Assembly: GCA_963764725.1 (NCBI GenBank)
Contig: CAVXTM010000016.1
Coordinates: 416,001-480,000, forward strand
Length of the DNA stretch: 64,000 nucleotides
Direction: 5' to 3'
Source: an uncultured Gammaproteobacteria bacterium
Lineage (GTDB): Bacteria > Pseudomonadota > Gammaproteobacteria > JACCXJ01
Position numbers and translations under genes: made by a program. The notes under the pieces are model-generated. The model was not told where the DNA came from, made no database searches, and saw only the letters and a program-made list of their open reading frames with translations. How positions within the stretch are numbered: position 1 is the stretch's first letter; every line of letters starts with the position of its first letter. Positions 1-64,000 of the stretch are shown one piece after another.

Positions 1-201
1 CGTCGCATCCGTGAGCTCATCGACCGCGTCCGGCCCGCGTGCGAGCTCGAGGTGGACGGCGGCATCCACCCCGCGACGGTGCCCCTAGTGGTCGAGGCGG
101 GGGCGCGAGTGCTGGTGGCTGGCTCCGCCGTCTTCGAGGATCCCGCCGGCGTCCGAGCCGCGATGCAACGCCTCCGGAGGTGCGCATGCAAGTCAGCATG
201 A
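1..201 (+). CDS. rpe: Ribulose-phosphate 3-epimerase, C-terminal part (runs off the window edge)
   Basis: Frame 1 reads [50 protein letters not shown]...KSA*; EVDGGI and VAGSAVF are Rpe motifs. Not in the ORF track. Confidence 0.9.
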
Positions 202-326
202 TCGGTTTCGGGCGCATGGGCGCCAACATGGTGCGGCGCTTCATGCGCAGCGGTCACCAGTGCGTACTGCACGATGTCTCGAAGGACGCGGTGCAAGCGC
301 TCGCCCGGGAAGGCGCCGAGGGCGCC
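186..326 (+). pseudogene. gnd: 6-phosphogluconate dehydrogenase N-terminal fragment (about 47 aa)
   Basis: [47 protein letters not shown] closely matches the N-terminus of the gnd at 26806, then similarity stops. Confidence 0.85.
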
Positions 327-447
327 AGAATCGAAACCGTCGTTCATCGAGTCCCGAACACGCTCTGCCGGGCCGGGCGCAGAAGCGCCGGCACCATGTT
401 TTGGAGTAACATGCGGGGAGCGCATCACGCGCCGCGGAGGGTCCCCA

Positions 448-861
448 ATGCTTGTCCACATCAAGGCGTTCGTCGCCGGTTTCGTGTCCACCTTGCTGTT
501 CCACCAGGGCCTGCTGCAGCTATTGTACGTGGGCGGTGCATACCCGCGCGCCGCATGGAACCTGGCACCGGTGCCACCGCTCGGCGTGCCGGCAGTGATT
601 TCGCTGGGGTTCTGGGGTGGTCTCTGGGGAGTCGTCCTGTGGCTGATCGTGCGCAAGCATGCCGGCGCCCAGCGTTGGGGCTGGGCGGCGCTGTGGGGCG
701 CGCTTCTGCCGAGCGCGGTGGCGTTGTTCTTGGTGATGCCGTTGAAGGGAATGCCGGTGGCGGGCGGCTTCGACCCCAAGCTGATCGTCGGTGCGTTGCT
801 GCTCAACGGCGTCTGGGGTCTGGGCGTGGCGCTGCTCATGCGGGTGACCGGCCAGCGCTAA
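448..861 (+). CDS. Small integral membrane protein of unknown function
   Basis: ATG at 448 within ORF 274..861; about 4 hydrophobic segments (FVAGFVSTLLFHQG, FWGGLWGVVLW, GALLLNGVWGLG). Confidence 0.75.
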   Translation: MLVHIKAFVAGFVSTLLFHQGLLQLLYVGGAYPRAAWNLAPVPPLGVPAVISLGFWGGLWGVVLWLIVRKHAGAQRWGWAALWGALLPSAVALFLVMPLKGMPVAGGFDPKLIVGALLLNGVWGLGVALLMRVTGQR

Positions 862-896
862 GGCGCTCCCTCGCGTGGCGCCGGCCGCCAACCTTC

Positions 897-1075
897 GGTA
901 CTAACATCGATCGCAACAATGGCCCGGAGAGTCGCCGACACAGCACGATGAACTCCTGGAACACACCGCGGATCGCCTAGCCATTGTCCTAGCGGAAATC
1001 TTAGAAGTCCGGGATCAATCGGCCCGTTAGCCGCAGTAGCTCGACGTTGCGTCGCGTTTCTCGCTCAAGAGCGTA
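897..1075 (-). mobile_element. Degenerate IS1182-family transposase fragment
   Basis: Minus strand reads LERETRRNVELLRLTGRLIPDF*DFR*DNG*AIRGVFQEFIVLCRRL..AIVAID, matching the IS1182 pattern NVELMWLTGRL.PDFKTIADFRKDNG.AIR.VC..FIVLCR as recalled; it carries stop codons and deletions. Confidence 0.75.
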
Positions 1076-1597
1076 GTAGCGACCGTAGGCGTAGGACTGA
1101 CAAGTTGATATATGCACAGATCCCGCTAGCGCTTGATTCTTTCAAGATTAGGATTTATTTCGTTCAACGACACCGGTGGTTGCCTGCCTTACGAATGCGC
1201 GACAGACTGGAGATCTACCGTGGGATTTGCCAAGCACGGTGAGTATGTGGCCAAGCATACGAGTTAGCGGGAGGCGTTCGGGCAGCTCATCCAAGGCCGA
1301 GGGGAGACGATGCTCTTCCCGCTCCTGCAGGCGGGGAGTCCAGGAGCCGCGAAGCGCTCGCTAAATGTTGATGCTCACTGTGACTTCGGCTATTCAAATA
1401 AACTGAGAGAACCAGATCGCGCTTCCGTTCTCACCGACGACGGGCGTGACGCCGTAGCAATATGGCCTAGCCCCGCGATGCCAGGTATAGTGCGTCCATC
1501 GCTGGTCACGCACTGCCACCGTGTCTTACAGAAAACGAACTGACAAAGACTTGCGGACCACGCCTGGTTTAGCCGTACAGTCACTAGGAGGAAAGAG

Positions 1598-1984
1598 ATG
1601 AATCGAAAGGTTTATGCTTGGAGCTTGGTGCTCGCAGCGTTGGCCCTTCTGATGGGAGGCTGTGCGGCGATGCGGCAGGACGAGGCGAAGAAGACAGACG
1701 ATCTGCTCGCCGCGGCGGGATTCAAGGTGCGGCCGGCCGACACCCCTGAAAAGCTCGCTCATCTCAAGGCCATGCAGCCGCTCAAGCTGTCGATGCGGAC
1801 GAAGGACGGCCGGGTTATCTACAGCTATGCCGATCCCTATGACTGCCAATGTGTCTATGTCGGTGGGCCTGAAGAGTACCAACGCCTTGCCCGGCAACAG
1901 GTGGCAGCTGAGAGGCTATACGCTGCAGAGATGGCGAACGATGAGGCGACGGACTGGGGCATGTGGGGGCCGTACTGGTGGTAA
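1598..1984 (+). CDS. Hypothetical lipoprotein
   Basis: RBS AGGAGG upstream; lipobox-like LMGGC; CxC motif (DCQCVYVG); Trp-rich C-terminus. Confidence 0.8.
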   Translation: MNRKVYAWSLVLAALALLMGGCAAMRQDEAKKTDDLLAAAGFKVRPADTPEKLAHLKAMQPLKLSMRTKDGRVIYSYADPYDCQCVYVGGPEEYQRLARQQVAAERLYAAEMANDEATDWGMWGPYWW

Positions 1985-2049
1985 AACGCCGTTCCTCCGT
2001 CGAAACCACCAGCGCCGGTCGTTCAGTCTTTCGTGCCATCGTCGCCCTC

Positions 2050-2126
2050 CCAGACCCTTGACAAGCCTGGGAACATATGAGGACACTGCCACCTTCACAC
2101 GTAAATACTTTACTGAATCGCTATAC
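2050..2126 (+). repeat. Candidate divergent IS91/ISCR oriIS-like end
   Basis: TTGACA at 2058-2063 and terminal GAATCGCTATAC ending at 2126; the spacing (about 60 nt) is similar to the copies at 33994 and 41121; GC content rises right after it. Internal similarity is weak. Confidence 0.35.
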
Positions 2127-3339
2127 TAGCGTTGCCCGCCCGCGACAGGGGGGGGCCGGACGCATCGCACCCGCGACGGACACTCCGCCTCGCTTCCGCG
2201 CCGATCTCGCCCTGCTCGCGTGCGCGGTGCTCTGGGCGTGCGAGCCATCGAAGCCGCCCGATCCGCCGCCGCCCGAGGTGCTCGTCGTCGAGGTCGCGGC
2301 GCGCGACGTTCCGTTGGTCTCCGAGTGGCTCGGGACCACCGAAGGATTCGTCGATGCCTCCGTTCGCGCGCAGGTGGCGGGCTACCTGATCGCGCGCGAC
2401 TACCAGGAAGGCCAGCTCGTCAGAAAGGGTGACCTGCTGTTTCGCATCGACCCGCGTCCGTTCCAGGCGGCGCTCGATCAGGCGCAGGGACAACTCGCCA
2501 GCGCGCGCGCGACCCTCGAGCGCGAGCATCTCGACGTCGTCCGCTACACGCCGCTCGTCAAGCAGGGCGCCGTCAGCCAGCAGGAGTACGACAACGCGGT
2601 CCAGAACGAGCGCGGCGCGCAGGCGTCGGTGCAGGCGGCGCAGGCCGCGGTCGAGACGGCGAAGATCAATCTGGGTTTCACGGACATCCGCTCGCCCGTC
2701 GACGGCATCGTCGGCGTCGCGCAGGCGCAGCTCGGCGATTTCGTGGGGCCGAGCAATACCGAGCCGCTGACGGCGGTCTCGCAGCTCGACCCGATCCGCG
2801 TGTCCTTCCCGGTGAGCGAGCAGGAATACCTGCACTTCGCGCCGCGCATCCAGGAGGCGCTCCGCGTCGGCCATTTCCGCGAGGGCTCGCTCGAGCTGAT
2901 CCTCGCGGACGGCAACGTCTACCCGCACCGCGGCACCGGCTACCCGGCCGGCCTCGGCGTCGATCCGCGCACCGGCACGATCACGGTGAAGGGCAGGTTC
3001 CCGAATCCGGGATACCTGCTGCGGCCCGGCCAGTACGCGCGCGTGCGCGTCGAGACCGACGTGCGCAAGGGCGCGCTGGTCGTCCCGCAGCGCGCGGTGA
3101 TCGACCTGCAGGGCCGTAAGCAGCTCGCCGTGGTCGGTCCCGACGACAAGGTGGAGGTGCGCAGCGTCGAGCTCGGGCCGACCTCGACTGGCGTCGTCGT
3201 CATCGAAAAGGGCGTGGCCGCGGGCGAGCGCGTGATCGTGGAAGGCACCCAGAAGGTGCAGCCGGGAATGGTCGTCGCGCCCAAGCCGGCGCCGCCCGAG
3301 CCCGCGCCGCCGCCTCCTTCGACCGACGCCGGGACGTAG
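2077..3339 (+). CDS. RND efflux periplasmic adaptor (membrane fusion protein); start uncertain
   Basis: VRAQVAGYL, VRKGDLLFRIDPRPFQA, IRSPVDGIVG, LLRPGQY motifs; lipobox-like LWAC. Confidence 0.92.
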   Translation: MRTLPPSHVNTLLNRYTSVARPRQGGAGRIAPATDTPPRFRADLALLACAVLWACEPSKPPDPPPPEVLVVEVAARDVPLVSEWLGTTEGFVDASVRAQVAGYLIARDYQEGQLVRKGDLLFRIDPRPFQAALDQAQGQLASARATLEREHLDVVRYTPLVKQGAVSQQEYDNAVQNERGAQASVQAAQAAVETAKINLGFTDIRSPVDGIVGVAQAQLGDFVGPSNTEPLTAVSQLDPIRVSFPVSEQEYLHFAPRIQEALRVGHFREGSLELILADGNVYPHRGTGYPAGLGVDPRTGTITVKGRFPNPGYLLRPGQYARVRVETDVRKGALVVPQRAVIDLQGRKQLAVVGPDDKVEVRSVELGPTSTGVVVIEKGVAAGERVIVEGTQKVQPGMVVAPKPAPPEPAPPPPSTDAGT

Positions 3340-3342
3340 CCG

Positions 3343-6300
3343 ATGTCCGCTTTCTTCATCCGCCGGCCGATCGTGGCGATCGTGATCGCGATCTTGATGA
3401 CGCTGATCGGCGCGGTGTCGCTCGTGCAGCTCCCGATCGCGCTCTTTCCCAACATTGCGCCGCCTTCGATCCAGCTGCTCGCGACCTACGTCGGTGCCGA
3501 CGCCCTCACTGTCGAACAGGCGGTGGCGACGCCGATCGAGCAGCAGATCAGCGGGGTCGACGACTCGATCTATTTCTACTCGGTGAACTCGAACGCGGGG
3601 GTGAGCCGGATGTTCGTCAATTTCGACGTGGCCAGCGACCCCAGCATCGACCAGGTCCTGACCCAGATGCGCTACCTGCAGGCCGAGTCGCAGCTGCCGC
3701 CGGAGGTCCGCAACTACGGTGTCACGATCCGCAAGGCCACCACGAGCCCGCTCGCGCTCTTCTCGGTCTACTCGCCGAAGGGGAGCTTCGACTCCACGTT
3801 CCTGGCCAACTACGCCTACATCAACATCAACGACCCGATGACCCGCGTGCCGGGCATCGGCCAGGTGGCGATCTTCGGCGCCGGTCAGTACGCGATGCGC
3901 CTCTGGGTGCGGCCGGACGTGCTGGCCCAGCGCGGCATCACCGTCCCCGAGATCATCAGCGCGATCGAGCAGCAGAACACGGTGAATCCGGCGGGCCAGG
4001 TCGGCGGTGAGCCGGTGCCGGCCGGGCAGGAGTTCACGCACACCGTCCGCACCCAGGGCCGGCTGGTCAGCGAGGAGCAGTTCGGGGACATCGTGGTGCG
4101 GGCGACGGCCGACGGCTCCGTGATCCGCGTGCGCGACGTCGCGCGCGTCGAGCTCGGCGCGCAGAGCTACAACCTGAAGGGCCGCATGAACGGTCAGGAC
4201 TCGGCAATCGTCGCCGTGTACCAGCTCCCCGGCTCGAACGCGATCGACACCGTCAACCGGGCGAAGGCGCTGATGGAGCAGCTGAAGCAGCGCTTCCCCG
4301 CCGATCTCGACTACGCGGTATCGCTCGATACGACGCTCGCGGTGAGAGAGGGCATCCGCGAGATCGTGAAGACCCTGCTCGAGGCGCTCGGCCTCGTGAT
4401 CATCGTGGTCTTCCTGTTCCTGCAGACCTGGCGCGCCACGCTGATCCCGCTGCTCGCCGTGCCCGTCTCACTGGTCGGAACGTTCGCGATTTTCCCCTTG
4501 CTCGGATTCTCGGTCAACACGCTCTCGCTCTTTGGCCTGGTGCTCGCTATCGGCCTGGTGGTCGACGACGCCATCGTCGTGGTGGAGGCCGTCGAGCGCC
4601 ACATCGAGGAAGGACTCTCGCCGCGCGATGCCACGCTGAAGGCGATGTCGGAGGTGTCGGCCCCGGTGATCGCGATCGCGCTGATCCTGGCCGCCGTCTT
4701 CATCCCCACGGCTTTCATCCCGGGCATCACGGGCCGCCTCTACCAGCAATTCGCGGTGACGATCGCGGTCTCGGTGGTGATCTCCGCCTTCAACGCGCTC
4801 ACGCTCTCGCCCGCCCTCGCGGCGCTGCTGCTGCGGCCCCGCACGGCGGCGCGTGGGCCGCTCGGGCGCTTCTTCGGCTGGTTCAACCGGGTCTTCGGCC
4901 GGGCCACCGAGGGCTACGTGAACTGGTGCCACGTCCTGATCCGCAAGTCTGCGCGGGCGATGCTGATGCTCGCGGTGCTGGCGGTGCTGGCGGTGCTGGC
5001 GGGCTCGCGGCTCCCGGGCGGCTTCCTGCCCGAGGAGGACCAGGGCTACCTGTACCTGAACGTCCAGCTTCCCAACGCGGCCTCGCTGCAGCGCACCGAC
5101 GCGGTCTGCCGCCAGATCGAGCAGATCCTGAAGGACACGCCGGGCGTCGAGACCACGACCACGGTCGTGGGCTTCAGCCTGCTCAGCACGGTGTACACCA
5201 CGTACAACGCGTTCTTCTTCGTGACTCTCAAGCCATGGGAGGAGCGCACGGATCCCGACGAGCAGTACGCGGCGATCAAGGCGCACATCGGCCAGCAGCT
5301 CGGGCGGCTGCCGGAGGCGGTCGCGTTCCCGTTCGCGCCGCCATCGATCCCGGGCGTCGGCACGGCCGGCGGCGTGACCTTCATGCTGCAGGACCGTTCC
5401 GGAGGGAGCGTGGAGTTCCTGGCCGAGAACACGCAGCGCTTCATGGAGGCGATCCGGCGGCGCCCCGAGGTGGGCACGGTCAACACCACGCTGCTCGCGA
5501 GCATTCCGCAGGTGCTGGCCGACGTGGACCGCGACAAGGTGCTGAAGCAGGGCGTGGCGCTAGAGGACGTCTACCAGACGCTCCAGGCCTTCATGGGCGG
5601 CGTCTTCATCAACTACTTCAACCGCTTCGGCCGCACCTGGCAGGTGTACGTCGAGGCCGAGGGCGAGTTCCGCACGCGCGCCGAGAACATGGGGCGGTTC
5701 TACGTCTGGAACCAGGAGCACGAGCCGGTGCCGCTCTCGGCGGTGGTCACGACGAGGGAGACCTTCGGACCCGAGTTCACCATCCGCTTCAACGAGTATC
5801 GCTCGGCGCAGATCAACGCGTCGGCGAACCCCGGCTACAGCTCGGCGCAGGTCATGGCGGCGCTCGAGGAGGTCTTCGCGGCCACCATGCCGAAGGAGAT
5901 GGGGTACGAGTACAACGGCATGTCCTTCCAGGAGAAGGTCGCGCAGGAAGGCGTGCCTCCCAGCGTGATCTTCGGGCTCTCGCTGCTCGTGGTGTTCCTG
6001 ATCCTAGCCGCGCAGTACGAGAGCTGGTCGCTGCCGTTCAGCGTGCTGCTCGGCGTGCCGATCGCGGTGTTCGGCGCCTTCGCGGCGCTGCTGCTGCGGG
6101 GGCTCGAGAACGACACCTTCGCGCAGATCGGGCTCGTCATGCTGATCGGGCTCTCGGCCAAGAATGCGATCCTGATCGTCGAGTTCTGCAAGCTCGAATA
6201 CGAGCGCGGCAAGAGCCTCGTGGACGCCGCGCTGGCGGGTGCGCGGCTGCGGCTTCGCCCGATCCTGATGACCGCCTTCGCCTTCATCCTCGGCGTCGTG

Positions 6301-6510
6301 CCGCTCGTGCTCGCGACCGGCTCGGGGGCACAGTCGCGCCGCATCATGGGCACGGCCGTGTTCGGCGGCATGCTCGCCGCCTCGCTGATCGCGATCTTCC
6401 TGATCCCGGTCTCGTTCTACGTCGTCGAGCGGCTGTCGCGCCGCGGGCGCGAGCAGCCGCCGCCACCCCCGGCCGCCGCGCCGGCACCGGTCGCCGGAGG
6501 CAAGGAGTGA
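3343..6510 (+). CDS. HAE1-family RND efflux permease (AcrB/MexF-like)
   Basis: 1055 aa; FFIRRPI, GLVVDDAIVVVE, KNAILIVEF, RLRPILMT motifs. Confidence 0.97.
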   Translation: MSAFFIRRPIVAIVIAILMTLIGAVSLVQLPIALFPNIAPPSIQLLATYVGADALTVEQAVATPIEQQISGVDDSIYFYSVNSNAGVSRMFVNFDVASDPSIDQVLTQMRYLQAESQLPPEVRNYGVTIRKATTSPLALFSVYSPKGSFDSTFLANYAYININDPMTRVPGIGQVAIFGAGQYAMRLWVRPDVLAQRGITVPEIISAIEQQNTVNPAGQVGGEPVPAGQEFTHTVRTQGRLVSEEQFGDIVVRATADGSVIRVRDVARVELGAQSYNLKGRMNGQDSAIVAVYQLPGSNAIDTVNRAKALMEQLKQRFPADLDYAVSLDTTLAVREGIREIVKTLLEALGLVIIVVFLFLQTWRATLIPLLAVPVSLVGTFAIFPLLGFSVNTLSLFGLVLAIGLVVDDAIVVVEAVERHIEEGLSPRDATLKAMSEVSAPVIAIALILAAVFIPTAFIPGITGRLYQQFAVTIAVSVVISAFNALTLSPALAALLLRPRTAARGPLGRFFGWFNRVFGRATEGYVNWCHVLIRKSARAMLMLAVLAVLAVLAGSRLPGGFLPEEDQGYLYLNVQLPNAASLQRTDAVCRQIEQILKDTPGVETTTTVVGFSLLSTVYTTYNAFFFVTLKPWEERTDPDEQYAAIKAHIGQQLGRLPEAVAFPFAPPSIPGVGTAGGVTFMLQDRSGGSVEFLAENTQRFMEAIRRRPEVGTVNTTLLASIPQVLADVDRDKVLKQGVALEDVYQTLQAFMGGVFINYFNRFGRTWQVYVEAEGEFRTRAENMGRFYVWNQEHEPVPLSAVVTTRETFGPEFTIRFNEYRSAQINASANPGYSSAQVMAALEEVFAATMPKEMGYEYNGMSFQEKVAQEGVPPSVIFGLSLLVVFLILAAQYESWSLPFSVLLGVPIAVFGAFAALLLRGLENDTFAQIGLVMLIGLSAKNAILIVEFCKLEYERGKSLVDAALAGARLRLRPILMTAFAFILGVVPLVLATGSGAQSRRIMGTAVFGGMLAASLIAIFLIPVSFYVVERLSRRGREQPPPPPAAAPAPVAGGKE

Positions 6511-7931
6511 GTCCGGGGCGGGCCGCTTCGGCGGCGCTCGTCATCTCGGCGCTCGGGTGTGCGGTCGGGCCGGATTACCGACGCCCGGAGCTCCCGACGC
6601 CGCCGAGCTTTCGCGAGACCGCGGAAGAGCAGGCGTCGATCGCGGACCTGCCCTGGTGGGAGGTCTTCCACGACGACGTGCTGCAGGAGTTGATCCGCGG
6701 CGCGCTCGCGAGCAACCGCGACCTCATGACCGCGGTCGCGAACGTCGAGCAGGCGCGCGACGCCGCCGCGGTCCAGCGCGGCCAGCTCTTCCCGCAGGCG
6801 GGCTACGAAGGCAATGTCGCCCGGGGCAAGAACATCATCCTGGGCACGCCTGCGGCGGTTCCGGATCCCGAGAACGTGTTCTTCGGCGCGCTCAACGCCG
6901 CCTGGGAGATAGACATCTGGGGCCGCATCCGCCGCGCGACCGAGTCCGCGCGCGCCCAGATGCTCGCGAGCGACGCGGTGCGGCGCGGCGTCGTGCTCTC
7001 GCTCGTGACCGGCGTCGCGCAGGCGTACCTCGAGCTGCGCGAGCTCGACCTCGAGCTCGAGATCTCGAACCGCAACGTGCAGTCGTTCCAGGAGACCTAC
7101 GAGCTCTTCGAGCGGCAGTACCGGGGCGGCGTCGCCTCGATCCTCGACCCGCTGCGCGGCGAGGCCGCACTCGCCCAGGTCGCCTCCACGGTGGCGGACA
7201 CCGAGCTGCGCATCCTGGTGAAGGAGAACGCGCTCTCGGTGCTGCTCGGCCGTCCGGCGGGCGAGATCCCGCGCGGCGCGGCGCTCGTCGACCAGTCGCT
7301 GCCGCCCGACGCGCCGGCCGGCGTGCCCTCGCTGCTGCTCGAGCGGCGCCCCGACCTGATCGAGGCCGAGCAGACCCTGATCGCCGCCAACGCACAGATC
7401 GGCGTGGCCTTCGCCCAGTTCTTCCCGCAGATCGGGCTCACGGCGCTGCGCGGCGCCCTGAGCCCCGAGCTATCGGATTTCCTGAAGCCTGGCGCCGCCG
7501 CGTGGTCGTACGGCGCCCAGCTCACCGGACCGCTCTGGACTTGGGGGCAGACCTGGTACGCGTGGGAGGCCGCCAAGGCCGCCGATCAGGCCTCGATCTA
7601 CGAGTACCAGCAGTCGGTGCTCGTGGCGCTTGCAGACGTCTCGAACGCGCTCACCGCACGCCAGAAGGTCGCGCTCCAGCGCGAGCAACTCCAGCGGCAG
7701 GTGAACGCCCTGACCGAGTCGGTGCGCGTCGCGAAGATCCGCTACCTCGGCGGGCTCGTGACCTACCTCGAGGTGCTGAACGCACAGCAGCAGCTCTTCC
7801 CCGCCGAGCTCGCGCTCGCGCAGGCGCAGCTCGACGAGCGGCTGGCGGTCGTGGCGCTCTACCGAGCGCTCGGCGGGGGCTGGAACCAATACGAGGGGCC
7901 GCCCCAGATTCCGCGGCCGTTCGTACCGTGA
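6507..7931 (+). CDS. Efflux outer membrane factor lipoprotein (NodT/OprM family)
   Basis: GTG start overlaps the permease stop; ALGCAVGPDY lipobox, WEIDIWGRIRR, LLERRPD, LYRALGGGW. Confidence 0.95.
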   Translation: MSPGRAASAALVISALGCAVGPDYRRPELPTPPSFRETAEEQASIADLPWWEVFHDDVLQELIRGALASNRDLMTAVANVEQARDAAAVQRGQLFPQAGYEGNVARGKNIILGTPAAVPDPENVFFGALNAAWEIDIWGRIRRATESARAQMLASDAVRRGVVLSLVTGVAQAYLELRELDLELEISNRNVQSFQETYELFERQYRGGVASILDPLRGEAALAQVASTVADTELRILVKENALSVLLGRPAGEIPRGAALVDQSLPPDAPAGVPSLLLERRPDLIEAEQTLIAANAQIGVAFAQFFPQIGLTALRGALSPELSDFLKPGAAAWSYGAQLTGPLWTWGQTWYAWEAAKAADQASIYEYQQSVLVALADVSNALTARQKVALQREQLQRQVNALTESVRVAKIRYLGGLVTYLEVLNAQQQLFPAELALAQAQLDERLAVVALYRALGGGWNQYEGPPQIPRPFVP

Positions 7932-7984
7932 GAGCGATGTCGAGGTCTGGATGGCCTGTTTTGCGTCCGGAGCGCAGGCAAGTT

Positions 7985-8174
7985 TTCGCCTCAGTTCCGC
8001 CGCCACCGCACGAACGCCTCCGGGTCGTGCAAGCCTGATCGAGGTCGTGAGCAGGTGAGCGATCAGGACAAATAGCTCCTTCATGGCCACCTACACTACC
8101 ACTCAGTAACCCGCTTGCAAGACTGCACGTGAGGGATGACTTATGGCACTATCAGCAATTCGCCTATTACAGGG
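7985..8174 (-). mobile_element. Left-end remnant of an integrase-core-domain IS with truncated transposase N-terminus
   Basis: MKELFVLIAHLLTTSIRLARPGGVRAVAAE resembles the N-terminus of integrase-core transposases (by recall); candidate terminus CCCTGTAATAGGCGAATT at 8174-8157. Confidence 0.55.
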
Positions 8175-8242
8175 TGCCAGGGCGCTTTCCGGATCATGGT
8201 CGGTCAGATAGGTCATCCCCTGCTGCTCAGTACCGTCGGAAT

Positions 8243-9772
8243 TCAGACGTGCGGCACATCGAAAAGCTGGCGGATCCGAGCCAGGAGGCGAGAGACCGAT
8301 CCGAGCTCCGTGCCTTGGCTCTCCCCGCCGACCGACGCCTCGGACCCGCGGCGACGCGATAGCGTCACGCTGATCTCGTCGGCGATGCTCGGTCGATCGT
8401 GCATGAGCTTGGCCAGCGCCGCCTGGCCGACCTCGTACCCCACGACGCGCGTCAGGGCGCGCAAGGTTCCCGCCTCGCCGGCGCCGGTGAACAGGCCGCT
8501 CTCGCCGAAATAGTCGCCAGGCGCCAGCCGGGTAATCTCGACGTCCTGGTCATGCTCGCGGCGTGACACGCCGACCACGCCGCTGCGGATCACCATGAGT
8601 GAATCGAGCCTCGCGCCCTGTTCCGCCAGCACCTCGTCCTTGTGGTAGGCCTTGCGCGTCATGGTCGCGGCGAGGGCCGCCTTCTCCTCTTCGGTCAAGG
8701 AGGCGAACAGGGGCAGGGCGTCCAGCAACCGCAACGCCGTCGGCCGCGGCGCCGGTGCAGGCGCTGCCGCGGGTTGGCCGACGAACGCGACCCGGGCCTC
8801 CTTGGGTTGGGCGAGCGCCAGCTCGGCTGCCTTGGCGTGGCGGTAGATCAGGTCATACACCTCATGCTTGGCCGCCGACGCCGTCGAAAAATCCCTTACG
8901 CGGAACGACAGCTCGAACTCGATCGCCTGCGCGTCCATCGACTTGATCGCCACTTCGGGGGTGGGATCGGGCAGAATGGAATTGCTGTTGAGAAGCACCG
9001 TGTGCATGACATCCGAAATGGCCGACGGCGCCTTCGTCGGTGCCATGCGGATGGTGAGCGTCACCCCATGAGTACGGTTGGGGCTACTGAGGTTGGTGAG
9101 CTGCGCCTTCGCCAGGACGCTATTGGGCAGCACCACGAGATCATTCGATCCATTGAGAAGATGGGTCGCGCGCCAGTGGGTCTCGACCACGCGTCCTTCG
9201 ATGCCGCCGCCCAACACGATCCAGTCGCCGACTTCGTAAGCCTTGCTGAGATTGAGCGCGATGCCGGAGAAAACGTCGGCGAGCGTGCTTTGCAGCGCGA
9301 GGCCGAGGATGATGGCGAATACGCCCGAGGTGGCGATCAGGGTACCGATCGGCGCCCCGAACACGTAGGCGACGACCGACAGGACGGCACCCAGGTAGAT
9401 GACGCCGACGACGAGGTCCTGGATCAGGCGGCCCTCGCGGGGCCGCCGCTCGAAGATCAGGAAGATGCGGGTGAAGCCCGTCAGCACCCAAGCCGCGTTG
9501 AGCCACCAGACGACCTTCGCGAGGGCGACGAAGACGCGCTGGAACGCCGGGCTGGTGTCGGACGTGATCTCGTAGGGAACGATGCCGTGCTGGTGCAACA
9601 GGGCGGTCAGCGCCAGGAAGAACGCGAGCTGGAAGACCAGGCGCCTGGCGGGATAGCGGCGCAGCAGAATGTGGGTGATCACGGCACCCATCACGGCAAG
9701 CACGCCGGTCTGCACGAACGGATCGCCAACGACGCGGGACAAGGTCAGATCGTCCATCACGGCAGCCCGCAA
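8243..9772 (-). CDS. MscS-family mechanosensitive channel with C-terminal cyclic-nucleotide-binding domain (bCNG-like)
   Basis: GLALQSTLADVFSGI and VGDWI..GIEGRVVE MscS motifs; C-terminal LAPGDYFGE cNMP-binding motif. Confidence 0.93.
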   Translation of the reverse strand: MRAAVMDDLTLSRVVGDPFVQTGVLAVMGAVITHILLRRYPARRLVFQLAFFLALTALLHQHGIVPYEITSDTSPAFQRVFVALAKVVWWLNAAWVLTGFTRIFLIFERRPREGRLIQDLVVGVIYLGAVLSVVAYVFGAPIGTLIATSGVFAIILGLALQSTLADVFSGIALNLSKAYEVGDWIVLGGGIEGRVVETHWRATHLLNGSNDLVVLPNSVLAKAQLTNLSSPNRTHGVTLTIRMAPTKAPSAISDVMHTVLLNSNSILPDPTPEVAIKSMDAQAIEFELSFRVRDFSTASAAKHEVYDLIYRHAKAAELALAQPKEARVAFVGQPAAAPAPAPRPTALRLLDALPLFASLTEEEKAALAATMTRKAYHKDEVLAEQGARLDSLMVIRSGVVGVSRREHDQDVEITRLAPGDYFGESGLFTGAGEAGTLRALTRVVGYEVGQAALAKLMHDRPSIADEISVTLSRRRGSEASVGGESQGTELGSVSRLLARIRQLFDVPHV

Positions 9773-9782
9773 GTGCTTGACA

Positions 9783-10025
9783 TCACGGCGCCCCCGGCAG
9801 CCACACGATCATTCCCGGCTGCAGTTCCTCGTCCTTCGGGTCGATCGGATCGAGCCTCAGCAGAAAGCTGTTGAGGTCATGGTCGCCGACGGCGCGCGCG
9901 GCACGCCACGTGGCGAATTCGCCGAGCGGCCGCAGCTCCGTGACTCTCGCGGCGATCCGACGGCCGTCGTCGGTTGTCAGGGTCACATCGCTTCCCACCG
10001 TCAGTCGCCCGAGCGCGTTGCCCAC
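9783..10025 (-). pseudogene. HlyD-family adaptor C-terminal fragment
   Basis: LRPLGEFATWRAARAVGDHDLNSFLLRLDP...LQPGMIVWL; the N-terminal part is absent. Confidence 0.8.
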
Positions 10026-10028
10026 CTT

Positions 10029-10160
10029 TCATTTCACGCCTTCAGCGTTCGGCAGGGCATAGGCGACGACTGCGTCGCCGTACGTCAGGGTCAGACCGGA
10101 ATGTCCGCCAGCGGCGATGACGATGTACTGCCGCCCATCGCGCGCCAATCGGTGTCGGCG
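10029..10160 (-). pseudogene. PQQ-dependent glucose/quinate dehydrogenase C-terminal fragment
   Basis: DGRQYIVIAAGGHSGLTLTYGDAVVAYALP is the typical Gcd-family C-terminus. Confidence 0.8.
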
Positions 10161-10360
10161 TGGCGATTCGCTGTCCGGAAGATGATCGCTCGACAAAGCT
10201 CTTTTCCGCTCGCCGAATCTGGGCGAACACCGTGAACGTTCCGTCGGTTCGGGTCCCAGTGAAGCATCGCCGACGACCACGTACCACGAATGTCGTGAGC
10301 CGCATGCAGCGTTTCAGCCGAAACCGATCGGTCGCCCGGACGAGGCCGGATAGCGCCGGG

Positions 10361-11919
10361 TCATCGTCCACGCGGCGGCTCGCCCAGGAAGGACGACTCC
10401 TGCACCCCGGGCGGCGCGATGTCACCGGTGCTGAAGGCGAGCGCGGCCGCCGCGGTGAAGACCGCGCTCCTCGTCTCGGTATCGGCGGTGCGCGCCTTGG
10501 TCAGCGCGGTCTGCGCATTGGTGACGTCGACGAAGGTGGCGACGCCGTTGCGATACGAGTCGATCGCCGCGTCGTACGACCGCTCCGCGGCGGCGAGCAG
10601 CGCGACGGCCGCCTCGCGCTGGCGCAGGGCGACCTTCAGGTCCTCGTAGGCCTTCACGACCTGCCGCGCCGTGCGGTCGCGGGCGAGCTCGAGCTCCTCG
10701 TCGGCGACGCGCCGCTGCGACTTCGGCCACGCCCGAGCCGGTTCTGCGCAGGCCGCCGTCGAAGAGCGGCAGCTCGATCGCATATCGCGGCGCCGTAGGC
10801 GGTTTCGTTCACGCCCGCCCAGCCGGGGATGTCGCTGGTGCGCACGCGGCCGATGTTCTGAGCGACGTCGCCGGCGACGACGATCCGCGGATAGAACTCC
10901 GACTGCGCCTTGCGGATCTCGGCTTCGCGCGCGCGGACCACGGCGACGCGCGCGAGCAGGTCCGGGCGCTGCGCGAGCGCGCGATCGACGAGCTTTTCGG
11001 CGGTGTCCTCGAGCATTGCGGGCAGCGCGACGTCCGCCGAGCCCGGCGATGCGCAGCGGGGTCGTCGGGCGCACGCCCATCGCCTCGAGCAGCGCCATGC
11101 GTGCGTCGGTCTCTCCGGCGATCGCCTCCTGCAGCTCGTAGGCCGCCCGCGCGGTCTGCTCGCGCGCCTGGAGCACCTCCGGGAGCGTCGCGAGTCCGCG
11201 GCCCCGCCGCGACTCGGCCGCGTCCTGCAGCGTCTGCGCCTGGTTGAGCGAGGCGCGCGCGACTTCGACCCGCCCCTGCACGGCGTTCAGGGCGTAGTAG
11301 GCCCGCGTGACGTCGAAGACGATCTTCTGATGCGTCGCGTTGAAGCCGAAGTTCGCGGCGGCCAGAGCTTGCGTCGTCGCGTCGACGGTGGCCTCCTTGC
11401 CGCCGAAGTCGAACAGCAGCCACTTGAGCGTGAGCGCCGGCAGGAAGAACTGCGTGTCGGCGACGAAGAACCCCTCGGGGGTCAGGACGGTCTTGGGAAG
11501 CGGAGACGAGCACGCGCTGGAACGGCCGCGACGGCCTGGGCGGAGAGCATCGGGGCGTAGACGCTCTCCGCGATCCCGACGCCGAGCGCCGCTTCGCGCG
11601 CGCGCTCCCAGGCGACGCGCGTCTCGGGGTTGGTCCGCTGGGCGATGTCGATCAGCTCGGCGAGCTCGTAGCGCCTTGCCCGGGATCGATCGCGGGCGGG
11701 CCGGCGCGCGTTGAGCGCCGGCGCGCGCGGCTCGGCCGCGATTGCCAGCGCCGCGCGGAATAGCGTCGCGGTATTCGGGACGGCCCAGGGCCGCTCTGGC
11801 GCGGGCGGCGATCATGGCGCTCGCGATCGGCGCGCACCCGCTTCTGCGCGGCGCCGGCGGCGAGCAGCAGCGGCCGACACTGCTCGAAGCGGCCGGAATC
11901 GGATGACGGCTGCGCTCAT
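10361..11919 (-). CDS. TolC-family outer membrane factor (MdtP position), multiple frameshifts
   Basis: Pieces across frames: LKWLLFDFGG, LAQRPDL, QSEFYPRI, SYRNGVATFVD; start ATG overlaps the upstream FUSC stop. Confidence 0.8.
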
Positions 11920-14050
11920 GCGGTCCCCGCTGCCCGCTGGAGCGCTTCGACCCGGTCGACGAGCGTCTCGCACAGCGCGACGCTCGCCGTCGAGCCAGTG
12001 TCCCGCCTCGGCTCCCGGATGCGCGACTCGCCGCCCCGAGCGCGGCGAGAGGCGTGCGCAGGTCGAGCGTGCGCGTCACGCACCGCCCGTCTCGATCCAC
12101 CTCGCGACGCCGTCGAGCGCTGCGGCGATCGCCGTACCCGAGCGACGCGCGCGCGCCGCATCGGCGTCGTGCTGCGAGCCGGCGCCCCGGTCTCGCGATG
12201 CCGCTCGAGCGCGAGCCTGCGCGAGCAGGACGCGCCGCGCGAGGTCGATCAGCGTCGCGCACCCGCCGGCCCCGTTCGCCGCTCACGGCGACGTGAGCGC
12301 TTCGGGCTCGAACGCAAAGAGCTCGCCGAGCCGGTCCGCCTCGTCGAGCGCCTGCCAGGCGGCGGCGCGCAGCGCGCGCGGGTCGCCGTGCGCCGTCGGC
12401 GAGCTCGCCATGCGGCGCAGCGCCGCCGCGAGCGACCGCACCATGCCCGCTCCCGGCGCGCTCCGGCCACACGTAGGCGAACACGAGCGCCATCACGACC
12501 ACGCCGAAGACGACGCCGACGAAGCGGTCGCGAAACTCGGTCACGTCCGTGCTGGGGCCGTAGCCCTGCAGGACGGCCAGATAGAACGCGAAGGCGAGCT
12601 GCACACCCAGCGTAGGCGGTGCGCTCGCTGGCCCATCGCGATCCACGCGGCGAGCGCGGTGACGGCGGCGACCAGCAGCACGAGCTGCTGCGATCGACGT
12701 CATGTGCGGCACGAGGAAGACGATCGACGCGAGCGCGAGCCCGCCGCCGATCGCGCAGCCGACGAGGCGCAGCGTCGCCTTGTGGATCGTCGCCCCGGCG
12801 CTGCCGAGCGCCACGATGGCGCAGGTGATCATGCACGTGTGGATGCCGTTCCAGTCGACCGCGGTGTAGGCGACGTAGCAGAACATCGCCGCCAGCGTGA
12901 CCTTCAGCGCGAACTGGGCGTAGCGCGGATTCGTGAAGGCATCGGGCACGAATAGGCTGCCGGCGCGCGCCGGCTGGTCGACCTCGGGACGCTCCGCGAG
13001 CGGCAGCTCGCGGACGACCCGCTCGAGCTCGGCGAGGACGGGCGTGAGCGCCGAGGGCGCGATCGTCGTCTTCGCGGCGGCCGACGGAATGGTGGCGGGC
13101 AGCGCCTCAGCGCCGGAGGAGACCGCCGCGGCGAGACGCTCGCACGCCGCGGCCACGCGCTCGAGCCGTGCGCGCTGCGCAGGGGAAGGCTCGAGTCGGC
13201 AAGATCGGCGAGGAGCGCCGCCGACTCGACCAGGCGCTCCAGCAGGAGGATCTTCGCGGTGCGCTCGGCGCGCAGCGGCTCGACCGACGGATCGCGGATC
13301 TCCGCGAGGCGCACCAGCTTGAGAAGCGGCTGCGGAACCCTGCGCGGCGATATCCGCGCGAGCGCCGCAGCGGCATTCGCGCCTCCGCGCTTGCCGCGGG
13401 GCGCCGGAGCGCGCGCGCGACGGCGCGCAAACGCTCGGCGGCCTCGCGCCGCAGCAGCGGCTCCGGGTCGGCGGGCAGCAGGAGCAGGTTCACGCGCTAT
13501 CGTGACCGACCGCCGGGTACACGATCGCCACCCAGATCCACAGCACGGCGCGCACGAGCGGCTCCGGGTCCGGGAACGAGATCGACGATAGGCCTGGCTC
13601 ACGAGCACGACGATCGCGAGCGAGGAAACCGGCCGGCCCCGACGACGAAGACGCGGCTGCGCGTACATCCCGATGAAGAAGACGAGCGCCATCGCGGCGA
13701 GGCGCAGCGGCGGGTAGTCGATGGTGCACGCGGAAGATGAGGATCGTGAGCGCGATGGCGAAGCGTGAGCGACGACGATCGCCAGGCTGCCTGCGATCGC
13801 GATGGCGACCGAGTTCTGCGCGGTGACGACCGGAGTGAGCATGGTGAGGAAGAGGACGATGAACAGCGACACGGCGACCTACGGCACCTCGAGCGTCATC
13901 GAGGTGACGAGCACGATCGACGCTCGCGACCACGATGCGGACCGTGGCGTTCAGGCGGCCCGGCGTTGGCGCGAGCTCGGCGCGCAGGAACTGCGAGCCA
14001 CGACGGCGGCGGCGTCCGGCTGCGTCGAGCGCTGGCGCCGCGGTCGTCAT
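11916..14050 (-). CDS. mdtO: FUSC-family inner membrane efflux subunit (MdtO-like), multiple frameshifts
   Basis: ELAPTPGR, PDAFTNPRYAQFALKVTLAAMFCY, GIHTCMITC, HKATLRLVGC, FRDRFVGV motifs. Confidence 0.8.
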
Positions 14051-15256
14051 GGCTGCGCTCCGATCAGCGCGCCGCCGTGCGCCTTCTTCCGCGCGCTCTC
14101 CGGCGGAATCAGCGCGACCGCGGAGGCGCCGATGCGGAAGAGATCCGCCGGCGGCGTCGTCGACGCGAATGCGCACCGGAAAGCGCTGCGCCACCCGCAC
14201 CCAGTTGATCGAGCGCGGCACGCGCGGCAGGCCGTTCGCGCTCGCGCCGCCTTCCTCGGGGAACACCCCGAAGCCGATCGAATGGACGGTGCCGGCGAAG
14301 CGGCGGCTCGGGTCGGACATGAGGTAGACCTCGGCGGCCATGCCCGGGCGGATCCCCTTGAGCGCCGTCTCGCGGAAGTTCGCGATCACGTACCAGTTCC
14401 GCGTGTCGATCAGCGTGAAGAGGCGCCGGCCGGTCGCGGCGAACTCGCCCTCGGCGATGTCGAGATCGATGACCCGGCCGTCGAACGGCGCGCGCATGAC
14501 GGTCTGCTCGAGGTCGTACTCGGCCGTCGCGACCGCCGCGCGCAGCTCGCCGAGCTTCGCGACCAGCGCGTCGACGCCGCTCACGGCCGCCGCGGCGCGT
14601 TCGGCGTCGCGCCGGGCGACCTGCAGCGCCGCCTCCGCCGCCCGCTTCGCCGTCCGCGCCTGATCCACCTGCTCGGCGGTGACGTACTCTTTCGCGAGCA
14701 GCGGTTCGATGCGCCGCAGCGTATCCGCCGCCTGCTTTGCCTGGGCTTCCGCGCGGTCGATGTTGGCGCGCGCGGCGGCGGCGCCGAGCTGCTGCGCCCG
14801 CACGTCGCGGCGACTGAGGCCGATCTGCTTCTCGAGGCTGTCGAGCGCCGCGCGCGCGCGCTCGAGCGCGTGCCGGTAGGGAACCGAGTCGATCTCGAAC
14901 AGCACGTCGCCCTTCTTCACGGCCTGGTTGTCGTGCACGCGCAGGCTGACGATCCGCCCGCTTACCTGGGGCGCGACGCCGATCGTGTCCGCGCGAACGA
15001 ATGCGTCGTCGGTGCGCGGCGATTGATCGAGGTAGTAGACGACGTAGCCCGCCAGCGCGATCGCGACGAGGAGGATCCCGAGCCCGACGATACGCCCAAG
15101 CTTGCTGCGGTGGGACGTCGCCACAGGCGTGCTCGGTGTGGGGGGCATGGAACCCGCCATAGGTGCGTCCGGAGTATCAGGAGCGGTGGTCGCCGCGGGT
15201 TTGCCTGGAGTGTCGGTGGTGGCAGCCGCCCCTGGTGCGGTCGGAGTGTCGTGCAT
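14047..15256 (-). CDS. mdtN: MdtN-like HlyD adaptor with Pro/Thr/Ala-rich N-terminal extension; frameshift near the 3' end
   Basis: PRTDDAFV, VAPQVSGRI, WYVIANFRET, INWVRVAQRFPVRI. Confidence 0.88.
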
Positions 15257-15263
15257 GGCCTTC

Positions 15264-15542
15264 CTATCCCCGGAAGAAGGCGAGCCAGGTGGCAAGGGTG
15301 AACGCGAGCGCGAGTGCTGGATACACGAGTCCCAGGGGACCGATCCAGGGCTCCAGGCCTGCGGCCGCCAGCGCCTGGCGGGCGACGAGCGTCAGTGCGA
15401 TCCCGACGAGGATGCACAGCATCCAGGACGGGAAGTAGGCCCCGAGCACGTTGACCGACGGCACGCGCTCGCACCCGCAGAGCGGAACGCTCGCCGCGAT
15501 GACGTGGGCGCGGCCGAAGGCAGTGCGAGCGATGCCCGTCAT
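15264..15542 (-). CDS. ytcA: YtcA-family lipoprotein
   Basis: GCERVPSVNVLGAYFPSWMLC...LVYPAL; located directly upstream of mdtN as in the canonical operon. Confidence 0.85.
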   Translation of the reverse strand: MTGIARTAFGRAHVIAASVPLCGCERVPSVNVLGAYFPSWMLCILVGIALTLVARQALAAAGLEPWIGPLGLVYPALALAFTLATWLAFFRG

Positions 15543-15585
15543 GGAAGGTTCCTGCGAAGCTGCAAGAGACGCTGCTGCTCGCGCC

Positions 15586-16143
15586 CGCGAGCACGCCATG
15601 AAAGCGGATGAGATGGAGTTTTGGGCGCGGGACAAGCGCGGCCAGGCGCTGCATGAGCTCCAGGGGTGACATCACGACATGGGTGGTCCCGTCGTGGTAG
15701 GGGCTCTTGAGTTGCAGCACGACATCGCCGGCACGATTGAGTGTCAGTCGTTCGTTGGCAATGGCGGGGCGGGTGATGTAGCGGCACAGGTGTTCCAGCT
15801 GCTTGCGCTCATGGGCAGCGCAGCACACCTCGGCATGGAGGCTGAAGCCCTGCGCGTTGGCGCAGCCCACGGGGTCAATGGCGGCTCTGTCGGGAGGGTT
15901 TGCAAGCTCAGCACTTTCTGGCCCGCCCGCAATGCGGTAGGTGCAGGCTGCCGCCCGCAGGGGCCCGAGCGCGAGATCCGGATCGGTGTCGGCGAGATAG
16001 GTCATGCTCTGCTCTTCGATGAGGAAGCCCTTGCGCGTCAATAATCTCATGAGGCGCTTGATGATGCGCGTGAGTAAGACCTGCAGCTCTCCCGCGGTCG
16101 GGGCGCGCACGGCATGGAACACCGGCAGGCCCGCGGTGGTGCG
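15586..16143 (-). mobile_element. IS91/ISCR-family rolling-circle transposase internal fragment
   Basis: PVFHAVRAPT, AACTYRIA.GPRAGQKVL, GFSLHA, LEHLCRYITRPAIANERL, DGTTHVVMSPLELMQRLAALVPRPKLHLIRFHGVLA. Confidence 0.92.
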
Positions 16144-16156
16144 AACCTTTGGCGAA

Positions 16157-16315
16157 ATGAACAGCCTTCAGCAAGTTGGTTGCCCTACCGGCACCCATGT
16201 GCCCGAGTCCAATGAATTGTAAGCGGCGATTGAAAGTCGGGCACGGCGTCGCGCGCCCTGCGCCACGCTCGAGCCCGATGACTTTCAATCCCGTCTGTAC
16301 CAGTTCGAGGGCCGC
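16157..16315 (-). pseudogene. Two tiny oxidoreductase fragments (GMC-flavoprotein-like and 3-hydroxyacid-dehydrogenase-like)
   Basis: ALELVQTGLKVIGLERG (FAD-binding region) followed by FIGLGHMG...NLLKA (Rossmann start). Confidence 0.5.
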
Positions 16316-16561
16316 CTGCAGAGCGCGCAAATATATATGTCGCTCGAGGTCGTCGTCCTTTCGTTTGTAGGCCTCATACGCACGCACCAGTTGCTCATCG
16401 AGGGTCTCGACATGCGGCGGCAGAAGCCCGTGCAAGCCAAGCTTGCTCCGTTCGTCCTCCGTGAATGCTGTGCCTTTGTTCAACCCTTGGCGGTTCAGAA
16501 GATCCATGCCATGAGGGACATCTGAGGAACCTGATTTCTTTGGTGGCTGTTGTGTGGTCAT
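16316..16561 (-). pseudogene. NAD-dependent malic enzyme N-terminal fragment (about 82 aa)
   Basis: LNKGTAFTEDERSKLGLHGLLPPHVETLDEQL...ERHIYLRALQ. Confidence 0.9.
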
Positions 16562-16589
16562 TCTCGTGTTCCTTTCTGTTTCTCTTCTT

Positions 16590-16750
16590 CGTGGAGCTTT
16601 GTCCTAACCTCGGAGGCTCACCTGGTCATGGCCAAGCGGGTGTGCGAATCCTACGGCGATGCATGGATTTGGATGGCCTTTGTGCCCGGTTGGCGGATGG
16701 TGCTGGTCTTTGTGGTGGGCAAGCGCACTCAGGCGAATGCTAACCTGTTG
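16590..16750 (+). mobile_element. IS1-family transposase fragment
   Basis: WSFV...YGDAWIWMAFVPGWRMVLVFVVGKRTQANANLL matches the InsB-like DDE region. Confidence 0.75.
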
Positions 16751-17318
16751 ATAGGGGCGCGGATCGATTTTCGCGCAGAGCTGGCCCGCCTTCACTCGCA
16801 TGCTGGCGTTGCAATGGATCGCCTGGATTACGCCGGACACGCGCGGGCCGACAGACGCGGCCGTGGCGGGACCGACGACTCTTTTCGCGGTGATAGCGCG
16901 GGCTCCCGGACCACGTTCGAGCTGCATCGGCATCATCTGGTCCATGGGCTTCATATTGTGGTTCAGATGCGCCATGATCCACAGCGAACCGGCGAGGACC
17001 AGCAGGACGATCAGCACGCCGAAGGCAAGCGCCATGACATTGTTGACGTTGTCTGGAGCCGGTCGTGATGTGGAGGAAGAAGACGAGGTGAACGCCCATC
17101 TGCGCGATTGCGAGAACGACCAGGGCGACTGGAATGCTTGGACCCCAGACGAGTGTGGTGCCCGAGATGAAGAAGGACATGACGGTGAGCAGCGTCGCGA
17201 GCCCAAGTCCAATCAGATAGCTCTTGATTCCCTCGGCGATCTCTGCGCGGTCGAGGCGCTGATCGCCCGGCGCGGCGTCCGTGCGATGGAGGTCACTTGT
17301 TGGCTCGGAGTGGCTCAT
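16751..17318 (-). CDS. cyoD: Cytochrome o ubiquinol oxidase subunit IV, reading into an MFP-like domain and truncated by IS1; one frameshift near 17062
   Basis: SYLIGLGLATLLT, QMGVHLVFFLHIT, GSLWIMAHLNHNM, then VGPRVSGVIQ...VKAGQLCAKIDPRPYQ. Confidence 0.85.
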
Positions 17319-17988
17319 GGCGCCACTCCCATCAGGTACACCACGGTGAATATCGCAACCCAAATGATGTCCAGGGCGTGCCAGAACAGGCTGAAGCAGA
17401 GAATGCGCCGGAGAATGTCCGCCCGGTACCCCTTGGCGAACACCTGCGCCATCATCGTCAGCAGCCACAGCAGGCCGGCGGTGACATGAAGGCCGTGGCA
17501 TCCGACCAGCGTAAAGAAGGCCGAGAGGAACGCGCTCCGCGTCGGGCCTGCCCCTCGCGCGACCATGCCCGCGAACTCCTGGATCTCGATGGTAAGAAAC
17601 GCGGCCCCAAGCATGAAGGTCGCGGCCATCGCGCCATAGAACCAGGATCCGCTATGCGCTCGGGCACCGATGTCTTGCGAGGCCGCAGGTGAAGCTCGAG
17701 ACGAGAAGGAACGCCGTCTCGAGCGCGACGTTGCGTCAGGTTGAACAGCTCCCGGCCGCTCGGTCCCCCTGCCGTGTTGCCGACCAGCACCGCGTAGGCG
17801 GCGAAGAAGGCGGAGAACATGATGATGTCGCTCAGCAGGAAAATCCAGAAGCCGTAGCCGGTGATGATGCGCTTCGATACCAGCCCACCGCCCGCGTGCC
17901 CCTCCGTGTGCTGGTGGTACGACGACTCCCGGTCGTGTCCGAGGTGATGCGGGTCGATCTGGCCGACGGCCGCGTCGATGGTGGTCAT
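17315..17988 (-). CDS. cyoC: Cytochrome o ubiquinol oxidase subunit III (frameshifts near 17.7 kb)
   Basis: [35 protein letters not shown]. Confidence 0.92.
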
Positions 17989-19989
17989 GGCGCCGCCTGC
18001 AGTCGAGCGAGCGCCGCACTGCGCGCGCTTCGGTTGGCTCGATCTATGCGCGCGACTGTTTCCGCTGGAATGATGTACTCGTCCTTGTCCCGCCAGGCAA
18101 AGACGACGAAGGTCGCATAGGCGCCCAATGCGGCCAGGCCCACCATCCACCAGATGTGCCAGATCAACGCGAAACCCATGATCGTTGCGAAGAAGGCGCA
18201 GATGAAGCCGGTTGGGCTGTTCCTTGGCATCTCGATTTCCGCATAGGCGGGCTCCTCGCTGAGCCTCGCCTGCTGGAGGGCCCGCTGCTTCATGCCCCAG
18301 TAGGCCTCTTCGCCCTCGATATTGGGGAGCACCGCGAAGTTGAAGGCCGGCGGAGGGGACGGTGTCGCCCATTCGAGGGAGCGTCCATTCCAAGGATCGC
18401 CGGTCTCGTCGCGAAGCTCCTCACGCCGGCGAATGCTGACGACGAGCTGCGCAATCTGCAGAATTATTCCGATAAGGATGATCGCCGCGCCGCCGGCCGC
18501 GATCAGCAACCATGGATGCCAGGCCGCGACATCGTAGTGCTGCATGCGACGGGTCATTCCCATGAGGCCGAGGACGTAGAGCGGCATGAAGGCGACGTAG
18601 AAGCCTGATGATCCAGCACCAGAACGAGGCCTTGCCGAGTCCTTCGTGCAACCGGAAGCCAAACGCCTTCGGAAACCAATAGGTGTAGCCGGCGAACGCG
18701 CCGAACAGCACCCCGCCGATGATGACGTTGTGGAAGTGGGCCACGAGGAAAAGGCTATTGTGAAGCACGAAGTCCGCCGGGGGCACCGCCAGCAGAACGC
18801 CGGTCATTCCGCCGATCACGAATGTGACCATAAAGCCGATCGACCACAATAGCGGCGTCGAATAAACGACCCGGCCGCCGTACATCGTGAAGAGCCAATT
18901 GAAGATCTTGACGCCCGTGGGCACCGCGATGATCATCGAAGCGATGCCGAAGATCGCGTTGACGTCGGCGCCGGCGCCCATCGTGAAGAAGTGGTGCAGC
19001 CAGACCGTGAAAGAAAGGATACAGATGACCATCGTCGCGGCGACCATCGAGCGGTAGCCGAACAGCGGCTTGCCGGAGAATGTCGAGACCACCTCCGAGA
19101 ATACGCCGAAGGCGGGCAGAATGAGGATGTAGACCTCCGGATGTCCCCACGCCCAAATGAGGTTCACGAACATCATCATGTTGCCGCCGGCTTCGTTGGT
19201 GAAAAAGTGAAAGCCGAGGTACCGGTCCAGCAGCAGCATGGCCAGCGTCGCCGTGAGGATGGGGAACGCCGCGACGATCAGCAGGTTGGAGGCGAGCGTC
19301 GTCCAGCAGAACATCGGCATGCGCATGTAGGTCATGCCGGGAGCGTGAAGCTTCAGGACCGTGGTGATGAGATTGATTCCTGCCAGCAAGGTCCCCACAC
19401 CGGAAATTACGAGCGACCAGAGGTAGTAATCGACGCCGACGCCGGGCGAGTAGGTCAGCCCGGACAGCGGCGGATACGGCAGCCACCCGGTACGCGCGAA
19501 TTCTCCGACGACCAACGAAATATTGACCAGCAGCGCACCGGTGGCGGTCAGCCAGAAGCCGACCGAGTTGAGCGTTGGGAACGCGACGTCGCGGACCCCG
19601 AGCTGGAGCGGCACGACGAAGTTCATCAGCCCGATGACGAACGGCATCGCGACGAAGAAGATCATTAGCGTGCCGTGCGCCGAGAAGATCTGGTCGTAAT
19701 GTTCGGGCGGCAGGTAGCCCGGGGACCGGAAGGCGAGGGCCTGTTGCGACCGCATCATGATCGCATCGGAGAAGCCGCGCAGCAGCATCACCATCGCGAG
19801 CAGGATGTACATGATCCCGATCCGCTTGTGGTCGACGCTGGTGATCCACTCCCGCCAAAGGTAGGGGAGCCATCCCTTCAAGGTAACCCAGGCGAGGACG
19901 CCGATGATCACGAGGCCGACCACGCCCGCTGCGACCAGCGGGATCGGCTGATCGAATGGAATCGCTTCCCAGCTGAGCTTGCCCAACAT
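17985..19989 (-). CDS. cyoB: Cytochrome o ubiquinol oxidase subunit I (frameshift near 18607)
   Basis: [41 protein letters not shown]. Confidence 0.96.
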
Positions 19990-19990
19990 A

Positions 19991-20883
19991 TTAGTCCTCC
20001 GTCCGCGGCGATACGCTCGGATGAGGTCGCCCGGTCCGCGGGCCAGGTCCAGGCGGCAGTTTCTGTGTGACGATCTGCTGGAACAGCCCGGGAGCGACAG
20101 CACGGAAGGTGAACGGACGGGCAGTGATGCTCTGCCTGGCCAGCGCAGCGTAAGCTGTCAGGATCGAGGGTTGGACCCGTGCTGCGCGTGGCTTCGATCC
20201 AGGCGTTGAACCGCTCCGCCGGCAACGCGAGCACGTCGAAATGCATATCCGAGAAACCATCGCCACTATAGTGGCTCGAGAGGCCGCGGAAGGTGCCAGG
20301 CGCGTCCGCCTGCAGGTTCAACTGCGTTGTCATTCCGTTCATCGTGTAGATCATGCTGCCGAGCTGCGGGATGAAGAATGCATTCATCACGCTTGCTGAC
20401 GTCAGGGAGAAATGAATGGGCGCTCCGGCGGGAACCACGAGCTGGTTGACGCTCGCGACGCCTTGGTTCGGGTAGATGAAGAGCCACTTCCAATCCAGCG
20501 AGACGACCTGCACCTCGAGCGGTGGCGTGTTCGATGCCAAAGGCTTTGCGGGATCGAGCTCATGGGATCCGATCCAGGCCACGCCACCCAGGAGCATGAT
20601 CACCAGGAGGGGGATGCTCCAGACGATGAGCTCGATGCGGCCCGAATAGGCCCAATCTGGCAGATAGCGTGCCCTCGTGTTGGAGGCTCGAAACCACCAG
20701 GCGAAGGCAAAGGTCGCGGCGATCGTCGGAACAACGATAGCGAGCATGATGGCGAGCGAGTCTGATCAGGATCATCTTTTCGGCTTTCCCAATGACCCCT
20801 TGCGGGTCGAGGACGGCCGGCTGACATGCCGTCAGGACGATCGGCGCCATGAAGACTGCGCAGCGCACAGCGCGGGCATTCAC
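19991..20883 (-). CDS. cyoA: Cytochrome o ubiquinol oxidase subunit II (frameshifts near 20155 and 20762)
   Basis: [13 protein letters not shown] lipoprotein start, [26 protein letters not shown]; no CuA cysteines. Confidence 0.92.
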
Positions 20884-20999
20884 CGAACGAAGGCGCTGCA
20901 AAGGTCCTGTTCTGTCTGGTGATCCGTCTGGCTTGCCGCGTGAATCGGCACGCGACGCGGCCGCCAACTGTGACGGCTGTTGGTCTCGCGTCTTCACCA

Positions 21000-21075
21000 A
21001 AAATAAACGCTCTTTTTTATCGACCAGAATAGTGGTGCTGGGCGAGTTGTCAAGTACGCGAGTCCTCGAGCTGGC
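21000..21075 (-). repeat. IS91/ISCR oriIS-like end with outward sigma70-like promoter facing cyoA
   Basis: Minus strand GAGGACTCGCGTACTTGACAACTCGCCCAGCACCACTATTCTGGTCGATAAAAAAGAGCGTTTATTT; TTGACA (21053-21048), 16 nt spacer, TATTCT (21031-21026). Confidence 0.7.
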
Positions 21076-21255
21076 GGCAGCAGGCCGCGCTAGCCAAACT
21101 TGCTGCGCTCCTCCTCCGTGAACGCCGTGCCTTGTTCAGCCCTGGGCATTCGAGGAGACCCATCCCGCGAGAGCCTTCCTGCATACCTGACTGCGTCACC
21201 TGCTGGTTTGTCGCCATTGTCCCTCTCCTCTTTTGCTGGTCACCGGGTGCGGCGG

Positions 21256-22062
21256 TTACCGGAAGAGATTGATCTTGGCCAGATCGATGATTTCGTCGCC
21301 GCGTCCGCTGAGCACCGCTTTGAGCATGAACAGGCTGAAGCCGGTCATCTGCTCGAGAGTAATCGTCGGTGGCATAGCAAGCTCCTGCCGATTCACGATG
21401 ACTTCGAGCAGAGCAGGTCCGTCATGCTTGAGCGCTTGCGCAATCATCGGTCGCACTTGATCCGGTGTTTCGGCTCTGAGCCCAAGGAGACCCGCCGCCT
21501 CCGCCATCTTTGCGAAATCTGGGTTGTGCAGGTCTGTTCCAAAATCGAGGATGCCGGCGGCCTTCATTTCCAATTCGACAAACGCCAGCGCGCTGTTGTT
21601 GAGGACGATCACCTTGACCGGCAACTGCAGCTGCCGCAGCGAGAGCAGATCGCCCATGAGCATCGCGAGACCGCCGTCTCCGGACAACGAGATCACTTGA
21701 CGGCCACGATGACTGACCTGTGCCCCGATGGCCTGCGGGAGCGCGTTCGCCATGGATCCGTGGCTGAAGGAGCCCAGAATCCGCCGCCTGCCGTTCATCG
21801 TCAGATACCGCGCCGCCCAGATCGTCGGCGTGCCCACATCGCACGAAAAAATCGCGTCCGCGGCGGCAAGCTCGTCGAGCACGCGGGTCAGGTACTGAGG
21901 ATGGATAGGCTTCTTGCCGTGTCCATCCGTCGCCAGTTCATCAAGGCTCTTGCGGGCCTCTCGATAGTGTTCGACCGAGGCCTTCAAGTGCTCATCGAAT
22001 TCGTGCTGTTCCAGCATTGGCAGAAGGGCGCGAAGGGTCGTCTTCGTATCTCCCACCAAGCC
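21256..22062 (-). pseudogene. poxB: Pyruvate oxidase/dehydrogenase (PoxB-like) C-terminal half
   Basis: IHPQY, GSFSHGSMANALPQAIGAQ, SGDGG..M.MGD (ThDP motif), ELAMPPTI; the 5' half is replaced by an IS91 end. Confidence 0.9.
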
Positions 22063-22063
22063 G

Positions 22064-22355
22064 TTTGTCAAGAGGCACCGTATACTGCTGGGCTCGTGAG
22101 CTGTCAAGCATACGGGTCCGCGGCTGGGATGGGGCATTTTTGGGGCCCTTTTCTCGGCCCGAGAGGCTATGATTCGGGGGCGTTTTGGCGTCTCGGGCGA
22201 GCGAGGGCCAAGAGGGAAGGTCGGCTCTGGGGCTGAACCGGATGGACGCGGGGATCGGTGGGGGATCAAGCCAGTTGGAATCGATCGAAAGCCCTGGCCG
22301 CCGCTCGGAGCGGTGCTCGGCCGGGCAAGCCGAGATGGGGGAGGATCTTGGCGAT
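22064..22355 (-). mobile_element. IS91/ISCR right-end remnant: transposase C-terminus plus downstream oriIS-like region
   Basis: 22355-22266 encodes IAKILPHLGLPGRAPLRAAARAFDRFQLA*; downstream GGACCCGTATGCTTGACAGCTCACGAGCCCAGCAGTATACGGTGCCTCT aligns with the 41107-41156 copy. Confidence 0.8.
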
Positions 22356-22791
22356 GCTGGTGGTGGACGCGGCGACGGTTGACCCGCTTAGGTCGTCGAA
22401 AAAGGTACTCGTCTAAAGCCGTCTCGCAGATCGCCTTAAACCCTTTGTCCTGTACTTGATATGTATGCGCAGCAGACCTATCAACGGGCAAAATCTCACA
22501 CTCGCGGGATCATTAGGAGCCTCCTGGGGCATCTATCACGGTAGTGTCGTCATTATGGCGAGCCGCGGCGGTTTTACGACTGCGACGGCCGGCAACGGAA
22601 AGGGCATAGGGACCCTATGCAACACGGCCAGCGCGACGCTGGCCTATCGTCGCAAAGGATGATACGGTGACTTAGCGGTCGGGAAGCGCGGATATGCGTG
22701 CTTGTGGATGTCGGCCGCGGATGGCGTCGTTGGTGCTGGACTGGGGCCGCTTAGCACCGATGGCGCACGCCGTCCCCGCGAGAACAGAGCG

Positions 22792-23388
22792 ATGAGCAAC
22801 AACCTTCCTGTTATTTACCTGGCCCGGCACGGCGAGACGGCGTGGAGCCTCACGGGTCAACATACGGGGCTTACCGATCTTCCGCTGACCGAGCGCGGCG
22901 AGCAGAACGCCCGCGCGCTCAGGGAACGACTGATCGGACTGAAATTCGGGAAGGTGTTTACGAGCCCTTTGCAGCGTGCGGCACGGACCTGTGAGCTGGC
23001 CGGCTTCGGGGCCGTAGCCGAAGTCGATCGCGATCTGCTCGAATGGAACTACGGCCAATATGAGGGTCGCCGCACGGCCGAGATCCATGCTGAGCGCCCG
23101 GACTGGCAGCTTTTCCGCGACGGCTGCCCAGGCGGTGAATCGCCGGACCAAGTGGGCGCGCGGGCTGACTGCCTGCTGAGCCGGGTGCGAGCCGTCCGAG
23201 CGGACGTGCTGCTTTTTTCTAGCGGCCATTTCCTGCGGGTGCTCGCCGCCCGCTGGCTGGGGCTCGAACCGTCGGCCGGAAGATACCTCCTGCTGAGCAC
23301 CGCGAGCCTGAGTGCGTTAGGCTACGAACATAACCTGTGCGAACCGGTGATCCGGCTGTGGAATGACATTCGTCACGTAGGCATCTGA
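22792..23388 (+). CDS. Histidine phosphatase / phosphoglycerate mutase family protein
   Basis: YLARHGET, TSPLQRAARTC, EWNYGQYEG, FSSGHFLR. Confidence 0.92.
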   Translation: MSNNLPVIYLARHGETAWSLTGQHTGLTDLPLTERGEQNARALRERLIGLKFGKVFTSPLQRAARTCELAGFGAVAEVDRDLLEWNYGQYEGRRTAEIHAERPDWQLFRDGCPGGESPDQVGARADCLLSRVRAVRADVLLFSSGHFLRVLAARWLGLEPSAGRYLLLSTASLSALGYEHNLCEPVIRLWNDIRHVGI

Positions 23389-23442
23389 CCGGATCCGGTT
23401 TGAGATTCACCGAGGTTTAACTTCAACTTAAGAAAACTCCCT

Positions 23443-23625
23443 ATGAGCACAAAAAAAGAGTGATGGCGCCCCAGACGTCAACCGAATCCGAGAGTATTGC
23501 GAAACTTCGCAGTCAGTACGGGTGCGGTCCTATTGAATTCGGGGGCACGGACAACGCGTTGTACGAACGCCACCTTGTGTTCGACAACGTCGTCGATCTG
23601 GCGCCTTGACGATCGGCGCGCGCGA
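23443..23625 (+). pseudogene. Glycogen/alpha-glucan phosphorylase N-terminal fragment
   Basis: An unlisted frame reads QYGCGPIEFGGTDNALYERHLVFDNVVDL, recalled as the N-terminus of a GlgP subfamily found in such clusters. Confidence 0.65.
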
Positions 23626-23656
23626 TGCTCGCGGGCCACGAAACAGAGGAGACATA

Positions 23657-24748
23657 ATGAAAGCGACACAATTGCTTCACAATCTAGGCCAGAGTCTCTG
23701 GCTCGACAATATCACGCGCGACCTGCTGAACAGCGACACGCTCAAACGGTACATCGACGAGTTGTCGGTGACGGGGCTTACCTCAAATCCGACGATCTTC
23801 GACCATGCCATCAAAAACAGCACTGCTTACGACGCCGCGATCCGCGAGAAGCTGAGTAAGAGCAAATCGGGCGAAGCGCTCTTTTTCGAGCTAGCGCTGG
23901 AGGACATCACGCGGGCCGCCGACCTATTTCGACCAGTCTACGACCAGACGGACGGTGTGGACGGGTGGGTCTCGTTGGAAGTGTCGCCCTTGCTGGCCTA
24001 CGACACAGCCAGCAGCCTGGCTGCAGCCAAGGATCTGCACGGGCGGGCGGGACGGCCTAACCTGTTCATCAAGATCCCTGGAACCCAGAAAGGACTGCCT
24101 GCGATCGAGGAGGCGATCTTTGCGGGCATCCCGATAAACGTCACCCTGCTGTTCTCCCGAGAGCACTACATGTCGGCTGCCGAGGCATTCCTGCGGGGTA
24201 TTGAGCGGCGTATCGACGCCGGACTCAAGCCCGGCGTCGGCTCCGTCGCCTCGGTGTTTATCAGTCGCTGGGACTCCGCGGTGATGGGGAAGGTCCCTGA
24301 CTCGCTGCGCGACCAGCTCGGCATCGCCATCGCTAAGCGTACGTACAAGGCGTACCGCCAGTTGCTTGCCTCCCCCCGCTGGCAACGCGTTTTCAACGCC
24401 GGGGCGCGTCCCCAACGGCTCCTATGGGCCAGCACGGGAACCAAGGATCCCAAGGCATCCGACGTCCTCTACATCAAGGCCCTCGCTGCTCCTCTCACGG
24501 TGAACACGATGCCGGAGGGTACCTTGAAAGCCCTCGCCGATCACGGCGAATTGGGCACGATCCTGCCGGCAGACGGTGGCGACTGCGAGGAAGTGTTAGC
24601 GCAGTTCGCTAAGGCCGGAATCGATGTCGACGCCCTGGCCGCTCAGCTTCAGGATGAAGGGGCGAAGTCGTTCGTTAAGTCCTGGAACGAACTGATGGCG
24701 GTGATCACATCCAAGAGTGCTGCACTGAAGGAAACGGTAGCCAGTTGA
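23657..24748 (+). CDS. tal: Transaldolase
   Basis: SLWLDNITR, GLTSNPTIF, VSLEVSP, IKIPGT, QRLLWASTGTK; RBS GAGGAG. Confidence 0.96.
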   Translation: MKATQLLHNLGQSLWLDNITRDLLNSDTLKRYIDELSVTGLTSNPTIFDHAIKNSTAYDAAIREKLSKSKSGEALFFELALEDITRAADLFRPVYDQTDGVDGWVSLEVSPLLAYDTASSLAAAKDLHGRAGRPNLFIKIPGTQKGLPAIEEAIFAGIPINVTLLFSREHYMSAAEAFLRGIERRIDAGLKPGVGSVASVFISRWDSAVMGKVPDSLRDQLGIAIAKRTYKAYRQLLASPRWQRVFNAGARPQRLLWASTGTKDPKASDVLYIKALAAPLTVNTMPEGTLKALADHGELGTILPADGGDCEEVLAQFAKAGIDVDALAAQLQDEGAKSFVKSWNELMAVITSKSAALKETVAS

Positions 24749-24981
24749 AGGCCGGGGTTGATCGTACCGAGAACAACACACCTCAAATTTCCGCGGGCGA
24801 CGGAAGAGTCTCGGAGGCTTCCCATTTGAACGTGCTGGTTATTGATATAGGCGGGACGCATGTCAAAGTCCTCGCCACCGGACAAGCCCAACCTCGGGAG
24901 TTTCCCTCCGGGCCGACCCTGACGCCCAAAAAGATGGTCTCCGGAGTCAAGAAGCTCACGGCGGAATGGAAGTATATATAG
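24745..24981 (+). pseudogene. ROK-family / polyphosphate glucokinase N-terminal fragment
   Basis: [17 protein letters not shown]...FPSGPTLTP...WKY, then stop. Confidence 0.8.
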
Positions 24982-25010
24982 AGAAGTCAGGAGAGGAAAG
25001 GAGTAAGAAC

Positions 25011-26682
<1,672 letters not shown>

Positions 26683-26805
26683 TGACTCACGGCTATGACA
26701 GAGCTAACGTTCTGGCGGCCAAGAAGTGGCTGCAGCGATGGACCGGCTGCGAGCCAACATCAAGGAGTCGTGGAAACAACCTTAACGAGCGCATAGAGGT
26801 GATTT

Positions 26806-27826
26806 ATGCAACTTGGAATGATTGGTCTTGGAAGGATGGGGGCAAACATGGTGCGGAGGCTCCTCAAAGGAGGCCACCGGTGCGTAGTCTTCGACATGTC
26901 GCCGAAAGCAGTGAACGAGTTGGTCCAGGAGAAGGCGGCAGGAAGCTCCTCACTGCCTGATCTCGTGACCAAGTTGGAGAAGCCTCGGGCGGTATGGTTA
27001 ATGGTCCCGGCGGCAGTCGTGGAGAAAACCATTGCCGACCTCCTGCCCCACCTTGAGGCGGAAGACATCCTCATCGACGGCGGCAATTCCTATTACGTGG
27101 ATGACATCCGGCGCGCAAAGGAACTCGCAGCGAAGCGCATCCACTATGTGGACGTGGGGACGAGCGGTGGTGTGTGGGGCCTGGAACGCGGTTACTGCAT
27201 GATGATTGGTGGCGAAAAGGACGTGGTCAAGCACCTCGATCCAATCTTCTCGACGCTGGCGCCGGGCGCGGGTGACGTACCGCGCACGCCGGGACGCGAG
27301 AAATTTGACGGCACCGCCGAACAGGGTTATCTGCACTGCGGTCCCAACGGCGCCGGCCATTTTGTCAAGATGGTCCACAACGGTATCGAGTACGGCCTCA
27401 TGGCCGCCTACGCTGAGGGGCTCGGCATCTTGCGCGACGCCAACGTGGGCAAGGAACAGCACGCGATCGACGCCGAGACGACGCCACTGCGTGACCCCGA
27501 GCATTACCAGTATGATCTCGATTTGCGTGACATCGCGGAGGTGTGGCGGCGCGGCAGCGTGATCGCGTCGTGGTTGCTGGACCTAACGGCGGTGGGCTTG
27601 GTCGAAAGATCCCGCTCTGTCGCAGTTCACCGGGCACGTCTCGGATTCAGGCGAGGGCCGGTGGACGATCAAAGCCGCCATTGACGAGGCCGTACCGGTA
27701 CCCGTTCTCTCCGCCGCGCTTTACCAGCGCTTCACTTCGCGCGGTGAGGCGGATTATCAGGACAGGCTGCTCTCAGCGATGCGCTACGGCTTCGGCGGAC
27801 ACTTGGAGAAAGTAGCCGGTAAATAA
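26806..27826 (+). CDS. gnd: 6-phosphogluconate dehydrogenase, short YqeC/GntZ type (frameshift near 27608)
   Basis: [27 protein letters not shown]; the shifted frame continues VSDSGEGRW...[12 protein letters not shown]. Confidence 0.95.
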
Positions 27827-27850
27827 CCGCCTGAGAAAAGGAGATTTGCG

Positions 27851-29260
27851 ATGAGCGATTCCCATTCCGACGCCCTGGTCTTCTTCGGTGCCACGGGCGA
27901 TCTGGCCTACAAGAAAATCTTCCCGGCGCTGCAGGCGATGCTTAAACGTGGCCACCTCGACGTGCCGGTCATCGGTGTGGCCAAAGCCGGTTGGAACCTC
28001 GAACAGCTTCGGGCGCGGGCACACGACAGCCTCGAGAAACACGGCGGAGTCGATGCTACGGCTTTCGACAAGCTGAGTGGCTTACTGCGTTATGTGGACG
28101 GCGACTACACAGACTCTGCCACCTTCCAGACGATCCGCAAAGAACTCAAGGGGGCGCAACGGCCGGCGCATTACCTGGCCATCCCGCCCCTCCTGTTCGG
28201 AACGGTTGTGGAACAATTAGCGAAATCGGGCTGTGCCCAGGGCGCTCGCGTCATTGTCGAGAAGCCCTTCGGCAATGACCTTGCCTCGGCGCAGGAGCTC
28301 AACCGGATCCTGCATGCAGCCTTCCCCGAGTCCGGGATCTTTCGCATTGACCACTATCTTGGCAAGCGGCCGGTGAACAACGTGGTCGTTTTCCGGTTCG
28401 CCAACGCGTTCATGGAGCCGTTCTGGAATCGAAACTATATCGAAAGCGTGCAGATCACGATGGCGGAAGAATTCGGGGTGCAAGGACGCGGCGCTTTCTA
28501 CGATCAAACTGGCACCATTCGCGACGTGATCCAAAACCATCTCTTCCAAGTGCTGTGCAACCTTGCGATGGAGCCTCCGGTGCGCACAGACAGCCAAACC
28601 ATTCGTGATGAGAAGGTCAAGGTACTGAAAGCGATTCCACCGCTCCAGGCGAACAATCTCGTCCGAGGGCAGTTCCGCGGCTACCGCCAGGAAACGGGAG
28701 TAGCTCCCGATTCGAAGGTGGAAACCTTTGCCGCGCTGCGACTGGAGGTCGATTCCTGGCGTTGGAAGGGCGTGCCATTCTACATCCGAGCAGGGAAGAA
28801 CATGCCGGTGACCTGCACGGAGGTCCTTGGCCGGTTTCGAAAGCCTCCGACGGTCATCAGGGAGAGTGCTCTGTCTCAGAACCATCTGCGGTTCCGGATC
28901 AGTCCCGAGATGACGATAGCCGTAGGCACGACCGTTATGGCTCCGGGCGAAGTGATGAAAGGCGAGACGGTGGAGATGGTGGCCAGCCGTCATCCCCGTC
29001 CGGACGAGATGGAAGCGTACGAGCGCGTGCTGGGCGACGCGATGGCCGGAGACGCCACCCTGTTTGCCCGCGAGGATTACGTCGAAGAGGCGTGGCGAAT
29101 CGTCGATCCGGTGCTGAAGGCCAGCACTCCGATCTACGAATACGAGAAAGGTGCCTGGGGTCCGAGTGAGGTCGACCAGAGAGTTTCGCCTGCCGGAGGC
29201 TGGCATAACCCGACCGCCACAGACCAGGAAGATTTCCGCGTTGTTCCCGAAGCCGGCTGA
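27851..29260 (+). CDS. zwf: Glucose-6-phosphate 1-dehydrogenase
   Basis: [44 protein letters not shown]. Confidence 0.97.
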
Positions 29261-29346
29261 CGAGGCGGTCGTGCCTAGGGCGGTTGTGAGTGGTCTTCGC
29301 ATCCGATGTGTGGGTTGTCAGATTGATCCCATCTGGAGAAAGTCCC

Positions 29347-30058
29347 ATGCAGCTCGAAGTGTTTGATGATGCCGATTCCGTCGCGCGAGCGGCTGCGGCG
29401 ACAATCGCCGCGGATGCTCGTGCGGCGATCCCTGCCCGTGGCCGCTTCGCGCTGGCTGTCAGTGGCGGCCACACTCCGTGGCTCATGCTGCGGACGCTGG
29501 CGGGGGAAGATATCCCTTGGGCGGGTGTGCATATATGCCAGGTCGACGAGCGTGTGGCTCCAGAGGGACACCTGGACCGAAACCTCACCCACTTGCGTGA
29601 AAGCTTGGTTCAGCATGCCCCCCTGCACCCGGAGCAGATTCATGCCATGCCGGTGGAATCGCCCGACCTGGAGGCCGCAGCCACGCAGTATTCCCTGGCT
29701 CTGCGGGAGCTCGCAGGATCGCCGCCGGTGCTCGACCTCGTCCACCTCGGTCTCGGTGCCGACGGCCATACTGCCTCACTGGTGCCTGGCGATGCGGTTC
29801 TCGATGTTACCGACGCGGACGTGGCGCCGACCGGAGTCTACCAAGGCAGACGCCGGATGACGTTGACGTATCCGATGCTCAATCGCGCCCGCCGGGTACT
29901 TTGGGTTGTGACCGGAAGTGAGAAGGTGGAAATGCTCCGTCGCCTGCGCGACGGCGATCGTGTCGATTCCCGCCGGGCGGGTCCGCCGCGAACACGCCCT
30001 GCTGCTGGCCGACCGCGCGGCAGCAGGACAGCTGACCCCTGAATACAAGCGAGGATAA
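29347..30058 (+). CDS. pgl: 6-phosphogluconolactonase (frameshift near the 3' end)
   Basis: SGGHTP, VDERV, LGLGADGHTASL, RMTLTYP. Confidence 0.92.
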
Positions 30059-30059
30059 C

Positions 30060-30551
30060 ATGCGCGTGGGAATTGCCACGGATCATGGTGGTTTTGGTTT
30101 GAAGGAAGAATTGGTTGCTCATCTCCTCGGGGCGGGGCATGAGGTAGTCGATTTCGGGGCGCATGGCCTGAACCCGGGCGACGATTATCCCGACTTCGTT
30201 ATCCCGCTCGCCCGGGCTGTGGCGGCAGGGACGGTCGAGCGCGGGGTGGCGATCTGCGGCAGCGGCGTCGGCGCGTCGGTCTGCGCAAACAAGATACCAG
30301 GCATTCGCGCCGGCCTGGTGCATGACCACTTCTCCGCCCGGCAAGGGGTCGAGGACGACCACATGAACATTATTTGTATGGGCGGCCGGACCATCGGTCT
30401 TCTCGTAGCCTGGGACCTCGTCGAGACGTTTCTGGCGGCCGAGTTTAGTCAAGCCGAGCGCCACCTGCGCCGTCTGGGCAAAGTGGCGTCGCTCGATCCG
30501 GAACTGATCAGCGACCGGCGTGGGGCGCCAATCAAACCGCTCCACACGTAG
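30060..30551 (+). CDS. rpiB: Ribose-5-phosphate isomerase B
   Basis: ATDHGG, DYPD, ICGSGVG, ANKIPGIRA, RHLRRLGK. Confidence 0.95.
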   Translation: MRVGIATDHGGFGLKEELVAHLLGAGHEVVDFGAHGLNPGDDYPDFVIPLARAVAAGTVERGVAICGSGVGASVCANKIPGIRAGLVHDHFSARQGVEDDHMNIICMGGRTIGLLVAWDLVETFLAAEFSQAERHLRRLGKVASLDPELISDRRGAPIKPLHT

Positions 30552-30666
30552 ATCTATACAACCAGCGCTCGGTGGTGTTCCTAATCGTGAAGGACACAGG
30601 CCACGACGCAGCGGCAGCAGTCGCGGCCGTGAAACAGAAAATCAGCGGATTAGCGAGGAGAAAACC

Positions 30667-32081
30667 ATGAGTACGACGCAAGTTGCTCAACCAATGACAG
30701 ACGCGGGAGTCGATCAGTTGTGTATCAATACCATCCGCACGCTTTCGATTGACGCGGTCCAGCAGGCCAAGTCCGGGCACCCCGGCACGCCGATGGCGCT
30801 CGCCCCTCTGGTCTACACCATTTGGAATCGCGTCATGCGCTTCGACCCGCAGGACCCGATCTGGCCCAACCGCGATCGGTTCGTGCTCTCGAACGGTCAC
30901 GCCTCGATGCTGCTCTGGTCGGTGCTCCACCTTACCAAGACACAGGCGGTCAATGCCGACTACGAGAGCCTGGGGCACTCCTCGGTAACCCTCGACGACA
31001 TCCGCCGCTTTCGGCAGCTCGACTGCAAAGCCCCGGGTCACCCCGAGTACCACTGGGTCTCCGGTGTCGAGACTACGACAGGCCCGCTCGGACAAGGTGT
31101 TGCCACGAGCGTGGGGATGGCCATCGCTCAGAAGTGGCTCGCCACCCGTTACAACCGGCCTGGGTTCGAGATCTTCGATTACAACATCTATGCTGTTTGC
31201 GGAGATGGTTGCATGATGGAGGGCATTGCGTCGGAAGCGGCGTCACTGGCCGCCCACCTGGGCCTCGACAATCTCTGCTGGGTCTATGACAACAATCACA
31301 TCACCATCGAAGGCAACACGCGCATCACCTTCACGGAGGACGTTGCAACCCGGTTCCTCGGTTACGGATGGAACGTTCTGCGGGTCGGCGATGCCAACGA
31401 TACCGATCGCATCGAACACGCCCTCGAGGTCTTCCGCAAGACGAAAGGCCGGCCGTCCTTCATCATTCTCGACAGCCATATCGGCTACGGTTCACCGCAC
31501 AAGCAGGACACCGCCGAAGCGCACGGCGAGCCGCTCGGCGAGGAGGAGATCCGCCTTACCAAGCGCAGCTACGGATGGCCCGAGAACGCGAGGTTCCTCG
31601 TGCCTGGTGGCGTTTATGAGCACTTCGCCGCTGGGATCGGCGTACGCGGCGCAAAGGCCCGCAAGGAATGGACGCATCCGGTGTGGCGCATGGCGCTTAC
31701 GTGCTGGCGGACGCCCCCAACGGCAACCCCGAAGTGATCCTGATCGCCTCGGGGAGCGAAGTCAGTCTCGCCGTGAATGCGCACGAAACACTGCTCTCCG
31801 AGGGCATCCGCTCGCGAGTGGTGTCGATGCCGTCCTGGGACATCTTCGACCACCAGACCCGGGAGTATCGGGACAGCGTGCTGCCACCCAATATGAAGGC
31901 GCGCGTCGCGGTCGAGCAGGCCTCCACTTTCGGATGGGAGCGATACGTCGGCACTTCCGGCCATGTGATCGGGATGAAGACTTTCGGAGCTTCGGCGCCG
32001 CTTAAGGAGCTCCAGAGGAAATTTGGCTTTGAGCCCGACCGGGTGGTGGCGGCAGCGAAAGAGCTGTTGGGCAGGGCGTAA
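30667..32081 (+). pseudogene. tkt: Transketolase with internal deletion at about 31673
   Basis: N-part has SGHPG, RDRFVLSNGH, TTGPLGQG and GDG; it jumps from ARKEWT directly to ASGVAHGAYVL...GSEV...FGASAP; the pyrimidine-binding domain is absent. Confidence 0.92.
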
Positions 32082-32180
32082 GGCCGATTCGGAACATGTC
32101 GACGGTTGCGGCCGCGCGGAGCCGAACCCTTCAAAGCGAATGAACTTCACTAGTGAAAGAGCAGGAAGGAAATCCTAATC

Positions 32181-33945
32181 ATGAAGGCCACAAAGACTTC
32201 ACCCAAGCAGCCGTCTAAGACGCTGTCACAGGAACAAGTGAGATTAATGAACGCCTACTGGCGAGCAGCCAATTACTTGTCGGTCGGCCAAATCTATCTG
32301 CTGGACAACCCACTGCTCAAGGAGCAGCTCAAGTCCGCGCACATCAAGCGGCGTCTGCTCGGCCACTGGGGGACGACGCCCGGCTTGAACTTCATCTACG
32401 TGCACCTCAACCGCCTGATCACGGAGCAGGACCTGAACATGATCTACATCGCCGGCCCCGGTCACGGAGGTCCGGGCATTGTCGCCAACGTCTACCTGGA
32501 AGGGACTTACAGCGAGGTGTATCCCAATGTATCGCAGAACACGGAAGGAATAAAGCGGCTGTTTAAACAATTCTCCTTCCCCGGCGGTATCCCGAGCCAC
32601 GTGGCGCCCGAAACTCCCGGCTCGATCCACGAAGGCGGCGAACTCGGCTACGCCATCTCTCACGCCTACGGTGCGGCGTTCGACAACCCCGACCTGATTG
32701 TCGCCTGTGTCGTCGGCGACGGCGAAGCCGAGACCGGGCCGCTCGCCGCCAGCTGGCATTCCAACAAATTTCTCAACCCCGCGGGTGACGGCGCGGTGCT
32801 GCCCATCCTGCACCTGAATGGCTATAAGATCGCTAACCCAACGGTGCTCGCGCGAATCAGCCGCGAGGAGCTGGAGAGCTTGTTCGTCGGCTACGGTTAC
32901 AAGCCATACCTGGTCGAAGGCTCCGAACCTGAGGCCACGCATCAATTGATGGCAAAGACGCTCGATACGTGCATCGCCGAGATCAAACAGATTCAGCAGC
33001 AGGCGCACGCGAAAGGTTACTCCGGCCGTGGACTAGATGTTTAACCAGCACGCCAAGTGGCTCAAGACGACTAGCAAGGAGATCCCGTGGCGCGCGCCCA
33101 TCGCTTCGCTGAATTACTTGCTCTCGTCCCACGTGTGGCGGCAGGATCACAACGGCTTTTCACACCAGGACCCCGGCTTTATCGATCACGCCACCAATAA
33201 GAAGGCCGACATCATTCGAGTCTATCTGCCGCCTGACGCCAACACACTGATCTCGGTGACTGATCACTGCCTGCGGAGCCGCAACTATATCAACATTGTG
33301 GTGGCGGGGAAACAACTGGCGTTGCAATACCTGGACATGGATTCAGCCATCAAGCACTGCACCGCCGGCATCGGGATCTGGGAATGGGCCAGCAACGACA
33401 AGGGCGGCGAACCGGATCTGGTAATGGCTTGCGCTGGCGATGTCCCGACTTTGGAGACGCTGGCGGCAGTGCATCTGCTCCGCCAATTCGTCCCCGACCT
33501 CAAGATTCGCGTGATCAATGTCGTGGACCTCATGAAGCTGCAGCCTGAGGAAGAGCACCCGCATGGCCTGCCGCACAAAGATTTTGACACCCTCTTCACG
33601 ACCGACAAACCAATCATTTTTGCTTATCACGGTTATCCTTGGCTGATCCACCGCATGACCTACCGGAGAACGAATCACGGGAATCTGCACGTCCGCGGCT
33701 ACAAAGAGGAGGGCACAACCACGACCCCGTTCGATATGACGGTTCGGAACGAGATGGACCGCTTCCACCTGGTGAATGACGCCATCGATCGGGTGCCGAA
33801 GCTCGGATACCTCGCCGCCTATGCCAAGCAGGCCATCCGCGACAAGTTGATTGAACACCAGCAGTACATTGCCGAGCATGGGGATGACATGCCCGAAGTC
33901 CGCGACTGGAAGTGGGGTGAAGTGAAGCGGGCCCCAGGCGGGTGA
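32181..33945 (+). pseudogene. xfp: Phosphoketolase with internal deletion at about 33028
   Basis: [15 protein letters not shown] and GDGEAETGP in the N-part; it jumps to [11 protein letters not shown]...[12 protein letters not shown]; the middle segment is missing. Confidence 0.92.
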
Positions 33946-33979
33946 AATGCAACCGCAAGGTTAACAGCCAGAAAATCCC

Positions 33980-34057
33980 TGGGACTAGCGCGTTTGACAA
34001 CTCACTGGGCCATTAGTACCCTTCCTTTTAGCGAAAAAGGGCGTTTATTCTCCCTAG
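33980..34057 (+). repeat. IS91/ISCR oriIS-like end with outward sigma70-like promoter facing the debranching-enzyme operon
   Basis: GGGACTAGCGCGTTTGACAACTCACTGGGCCATTAGTACCCT...AAAAAGGGCGTTTATTCTCCCTAG; TTGACA 33994-33999, 17 nt spacer, TACCCT 34017-34022. Confidence 0.75.
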
Positions 34058-34187
34058 GGTGGCCCTAGCCCCAAGCAAATCGCAGACGAGCTTTTTTGCC
34101 AAATGCAAAGACGTCACGGTGAAGGAATCGCCGGCTGCGGGCGCGGTCGATGAGTGCAATCGCCCTCGCGCCATGATCGGGTGATCC

Positions 34188-36344
34188 ATGCCGGTCGAGA
34201 TCACCGTCGGTCCGCCGGTCTTGAGCATCAACCAGGGCGCCACCTTCATGGTGACGGACCTGGGTGGAGAGATCCAGGCGGACACCGAGCAGGGCGTCTT
34301 CGCCGACGACACGCGTTTCGTCTCGTACTACGCGATCTCCGCGAACGGCGTGCCGTGGCAGCGCCTAAACTCTGCCGCCACGGCGTACTTCGCAGCCCGT
34401 GTCTACCTCACCAACGCCATTGTCGCAACTGAAGACGGCGACGTCCCCGCGGGCACGCTGTCGCTCATCATCAGCCGCACCGTCGGTGATGGCATCCACG
34501 AGGACCTGGATATCGTGAACCACGGGCTCGTGCCCGTCCGCTTCAACCTCGAGGTCGCCCTGCGCTCGGACTTCGCGGACCTGTTCGAGGTGAAGCTCGG
34601 ACGCCTCGTCCGCCGGGGCCGCATCGTGACACGGTGGCACGAGCGGCGGTCGGAGCTCGAGACCTCGTACGCCAATCGAGACTTCCGCCGGAGCCTGGTC
34701 TACCGGCCCCTGAACAATACCTCTCCTCCCGGCTATGCGAATGGCCGGGTCACGTTCGAGGTCGAACTCGGCCCCGGGGCCACGTGGCACACCTGCTGCC
34801 ACTACCTGTTGGTCCGGGATGAAGCGGTGCGCGCGCCCCGACCCGCCTGCTACCACGACCGCGCGGCGACCGACCAGGACCGACTCCATCACCGGTGGCT
34901 CGACGTGGCGACCAAGGTGACGAGCGCCAACGAGGACGTCTACCGCCTCTACCGGCAGTCCGTCGAGGACATGGGCGCGCTGCGTCTGTACGACCAGGAT
35001 CTCGCCCCGGATGTCTGGCTCCCCGCGGCCGGCGTACCGTGGTTCGTCGCGATCTTCGGCCGCGATTCGCTGATCGCGAGCCTGCAGAACATGATCGTCA
35101 ATGCGGGCTTCGCGCGCGGCGCGCTGAAGAAGCTGGCCGAGCTCCAGGCGACGGAGACGGACGACCGTCGCGACGCCGAGCCCGGAAAGATCCCACACGA
35201 GGTGCGCACCGGAGAGCTCGCCCACTTCCACCTGATCCCGCACACGCCCTATTACGGCACCGCCGACGCCACGCCCCTCTATGTGATTGCCCTGCACGAA
35301 ACCTGGAAGTGGCTCGGCGAGCTCGACCTGCTGCGCGAGCACCGGGCGACAGCGCTCCGCTGCCTCGAATGGATCGACCGCTACGGCGATCCCGATGGGG
35401 ACGGCTTCCAGGAGTATCGGACGCGTTCCCCGCAGGGCTACGAGAACATGGGCTGGAAGGACGCGGGCGACGCGGTGGTCTACCCCGACGGCCGTCAGGT
35501 CCACGCGCCGAAGGCCCTCTGCGAGCTCCAGGGCTACGTCTTCGACGCGTGGATGCGCATGGCGGAGATCTTCGAGGCACTCGACGAGCGGGAGCGCGCG
35601 GCCGGGCTGCGCGCCAAGGCGAAGGCGCTCCGGGCGGCCTTCGAGGAGAAGTTCTGGTGCGAGGACCTCGGCTTCTACGCGTTCGCGCTCGATCCCGACA
35701 AGCAGCCTGTTCGGACGATCGCCTCCAACGCCGGCCACTGCCTCGCGAGCGGCATCGCGAGCCCGGACCACGCTGCGCGGGTCGTCAGGCGCTTCTTCGA
35801 GCCCGACATGTGGAGCGGATGGGGCATCCGGACGCTGTCGGCACAGAATCCCGCGTACAATCCCTTCTCCTACCAGCGGGGATCGGTCTGGCCGCACGAC
35901 AACGGCATCATCGCGCTCGGCTTCAAGCGCTATGGCTTCGCCGCCGAGGCGGCCCGGGTGGCGCGGGACATCTCGGAGGCGGCGAGCTACTTCGTGAGCT
36001 ACCGGTTGCCGGAGCTCTACGCGGGTATCGAGCGCCGCCCCGACACGTTCCCCGTCCTCTATCCGCAGGCCAACGTGCCACAGGCCTGGGCCGCCGGGAG
36101 CGTCTTCCACCTACTGCAAGCGATGCTCGGCATCCGGGCGGATGCGCCGAGGGGCCGGCTCTACGTCGATCCCGAGCTTCCGCTTTGGCTCCCGGAGATC
36201 ACGCTCCACGGGTTGGCGGTGGGCCGGGCGCGAGTGGACCTGCGCTTCTGGCGTGACGGCGATCGGAGCCGGTGGACGGCGGAGATACGGGAAGGCACGA
36301 TTTCCGTGCAGGAGGAGGCGTGGCGTCCATGGGGCCTCGACTAG
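34188..36344 (+). CDS. Glycogen debranching enzyme / amylo-alpha-1,6-glucosidase family
   Basis: AAGVPWFVAIFGRDSLI, AEPGKIPHE, YYGTADATPL, GWKDAGD, YQRGSVWPHDN, RLPELYAG, PQAWAAG. Confidence 0.93.
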   Translation: MPVEITVGPPVLSINQGATFMVTDLGGEIQADTEQGVFADDTRFVSYYAISANGVPWQRLNSAATAYFAARVYLTNAIVATEDGDVPAGTLSLIISRTVGDGIHEDLDIVNHGLVPVRFNLEVALRSDFADLFEVKLGRLVRRGRIVTRWHERRSELETSYANRDFRRSLVYRPLNNTSPPGYANGRVTFEVELGPGATWHTCCHYLLVRDEAVRAPRPACYHDRAATDQDRLHHRWLDVATKVTSANEDVYRLYRQSVEDMGALRLYDQDLAPDVWLPAAGVPWFVAIFGRDSLIASLQNMIVNAGFARGALKKLAELQATETDDRRDAEPGKIPHEVRTGELAHFHLIPHTPYYGTADATPLYVIALHETWKWLGELDLLREHRATALRCLEWIDRYGDPDGDGFQEYRTRSPQGYENMGWKDAGDAVVYPDGRQVHAPKALCELQGYVFDAWMRMAEIFEALDERERAAGLRAKAKALRAAFEEKFWCEDLGFYAFALDPDKQPVRTIASNAGHCLASGIASPDHAARVVRRFFEPDMWSGWGIRTLSAQNPAYNPFSYQRGSVWPHDNGIIALGFKRYGFAAEAARVARDISEAASYFVSYRLPELYAGIERRPDTFPVLYPQANVPQAWAAGSVFHLLQAMLGIRADAPRGRLYVDPELPLWLPEITLHGLAVGRARVDLRFWRDGDRSRWTAEIREGTISVQEEAWRPWGLD

Positions 36345-36461
36345 GCGCGAGGACTGGCTCATGAGCCAGATGCCATCCGATCTCTTCCGGCCGATCCACG
36401 AGAGAGCGGGCTGACAATGGCGACCCGCATCCCGACGCCACTCGCACAAGGTTTCTTCGTC

Positions 36462-36509
36462 CAAACTGACGCGCTCATCCGGCGGTTCCGGAGGCTCGCG
36501 GCACGATGA
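36462..36509 (+). pseudogene. Probable Pgi C-terminal remnant overlapping the glk start
   Basis: [14 protein letters not shown] resembles the Pgi tail (compare [12 protein letters not shown] at 26.6 kb); the stop overlaps the glk ATG (ATGA). Confidence 0.45.
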
Positions 36510-37504
36510 AAGCGACGCGGCCGGCCCTGCTGCTCGCGGGGGACGTCGGCGGAACGAAGACGAACCTGGCGCTCTTCACGGCCGCAGGCGAAGTGCTCAC
36601 GCACGTCGCCGAGGCGCATTTCGTCAACCACGGCTATGGGGGCCTGGAGGATGTCGTCCGGGCCTTTCTCGCACGCGAGGCGTACGTCCCGACGGCGGCC
36701 TGCTTCGGCGTGGCCGGGCCGGTCGCCGACGGCCGCGCCCGGATGCCCAACCTCGGCTGGCGGATCGACGCCTTCGGCCTCGGGCGGCTACTCGCGCTCG
36801 AGCGGGTGGTGCTCCTGAACGATCTCGAGGCGACGGCGTACGGCATCGCGACGCTTCCTCCTGAGCGGCTCGTGGTCCTTAACCCCGGCGTCTCGACCGC
36901 CGGCGGCAACGCCGCGCTCATCGCGGCCGGCACCGGTCTCGGCGAAGCGGTGCTCTACTGGGACGGGACACGTCACCGCATCTGCAGATCGGAGGGCGGC
37001 CACGCCGACTTCGCGCCCCACAACGCTGAGGAGATGCAGATCCTCGCGCGGCTGATGGAGCGCTTTGGCCACGTGAGCTGGGAGCGCCTCGTCTCTGGCC
37101 CCGGGCTCCGTAACATATACGGCGCGCTCGAGATGCCCGAGGCGCCCGACGTCACCGCTAGCATCGAGGCAGCCGAGGACGCGAGCGCGACGATCACAGA
37201 GCTGGGGCTCGCACGAACGTCCGCGCGCTGCACCCGTGCGCTCGACGTATTCGTCTCGGCCTACGGCGCCGAGGCGGGCAACCTCGCTCTCAAGGCCCTC
37301 GCCACCGACGGAGTGTACGTGGGGGGAGGCATCGCGCCGAAGATCCTTCCGAAGCTCGAGGACGGCGCGTTCCTGCGCGCGTTTACGGCCAAGGGGCGTT
37401 TCGCCGAGTGGCTCGCGCGCATCCCCGTGAAGGTCATCCTCGATCCGAAGACGGCGCTCCGAGGCGCCGCCGCTTACCTCGCCGGCATGGAAGTTCGCTC
37501 ATGA
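36506..37504 (+). CDS. glk: Glucokinase
   Basis: [49 protein letters not shown]. Confidence 0.95.
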
Positions 37505-37525
37505 CCGGGGATCTCGACCTTTGAC

Positions 37526-39372
37526 ATGGATCCGCGATACCAACCGATCGAGAATTACGGCGTCATCGGCAACCTGCGCACGGCCGCGCTGGTCGGCATG
37601 GACGGCTCGATCGACTGGCTCTGCCTGCCGCACTTCGATTCGCCCAGCGTCTTCGCCGCCATCCTGGACGACCGACAAGGGCGGCCGCTTCCGCATCGCC
37701 CCGGCCGGCGACCGACTTCCGCCACAAGCAGTTCTACTGGCCGGACACCAACATCCTCATCACGCGCTTCCTGCACGCCGACGGCATCGGCGAGATCGAG
37801 GATTACATGCCGGTCGGCGGCGCCGGCGCCGTGCCGGACGAGCTGATCCGCCGAGTCCGCGTCGTCCGCGGCCGGTTGCCGTTTCGATCTGGAGTGCCGC
37901 CCGGCCTTCGACTACGCCCGCGCCGCCCACCAAATCCACATCGACGGCGCACGGCGCCCGCTTCGACGGGCCGGGCCTGAGCCTCGGCCTGGCCGCCCCG
38001 GTCCCGCTGCGGCCCGACGGCGACGGCGTGGTCGCCGACTTCACGCTCGGCGAAGGCGAGAAGGCCACGTTCGTCCTGCGCCGCCTCGGCCCCGACGACC
38101 AGCCCGGCCGCTGCCCCGGCGTCGGACGAGGCGGAGGAGCTGTTCCGCGACACCGTCGCCTACTGGCGGCGCTGGCTCTCGCAGTGCACTTACCCCGGCC
38201 GCTGGCGCGAGATGGTCCACCGCTCCGCCCTGACGCTGAAGCTCCTGTCCTTCGAGCCGACCGGGGCGATCGTCGCGGCCCCGACCTGCAGCCTGCCCGA
38301 GGCGATCGGCGGCGTGCGCAACTGGGACTACCGCTACACCTGGATCCGCGACGCCGCGTTCACGCTGTACGGCCTGCTGCGCATCGGCTTCACCGAGGAG
38401 GCGGCCCGCTTCCGGGACTGGCTGAAGGACCGCTGGCAAGACGCCGACGGCAATGGGACCGGCCCCTTGCAGCTCATGTACGGCATCGACGGCCGGGCCG
38501 ACCTCACCGAGGAGACGCTCGACCACCTGGAGGGCTACCGCGGCTCGCGGCCGGTGCGGATCGGCAACGGCGCGCACCGGCAGCTGCAGCTGGACATCTA
38601 CGGCGAGCTGATGGACGCGGTCTACCTGCACAACAAGTACGTCGCGCCCGTCGGCTACGACGGCTGGGTGCGCCTGCGGCGGCTGGTGGACTGGCTGTGC
38701 GACAACTGGAAGCGGGAGGACGAGGGCATCTGGGAAGTGCGCGGCGGCCGGCGGCACTTCGTCTACTCGAAGCTCATGTGCTGGGTGGCCCTGGACCGCA
38801 GCCTGCGGCTGGCCGACAAGCGCTCCTTCCCGGCGGACCGGGCGCGCTGGCTGAAGGTCCGCGACGAGATCTACGAGGAGGTCATGGCCAAGGGCTGGAA
38901 CCCGCGCCGCCAGGCGTTCGTGCAGGCCTACGGCTCCGACGCCCTGGACGCCTCGAGCCTGCTGATGCCGCTGGTGTTCTTCATGGCCCCGAACGACCCG
39001 CGCATGCTCAGCACGGTGGACGCGATCCGCCGGCCCCTGGCCGCGGGCGGCCTGGCCGCCGACGGTCTGGTCTACCGCTACGATCCCGCCGCCGCCCCGG
39101 ACGGACTGCCGGGCCGCGAGGGGACCTTCAACATGTGCTCCTTCTGGCTGGTCGAGGCGCTGACCCGCGCCGGCCGCACCGACCCGGCCCGGCTGGAAGA
39201 GGCCCGGCTGCTCTTCGAGCAGATGCTCGGCTACGCCAACCACCTCGGCCTGTACGCCGAGCAGACCGGCGACAGCGGCGAGGCCCTGGGCAACTTCCCG
39301 CAGGCGTTCACCCACCTGGCCCTGATCAGCGCCGCCTTCAACCTCGACCGGACGCTTGGGGCCGGGCGGTAG
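37526..39372 (+). CDS. GH15 glycoside hydrolase (trehalase/glucoamylase-like); frameshifts in the 5' third
   Basis: [62 protein letters not shown]. Confidence 0.93.
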
Positions 39373-39398
39373 TGCCGTCAACTACAGTAGCAGAACAA

Positions 39399-41072
39399 AT
39401 GCAATCATCCATTGGGACTCAATCAGGTAGGGACGTAGCCGAGGTCACACTAACCGGCTTGCGCATTGCCCCGGGTTTGGGGATGGGTAGCGCCTGGGTT
39501 GTGGGTGACAGGCTTGAATGTCTCGGGGACGCTCACCGTATCGAACCCCATGAAGTCGAGCGGGAGTTGAGCCGGATACGGTTGGCGTTCGACCAGACGC
39601 GTGCGGAACTCCAAGAAGCTGCACGTCGCGTCGAAGAGCAGTTCAATTCGCATCTCGCCGACATTTTCCGCGCTCATGAAATGATGCTCGACAGCCTCCT
39701 CTCATCCACCGAGTTCGTACAGGAGCTACAAGGATCGCTGGTGAATGCAGAGGCAGTGGTGAGGCGCATCTTTCGCCGGTGGCAGGAGAAGTTTCACTCT
39801 CTGACAGGCGAAACGTTCCAGCAGCGAGCCGACGACCTTGCCGACCTCGGACGCAAAGTCCTGCGCCACCTTGAAGGTGAAGACGCCGACCGAGTGAAGA
39901 ACCTCCCTGCGGGCAGCGTACTCGTGCTCCAGCACCTTCTGCCTTCCGATGTCGTATCGTTGTCGCGGCGCGCCGTCGCGGCCATCGTCGTGGAGTCGCT
40001 CGGGCAAGGCTCGCATGCGGCACTGCTCGCCCGCGAGAAAAGCCTTCCCACGGTCGCTGACTTTCCGGGTATTCTGGAGCGCATTGGTGACGGCGACGAA
40101 GTGTTGGTGGATGCCTATCGCGGCGAACTTGTCCTCGCGCCGGATGGGAAAACGCGCGCCGAGTTTCACGAACGGCTGACGCAATACCAAGCGACGCTGG
40201 CCCGGTGCAAAGGCGCTTGCCGCCAACCGGCGCGTACGCTCGATGGCGAGCTAGTGAAGGTCGAAGCGAATCTCGGTGCATACGACGATGTCGAGCTAGC
40301 GCTGGACAACGGTGCCGATGGCGTGGGCCTGTTCCGCCTCGAACAACTCTACCTCGCTCGCGAGCTCCCGCCGACGGAAGCGGAACTGCTCGACGAACTG
40401 CGTGCCATCACGTCTCCGCTGCGGGACAAGCCGCTTACCATCCGGCTCCTCGACATCGGCGGCGACAAGCCCGTTCCGTTTCTGCACCTCCCGGCAGAGG
40501 CCAATCCGCTCCTTGGTAAACGCGGCGTTCGCCTGCTGCTGGAGTACCCCCAACTTGCGCAGACTCAGCTCGCCGCCTTGTTGCGCCTGTCACACGAACG
40601 GCAAATCCGCGTGCTCGTGCCGATGGTCACACTGGAGGAAGACATTCAAGCGATGCGAGAGTTGTTCGAGGTAAAGTGCACCGAGCTCGGCGTGTGGCAG
40701 CATCCTGCGTTTGGCGCCATGATTGAAACACCGGCCGCAGCCCTCAGCGTGCCTGCGATTGCCAAGCATGTCGATTTCCTCTGCGTCGGCACCAACGATC
40801 TCACACAATACACGCTCGCTGCCGGTCGGGACAACCCGACCGTGAACCGTTACTTTCTGGACAATCACTCCTCTCTTCTTCGGCTGCTTGACATCATTGT
40901 CGCGGACGCCGGAGAGACGCCGCTGACGCTTTGCGGGGAGCTGGCGGGGCGAGAGGAAATGATGCCGCAGTTGCTGGCGATGGAATTCCGTTCGTTCAGT
41001 ATTGCTCCACCTTTAATTCCGGGTGTGAAGGAGCTGATCAGAAGCCTACGCATCGCTCCTGCAGGGGGGTGA
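39399..41072 (+). CDS. PEP-protein phosphotransferase (PTS Enzyme I-like), stand-alone
   Basis: [10 protein letters not shown] (phospho-His), [37 protein letters not shown] (catalytic Cys). Confidence 0.92.
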
Positions 41073-41104
41073 ACCGTGCTCAATGGAGCGAATGCATGCC
41101 CAGG

Positions 41105-41188
41105 CCGAGGACTCGCATGTTTGACAACTCACGAGCCCAGCAGTACTGTGCCTCTCGGTAAGAAAGGGCGTTTAAAATCCTTATTCCC
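41105..41188 (+). repeat. IS91/ISCR oriIS-like end with outward sigma70-like promoter facing GH38
   Basis: GAGGACTCGCATGTTTGACAACTCACGAGCCCAGCAGTACTGTGCCTCTCGGTAAGAAAGGGCGTTTAAAATCCTTATTCC; TTGACA 41121-41126, 17 nt spacer, TACTGT 41144-41149. Confidence 0.75.
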
Positions 41189-41348
41189 CAGCGCCGATCA
41201 TTCGTGGCGCTAGCAACGAGACGCCGACGGCTGGACGGTCGCGTTCTCTACAGTGAGCCAGGGGTGAAATTCCGGCGTGGCTAGCGCGCGGCGGACAACA
41301 CAAGAGCGTCGTCACGTGGATGAAACGGATTTTGGAGCGGGCTAAACG

Positions 41349-43778
41349 ATGAACGCACCGGAACAAACGGACACCGAGGCGACGCTGCGAGCGCGCCTGT
41401 CGATCCCGCGCGCGGCCACACAGGTCCTCGTCTTCGGCGAGAGCAGCCACTGGGACACAAACTGGCTGCGCACCTCTGAAGAGTACTTTCGCGATCACAT
41501 CGAGGGCATCTTCGGGGCGATCTTCGCGGCGCTCGATCGTGATCGGCGGCGGGTCTTCGCGATCGAAAGCGTCTTCTTCTTGAAGATGTATTGGGAGCGG
41601 CGGCCACAGCGACGCGACCTGCTCCGGACGCTGCTGAACAACCGCCGGTTGCGTTTGCTCAGCGCGTCGATGACCACGCCCGATACCCTGCTGCCGCCCA
41701 CCGAGACGCTCTTGCGCGACTTCCTTTCAGGCCAAGAGTGGCTGCGCGCAAACGGCATCGAGCTGATGCCTTCGCTGTCGTACTTTCCGGACAACTTCGG
41801 TCATTCACCCGCGTTGCCGTCGCTCATGCGCTCGCTCGGCATCAGCAACATCGGCATCACTCGCATCGATGGCATGTACTTCGTCGCCTCGGATTATCGT
41901 TCGAAGTCGCAGTTTCCGCTCAAAGGCTCGACCGCCGAGCAGCTGCAGCGTACGCATCGAACGCTCGACTTCGTTTGGCGCAACGACGACGGCGCCGAGG
42001 TGCTCTGCCACTGGAACGCGTTCACGTACTTTCAGGGCGACATGCTGGCGACCGCCGGGATCATTCGCTGGATGGGCAAGACGTTTGGCGTCTCGTGGCG
42101 TTCACGTCGTCATGTGACCGGGCGGATCAATCGCTACGTGTGCGATCTCTCTGCACTGACGCTAACGCCCTACATGTTTTGTCCGATAGGCTGCGACTTC
42201 AACGAACCGATCGTCGATCTTGGCACGCTCATCGATCGCTACAACGCCGAGGAGTATCCAGAGACCGGGGTCTACGCGACGCTGGCCGGCCTGGATGATT
42301 ACTTCGCGCTCGTCGACTGCCATCGCGAAAAGTTGCCCGTGCTCGCAGCCGATCCGAACCCGTACTGGATGGGCTTCTATTCGAGTCGACCCGAGGTAAA
42401 GCAACGGCCGACGCGCATTAGCCGCACGCTGGTGCTCGCCGAGAAGCTGTCCGCCGCGGCGCCGGCGAACGCCGAATTTCGCGCGCACTCCGACAAGGCG
42501 TGGAACCTGCTGCTGCTGAGCAACCATCACGATTACATCACCGGCACGTCGCCGGATCGGGTTTGGCGTGGCGAGCAACGCGGTTGGCTCGACGACGCCG
42601 AAACAGCGGCAGCGGCGGCCTGGAAGTGCGTGGCACCGGCGTTGGCCGCGCGCCGCCCGCGCGCGATCGAGCCGGTGCACCATCGGATGGACAGAGGCGA
42701 GCTCGAGGTGACCACGAAGTCCTACCGCTTCCGGTTGTCGCCCAACCGCGGCGGCTGCTTCACGGGCCTCGTTGACGCCGACGGAAAAGAGAGCCTCGAA
42801 GGCGTGGGCAACGATCTCATCGTCTATCGCGACACTGGCGGCTTGTGGCGCCTCGGGCACGAGTACGCCGGTGGCTCGTTCAAGGCCATCGCGCGCGCGA
42901 GCGAGACGCGGGCGGAGATCGCGATGCACGAGCATGAAGGCGAGATGAGCATCGTCATCACATCCGAGCTGCACGGTCGCACCTTCACGCGGACGGTGTG
43001 GTGCCGATCCGATTCGCCGTTTCTGCGCATGCGCGTCGCTGGTGAGGCGAAGCCGCGGTGGACCGTGACTGCGTGCTTCGAAACTCGGCTGCGCGCGAGT
43101 CGACTCAACATGGATGGTCCCGGCGGTCGCACGGATCGGCCGGCGCAAAAGCTCTATGATCCGACGTTTTGGCCGGTGGCATCACACTGCCAGGTCCACG
43201 ACGAGCGTATGCAGCGCAACGGCCACTTTCTCTTCGATACGCCGGCGGCCATGGCCTTCGGCAAGCTCGGACAAGCCGAGTGGATCGTGGCGCGCAATGC
43301 TCACAAAGAGCAGGCGTTCGGATTTTTGCCCCTGCTCGCGCATCCCATCGGCGGTACCACGCATGAAGCGCAGATCTTCGACTACGCCGTTGGGTTTGGC
43401 AGCGTGGCGGACGAGCTTGCTATGACGACCTCACGGCAAGCCTTCGTCGCCGAGTGGCTGCCCGCGGCCGAGCGTGACGCTTGGCATACCGCCCACGCGT
43501 TCATTCGTTGCGATGATCCGCAAGTCACGGTGAGCGCGGTGAAGCATGCGCAGAACGGCGCCGGCTTGATCGTGCGGCTGTCGCGCCCGCACGCAAAGAC
43601 CGGCGAGGGGACGGAGACGGTGCTGTCGTGCGTAGGCAAGATCGTTCGCGACGCGTGGCTCTCGGACGCCCGCGAGACCGATTCTGTGCCGCTCGAGGTG
43701 AGCGCAACCGGCACCGTCCGCGTGCCCATGCGGCACGGCCTGTCCACGGTTCGATTGCGATTGGATGATGAGGCATGA
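41349..43778 (+). CDS. GH38 alpha-mannosidase-like glycoside hydrolase
   Basis: SHWDTNWL (HxDxxW Zn motif), PDNFGHS (nucleophile Asp), NHHDYITGTS, C-terminal SAVKHA...GLIVRL. Confidence 0.85.
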   Translation: MNAPEQTDTEATLRARLSIPRAATQVLVFGESSHWDTNWLRTSEEYFRDHIEGIFGAIFAALDRDRRRVFAIESVFFLKMYWERRPQRRDLLRTLLNNRRLRLLSASMTTPDTLLPPTETLLRDFLSGQEWLRANGIELMPSLSYFPDNFGHSPALPSLMRSLGISNIGITRIDGMYFVASDYRSKSQFPLKGSTAEQLQRTHRTLDFVWRNDDGAEVLCHWNAFTYFQGDMLATAGIIRWMGKTFGVSWRSRRHVTGRINRYVCDLSALTLTPYMFCPIGCDFNEPIVDLGTLIDRYNAEEYPETGVYATLAGLDDYFALVDCHREKLPVLAADPNPYWMGFYSSRPEVKQRPTRISRTLVLAEKLSAAAPANAEFRAHSDKAWNLLLLSNHHDYITGTSPDRVWRGEQRGWLDDAETAAAAAWKCVAPALAARRPRAIEPVHHRMDRGELEVTTKSYRFRLSPNRGGCFTGLVDADGKESLEGVGNDLIVYRDTGGLWRLGHEYAGGSFKAIARASETRAEIAMHEHEGEMSIVITSELHGRTFTRTVWCRSDSPFLRMRVAGEAKPRWTVTACFETRLRASRLNMDGPGGRTDRPAQKLYDPTFWPVASHCQVHDERMQRNGHFLFDTPAAMAFGKLGQAEWIVARNAHKEQAFGFLPLLAHPIGGTTHEAQIFDYAVGFGSVADELAMTTSRQAFVAEWLPAAERDAWHTAHAFIRCDDPQVTVSAVKHAQNGAGLIVRLSRPHAKTGEGTETVLSCVGKIVRDAWLSDARETDSVPLEVSATGTVRVPMRHGLSTVRLRLDDEA

Positions 43779-43802
43779 ACGGCGCCGCTTGCTGCGCCAG
43801 CC
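43582..43802 (+). repeat. Direct repeat copy 1 (about 220 bp, 3' end of GH38)
   Basis: Near-identical to 44605-44822, with a few substitutions and a 3-nt indel. Confidence 0.95.
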
Positions 43803-43949
43803 GCGCAGCGGGCGTGAGCGGCAAGGACCTGGCCGAGTAAGTTGTCCCGAGCCATTGCCGGTCATGGTGATGGACAGCCGGAACGATGCGGTGTTTCCGG
43901 GCTACAGGGCCGAGGCCGCGCGCTGGGAAGTGCGACCGCAGGAATGCGG

Positions 43950-44507
43950 CTATGATCGCGGCCCGCGCGCGATCGCCTGCTTCGTCGAGAGGCCTTTGAA
44001 GAACTCATCGAGGCTCAAGGCCTCATTCGGGGTGGCGAGGCCATTGATCACCACGATCGTCCGATCGCGGACGGCGATCAATGCTCGACCGCTCCGCAGC
44101 GGACGCCCGTTCCCCGCGGGGACTCGGTAGAAGATCTGTCGCTCGAAAGGTCCGCGCTCCACGTCGTCGATCCGGCCCAGCTCCCCACCGAGCTCCTCCA
44201 TCATCTTGTTGACTGCCTTCTCGTACAGGCCGTCCGTGCTCGTGAACCAGGTCGCCAACCGAGGGAGGTGCGTGCGGCTGACGGAGAGCCGGGTCAATCC
44301 TTGCGACGCGGTCCAGACGTCGGTGTTGACGCTACCGATGATCGTACGAGTGGAGCGCCGCGATTGAGTGATCTCGGCCGGCATCTTGATGCTGAAGGTC
44401 TGTCCCAGCGGCTGAAACTTGCGCCAGTCAGCGCCGGCCTCCGTCAGCTTCGGCGCGATGACGAAGAGAAATGCGATGCCGACGATCTTCAACGCTCGAC
44501 CGTTCAT
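43950..44507 (-). CDS. Hypothetical exported protein
   Basis: MNGRALKIVGIAFLFVIAPKLTEAGA signal-like N-terminus, then FSIKMP; lies between the two repeat copies. Confidence 0.65.
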   Translation of the reverse strand: MNGRALKIVGIAFLFVIAPKLTEAGADWRKFQPLGQTFSIKMPAEITQSRRSTRTIIGSVNTDVWTASQGLTRLSVSRTHLPRLATWFTSTDGLYEKAVNKMMEELGGELGRIDDVERGPFERQIFYRVPAGNGRPLRSGRALIAVRDRTIVVINGLATPNEALSLDEFFKGLSTKQAIARGPRS

Positions 44508-44590
44508 GTCTTGATACAGGGCATTTCGCGTGCCAGACATTCGTACCTTTTCGTCGCGGTCTGTTCCCGAATGAAGGCGTCGCTTCGCGG

Positions 44591-46102
44591 TTATTCTATC
44601 GATGCGCGCCCGCACGCAAAGTCCGGTGAGGGGACGGAGGCGGTGCTGTCGTGCGCAGGCAAGATCGTTCGCGCGTGGCTCTCGGACGCGCGCGAGACCG
44701 ATTCTGTGCCGCTCGAGGTGAGCGCAACCGGCACCGTCCGCGTGCCCATGCGGCACGGCCTGTCTACGGTTCGATTGCGATTGGATGATGAGGCATGAGC
44801 GGCGCCGCTTGTTGCGCCAGCCTTGGACGCTGCTGCGGCGTGGAGTTGGATCGCCGTGCGATAGGCGGTCACGAGCTTCTGCGCGCTCTCTTCGAAGGAA
44901 AAGGTGCGCGCGATCTTTCGGTACTCTTCTCCAGAGGCGCGGCGAAGCTCGGGCTGCTCGATCAGCGCGTCGATTTTTTGCGCCAAAACCTTTTCGTCGC
45001 TCGCAGGAAACGAGAAGCGCTCATCGAGCGCCATCGTTGACGCAGCGCTCTCCGGGCTGTCCGCCACGAGCACCGGGCAGCCGAAGCTCATCGCTTCGAG
45101 CACCGACATTCCTTCGAGCTCGACCTCACTCGCGTGCACGAACAAGTCGCAGGTCGCGAGCAGCTGGTCGAGCCGCGGCTGCGGCACAAAACCCATCTCG
45201 ACCTCGTTCGGCAGCCGTTCCGCGAGCGCGCGCAGCCGTCCCTCTTCGGGCCCTGCGCCGGCGAGCACCACTTTGACGTGCTGACGGTGTCGGCACAGGC
45301 GCAGCGCGCGCAACAACACGTCCTGGCGTTTTTCACGCGCCAGCCGCCCGACCATCAGGATGAGAAAAAAGCCAGAGTCGCGGACATTGCGAAGGTCCGG
45401 CTGCCTCGTCGCGTGCGAGACAGTGCCGTTCGACACCTGCTCTACCGGCACCAGGAGCCCATGCTCCCGCAACTTCCGCTCGGCGAACGCCGTTGGACAG
45501 ATCACCAGCTCGCTGCGATTGTAGAGCCGGTCGATCCAGAACCGGTACAGCCAATCGCTGAGGCGCTGCGAGCGAACGCCAACGTTCATCAACACGTTCT
45601 CCGGTTGGACGTGAAACGCGGTGACGATGGGAAGGTGCTGCTTTCTCGCCTCTTCGAAGGCCACCATCGACAGCCAAAAGGGATACTGTACATGAACGAT
45701 GTCCGAGGCGGCGAACACCCGAGCGAGCTTGTCGCGTTGCGGGCGCGCGAAGACGAAGCCATTCTCGCGCATGCGCCGAATCGAGGTGCCGAAGCCCGGC
45801 AACGCGACTTGGCCCGGTGAGGGCGGATCTGCGCTGACCACCGTAACCTCGTGTTCTTGGCGCAAGCGGGTGACGAAACGTCGTCCTGAGACGAGGCCTC
45901 CTCCTAGGCCTTCTAAACAATCGGCGATAAACGCGATACGTAGGCGCTCAGGGGATTTTACGCTGACGCGTTGCGAGCGCCCGGCGTGCTCGACCGCAGC
46001 CACGCGTTCACGGCGCTGCTCGATCCGCGCCGGACCGGGCAAATGGATCTGTCGGCGTTCTCGACGTTCGACGCCTGGCTGCACTGCTTGCATGTTCTTC
46101 AT
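44591..46102 (-). CDS. GT4-family (GT-B) glycosyltransferase
   Basis: RBS CAGGAGG before MKNMQ; TAFHVQPEN, VGRLAREKRQ, SEVELEGMSVLEAMSFGCPV (EX7E). Confidence 0.9.
   Translation of the reverse strand: MKNMQAVQPGVERRERRQIHLPGPARIEQRRERVAAVEHAGRSQRVSVKSPERLRIAFIADCLEGLGGGLVSGRRFVTRLRQEHEVTVVSADPPSPGQVALPGFGTSIRRMRENGFVFARPQRDKLARVFAASDIVHVQYPFWLSMVAFEEARKQHLPIVTAFHVQPENVLMNVGVRSQRLSDWLYRFWIDRLYNRSELVICPTAFAERKLREHGLLVPVEQVSNGTVSHATRQPDLRNVRDSGFFLILMVGRLAREKRQDVLLRALRLCRHRQHVKVVLAGAGPEEGRLRALAERLPNEVEMGFVPQPRLDQLLATCDLFVHASEVELEGMSVLEAMSFGCPVLVADSPESAASTMALDERFSFPASDEKVLAQKIDALIEQPELRRASGEEYRKIARTFSFEESAQKLVTAYRTAIQLHAAAASKAGATSGAAHASSSNRNRTVDRPCRMGTRTVPVALTSSGTESVSRASESHARTILPAHDSTASVPSPDFACGRASIE
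44605..44822 (+). repeat. Direct repeat copy 2 (duplicated GH38 3' end)
   Basis: Encodes ARPHAKSGEGTEAVLSCAGKIVRAWLSDARETDSVPLEVSATGTVRVPMRHGLSTVRLRLDDEA*, as in the GH38 tail. Confidence 0.95.
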
Positions 46103-46383
46103 GGTCGCCTCCTGTCTTTGAGGTTCTGAGAAAGCCGCCCGAGGTATCGCAAAAAAATAGGCTACGCCGGGCGGGTTATTGAACTCGATCGCCAAGACGC
46201 GGGCAGGATCCGCTCGGTCCGCACCTTTTGCCATCGCGGTCATCACCGACGGCAGGAATGCGAGCTTGCTACGGAACCCAAAGACCTCCAATTGATGCCG
46301 GCTCACCGGCAATCCCCTGTAGGTACTCACGAAGCCTTCTCGAGTGGAGCGGAACCGGCCGTCCACTGTGCCCTTTGATTTGC

Positions 46384-46521
46384 TCAATGCCAGAACCTGC
46401 ACTTGCTGGGGACTGACTGGATCCCATTCGACGCCGAAGCCCTTGTGCTTGCGAGATTGCCGGCAAAGGTTTCGGATGCGAGCAGTGCCACCATGACCGG
46501 CAAGATAAGTCTGCTTTTCAT
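46384..46521 (-). CDS. 45-aa ORF with signal-peptide-like N-terminus (possibly a truncated secreted protein)
   Basis: Strong RBS AAAGGAGG; MKSRLILPVMVALLASETFAGNLASTRASASNGIQSVPSKCRFWH*; lies downstream of the sigma54 promoter. Confidence 0.5.
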   Translation of the reverse strand: MKSRLILPVMVALLASETFAGNLASTRASASNGIQSVPSKCRFWH

Positions 46522-46632
46522 AGTCGATACCTCCTTTAAGGTTTAACTTGCCAAGACTTCCGCACACGGGAGCGTTCGGTATCTCGCTAGCCAGAAGCAT
46601 CCGCTGCGGAATTGGCTTACGACTTAGGTATC

Positions 46633-46648
46633 AGCAAGCTTCGTTCCA
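46633..46648 (-). promoter_or_regulatory. Sigma54 (-24/-12) promoter
   Basis: Minus strand TGGAACGAAGCTTGCT versus consensus TGGCAC-N5-TTGCW. Confidence 0.7.
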
Positions 46649-46759
46649 GCCCCGCCCTAAAACGCGCCAATATTGATTAACTCGCTGGAACGGAACCAGA
46701 TTTGGACTTGACCAGGGCAGTTTTTTGGTGGGGAAACGAAGCGGTGCCGAAGCCGCCGT

Positions 46760-46791
46760 GCCGACATATCGGCTTCTGCCGATATGTCGGC
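46760..46791. promoter_or_regulatory. Perfect 14-bp inverted repeat, candidate enhancer (UAS) for a sigma54 activator
   Basis: GCCGACATATCGGC-TTCT-GCCGATATGTCGGC; each arm is itself quasi-palindromic; about 110-140 bp upstream of the sigma54 site. Confidence 0.6.
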
Positions 46792-46794
46792 GTC

Positions 46795-46892
46795 AGGGTG
46801 GCGAGAGAGGCCGAGCTTCCTCATTCTGGACTGCGTTGTCCGTTTCATTTCGAGACGGGCCGCAGCGCCGGTGGGCCCCCCGATCACCAGGC
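46795..46892 (-). pseudogene. Sigma54 activator (FhlA/NtrC-like) C-terminal HTH fragment
   Basis: WVIGGPTGAAARLEMKRTT-QSRMRKLGLSR resembles the Fis-type HTH tail of FhlA-like activators. Confidence 0.75.
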
Positions 46893-47135
46893 GTCCGCGT
46901 ATAATTTTGAGGCCTCTTCAATAAAATTCTTATACAACTCTTCCCGCCTGGTCATATCGTGTACGAGCTGCTGCGCTCTGACGGATCTTCCTCAACGTGG
47001 GGTAGTGAGGATCGAGCATAACCTTTTGAATGTCAGCACTTAAATAGAGGAAGAGAGGAAACGGTTTACTGTCTACGAAGCCGCGGCCGCAATAGTATCT
47101 TTTCGCAGTAACTCGACCAGTCCATTGCAGCGTGA

Positions 47136-48717
47136 TCACTTCTTCGCGCGCGGTCGTCGCTCGACCAAGACCCAGGCAGCGAGCGCGCTCAAGAGCGCGA
47201 GGCCCGCACTCAGCAGCATGATCCAGCGAAAGCCGGACACGAAGGAAAGCTGTACGGTGCGCCTGAGCGCCGATGCAACGGTGGCGTCCACACCGGGTGG
47301 GAGTGCGGCGCTCGCCAACCGGCCGCGCTGGCCGTCAAGGAATGCGCTAATCTCCTGCGACACACCTGCCTCGGGCAACCTTTCATGCAGAGCATTCTCG
47401 AAGGCCCACGCCATCACGATGCCAAAGAAGGCGATCGCTAGCAGCGCGGCCATCCTGGATACGGCATTGTTGACGCCTGAAGCGATACCTGCGACATCCG
47501 GGCCGACTGAGTTCATCACAGTCGTGGTCAGCGGCGCGACGGTGACCGTCATCCCGATGCCAAGCACGACGACGGCCGGGAAAAACCCAATCCAGTAGTC
47601 GGCTTCGATGTCCGGCAGCGCAAACAGGGCGAAGCCCGCCGCGGCCGTCACCGGACCCACCACCAACGGCAGCTTGGATCCAAAGCGATCGACCAAGCTT
47701 CCCGCCCAGCGCGACAGTACGAACATGATGAGAATGAACGGCAAGAGCGCCGCGCCCGCCGCGGTGGCGGTATAGCCCTGCACCTGGATCAGGTTCAGCG
47801 GGAAGAAGTACAGGCCTCCACCCAAGGCCGCATACAACAACAGCGTGAGCAAGTTGGCGCCACTGAAGTTGCGGATCCGAAACAACTGCAGCGGCAACAT
47901 CGGAGAGCGTGCCCGCAGTTCGACCACGACGAACACCATCGCCGCTGCGACTCCGACGAGCAGCGAGGCGAGCACTGCCGGCGAGCCCCATCGTTGTATC
48001 GGCGCCTCGATTAATGCGTACACGATGCCGCCCAGCGCAACGGTCGCCAGCAGCGCCCCCCAAAGGTCCAGGCCACCGGTGGAAACGCCGCGGCTCTCTG
48101 GAACACGCAGCCAAGCGATCGCGAGTGCGACGATCGCCAGCGGCACGTTGACTAGAAACGCCCACACCCATGAGTAGTGATCAACCAGGAAGCCCCCCAG
48201 CACCGGGCCGAGGGCGGCCGTGATTCCGCTGAACCCAGACCAGGTGCCGATCGCGCGGCCCCGCTCCTTTGCAGGGAAGGACGCACTGATGAGCGCGAGG
48301 CTGCCCGGCACCAGAAGCGCGGCACCCACGCCCTGCACTGCGCGCGCCGTGATGAGCTGGTGGATGTCCGCGGACAGCGCACAGGCGACCGAGGCCGCCG
48401 CGAACAGCACGACGCCGATCGGCAAAAATCATGCGCCGACCGAAGTGGTCTCCCAGGGAACCGCCGACGAGAAGGAGCGCGGCCAGAAACAACCCGTACG
48501 ACTCCACCACCCACTGCGCCTCGAACGCATCGGCCTGCAGATCGCGTTGAATAGCGGGCAGGGCAACGTTGACCGCCGTGCCGTCGATGAACGCCAGGCT
48601 CGAACCGGCAACCGCCGCAACCAGCACCCACCGCCTCGACGCCGGCGCGCATGGTGTGGCCTCTCCGCCGTGCAGTATCAGCGCGTCATCGCACGGCGGC
48701 TTGCCGATCTGACTCAT
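47136..48717 (-). CDS. DHA2-type MFS transporter (frameshift near 48422)
   Basis: FIDGTAVNVALP, GGSLGDHFGRR, ERGRAIGTW, ASGVNNAVSR. Confidence 0.92.
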
Positions 48718-48794
48718 GGACTGTACGCCTTCTCTCGCGTCGACGGTGCTGGAACCGGTCCGAAAGCTCGATGCTCCGCACCGTTACCCACGTG

Positions 48795-48952
48795 TCAGCC
48801 GCGCGGTGGGTCGTGTGATTGGGAAGACGAACGAGCGACGGCAAGATACCGGTGGATCTGTGCCACCGCCGCGGCGCGTTCGCCGATCGCGTCTCCCACA
48901 CGTTTCACCGAGGCGGAACGCACGTCGCCCACCGCGAACACGCCGGGAGGCC
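48795..48952 (-). pseudogene. Thioredoxin-reductase-like flavoprotein C-terminal fragment
   Basis: PGVFAVGDVRSASVKRVGDAIGERAAAVAQIHRYL. Confidence 0.75.
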
Positions 48953-48974
48953 CTGGATCACGAGCCTGCGTTAA

Positions 48975-51239
48975 TTACGTAGAACGCAGTTGGTCCGGCT
49001 TCACCGGCAGCTTGCGGACGCGCTTGCCGGTCGCTGCGAAGATCGCGTTGGTCACCGCCGGTGCGATCGCTGACGTACCCGGCTCGCCGATGCCCCCCGG
49101 CGCCTCCGCGCTCTTCACGAGATGCACTTCGATCACGGGTGCCTCGTTGATACGCAGCGTGCGGTAGTCGTCGAAGTTATTTTGCTCGACGCGGCCGTCC
49201 TTGATCGTGATCTCTCCAAAGAGGGCACGCCGTGATCCCGAAGATGATTCCGCCTTCCATCTGCGCCTTTACCGTGTCCGGATTGACGATCATCCCGCAG
49301 TCGACCGCGCAGACTACGCGCTGGACTCGCACTTCGCCCTCCTTGGAGACCGCTACCTCCGCGACCTGTGCCAGATAGCTGCCAAAGGCGTGCTGCAGCG
49401 GACACGCCCACGACCGCTGGCCCTGCGGCAGCGGCTTGACCCCAGCCGGCCTTCTCCGTGGCCAGATCGAGCACCGCCCGGGCGCGCGGCGACTTGCCGA
49501 GCAGGGCGCGGCGGTATTCGACCGGATCCTTCTTCGCCGCCGCCGCGAGTTCGTCGATGAAGCTCTCGACCACGAAGATGTTGTGCGTGGGCCCGACGCC
49601 GCGCCAGAACCGGTGGCAATACCCGGCGGCTCCTGACGCACGTACTCGACCAGGATGTTGGGGAACGCATAGGGCAGCTCCGCCGCGCCGTCCACGGCAT
49701 CCGGATCGAGGCCCTCACCATAGCGATGAGGTTGTGGAGGCCGGCTGCGCGCATCACCCTAGGTCTTGGGAACGCTGCGGGTAACGCGCGCCAGGATCGA
49801 GGACCCGGTGATCCGATGGCTCCAGGCGATCGGCCTGCCGTGTTCGTCGAGGCCGGCGGCGATCCGATCGTAGTAGTACGGCCGGTACATGTCGTGCTGG
49901 ATGTCTTCTTCGCGGGTCCAGATCACCTTGACCGGACCAGCGACCTGCTTCGCGATCTGCACCGCCTGGGCGATGAAATCCACCTCGAGCCGCCGGCCGA
50001 AGCCGCCGCCGAGCAGATGGTTATGCACCTGGACCTTCTCAGGCGGCAGACCGGTCACCTGCGCGGCGGCGGCCTGGGCGCGGGTCGCGCACCTGGGTGC
50101 CCACCCAGACATCGCAGCCGTCCTTGCGCACGTGGACGGTGCAGTTCACCGGCTCCATCGTGGCGTGCGCGAGGAACGGCACCTGGTAGACCGCCTCGAC
50201 CTTCTGGGCGGCGCCGGCCATGGCCTTGGCGACATCGCCCTCCTTGCGCGCGACCACGCCCGGCGTCTGCGAGGCCGCTTCGAGTTGCTGCACGATATCG
50301 GCGGTGCTGAGCTTGGCGTTCGGGCCCTCGTTCCAGCGGATGTCGAGCGCAGCCAGGCCCTGCTTCGCCGCCCACATGTGATCGGCGACCACCGCCACGG
50401 CGTCGTCGAGGCGCACCACTTGGTGCACGCCCTTGATCGCCTTCGCCTTGCCGTCGTCCACGCTCGCGAGCTTGCCGCCGAACACCGGACAGGCGGCAAC
50501 GGTGGCGATCTTCATGCCGGGGACCTTCACGTCGATGCCGAACTGCGCCTTGCCGTTGACCTTGTCAGGGCTGTCGAGGCGCTTGGCGGGGGTGCCGATC
50601 AGCTTGAAGTCCTTCGGGTCCTTGAGCGCGACCTGGTCCGGCACCGGCAAGGCTGCAGCCTTATCGACCAGGGCGCCGTAGTTGAGCTTGCGGCCGGTCG
50701 GCACGTGGATCACCTCGCCCTTCTCGGCGCGGCAGGAATTCGCATCGACGTTCCAGGTCGCGCCGCGGCGGACACCAGCAGCGTGCGAGCGGTGGCGCCG
50801 GCACGGCGCAGCGGTTCCCAGGCGCCACGCACCGAGGTCGAGCCGCCGGTCATCCTGAAACCCGACCAGCGGATTGGCATAGAGCTTATCGTCGGGCGGC
50901 GCATGTTCGAGGTGGACCTGGGCCAGATCCACTTCCAGCTCTTCGGCGAGCGAGCATCGGCAGGGAGGTGTAGGTGCCCTGCCCCATCTCGACCTGGTGC
51001 ACGACGAGGGTCACGCGCCCTCGACGGTCGATGCGGATAAAAGCGTTGGGCGCGAAGGTGTTTGCCGTGGCGGTCTCGGCGGCCTCGGCATTACGCATCA
51101 GCGCGGGTAGGCTGAAGCTCAGCAGCAGCCCGCCGCCGGCGGCCGCGCTGGCTTTCAGAAAAGTCCGTCGGGAGATACCGCCCTCGGACATGGACTCAGC
51201 ACCCTCTTGAGCAGCGTACAGCAGTTGTTCGAGACTCAT
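48975..51239 (-). CDS. Molybdopterin-binding subunit of an aldehyde/isoquinoline oxidoreductase (IorB-like), Tat signal, many frameshifts
   Basis: [55 protein letters not shown]. Confidence 0.88.
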
Positions 51240-51241
51240 GG

Positions 51242-51719
51242 TCAGGCTCCCTTTATAGCAGTGGCTTTAGACTGCGCCGCCTGTTTGATCGCGGCGCGGA
51301 TGCGCGGATAGGTGCCGCAGCGACAGATGTTGCCGGCCATGGCCGCGTCGATGTCGGCATCGGTGGGATTTGGATTGCTCGCCAGCAGCGCGGATGCGGA
51401 CATGATCTGGCCCGACTGGCAGTAGCCGCACTGGACCACTTCCAGATCCAGCCAGGCTTTCTGCACCTTCTTGCCGCTCGGAGTTTCGCCGATCGCCTCG
51501 ATGGTCGTGATCCTTCTTTCCGCCGACCGCCGATACCGGCGTCACACACGAGCGTGTCGGCGTACCGTCCACGTGCACCGTACAGGCCCCGCATAGCGCC
51601 ATGCCGCAACCGAACTTGGTGCCGGTCAGACCCACCACGTCGCGCAGCACCCAGAGCAAAGGCATATCGGGAGATACGTCGACCGTGTGATCCTCACCGT
51701 TGATTTTTAGTGTGGCCAT
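51242..51719 (-). CDS. [2Fe-2S] small subunit (IorA-like), one frameshift
   Basis: [32 protein letters not shown]. Confidence 0.92.
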
Positions 51720-51748
51720 GATTATGTCCTCCAGGTGTCGGTCCTACA

Positions 51749-52357
51749 CTAGATTATGGCATCCGCAAACCGAGTTTGCACCGCGTCGAGGTCCGCTTGC
51801 GTATCGATATCCACCAAGACAGCGTCGTCCGGCATTTCCACTTCGACGATCTGGTCGGCAAGCTCGCGGAACAGCACCCTCGCGCCCTGATCGCCGCGTA
51901 GCTCCAGCAAACGCGGGAAGTACTGCGCGCTCCACAGTACGGGATTCCCGCGCTTGCTTCTATACGTGGGAATGCAGATGCTACGGCCCTTCGCGGGGGC
52001 GAATGCGGCCAGCAGTGGACCCAAATGGCGAGGAGCGATCAGGGGCATGTCACCGAGCAGGAATACGGCGGCGTCGACCTCCGCCGCGATCGCCGCCACA
52101 CCGGCACGGATGGATGAAGCCAGGCCCTCCTCACTATGGTCGTTGCCGACGATCCGCACCGGTAATCCCTCCAGGGCCGCGGGCAGCGCTTCGCGATCGG
52201 ACCCGACAACCACGATCACCGGATCGAGACCGGCATCGAGCGCCGTCTGGACCACATGCCGGATGACGAGACGATTGCCCAAGGACATCAGCAGCTTGTT
52301 CGCCGGCGCCAGGCGCGATGATAGACCTGCCGCGAGTATGACCGCTCCGAATTCCAT
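51749..52357 (-). CDS. mocA: Molybdenum cofactor cytidylyltransferase (MocA-like)
   Basis: ILAAGLSSR..NKLL, LGDMP, RGNPVLW, GDQGAR, DIDT. Confidence 0.85.
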   Translation of the reverse strand: MEFGAVILAAGLSSRLAPANKLLMSLGNRLVIRHVVQTALDAGLDPVIVVVGSDREALPAALEGLPVRIVGNDHSEEGLASSIRAGVAAIAAEVDAAVFLLGDMPLIAPRHLGPLLAAFAPAKGRSICIPTYRSKRGNPVLWSAQYFPRLLELRGDQGARVLFRELADQIVEVEMPDDAVLVDIDTQADLDAVQTRFADAII

Positions 52358-52359
52358 CG

Positions 52360-53376
52360 CTATGCCCCGGTCCGCCGTTCCTGGGTGATCTGCGCCAGGA
52401 TCGAGATGGCGATCTCGGCGGGCGTCACCGCACCGATGCTCAGTCCGACCGGGCCATGGATGCGGGCGCAATCCGCTGCGGAGAAGCCGCGCTGTGCCAG
52501 GCGGTCCAGCCGGCTCTCATGCGTTTTCCGGCTGCCCAGCGCGCCGATGTAAGATGCGGGCGAGCGCAGCGCCCAGGCTAGCGCCGGGTCGTCGAGCTTG
52601 GGATCGTGGGTCAGGGTTACCAGCGCGGTCCGCCGATCGGCCGTGATCTCGGCCAGGGCGAGATCAGGCCAGCGGGCATCGACGCTGAGCCCGGCGAAGC
52701 GCTCGGCTTCGGCAAACGCGCCGCGCGGGTCGATGATCAGGATCTCATAGCCCGCGAGGGCTGCGAGGTGCGCCAATGGCTGCGCGATGTGAACGGCGCC
52801 GACTAAAATCAGCTTGAACGGAGGATTGAAGACCTGGATGAAGACCAGCCCCGAAGCCGAGTCGAACCGCTCGCTGCGATCCTCGGCTAACAGTTCTCGG
52901 CTCCGCGTGATCGCGCCTGGGTCGATCTCAGTATCATGCGACATTGACGCCGGTCCGACGACGATCTGCTCGCCGGTGCGAAGCCAAGTCAGTAGCGCGA
53001 CGGGAACCTTCGCCCTCTTCGCCTCGAGAATCGCGGAAAGGACATTAGAATTCATTCGATTGACCGGCTCGACAAAAACCTGGATCCGGCCCCCGCAGCT
53101 GAGCCCCACGGACCAGGCATCCTCGTTTGCAATGCCAAAATCGAGCAATGCCGGTTCTCCGGTCTCGATGACCTCCAGTGCGCGGCGCACCACTTCCCCT
53201 TCGACGCAGCCTCCCGAAACTGAGCCCATGAATCGCCCCGAATCATCAGCTAGCAACTGACTTCCCGGCGGGCGCGGCGATGAGCCCCAGGCTGCCACAA
53301 CGGTTGCGAGCGCGCCGCGCCGGCCTTCACTGCGCCAGGCGGCTGCCAATTCCAACAGGTCCAGCTCATGCCCCAT
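52360..53376 (-). CDS. xdhC: XdhC/CoxI-family Moco insertion chaperone
   Basis: WGSSPRPPG, GSVSGGCVE, VGLSCGG, THDPKLDD, YIGALGSRKT, TPAEIAISI. Confidence 0.9.
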   Translation of the reverse strand: MGHELDLLELAAAWRSEGRRGALATVVAAWGSSPRPPGSQLLADDSGRFMGSVSGGCVEGEVVRRALEVIETGEPALLDFGIANEDAWSVGLSCGGRIQVFVEPVNRMNSNVLSAILEAKRAKVPVALLTWLRTGEQIVVGPASMSHDTEIDPGAITRSRELLAEDRSERFDSASGLVFIQVFNPPFKLILVGAVHIAQPLAHLAALAGYEILIIDPRGAFAEAERFAGLSVDARWPDLALAEITADRRTALVTLTHDPKLDDPALAWALRSPASYIGALGSRKTHESRLDRLAQRGFSAADCARIHGPVGLSIGAVTPAEIAISILAQITQERRTGA

Positions 53377-53583
53377 ATTGATCCCTACGTTTCGCCGCGG
53401 CCAAACCTTGGCAATGATCTCGCCTGTCGTCGGGACCCTGAAACTGGATTGCGCGATCACAGGCCACGAGCGCCCCGCTTAGCTTCTCGTCGTGGCGCGT
53501 AAGACCGCGAGGAGCACGAGGCTTCATTGGCAACAAGGGCGACGTTCTCTGATTGTTCGTTCATCAGTTGACACCGCGGCGTC

Positions 53584-53690
53584 CTATGCTCGCTTCTCCC
53601 GCAGCGGCTTCAACGCGCCGCCCCAGGCGATAACCTGGTCGAGCATAGCGTTGACAGACTTCCCCTGCTGGGAAGCCGGCTTGAAGGCGA
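53584..53690 (-). pseudogene. NADPH-dependent FMN reductase C-terminal fragment
   Basis: FKPASQQGKSVNAMLDQVIAWGGALKPLR. Confidence 0.65.
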
Positions 53691-53785
53691 TCGAACGGTC
53701 TCGACGTCCACGTGCGTCACTCCGTTGGCTTTGGCATCTGGATACAGCTTTGAAGGGAAACTTTTCTCCGTGATACACGATATGT

Positions 53786-55285
53786 TTACTGTTCAGCCGG
53801 AACGGCGGGCCCTGAGTTTTGTCCGATATTGATCTCATCGTTGCCTCGGCCCACTGAGCGTTCTACGGCCCAACCGCCACCAAAAGCTCTGCAAAGCGAG
53901 ACCAAGGAGACACGAACGGCGGTTTCAGCTTTGACACGCTCGTCGTTGATCGAAAGTTTGGTGCGTTGAGCATCCAGCACGGATAAATAATCACTCGCTC
54001 CTCGCAGGTATAAGGCTTCGGAGAATCGATAGGTTTTATCTGCTGCTTGTTCGGCCTGTAGCAGTTCCTCGCGGTGCTCCTTCGAGGAGGTATGCGCGAC
54101 AAAGGCATTTTCCACGTCTTCCAAGGCGAGAAGGAAGGTTTTTTCGTACTTCGCCGCGACTTGATCTAGCCGCGCGTCCGCGCCAGCGATGTGAGCTCGA
54201 ATGCGTCCTGCATTGAAGATCGGCGCCGTGAGCCCAGAACCGAGGGCATATACCCCCTCCGCCAGACTCGAAAATCCTCCGACGGCCAGTGCGCCGAACC
54301 CACCGCTTGCTGACAGCACCAACTTCGGAAACTGATCGGCACGCGCTGTACCAAGGCTGGCCGCTGCTACACTCACTTCGGTTTGTGCAAGGCGCAGATC
54401 GGGCCGTTGTGACAGTAAGCTCGAAGGTAAGAGTTTTGGGATAGCTGGCAGAGCTGAAGGAAGAACTGCAGCAACTAATCGGCTTTCAAGTTTCGCCGGA
54501 GACTCGCCAAGCAACACACTGAGGCGATGGATAAGCGTTGCCTCTGCTGCGTTCAGTACCGGGAGGGCACTCTCGGTGCTATGCACCAAGGTTTCCTGGC
54601 GGGACACATCGGTGTCGTTTGTTAAACCTGCACGATAAAAGGCCTGCAGAGCTCTGAGCCTTTCGCGCTGGATCCCGATATTTTTCCGCAGAATGGCAAT
54701 CCGTTCCTGTGCGCCGCGCAGCTCCAGGTAGTTCGTTGCCACCTGAGCCAGCAATCCAACCTGTACCCCATGTCGAGCCTCTTCGGTTCCCGCAGCCTGA
54801 GCAGCCATCCCCTCGGCTTCAAGATGCCTGGCACCGAAAACGTCAATTTCCCACCGTGCAGCAAGCCCACCGGTGATAACATTGGCGGTGGGTGTGACCA
54901 GCTCTATCCCCTGGTTACCCGGTACCGCGATGATTCGGTCAATGCGCTTATCTCGGCCGCCTGATAAAAAGAAATCAACGCTAGGGTAAAGTGCTGATTC
55001 CGCAACCGTGACTAGAGCGTTGGCCTCGCGCACGCGAGCCGTTGCGATTCTGAGATCGTGGTTCGCGGCCAATGCCTGGCTGATCAACTCGTTCAGAAGG
55101 GGATCATGAAATCCTTGCCACCATTCCTTGAGGTCGGCCTGATTGGAATTGTCTTGAACAACTGGGGCATGATGCCAATCCGTCGGAGTCGATAATAGTA
55201 CCCGATCACTCACACGCGTCGGTGTACAGCCTGCTAAAATCACTATCATAAAGGCGATGCTTGGTATTAGATAGCGGGCCATCAC
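53786..55285 (-). CDS. Efflux outer membrane factor lipoprotein
   Basis: LAGC lipobox, WWQGFHDPLL, WEIDVFG, LLSQRPDL, AFGGGW. Confidence 0.95.
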   Translation of the reverse strand: MMARYLIPSIAFMIVILAGCTPTRVSDRVLLSTPTDWHHAPVVQDNSNQADLKEWWQGFHDPLLNELISQALAANHDLRIATARVREANALVTVAESALYPSVDFFLSGGRDKRIDRIIAVPGNQGIELVTPTANVITGGLAARWEIDVFGARHLEAEGMAAQAAGTEEARHGVQVGLLAQVATNYLELRGAQERIAILRKNIGIQRERLRALQAFYRAGLTNDTDVSRQETLVHSTESALPVLNAAEATLIHRLSVLLGESPAKLESRLVAAVLPSALPAIPKLLPSSLLSQRPDLRLAQTEVSVAAASLGTARADQFPKLVLSASGGFGALAVGGFSSLAEGVYALGSGLTAPIFNAGRIRAHIAGADARLDQVAAKYEKTFLLALEDVENAFVAHTSSKEHREELLQAEQAADKTYRFSEALYLRGASDYLSVLDAQRTKLSINDERVKAETAVRVSLVSLCRAFGGGWAVERSVGRGNDEINIGQNSGPAVPAEQ

Positions 55286-55295
55286 GGGAACCTCT

Positions 55296-58200
55296 CTATA
55301 TAGAAATTACCGAATCCATGGGAAGGAGAACTTCCTTCGAACTTTCCGGCGACGCATCAGCTTGAGAGCATTCCCGCTTTACCCGAAACCAGGCTGCATA
55401 CAACGCCGGCAGGAAGAACACTGTCAGTACGGTAGCAATAGTGAGTCCGCCCATGATGGCGATAGCCTGCGATCCGAAGAAATCGTTACGCGACAACGGA
55501 ATCATTGCCAGGATAGCCGCCGCCGCAGTCAACAGGATGGGCCGGAAACGCCGGACGGTCGATTCTACGATGGCGGTCCAGGTATCCCGGCCGGCCTTTT
55601 CGTCCTGCTCGATCTGATCCACCAGGATCACCGAGTTGCGCATGATCATGCCGGCCAGGGCGATGATGCCGAGCAGGGCCACGAAACCGAAGGGAGCACC
55701 GAACAGCAACAGGGCGAACGCAGCCCCGATTACCCCTAGAGGCGCCGTCATAAAAACAAGGAAGGTTCTGGACAGATTCTGCAATTGAATCATCAGCAGG
55801 ATGAGCGTGACGATCACGACGAGCGGAATCCAAATCAGGATCGACTTCTGAGCGATCCAGGCGTCTTCCTTGGCCGCGCCGGTTTCGATGAAATGGCCGG
55901 CGGGGAGGCTGTCTTTGATGGGCTCGAGCTTCGGAACGATCTGCGCGGCTACATCGGGCGCCAACATGCCGTCTACCACGTCGGCCCGTACCGAAATTGC
56001 CGGGAAGCGGTTGCGGCGCCAACGGACGCCGTCCTCGAAGACGGTTTCGAACTTGACGAACTGCGCCAGCGGTGCCGATCTGCCGTTGGCCGTCCGAACA
56101 GTGACATCGGGCAATTCGTCGGCGGCAGCACGTAAGTCCTTTTGCGCTCTCCAGACGATGTCGATGAGTTTGTCGTCCTCGCGGAACTGTCCAACGGGGA
56201 TGCCCGTATAGTGAGCTTGCAAGGCTTGCGACAAACTTGAAGTAGAGACGCCGAGTGCACGCGCCTTGTCCTGATCGAGTACGAGACGTAACGAAGGAAT
56301 GCGATCGTGCCAGTCGTCGTTCACATCGACCGTGTTGGGGTTGGTGCGCACGACCTCGGCCACCCGGTCGGCGACGTTGCGAACGATCTTGGGATCTTCA
56401 CCGAACACCCTGAACACGAGCGGATAATCCATCGGCGGTCCGACGTTGAGGCGCATGGTGCGTCCGCGCACTTCCGGGAAATCCGTGGCGAAAGCCAGCC
56501 GGATGCGTTGCATGACCCGTTCGCGGGCCGCGTTGTCGCGGGTCATCACCACGAATTCGGCCAGATTGGTATTGGCCAGTTGTTGCACGATCAGCAGGAA
56601 AAACCTCGGGCTGCCGCCGCCGATATAGGTCGCGTAATTCACCACGTCCTCGTCCGTGGCAAGCAGCGCCTCCATGCGCTTGGCGACCGCTTCGGTTTGC
56701 GCGAAGGAACTACCCTCCGGCAACCAGAGGTCGATGATGACTTCCGGCCGATTGGACAATGGGAAAAACTGTTCGGGAACTTGGGTCAGGGTCACGACGC
56801 CGACGCCGAACAGCGCCACCGTGCCGATGATCACTGTCTTGCGATGTTCCACGCATCGATCCACCCAGCGGCGCAGACGATTATAGAACGGCGTGTCAAA
56901 AAGGTCGTGGCCGGGCGTGTGCCCCTTGCCCTTGGTCTTGAGCATCAGAAAGCCCAGATAGGGTGTGAAGACCACCGCACCGATCCACGACAGGAGCAGC
57001 GAGATGGCCATCACCTGAAAAATCGCCACCGTATATTCGCCCGCCTGCGATTTGGCCAAGCCCACCGGCAGGAAGCCGGCAATGGTAATCAGCGTACCGG
57101 TCAACATCGGGAAGGCCGTGGCGCGGTAGGTAAAAGTCGCGGCGCGCATCCGATCCCATCCCTCTTCGAGTTTGCGCGCCATCATCTCGATAGCAATCAT
57201 GGCGTCGTCCACCAGAAGACCCAACGCGAGAATCAAGGCGCCCAGCGAAATGCGATGAATTTCCATGCCCAAGAGCCACATGCACAGCAGCGTTCCGGCC
57301 AGAACCAGGGGCACCGTCAGCCCGACGACGGAGCCGGTGCGAAATCCGAGGCTCAGGAAGCTGACGAGCAGCACCGCCGCCAGCGCCTCGAAGAAGGTGC
57401 GCAGGAATTCGCCGATGGCCGTTTTGACCACACGCGACTGATCGGCGACCCGCTCGACTTCGATGCCCACCGGGAGTTCGCCCTCGATCCGAGTCACGGT
57501 GGGTTCCAGCGCCTTCCCCAGTTCCAGCACATCGCCTTTCCTGTTCATGGTGACACCGAGTCCGACGGCTTCCTGACCGTTGAAGCGCATCTCGAATTCC
57601 GGCGGATCGGTATAGCCCCGCGTCACCTTGGCGAAATCGCTGACTCTGATGGTCCGGCCATCGAGACGCACGGCCAGGTTCGCCACGCTATCCACCGAGT
57701 CGAATGGGCCGGTGAGTCGTATGGGGAGATTGCGCTGCGAGGAAAACACCGTCCCCGCCGACACCATGTCGTTCTGCGCCTGCAACGTCTGTGCAACCGC
57801 CGCGGTGTCCAGTCCCAGTTCGGCCAGCTTCTTGTCGGAAAACTCGACGTAAATCTTTTCGTCCTGGACGCCGATGAGATCGACTTTCTCGACATCCTTG
57901 ACGCGCAAGATCTGCTGCCGGGCCGAATCTGCCGCAGCTTTCAGCTCGGCGTAGCTGAAGCCTTCCCCGGAAAAGGCATAGAGGAGGCTGTAGGTATCGC
58001 CGAACTCGTCGTTGAAGAAGGGGCCGACGATGCCGGGCGGCAAGCTCATGCGGATGTCGCCGACCTTCTTGCGCACCTGATACCAGAGGTCGGGGATCTC
58101 CCTGGGCGGCGTGTCTTCACGGGGTGTGACGAAAATGACCGATTCGCCGGATTTCGAGTAGCTGCGCAGGGTGTCGAGGTTCGGCAATTCCTGGATTTTC

Positions 58201-58415
58201 TTTTCCAGACGGTCGGTCACCTGTTGCTCTGTTTCCAGCGCGGTTGCGCCCGGATAGAGGGTTTTGACGACCATGACGCGGAAGGTGAACTTTGGATCTT
58301 CCCGTTGTTCCAGGCGGAAATAGGCGAAAACTCCACCCAGCAGCAACAGCGCCATGAGAAAGCCGGTGAAGGCGCGGTGTTCGAGCGCCCATTGGCTCAG
58401 GTTGAAGTCCTTCAT
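55296..58415 (-). CDS. RND efflux permease (TriC/MexK-like)
   Basis: FNLSQWAL, EDPKFTFR, NDEFGD, GLLVDDAMI, RNSVILVDQI, RRFRPILLT. Confidence 0.96.
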   Translation of the reverse strand: MKDFNLSQWALEHRAFTGFLMALLLLGGVFAYFRLEQREDPKFTFRVMVVKTLYPGATALETEQQVTDRLEKKIQELPNLDTLRSYSKSGESVIFVTPREDTPPREIPDLWYQVRKKVGDIRMSLPPGIVGPFFNDEFGDTYSLLYAFSGEGFSYAELKAAADSARQQILRVKDVEKVDLIGVQDEKIYVEFSDKKLAELGLDTAAVAQTLQAQNDMVSAGTVFSSQRNLPIRLTGPFDSVDSVANLAVRLDGRTIRVSDFAKVTRGYTDPPEFEMRFNGQEAVGLGVTMNRKGDVLELGKALEPTVTRIEGELPVGIEVERVADQSRVVKTAIGEFLRTFFEALAAVLLVSFLSLGFRTGSVVGLTVPLVLAGTLLCMWLLGMEIHRISLGALILALGLLVDDAMIAIEMMARKLEEGWDRMRAATFTYRATAFPMLTGTLITIAGFLPVGLAKSQAGEYTVAIFQVMAISLLLSWIGAVVFTPYLGFLMLKTKGKGHTPGHDLFDTPFYNRLRRWVDRCVEHRKTVIIGTVALFGVGVVTLTQVPEQFFPLSNRPEVIIDLWLPEGSSFAQTEAVAKRMEALLATDEDVVNYATYIGGGSPRFFLLIVQQLANTNLAEFVVMTRDNAARERVMQRIRLAFATDFPEVRGRTMRLNVGPPMDYPLVFRVFGEDPKIVRNVADRVAEVVRTNPNTVDVNDDWHDRIPSLRLVLDQDKARALGVSTSSLSQALQAHYTGIPVGQFREDDKLIDIVWRAQKDLRAAADELPDVTVRTANGRSAPLAQFVKFETVFEDGVRWRRNRFPAISVRADVVDGMLAPDVAAQIVPKLEPIKDSLPAGHFIETGAAKEDAWIAQKSILIWIPLVVIVTLILLMIQLQNLSRTFLVFMTAPLGVIGAAFALLLFGAPFGFVALLGIIALAGMIMRNSVILVDQIEQDEKAGRDTWTAIVESTVRRFRPILLTAAAAILAMIPLSRNDFFGSQAIAIMGGLTIATVLTVFFLPALYAAWFRVKRECSQADASPESSKEVLLPMDSVISI

Positions 58416-59572
58416 GGCTGATGCTCCTTGTTTTCGGCGACGTAGCCCTGCATGGCCGCCGCGACCTCTTCCGGCAAGCGCACCGCCTGTCCCTCAGCCA
58501 GGCGCTGTACCCCGGCGCTAACGACTAATTGTCCAGACACGACTCCCGCAACGACAATGCGCTCTCCGTCCAGTGCCTCGCCCAGCTGAACCGGTACGGA
58601 TTTGACCGTGCTGCCTCCTTCTTCCACCAGCCACACACGCGGACGTCCAGGCTCGTTCTGCGGGGTGAATACGGCCGAGAAAGGGACGGTGATGCGAGGT
58701 GATGTAGTCACGGGAATCCACACCGTCGCCGTCTTGCCGAGCCGTGCTTCATCCTGCCTCTCAAGGAGTGTCGCCTTGACGCGATAGGTGCGGCTGGTCG
58801 GGTCGGCCGCTGCCGCGATTTCGCGGATACGCGCCGTATACCGCCGGTCGCCGTCAGCCCACAGGGTCACGCTGACTTTCTGATGGAGGTCGATTCCGGC
58901 CACGCGCTGCTCGGGGACATCAATATGGATTTCCTTCTCATCAAGACGGGCCAGCTTGATGACGGGCTGACCGGCAGTCACCACCTGCCCCGTCTCGACT
59001 TCCAGTCCCGTGACCACACCATCCCGATCCGCCAACAGATCGGTATACTGTAATTGGTTGGTCGCTTGGCTCAGTTGAGCTTCCAACGTCACCACCCGTT
59101 CCCTCGCGGTGGTGTACGCAGTGTCGTGCCGGTCGAACTCGGCTGGACTAATGACCCGCTGATTGAGGAGTTCGCGGTAACGCATCAGATCATCCCGGGC
59201 AAAATCCCGTTCAGCCTGGGCTGAGTTGAGCTGGGCTTTAAGCGCTTCCGTTCCAAGCCGGTAATCGGTGGAATCAAGACGCGCGACGCGCTGACCTTTG
59301 CGCACTCGATCACCCACCTCCACGTGACGGTCAATCATTTTGCCCGATACCCGGAAGGCTAAAATCGTCTCGTATCGTGCCCGCACTTCCCCGGCGAAAC
59401 TCATCACGCCGGCTGCGGCCTCATCCCCGATTCGGACGACCTTCACAGGCCGTGAGACCTGCTGGGATGGTTTGTCTTGAGGGGTGCACCCAAGAAACAT
59501 CGTGAGTGGTAGCAGCAGGCAAGCTAGGAATTTGCCCCGCACTGCCGTGATCAACATTTTTGGTTTTGCCAT
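58412..59572 (-). CDS. RND periplasmic adaptor
   Basis: GEVRARYE, FRVSGK, DPTSRTY; RBS GGAG before MAKPK; FLGC lipobox-like. Confidence 0.93.
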   Translation of the reverse strand: MAKPKMLITAVRGKFLACLLLPLTMFLGCTPQDKPSQQVSRPVKVVRIGDEAAAGVMSFAGEVRARYETILAFRVSGKMIDRHVEVGDRVRKGQRVARLDSTDYRLGTEALKAQLNSAQAERDFARDDLMRYRELLNQRVISPAEFDRHDTAYTTARERVVTLEAQLSQATNQLQYTDLLADRDGVVTGLEVETGQVVTAGQPVIKLARLDEKEIHIDVPEQRVAGIDLHQKVSVTLWADGDRRYTARIREIAAAADPTSRTYRVKATLLERQDEARLGKTATVWIPVTTSPRITVPFSAVFTPQNEPGRPRVWLVEEGGSTVKSVPVQLGEALDGERIVVAGVVSGQLVVSAGVQRLAEGQAVRLPEEVAAAMQGYVAENKEHQP

Positions 59573-59675
59573 TTTGTCTCCTCTCTCGGTTTCTTGCTCG
59601 GTTAGTGATGGGTTCAACTAAAAATCTTGTCCCTGTTTGAGGTTAAGGTGGAGAGCCTGCTGCCAGAGTGCCATG

Positions 59676-59690
59676 TATCTGTATATGCAA
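59676..59690. promoter_or_regulatory. Candidate MarR operator upstream of the efflux operon
   Basis: TATCTGTATATGCAA is the reverse complement (14/15 match) of TTGCATATACAAATA at 60196-60210. Confidence 0.6.
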
Positions 59691-59712
59691 GTATGTAATC
59701 AAAAAAATACAC

Positions 59713-60177
59713 CTACCCTGCTGGAAGCCCGATCATGTTTCCTACGAGCTTTCGCAAGAGTGTCGCTCCATTATCCCCAATAAGCTTTTGTGTGCGATCC
59801 TGTGCCTTACGCCAAGAAGGAACGATTTGATGCAGAAGATCACGACCTTTGGCCGTAACCTGCAACGGCGAGCCTCGCCCGTCTTCTCCATCTATAATCT
59901 CTTCTACCCAACCATTAGTCAGCATAATCTTTAGATTACGTGTCAGCGTTGATGGGTCGAGGTGAAGGCGCTTGCCAATGTCGATACGCCGAACGGGGCC
60001 GATCCTCGCCACAGCCACCAGGAGATTGAGTTGTGTTGCTTTCAAACCGAATGCGCGTAATTCACCATCGTAGATGCCCGTGAGAACACGATTGAGTATG
60101 CGTGCACGACTAAACAGACACTCACACCTTATCTGATCAATAATACCGTTATCGTATTTCATTTTGTTCGATTCCAT
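59713..60177 (-). CDS. MarR-family transcriptional regulator
   Basis: CLFSRAR...YDGELRAFGLKATQLNLL, LDPSTLTRNL, VTAKGR. Confidence 0.92.
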   Translation of the reverse strand: MESNKMKYDNGIIDQIRCECLFSRARILNRVLTGIYDGELRAFGLKATQLNLLVAVARIGPVRRIDIGKRLHLDPSTLTRNLKIMLTNGWVEEIIDGEDGRGSPLQVTAKGRDLLHQIVPSWRKAQDRTQKLIGDNGATLLRKLVGNMIGLPAG

Positions 60178-60195
60178 TTTCACCGGTGCGTAGTG

Positions 60196-60210
60196 TTGCA
60201 TATACAAATA
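60196..60210. promoter_or_regulatory. Candidate MarR autoregulatory operator
   Basis: TTGCATATACAAATA lies just downstream of a minus-strand TTGACA (60221-60216). Confidence 0.6.
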
Positions 60211-60479
60211 GATCTTGTCAAGCCAAAATTTGGTCCAGATCCCCGCACCACTCGGTCACCATGAACCCGCTGCAACGGGACACCGCTCCATGCTGTTGAT
60301 TCGTTCCCAAATTGGAGTTGATGACTGGTGGCGTCGGCCGCGAGGCACTGCGCGAGTTCTACTCGCGGCGCTTAAGCATAAATTCCCCCTGTGCGGTTTC
60401 CGCTACCAATACTCTATCTTTACCCTAGCCCTGCTAATAGATTTATACGTCGCATCGTTGCTCCTTCGTCCGTGAAATG

Positions 60480-60765
60480 CGGTGAGCGATTTGCGCTTGT
60501 GTCGCGGTGGGCCAGGCGCCGAGTTGCTGCATGAGGGAGAAAAGATTCGCCGCACCCCAATGCTCGGTGATCTTGCGGTCCTGCCGCCGTTTGCCACCGC
60601 ACCGATCTCAATGATCCGGGCGCCCTTTAGGCGTGCGTCATCCAGCAAACCCAAGAGCCGCGCGTGGTGGCGGTCGTTGACGATCGACGTGTAGTCGGGT
60701 TCGCGGCTATATTGGGATAGAGCTTCGCGACCTCGCCCGTGTACGCGGCAACGAAATCTTCGACG
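60480..60765 (-). pseudogene. Joined fragments: aldehyde dehydrogenase internal piece then ester-cyclase (SnoaL-like) C-terminus
   Basis: KLYPNI..NPDYTSIVNDRHHARLLGLLDDARLKGARIIEI, then in another frame KITEHWGAANLFSLMQQLGA. Confidence 0.65.
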
Positions 60766-60951
60766 ACGAACTGGGTGGGAGCGGTAGTGTGGGTATAACT
60801 AGTCATGCTCGGTCTCCGTGCATCGCATGGCCGATGCTGTTCACGACCAGCCCCTCTTAGTTGTCGTGACGCTCATAAGGCTGCTGGTGAGCTGCGGCGA
60901 AGGGGAATCGCCTTTTCTTCGCGACACCCACCACACTTTGCCCCGGAGCCA

Positions 60952-62874
60952 TCAATGTGAGGTTACCGGCCCACCGATGGTCCCGGCGTGAGAATCGTTG
61001 TCGCGGAGCGGCGCCTTCGGCGGCCTAGGTTGCCCAGCGTCGTTCCAGCCTTTCGGTGGACGCGGGACTTGGCCGTGCATGATGTCGTCGATCTGCTCGG
61101 CGTCGATGGTCTCATACTTCATTAACGCCTCGGCCATCACGTGCAAAGTGTCGAGATTCCCTTCGAGGATGTCCTTCGCACGCTGATAGTTCCGATCGAC
61201 GATGCGACGGATCTCCTCGTCTATCGCATGCGCCGTCTCATCGGAGACCGTCTCCTGCTGCGTCACGGAGCGCCCGAGGAACACCTCCCCCTCATCCTTC
61301 CCGTAGGTCAAGGGCCCTAAGCGCTCCGAGAGACCCCACTTGGTCACCATGTTGCGCGCAAGCTCGGTTACCCGCTCGATGTCGTTCGAGGCCCCTGTCG
61401 TCACATGCTCGACGCCAAAGATGAGCTCTTCCGCCACCCGACCCCCAAAGAGACTCGAGATCTGGCTCTCCAGCCGCTCCTTGCTCGCACTGAAGCGGTC
61501 CTGCTCGGGCAGAAACATCGTCACCCCGAGCGCCCGACCCCGCGGCATAATGCTCACCTTGTACACCGGATCGTGCGAGGGCACCAGCCGTCCCACAATC
61601 GCATGCCCCGCCTCGTGGTAGGCTGTCAGCCGCTTCTGGTCCTCGCTCATCACCATCGACTTTCGCTCGGCCCCCATCATGATCTTGTCTTTGGCCTTTT
61701 CAAAGTCCTCCATGTCCACCAACTGCTTGTCGGAACGCGCGGCAAAGAGCGCCGCCTCGTTCACCAGATTGGCCAAGTCCGCCCCCGAAAACCCCGGCGT
61801 TCCACGCGCGATAATCGCCGCTTTCACATCGTCCGCCACCGGCGCCTTGCGCATGTGTACTTTCAAAATCTGCTCCCGACCACGGATGTCGGGCAACGGA
61901 ACAACCACATGCCGGTCAAACCGTCCTGGACGCAAGAGGGCCGGATCGAGCACATCGGGACGGTTGGTCGCCGCAATGATGATGATCCCCTCGTTGCCCT
62001 CAAATCCGTCCATCTCTACCAGCAACTGATTGAGCGTCTGCTCACGCTCGTCATGCCCGCCGCCGAGTCCCGCACCGCGGTGCCGGCCCACGGCGTCTAT
62101 CTCATCGATGAACACGATGCAGGGGGCACGCTTCTTCGCCTCCTCGAACATATCACGTACCCGAGAGGCGCCCACCCCCACGAACATTTCCACGAAGTCC
62201 GACCCCGAGATGGTGAAAAAGGGTACCTTCGCCTCGCCCGCGATCGCCTTCGCCAAGAGCGTCTTGCCCGCGCCGGGAGGGCCGACCATTAACACCCCGC
62301 GCGGGATCCTTCCGCCAAGCTTCTGAAACTTCCCGGGATCACGCAGGAACTCGACGAGCTCCACGACCTCTTCCTTGGCCTCTTCCACACCGGCCACATC
62401 ACTGAAAGTAATCTTCACCTGGTCCTCGCCCATCAGCCGCGCACGGCTCTTGCCGAATGACATCGCCCCACGCCCGCCCATTCCGCCCTGCATCTGGCGC
62501 ATGAAGAAGACCCACACCGCAATCAAGAGCAGCATCGGGAACCAGGAGATGAAAAGCTGCATCAGAACACTCTGGTGTTGAGGAGGACGCGCCTCGATCG
62601 AGACGTGGTTGTCCAGCAGATCCTTAATCAAGGGGCCGTTATCGGCTTCAGGACTGTAGGTGTAGGCACTGTTTCCATCAGCGAGATGGATGGCAATGGC
62701 TGATCCGTCGATGAAGACCTTCTCGACGCGACCGGCGTTGACGTCGCTAAGGAACTGCGAGTACTCCATTGCGACGCCAGTACGACCACGATTTTCGCTG
62801 TTCGCGAACAGGAGAAAGCCTATACCTATCGCCACTACAACAACCAACAGCACGTTCTTTGTTTTATCGTTCAT
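60952..62874 (-). CDS. ftsH: ATP-dependent zinc metalloprotease FtsH
   Basis: Two TM segments, GPPGAGKT (Walker A), [31 protein letters not shown]. Confidence 0.97.
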
Positions 62875-63016
62875 GGTTCGGCTCCTATTCCAAATTCACG
62901 GTGAACTCACATTTTGCTCGCCTTGCTTAAACCAACGTACACAGGTAATCGCAGCCATCCTTTAAGGTCCTAACTCTTTGTTTATCTATCTCCACTAGAA
63001 ACGCACTTGCCGGACG

Positions 63017-63072
63017 TATAGATGATATATGTCATCTATATTTAGATTATAATGCAAATGTAATTAAGTCAA
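63017..63072 (-). promoter_or_regulatory. Sigma70-like promoter and palindromic operator upstream of ftsH
   Basis: Minus strand TTGACT-N17-TAATCT (or N15-TATAAT), followed by the inverted repeat TATAGATGA-N6-TCATCTATA at 63017-63040. Confidence 0.6.
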
Positions 63073-63211
63073 GGAGGCCGGCAACGATATTTTTGTTCGC
63101 GCTGTGCTGGGACGCTTAAGGCCACCTCACCTGCTTCGTGAGAGAGAAAGCGTTACACGGAATTAGTGTGGCCTACCTGATGAGCGAGATCGTACTTACC
63201 CATGGCGGTCT

Positions 63212-64000
63212 CTATGGGATGCCGCCTCCGAGGGCTTTGTAAATGGCCACCAAAGCCGTAACTGTTCGCGTCTCGCTGGCCGCGAGCCGGTCTTGCGCTT
63301 CGAGCAGCGTGCGCTCGGCGTCCAGCACGCTGAGAAAATCCGTCGCGCCGGCGTCGTAGCGTTGCCGCGCCAAGTCGGCGGCTTGCTGGCTCGCTTGGGC
63401 GGATGCCTGAAGAAACTGCCGCCGAGCTTGTTCGTGTCCGAAATCGACAAGCGCGCCTTCTGTTTCCTCTAAAGCAGTCAGCACTGTCTGTTCGTAAAAG
63501 GCCAGCGAGGCTTCGGTGCGAGCGTCCTCGACCTTGATGCGCGCCTGAACGCGACCAAGGTCGAACGCCGCCCAAGTGATGCGCGGCCCGAAATTCCAAG
63601 TGCCAGCACCGCTATTGCCCAGCCCAGCGAAAGTATCCGCCTGCAGTCCCACGCTTCCGATGAACGTAACCCGTGGGAACAAGTCTGCGGTCGCAACGCC
63701 GATGCGCGCTGTAGCAGCAGCCAGTGAACGTTCGGCGGAGCGGATGTCCGGGCGACGACGCAGAAGCGCTTCGGGATTGCCAAGTGCGAGCGCGGGCATT
63801 GCTGATGGCAGCGGTGCAGGTGTGGAAAGTGCCGCCGTGAGAGTGGTCGGCTGCTGTCCGGTCAGAACCGCGAGACGGTAAATCGTTTTTTGAATCGCGG
63901 CTTCGAGAGGTGGAATTGTCGAGAGGGTCAGATTGAGCAGCGATCGGCTGCGCGAGACGTCGAAGGCAGTACCGCGCCCGCCCTCAAGGAGCGATTGGGT
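63212..64000 (-). CDS. Efflux outer membrane factor, C-terminal part (runs off the window edge)
   Basis: LLRRRPDIRSAER, ADLFPR, DFLSVLDAER, IYKALGGG. Confidence 0.93.
   Translation of the reverse strand, partial: TQSLLEGGRGTAFDVSRSRSLLNLTLSTIPPLEAAIQKTIYRLAVLTGQQPTTLTAALSTPAPLPSAMPALALGNPEALLRRRPDIRSAERSLAAATARIGVATADLFPRVTFIGSVGLQADTFAGLGNSGAGTWNFGPRITWAAFDLGRVQARIKVEDARTEASLAFYEQTVLTALEETEGALVDFGHEQARRQFLQASAQASQQAADLARQRYDAGATDFLSVLDAERTLLEAQDRLAASETRTVTALVAIYKALGGGIP

Follow-up and report, generated by a model that had tools for sequence, protein, structure and literature searches.

What are the four short, mutually alignable segments that lie between unrelated operons in a 64,000-nt stretch of DNA from an uncultured gammaproteobacterium (the window), and did they bring those operons together? 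A sequence-only reading had taken them for oriIS-like ends of IS91/ISCR elements that assembled the region by repeated one-ended transposition. All four segments were found, with a mean column identity of 64% and an invariant TTGACA. A nucleotide HMM built from them was searched against the whole 4.21-Mb genome and recovered them with E values of 2.8e-21 to 1.2e-15; iteration of the search, by which the coordinates of the window copies were also refined, yielded a repeat family of 64 copies genome-wide (nhmmer, E<=1e-4), of which the window holds only four. Pfam searches bore out the flanking genes that had been named (COX2, His_Phos_1/transaldolase/G6PD, XFP, a debranching-type glycosidase, PTS enzyme I and GH38), and detected only the C-terminal half of the thiamine-enzyme (poxB-like) gene between copies 1 and 2. 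Copy 1 faces the cyo operon (cyoA-like ORF at 19908-20747, with a COX2 domain by Pfam), copy 4 faces the GH38 gene (41349-43778; Pfam), and the stretch that follows copy 3 precedes a debranching-type gene (34188-36344). The features of the window are as follows.

7994..22694: 14.7-kb block containing the cyo operon, copy 1, a poxB-like remnant, copy 2 and three transposase fragments
8154..8228, minus strand: small transposase fragment (aa 293-322; tblastn), lying immediately within the left boundary of that block
15589..16164, minus strand: internal fragment of the same ISCR-type transposase (aa 244-440 of 541, 68% identity; PF04986, tblastn)
20999..21074, minus strand: copy 1, solo ISCR-type tail, 5'-truncated (model 16-95), terminus decayed (nhmmer)
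21026-21031 and 21048-21053, minus strand: promoter-like hexamers of copy 1, -10 TATTCT and -35 TTGACA, 16-nt spacer
22064..22141, minus strand: copy 2, tail joined to a transposase remnant, 3'-truncated at model position 78
22079-22084 and 22102-22107, minus strand: hexamers of copy 2, -10 TATACG and -35, spacer 17 nt
22142..22400, minus strand: spacer and ISCR-type transposase C-terminal remnant, ending ...IAKILPHLGLPGRAPLRAAARAFDRFQLA at the stop codon 22266-22268 (translation)
33978..34056, plus strand: copy 3, solo tail covering model 21-99, internally deleted within the 5' portion
33994-33999 and 34017-34022, plus strand: hexamers of copy 3, -35 and -10 TACCCT, spacer 17 nt
34057..34178, plus strand: extension module (85 nt, truncated here) and transketolase-gene remnant (34119-34178)
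41100..41188, plus strand: copy 4, solo tail, 5'-truncated (model 16-104), terminus intact ...GGGCGTTTAAAATCCTTATTC
41121-41126 and 41144-41149, plus strand: hexamers of copy 4, -35 and -10 TACTGT, spacer 17 nt

At all six loci of the source genome (G000) that carry the C-terminus of the ISCR-type transposase, a family copy follows the transposase stop by about 150 (150-170) nt. The C-terminus that had been noticed near copy 2 (...IAKILPHLGLPGRAP...FQLA and stop) was confirmed: it reads along the minus strand, and ~125 nt separate its stop codon (22266-22268) from the copy. The spacer and remnant at 22142..22400 align with five other transposase 3' ends, and gave blastn matches to C16:101989-102173 and C18:143874-144040. 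The larger transposase piece, claimed at 15586-16143, was located at 15589-16164, and the genome contains 13 matches to PF04986 (Y2_Tnp), including 15580-15861 of the window. A search for an intact IS91 transposase in the same genome identified one, a 541-aa ORF at C9:93500-95125, which is 51-53% identical over 84% of the length to the transposases of ISVsa3/ISCR2 and ISCR1, members of the 'common region' subgroup of the IS91 family.

Two near-identical elements, at C9:95 kb and C9:103 kb, part ways directly after ...CCTATTCG, and this divergence defines the end of the element. Similarity to sequences downstream of IS91-family transposase genes, on which the earlier assignment depended, was found in 3/3 known elements tested (ISCR1, ISCR2 and a third IS91-family element): positions 72-104 of the family model align to termini that sit about 200-255 nt past the transposase stop codons. 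The last 30 nt of the family align to the real ISCR1 and ISCR2 oriIS termini, and the ISCR2-type end given in the earlier reading proved accurate, the ISCR2 (ISVsa3) record carrying GAAAAGGGCGTTTATTCTTCCTATACG about 200 nt past the transposase stop at the point where the model aligns. The transposase linkage, the transposase identity and the homology of the termini thus establish that the tail belongs to an ISCR-type element and that its terminus is homologous to the oriIS of ISCR1/ISCR2. The layout is also that of ISCR elements: behind the transposase stands a non-coding tail of ~200-250 nt whose end reads AAAAGG(G/T)(C/G)GTTTA...TTCCTAT(A/T)C. Possible subterminal imperfect palindromes can be read in the consensus (CTGGACC...GGTCCAG and CCTTTT...AAAAGG), with pairing across the 64 copies at the level expected from column composition, and covariation supporting the expected oriIS hairpins was absent across these copies. 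Ahead of four transposase N-termini, no common boundary could be defined that might represent terIS.

The repeat family is dispersed, old and present across the whole bacterial family. Median pairwise identity among the 64 copies was 62%, and only five pairs reached at least 95% identity, all of them within larger repeats. The family model detected 12-69 copies per genome in 15/15 sampled genomes of the same bacterial family, and copies in 1/26 genomes from other families of the class. Transposase matches in the 15 genomes were nearly all fragments and intact transposases were rare (one in G000 and one in G009), with 64 tails vs 17 transposase matches in G000. Tail lengths vary from ~50 to >300 nt. 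The copies begin anywhere between model positions 1 and 56, a ragged 5' end, with clusters near positions 1-8 (36 copies), 11-16 (seven) and 20-25 (11); divergence among the copies prevented nucleotide-level placement of the 5' junctions. The only defined end is the 3' end, where the boundary is sharp, (C/T)TAT(A/T)C, like that of ISCR ends. In about 12 solo copies the spacer persists, together with the transposase stop region. A MITE, characterised by terminal inverted repeats, fixed length and target-site duplication, was considered and rejected in view of the ragged 5' ends and the 3' end alone being defined.

The most conserved columns of the family are the promoter hexamers: among the 64 copies, at a median pairwise identity of 62%, TTGACA is conserved at 95-100%, the model spacer is 17 nt (16, 17, 17 and 17 nt in the window copies) and the -10 TAnnnT is conserved at 98% (T), 100% (A) and 98% (final T), all percentages being taken from HMM-selected matches and so biased toward conserved columns. 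This promoter-like feature is absent from the sequence-only reading. By a crude gene finder of our own that covered 78% of the genome, the downstream gene is co-oriented in 51/63 copies and the upstream gene in 32/64; tandem contexts alone gave 26 vs 7 (p = 0.0013), divergent vs convergent contexts 25 vs 5. For 12/63 copies no co-oriented gene lies ahead, and the copies end a median of 166 nt before the start codon. Pfam domains were present in 18/20 downstream ORFs tested, with diverse accessory functions, and a copy is kept upstream of four distinct orthologous genes in genome G001. A direct comparison at the tkt locus, made to look for purifying selection, gave 89% identity in the copy region vs 93% in the coding part, which did not discriminate. 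The pattern of conservation and orientation suggests that the copies most likely serve as outward promoters of accessory genes, and that a near-consensus outward promoter is their dominant feature, under apparent selection.

Beyond the bacterial family, a TTGAC-N17-TAnnnT plus AAAAAGGnnGTTTnAAnTTCCTATnC layout was present in 18/80 loci with transposase-linked tails in other taxa (by record titles mostly Proteobacteria, with Nitrospirales and one Terriglobia genome). TTGACA itself occurs in ~95% of solo copies vs ~6/19 transposase-linked tails in other taxa, as scored by eye. Because tails next to transposases in other phyla have the motif too, its role could instead be that of a recognition element (transposase or hairpin) and not of a promoter.

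We consider it probable that the four segments are solo, 5'-truncated ISCR-type tails, kept as outward promoters. Their source would be the ~250-nt non-coding tail after the transposase gene of an ISCR-type (IS91-family, HUH rolling-circle) element, ending in the oriIS terminus and carrying a putative outward sigma-70-type promoter (TTGACA-17 nt-TAnnnT) about 35-70 nt inside that terminus. Solo tails may have arisen when ori-anchored transposition ended early, a process demonstrated by experiment for IS801, or by transposase loss after insertion, and would have been retained because they drive the downstream gene, in the manner of the ISCR1 POUT promoters of resistance genes, which the account in PMC6218425 places in the oriIS region. 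The copies now fall on breakpoints where genomes differ in structure, probably through being repeated and once recombinogenic ends, and this gives them the appearance of module boundaries.

Such breakpoints were observed on comparison with G003, a genome 95-97% identical to that of the window. The 14.7-kb block, which begins with GTTC and has a right flank beginning with CTTG, is replaced by ~545 bp at the matching locus (blastn of the boundary), and the G003 match ends exactly at 21073, the edge of copy 1. Copy 2 is truncated at the start of the truncated thiamine-enzyme gene; its G003 orthologue spans the full length (model 2-104) next to a shorter gene remnant, and the poxB'-copy 2-tnp' unit lies on a different contig there. 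Copy 3 is 94% conserved in G003, with a breakpoint at the xfp remnant exactly at its 5' edge and a 205-bp difference in the tkt-remnant stretch nearby. This copy belongs to a duplicated promoter-leader-tkt' module rather than being an independent insertion. The 85-nt extension is common to 8/64 copies and its HMM matches nowhere but at these; no Rfam match was obtained for the region 34057..34178, and the extension was not found upstream of the transposases. A further ~10-kb G000-specific segment with copies on its flanks is present at locus L060, and 14/27 G001 ORFs downstream of copies are without a homologue in G000. Among the 30 loci compared with G003, none was a clean presence/absence site, the differences being replacements and small deletions (relatives' assemblies are fragmented into 130-510 contigs). 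The claim that copies stand at junctions was therefore upheld as regards breakpoints at copy edges, seen for the 14.7-kb block and the xfp remnant, and not as regards one-ended insertion as their cause.

Active rolling-circle capture, in which oriIS ends without a transposase, acted on in trans by the rare intact enzyme at C9:93500-95125, would have built an island (cyo, pentose-phosphate and glycosidase genes) by repeated one-ended transposition, is in our judgement unlikely. The genome does encode the intact 541-aa enzyme; terIS read-through by IS91 and IS1294 occurs in 1-14% of events as given in PMC13181058, and IS801 mobilises adjacent DNA and right-end fragments in vivo, fragments of 229-679 nt transposing alone, as described in PMC3189936. 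The 14.7-kb block, bounded by transposase fragments, missing from the G003 locus and with breakpoints at GTTC and CTTG, would suit capture, as would the poxB'-copy 2-tnp' unit on another G003 contig, the copy-flanked L060 segment and the G001 ORFs lacking G000 homologues. Against it stand the divergence of the copies, with near-identical pairs solely inside larger repeats, the indefinable terIS, the 0/30 loci with a clean insertion and both flanks intact, and the arrival of copy 3 with a duplicated leader and tkt remnant. GTTC or CTTG followed the terminus in 0/33 copies with a recognisable terminus (51 examined), where 29 different tetranucleotides were found; these are the targets of IS91, IS801 and IS1294, and may not apply to ISCR elements. 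In the rolling-circle model, moreover, the cargo is the DNA on the transposase side of oriIS and not downstream, and the co-oriented downstream genes would therefore be unexplained without further recombination steps. On these grounds, the proposed assembly of the island was not borne out.

It is highly improbable that a host promoter or regulatory module (e.g. for a global regulator) came first and that an insertion sequence picked up one copy, the oriIS likeness being secondary. The conservation of the hexamers above all other columns, the excess of TTGACA in solo copies over transposase-linked tails elsewhere and the family-wide distribution would fit such an origin, but it is largely refuted by the presence of a copy at a fixed distance from 6/6 transposase ends, the match of the terminal 30 nt to ISCR1 and ISCR2, and the same layout beside related transposases in other taxa; the spacer and stop region retained by some solo copies and the sharp, ISCR-like 3' boundary also speak against it. 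Least credible of all is that the copies mark boundaries through repeat-broken or mis-joined assemblies with chimeric junctions: the relatives' assemblies are fragmented and metagenome contigs end or switch at copy edges (e.g. 41098-41100), but the window lies within a 513-kb contig of a 19-contig assembly, copies 2 and 3 recur with their flanks at 93-97% identity in the independent genome G003, and the copies are too diverged to mislead an assembler.

Solo ISCR-type tails kept as outward promoters would resemble several known systems. As in ISCR elements, the oriIS side is occupied by variable genes that are often co-oriented; for ISCR, outward promoters in the oriIS region are described in PMC6218425. 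Unlike in ISCR elements, the host here is environmental and soil-associated, the neighbours are ordinary accessory or metabolic genes and not resistance genes, solo tails (64) far exceed transposase matches (17), and the element is decayed in nearly all 15 sampled genomes; the near-consensus TTGACA-N17-TAnnnT also differs from the weak PCR1-1/PCR1-2 hexamers that PMC6218425 gives for ISCR1. Miniature right-end fragments of IS801 likewise have the ori (right) end intact and a variable cut on the transposase side, and one-ended right-end products, at 26% of IS801 events by the account in PMC3189936, are the best-documented route to solo IS91-family tails. Those fragments start with a left-end-like tetranucleotide (GAAC and similar) and insert beside a target tetranucleotide, as that source describes them, whereas the right end was recognisable in 33/51 copies examined here and no target tetranucleotide follows. 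Most genomic IS801 fragments were attributed to rearrangements (Bardaji et al., 2011; PMC3189936), and by analogy the tails described here may also have originated in this way.

A looser analogy may be drawn with Helitrons and their non-autonomous derivatives, which would share HUH rolling-circle chemistry, a defined terminus at one end and ragged truncation at the opposite one, captured gene fragments and many non-autonomous copies per autonomous one; the transposase family is different (no helicase domain was seen here), the host is bacterial and copy numbers are far smaller. Bacterial mobile promoters and IS-borne outward promoters similarly provide the -35/-10 of unrelated downstream genes from a mobile-element repeat. 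IS-borne outward promoters are usually single insertions of intact elements, unlike the family-wide set of dozens of transposase-less tails seen here.

A wider proposal, which we regard as doubtful and put forward tentatively, is that a whole bacterial family turned an ISCR-type tail into a portable promoter cassette, with intact transposases still occasionally moving or re-joining tail-plus-gene modules. If this were true, decayed oriIS ends would drive transcription of dozens of accessory genes per genome and of some genes of central metabolism, and the system would parallel, in bacteria, the shuffling of promoters and genes by Helitrons, with ordinary chromosomal genes rather than resistance genes as its material.

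The four segments singled out by the sequence-only reading were present as described. Their alignment (n = 4) spans ~80-100 nt, has a mean column identity of 64% and shows TTGACA without variation. When a profile of these four copies was run against the whole 4.21-Mb genome (G000; 19 contigs, the window being C16:416001-480000), the window copies were recovered at E = 2.8e-21 to 1.2e-15, along with 35 further genomic places at E <= 1e-3. The final model, obtained after three rounds, was 106 nt long and detected 64 genomic copies at E <= 1e-4 (71 at E <= 1), of which those in the window were only the four already named:

20999-21074, minus strand: copy 1, model positions 16-95
22064-22141, minus strand: copy 2, model positions 2-78
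33978-34056, plus strand: copy 3, model positions 21-99
41100-41188, plus strand: copy 4, model positions 16-104

No Rfam family matched the window at gathering thresholds, and nothing was found for 33900-34250 even at E <= 1. Four public runs showed raised depth and many loose ends at the copies, as a repeat family would give (14 runs were found, all stored as contigs and most of them only guessed to be RNA). The labels that had been given to the flanking genes were confirmed by Pfam on both sides; of the thiamine enzyme labelled 'poxB' just the C-terminal half proved to be present, and xfp to be interrupted and to have lost internal sequence.

An intact IS91-type transposase gene in the same genome had been proposed as something to look for. 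PF04986, the IS91-family transposase domain, had 13 matches in the genome, and one transposase type was represented by an intact gene of 541 aa on contig C9 (C9:93500-95125) and many scattered fragments. Pieces in the window, all of the same type as the C9 gene, were:

15589-16164: ISCR-type transposase piece
8154-8228: ISCR-type transposase piece
ending at 22266: ISCR-type transposase C-terminus

On alignment of the downstream DNA, a copy of the repeat family was seen 150-170 nt past the stop codon at all six loci that keep the C-terminus of this transposase. Two near-identical elements on C9 were identical as far as ...GTTTCAAGTTCCTATTCG and divergent beyond, which marks the end of the element. 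Along 84% of its length, the C9-type transposase showed 51-53% identity to its counterparts in ISVsa3 (ISCR2) and ISCR1 on clinical plasmids. In three ISCR/IS91-type records, the 450 nt following the transposase stop codon were searched with the family model, and model positions 72-104 matched all three, ~200-255 nt past the stop. The terminus at the match was GAAAAGGGCGTTTATTCTTCCTATACG in ISCR2, which verified the ISCR2-type end named in the sequence-only reading, and CAAAAAGGTGGTTTATACTTCCTATACCC in ISCR1. Transposase linkage and terminus homology thus bore out the proposed identity of the segments as IS91/ISCR ori ends. Each repeat is a tail of an ISCR-type element that bears its oriIS, that is, the non-coding stretch that follows the transposase gene, and their membership is well supported. 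Six other apparently intact transposase genes (C7:103087, C13:51388, C15:169400, C10:131195, C10:137243 and C9:7533) form a second type of the IS91 family; they were only ~22% identical to the ISCR-type transposase and had no family copy nearby.

The 3' boundary of the copies was sharp, with unrelated flanks beginning right after a terminus of the form (C/T)nTAnnC, typically CTTATTC or CCTATAC, which was recognisable in 33 of the 51 copies that reach model position 95. The 5' boundary was ragged: the 64 copies started at model positions 1-8 (36 copies), 11-16 (7), 20-25 (11) or further in (10), and ~12 copies kept at least 160 nt, including the spacer and in some cases the transposase stop region. 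A scan of all column pairs over the 64 copies revealed no helix pairing above expectation. Median pairwise identity was 62%, and only 5 of 1591 pairs, all inside larger repeats, reached 95%, indicating that the family is old. Three near-identical copies (C5:157322-157439, C10:268467-268584 and C6:105-221) lay within a repeat of at least 800 bp with both flanks identical, which means that a tail has travelled as part of a larger repeat. In three or four copies the end of another IS, TACACAGTGCAGAATGTATTGGCCGA, adjoined the copy at about model position 25:

C16:174317-174398: copy abutted by the other IS
C16:206262-206343: copy abutted by the other IS
C18:579206-579283: copy abutted by the other IS
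C4:36622-36661: copy abutted by the other IS

The coding end before it reads, by eye, ...YNTERPHHALGLNTP..., presumably that of a DDE/rve-type transposase. Such a shared junction would result if this IS targets the site in the copy or if a composite has been spreading.

Eight of the 64 copies, copy 3 included, carried an extra 85-nt module past the usual terminus:

window 34057-34178: 85-nt module, also at seven other loci, e.g. C18:144920-145003 and C12:108484-108568

The module contains two hairpins, one of them a GC hairpin, and finishes with ...GAATCTATAC; beyond that point the eight loci diverge. One stem has at least one compensatory change. It had only one partial match elsewhere in the genome and no Rfam family. 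A motif search allowing three mismatches was too permissive (mostly chance matches), and an HMM search was used instead. We take these copies to form a subfamily with its true terminus 85 nt beyond the usual one; the module may be a second ori terminus particular to this subfamily, or else a 5'-leader RNA. The possibility that it represents terIS joined to oriIS was rejected, as the extension HMM found nothing significant upstream of any transposase in four regions of this genome and ~90 stored loci (best E = 0.43).

The most conserved columns were those of TTGACA (100, 100, 98, 100, 95 and 95%, against a background of 62%) and, 17 nt later, three of TAnnnT, with T at 98%, A at 100% and the final T at 98%, figures that come from hits picked by a profile which itself rewards these columns. 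These are the positions that matter most in sigma-70-type promoters. Copies 1-4 all carried TTGACA; the spacer was 16 nt in copy 1 and 17 nt in the other three, and the -10 hexamers were TATTCT, TATACG, TACCCT and TACTGT, respectively. Transposase-linked tails of other taxa also carried hexamers, with TTGACA itself in only ~6 of 19 hits (by eye), and the hexamers may also, or instead, serve the transposase. Genes were called with our own simple codon-usage finder (3483 genes, 78% coverage) for the orientation counts. The next gene was co-oriented downstream of 51 of 63 copies, compared to 32 of 64 upstream, an asymmetry that speaks against a simple strand bias in insertion as the cause. Copies lay in tandem facing the gene in 26 cases, in divergent contexts in 25, in tandem facing away in 7 and in convergent contexts in 5; the difference was significant for the tandem contexts alone (26 v 7, p = 0.0013) and for divergent against convergent (25 v 5, compared to 424 v 306 genome-wide, p = 0.005). 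Copies ended a median of 166 nt before the start codon. Pfam domains were present in 18 of 20 downstream ORFs tested, with diverse accessory functions (PLD-like, TIR, NACHT, PIN, outer-membrane efflux, SulP, PPK2, cellulose-synthase-like GT2, hydrolases and others), and only two paralogous pairs occurred among 47 downstream proteins. A direct precedent for the promoter reading is offered by ISCR1, whose oriIS region is described in a section of PMC6218425 as having outward promoters that raise downstream resistance genes 13- to 15-fold.

When searched with a sequence-only covariance model built from 23 copies (E <= 1e-4, counts among at most 88 scored candidates), every one of the 15 genomes from this bacterial family, which span three genera, yielded copies. 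Counts were 63 in G000, 62 in G001, 69 in the close relative G003 and 12-65 in the other twelve, rising roughly with genome size; G001, G002, G005, G007-G010, G012 and G014 are unpublished and enter these counts, and G001 and G005 also the comparisons below. Among genomes from other families of the class, 1 of 26 had matches, with two copies. Transposase matches in the 15 genomes were nearly all fragments (these are draft genomes, in which repeats are often unassembled), and among the matches listed only those at G000:C9 and G009:C335 ran end to end without a stop. G000 had 64 tails and 17 transposase matches although the gene is ~15 times as long as the tail, which indicates that tails are preferentially made or preferentially kept. 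Related transposases (58-74% identity) were found at 409 places in other genomes; the 80 loci kept were, by record title, mostly from Proteobacteria, plus Nitrospirales and one Terriglobia genome, and in 18 of them the tail was recognisable in the same layout. At one locus, in a Nitrospirales chromosome record (L128, 3253-4481), a related ISCR-type transposase has downstream of it four oriIS termini spaced at a period of 394 bp, which make up a tandem array of ori ends. At another (L124, a MAG labelled Gammaproteobacteria), the transposase is 74% identical to the C9 gene and the tail matches the model almost end to end (E = 1.8e-25). No other proteobacterial locus comes nearly as close, which points to a recent horizontal transfer or to an error in binning.

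We compared the window with G003, whose shared genes are 95-97% identical to those of G000. The pentose-phosphate cluster was collinear. To its left in G003, ~545 bp link the His_Phos_1 gene to sequence matching window 4661-7993, and this block of the window had no counterpart at that locus:

7994-22694: 14.7-kb block with the cyo operon, copy 1, a poxB-like remnant, copy 2 and three transposase fragments

The block starts with GTTC and its right flank with CTTG, which PMC13181058 gives as the two IS91 target tetranucleotides; the coincidence is suggestive, but chance may explain it. The unit of poxB remnant, copy 2 and transposase fragment lay on another contig in G003, where the match began precisely at the 5' edge of copy 1 (21073). 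Copy 2 was full length beside a shorter gene remnant in G003, and cut at model position 78 beside a longer one in G000. The ~100-250 bp just upstream of copy 1 had a 79%-identical paralogue beside the 15.6-16.2 kb transposase piece (window 21073-21230 and 16315-16573), and its G003 homologue continued where the window has copy 1.

At copy 3, a 90-bp remnant of the xfp middle region in G003 replaced window 32093-33967, with the right breakpoint exactly at the 5' edge of the copy. The phosphoketolase gene itself (window 32181-33945) is split into two ORFs, running in XFP_N to profile position 265/364 and then in XFP from 98, with ~200 codons missing; of this missing middle G003 retains just the 90-bp piece. 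An apparently complete paralogue is present at C16:231511-233720. Downstream of copy 3, G003 had 205 bp of a transketolase 5' fragment that was lost in G000 between two GGTGAAGGA repeats, and copy 3 with its extension resembled (82% identity) the copy before the transketolase gene (tkt) just upstream of the window. The likeness and the fragment together indicate that copy 3 arrived within a duplicated promoter-leader-tkt module. At the tkt locus itself, G005 and G000 were unusually similar (89-93% identity, compared to 69-73% for other shared genes), making a selection comparison there uninformative. In G005 (L203, G005:C81, against C16:414676-416327) the sequence was ~1.2 kb longer at G000 position 415212/3. 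The locus may have been exchanged recently, or G000 may have undergone a deletion.

Of 30 copy loci in G003, 9 were conserved in G000 with both flanks, 5 had a match that stopped within ~65 bp of the copy, 7 had no match (at least 88% identity) within 3 kb and 9 matched only at a distance; these are raw counts, and no enrichment over ordinary intergenic differences between the two genomes is claimed. In G001, four distinct orthologous genes kept their upstream copy, and 14 of 27 downstream ORFs had no homologue in G000. A further ~10-kb segment of G000 (C16:199475-209483), missing at the G003 locus (L060), holds three family copies and the other, abutting IS.

The sequence-only reading had taken the copies as module boundaries, marking an island built by one-ended transposition. 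The copies do coincide with junctions that differ from G003, but construction of the island in this way was not supported, and an active system of gene capture by rolling-circle ends is unlikely. The age of the copies speaks against recent activity, as do three negative results: the IS91-type target tetranucleotide was absent after the copies with a recognisable terminus (33 of 51), terIS was not found on comparing the regions upstream of four transposase N-termini (patchy similarities only), and close inspection of four of the 30 G003 loci gave no clean insertion or empty site, only replacements and small deletions. Geometry also stands against it. Rolling-circle replication is described, in sections of PMC6218425 and PMC3189936, as proceeding from oriIS through the transposase to terIS. 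Read-through DNA would thus lie on the transposase side, not downstream of oriIS. Captured genes beside oriIS would need an extra recombination step, such as has been proposed for complex class 1 integrons.

How solo tails, those without a transposase, may arise is indicated by work on IS801. Bardaji et al. 2011 (PMC3189936) trapped IS801 insertions in the native host; in 26% of events the product was a right-end fragment (229, 360 or 679 nt), which one-ended transposition had left by stopping early at a tetranucleotide resembling the left end. The same authors concluded that most genomic IS801 fragments are rearrangement products. Either route would leave the ori end sharp and the opposite end ragged, as observed here. 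We consider it probable that old solo tails have been retained as putative outward promoters of neighbouring genes, and that the same tails double as rearrangement junctions. ISCR biology, outward promoters and solo right ends are already known. What is apparently new is the lineage-wide, high-copy occurrence of transposase-less ISCR tails before ordinary chromosomal genes: the literature searched, outside subscription journals, gave no report of high-copy solo ISCR/IS91 oriIS tails as chromosomal promoters.

To our knowledge, nearly all that is known of ISCR elements comes from clinical resistance plasmids, where one oriIS end lies beside captured resistance genes and aids their expression. 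Here, in contrast, each genome has 12-69 such ends, in three genera of an environmental lineage, nearly always without a transposase and before unrelated accessory genes. According to PMC6218425, ISCR transposition has never been demonstrated experimentally, and the association of the ISCR1 end with genes is still an open question. The lineage offers a natural, non-pathogen system for studying how ISCR ends come to adjoin neighbouring genes. If the promoter reading is true, the 106-nt model would let annotators predict promoters and rearrangement-prone junctions in these genomes, and it would follow that a rolling-circle IS can seed a large share of the accessory-gene promoters of a lineage.
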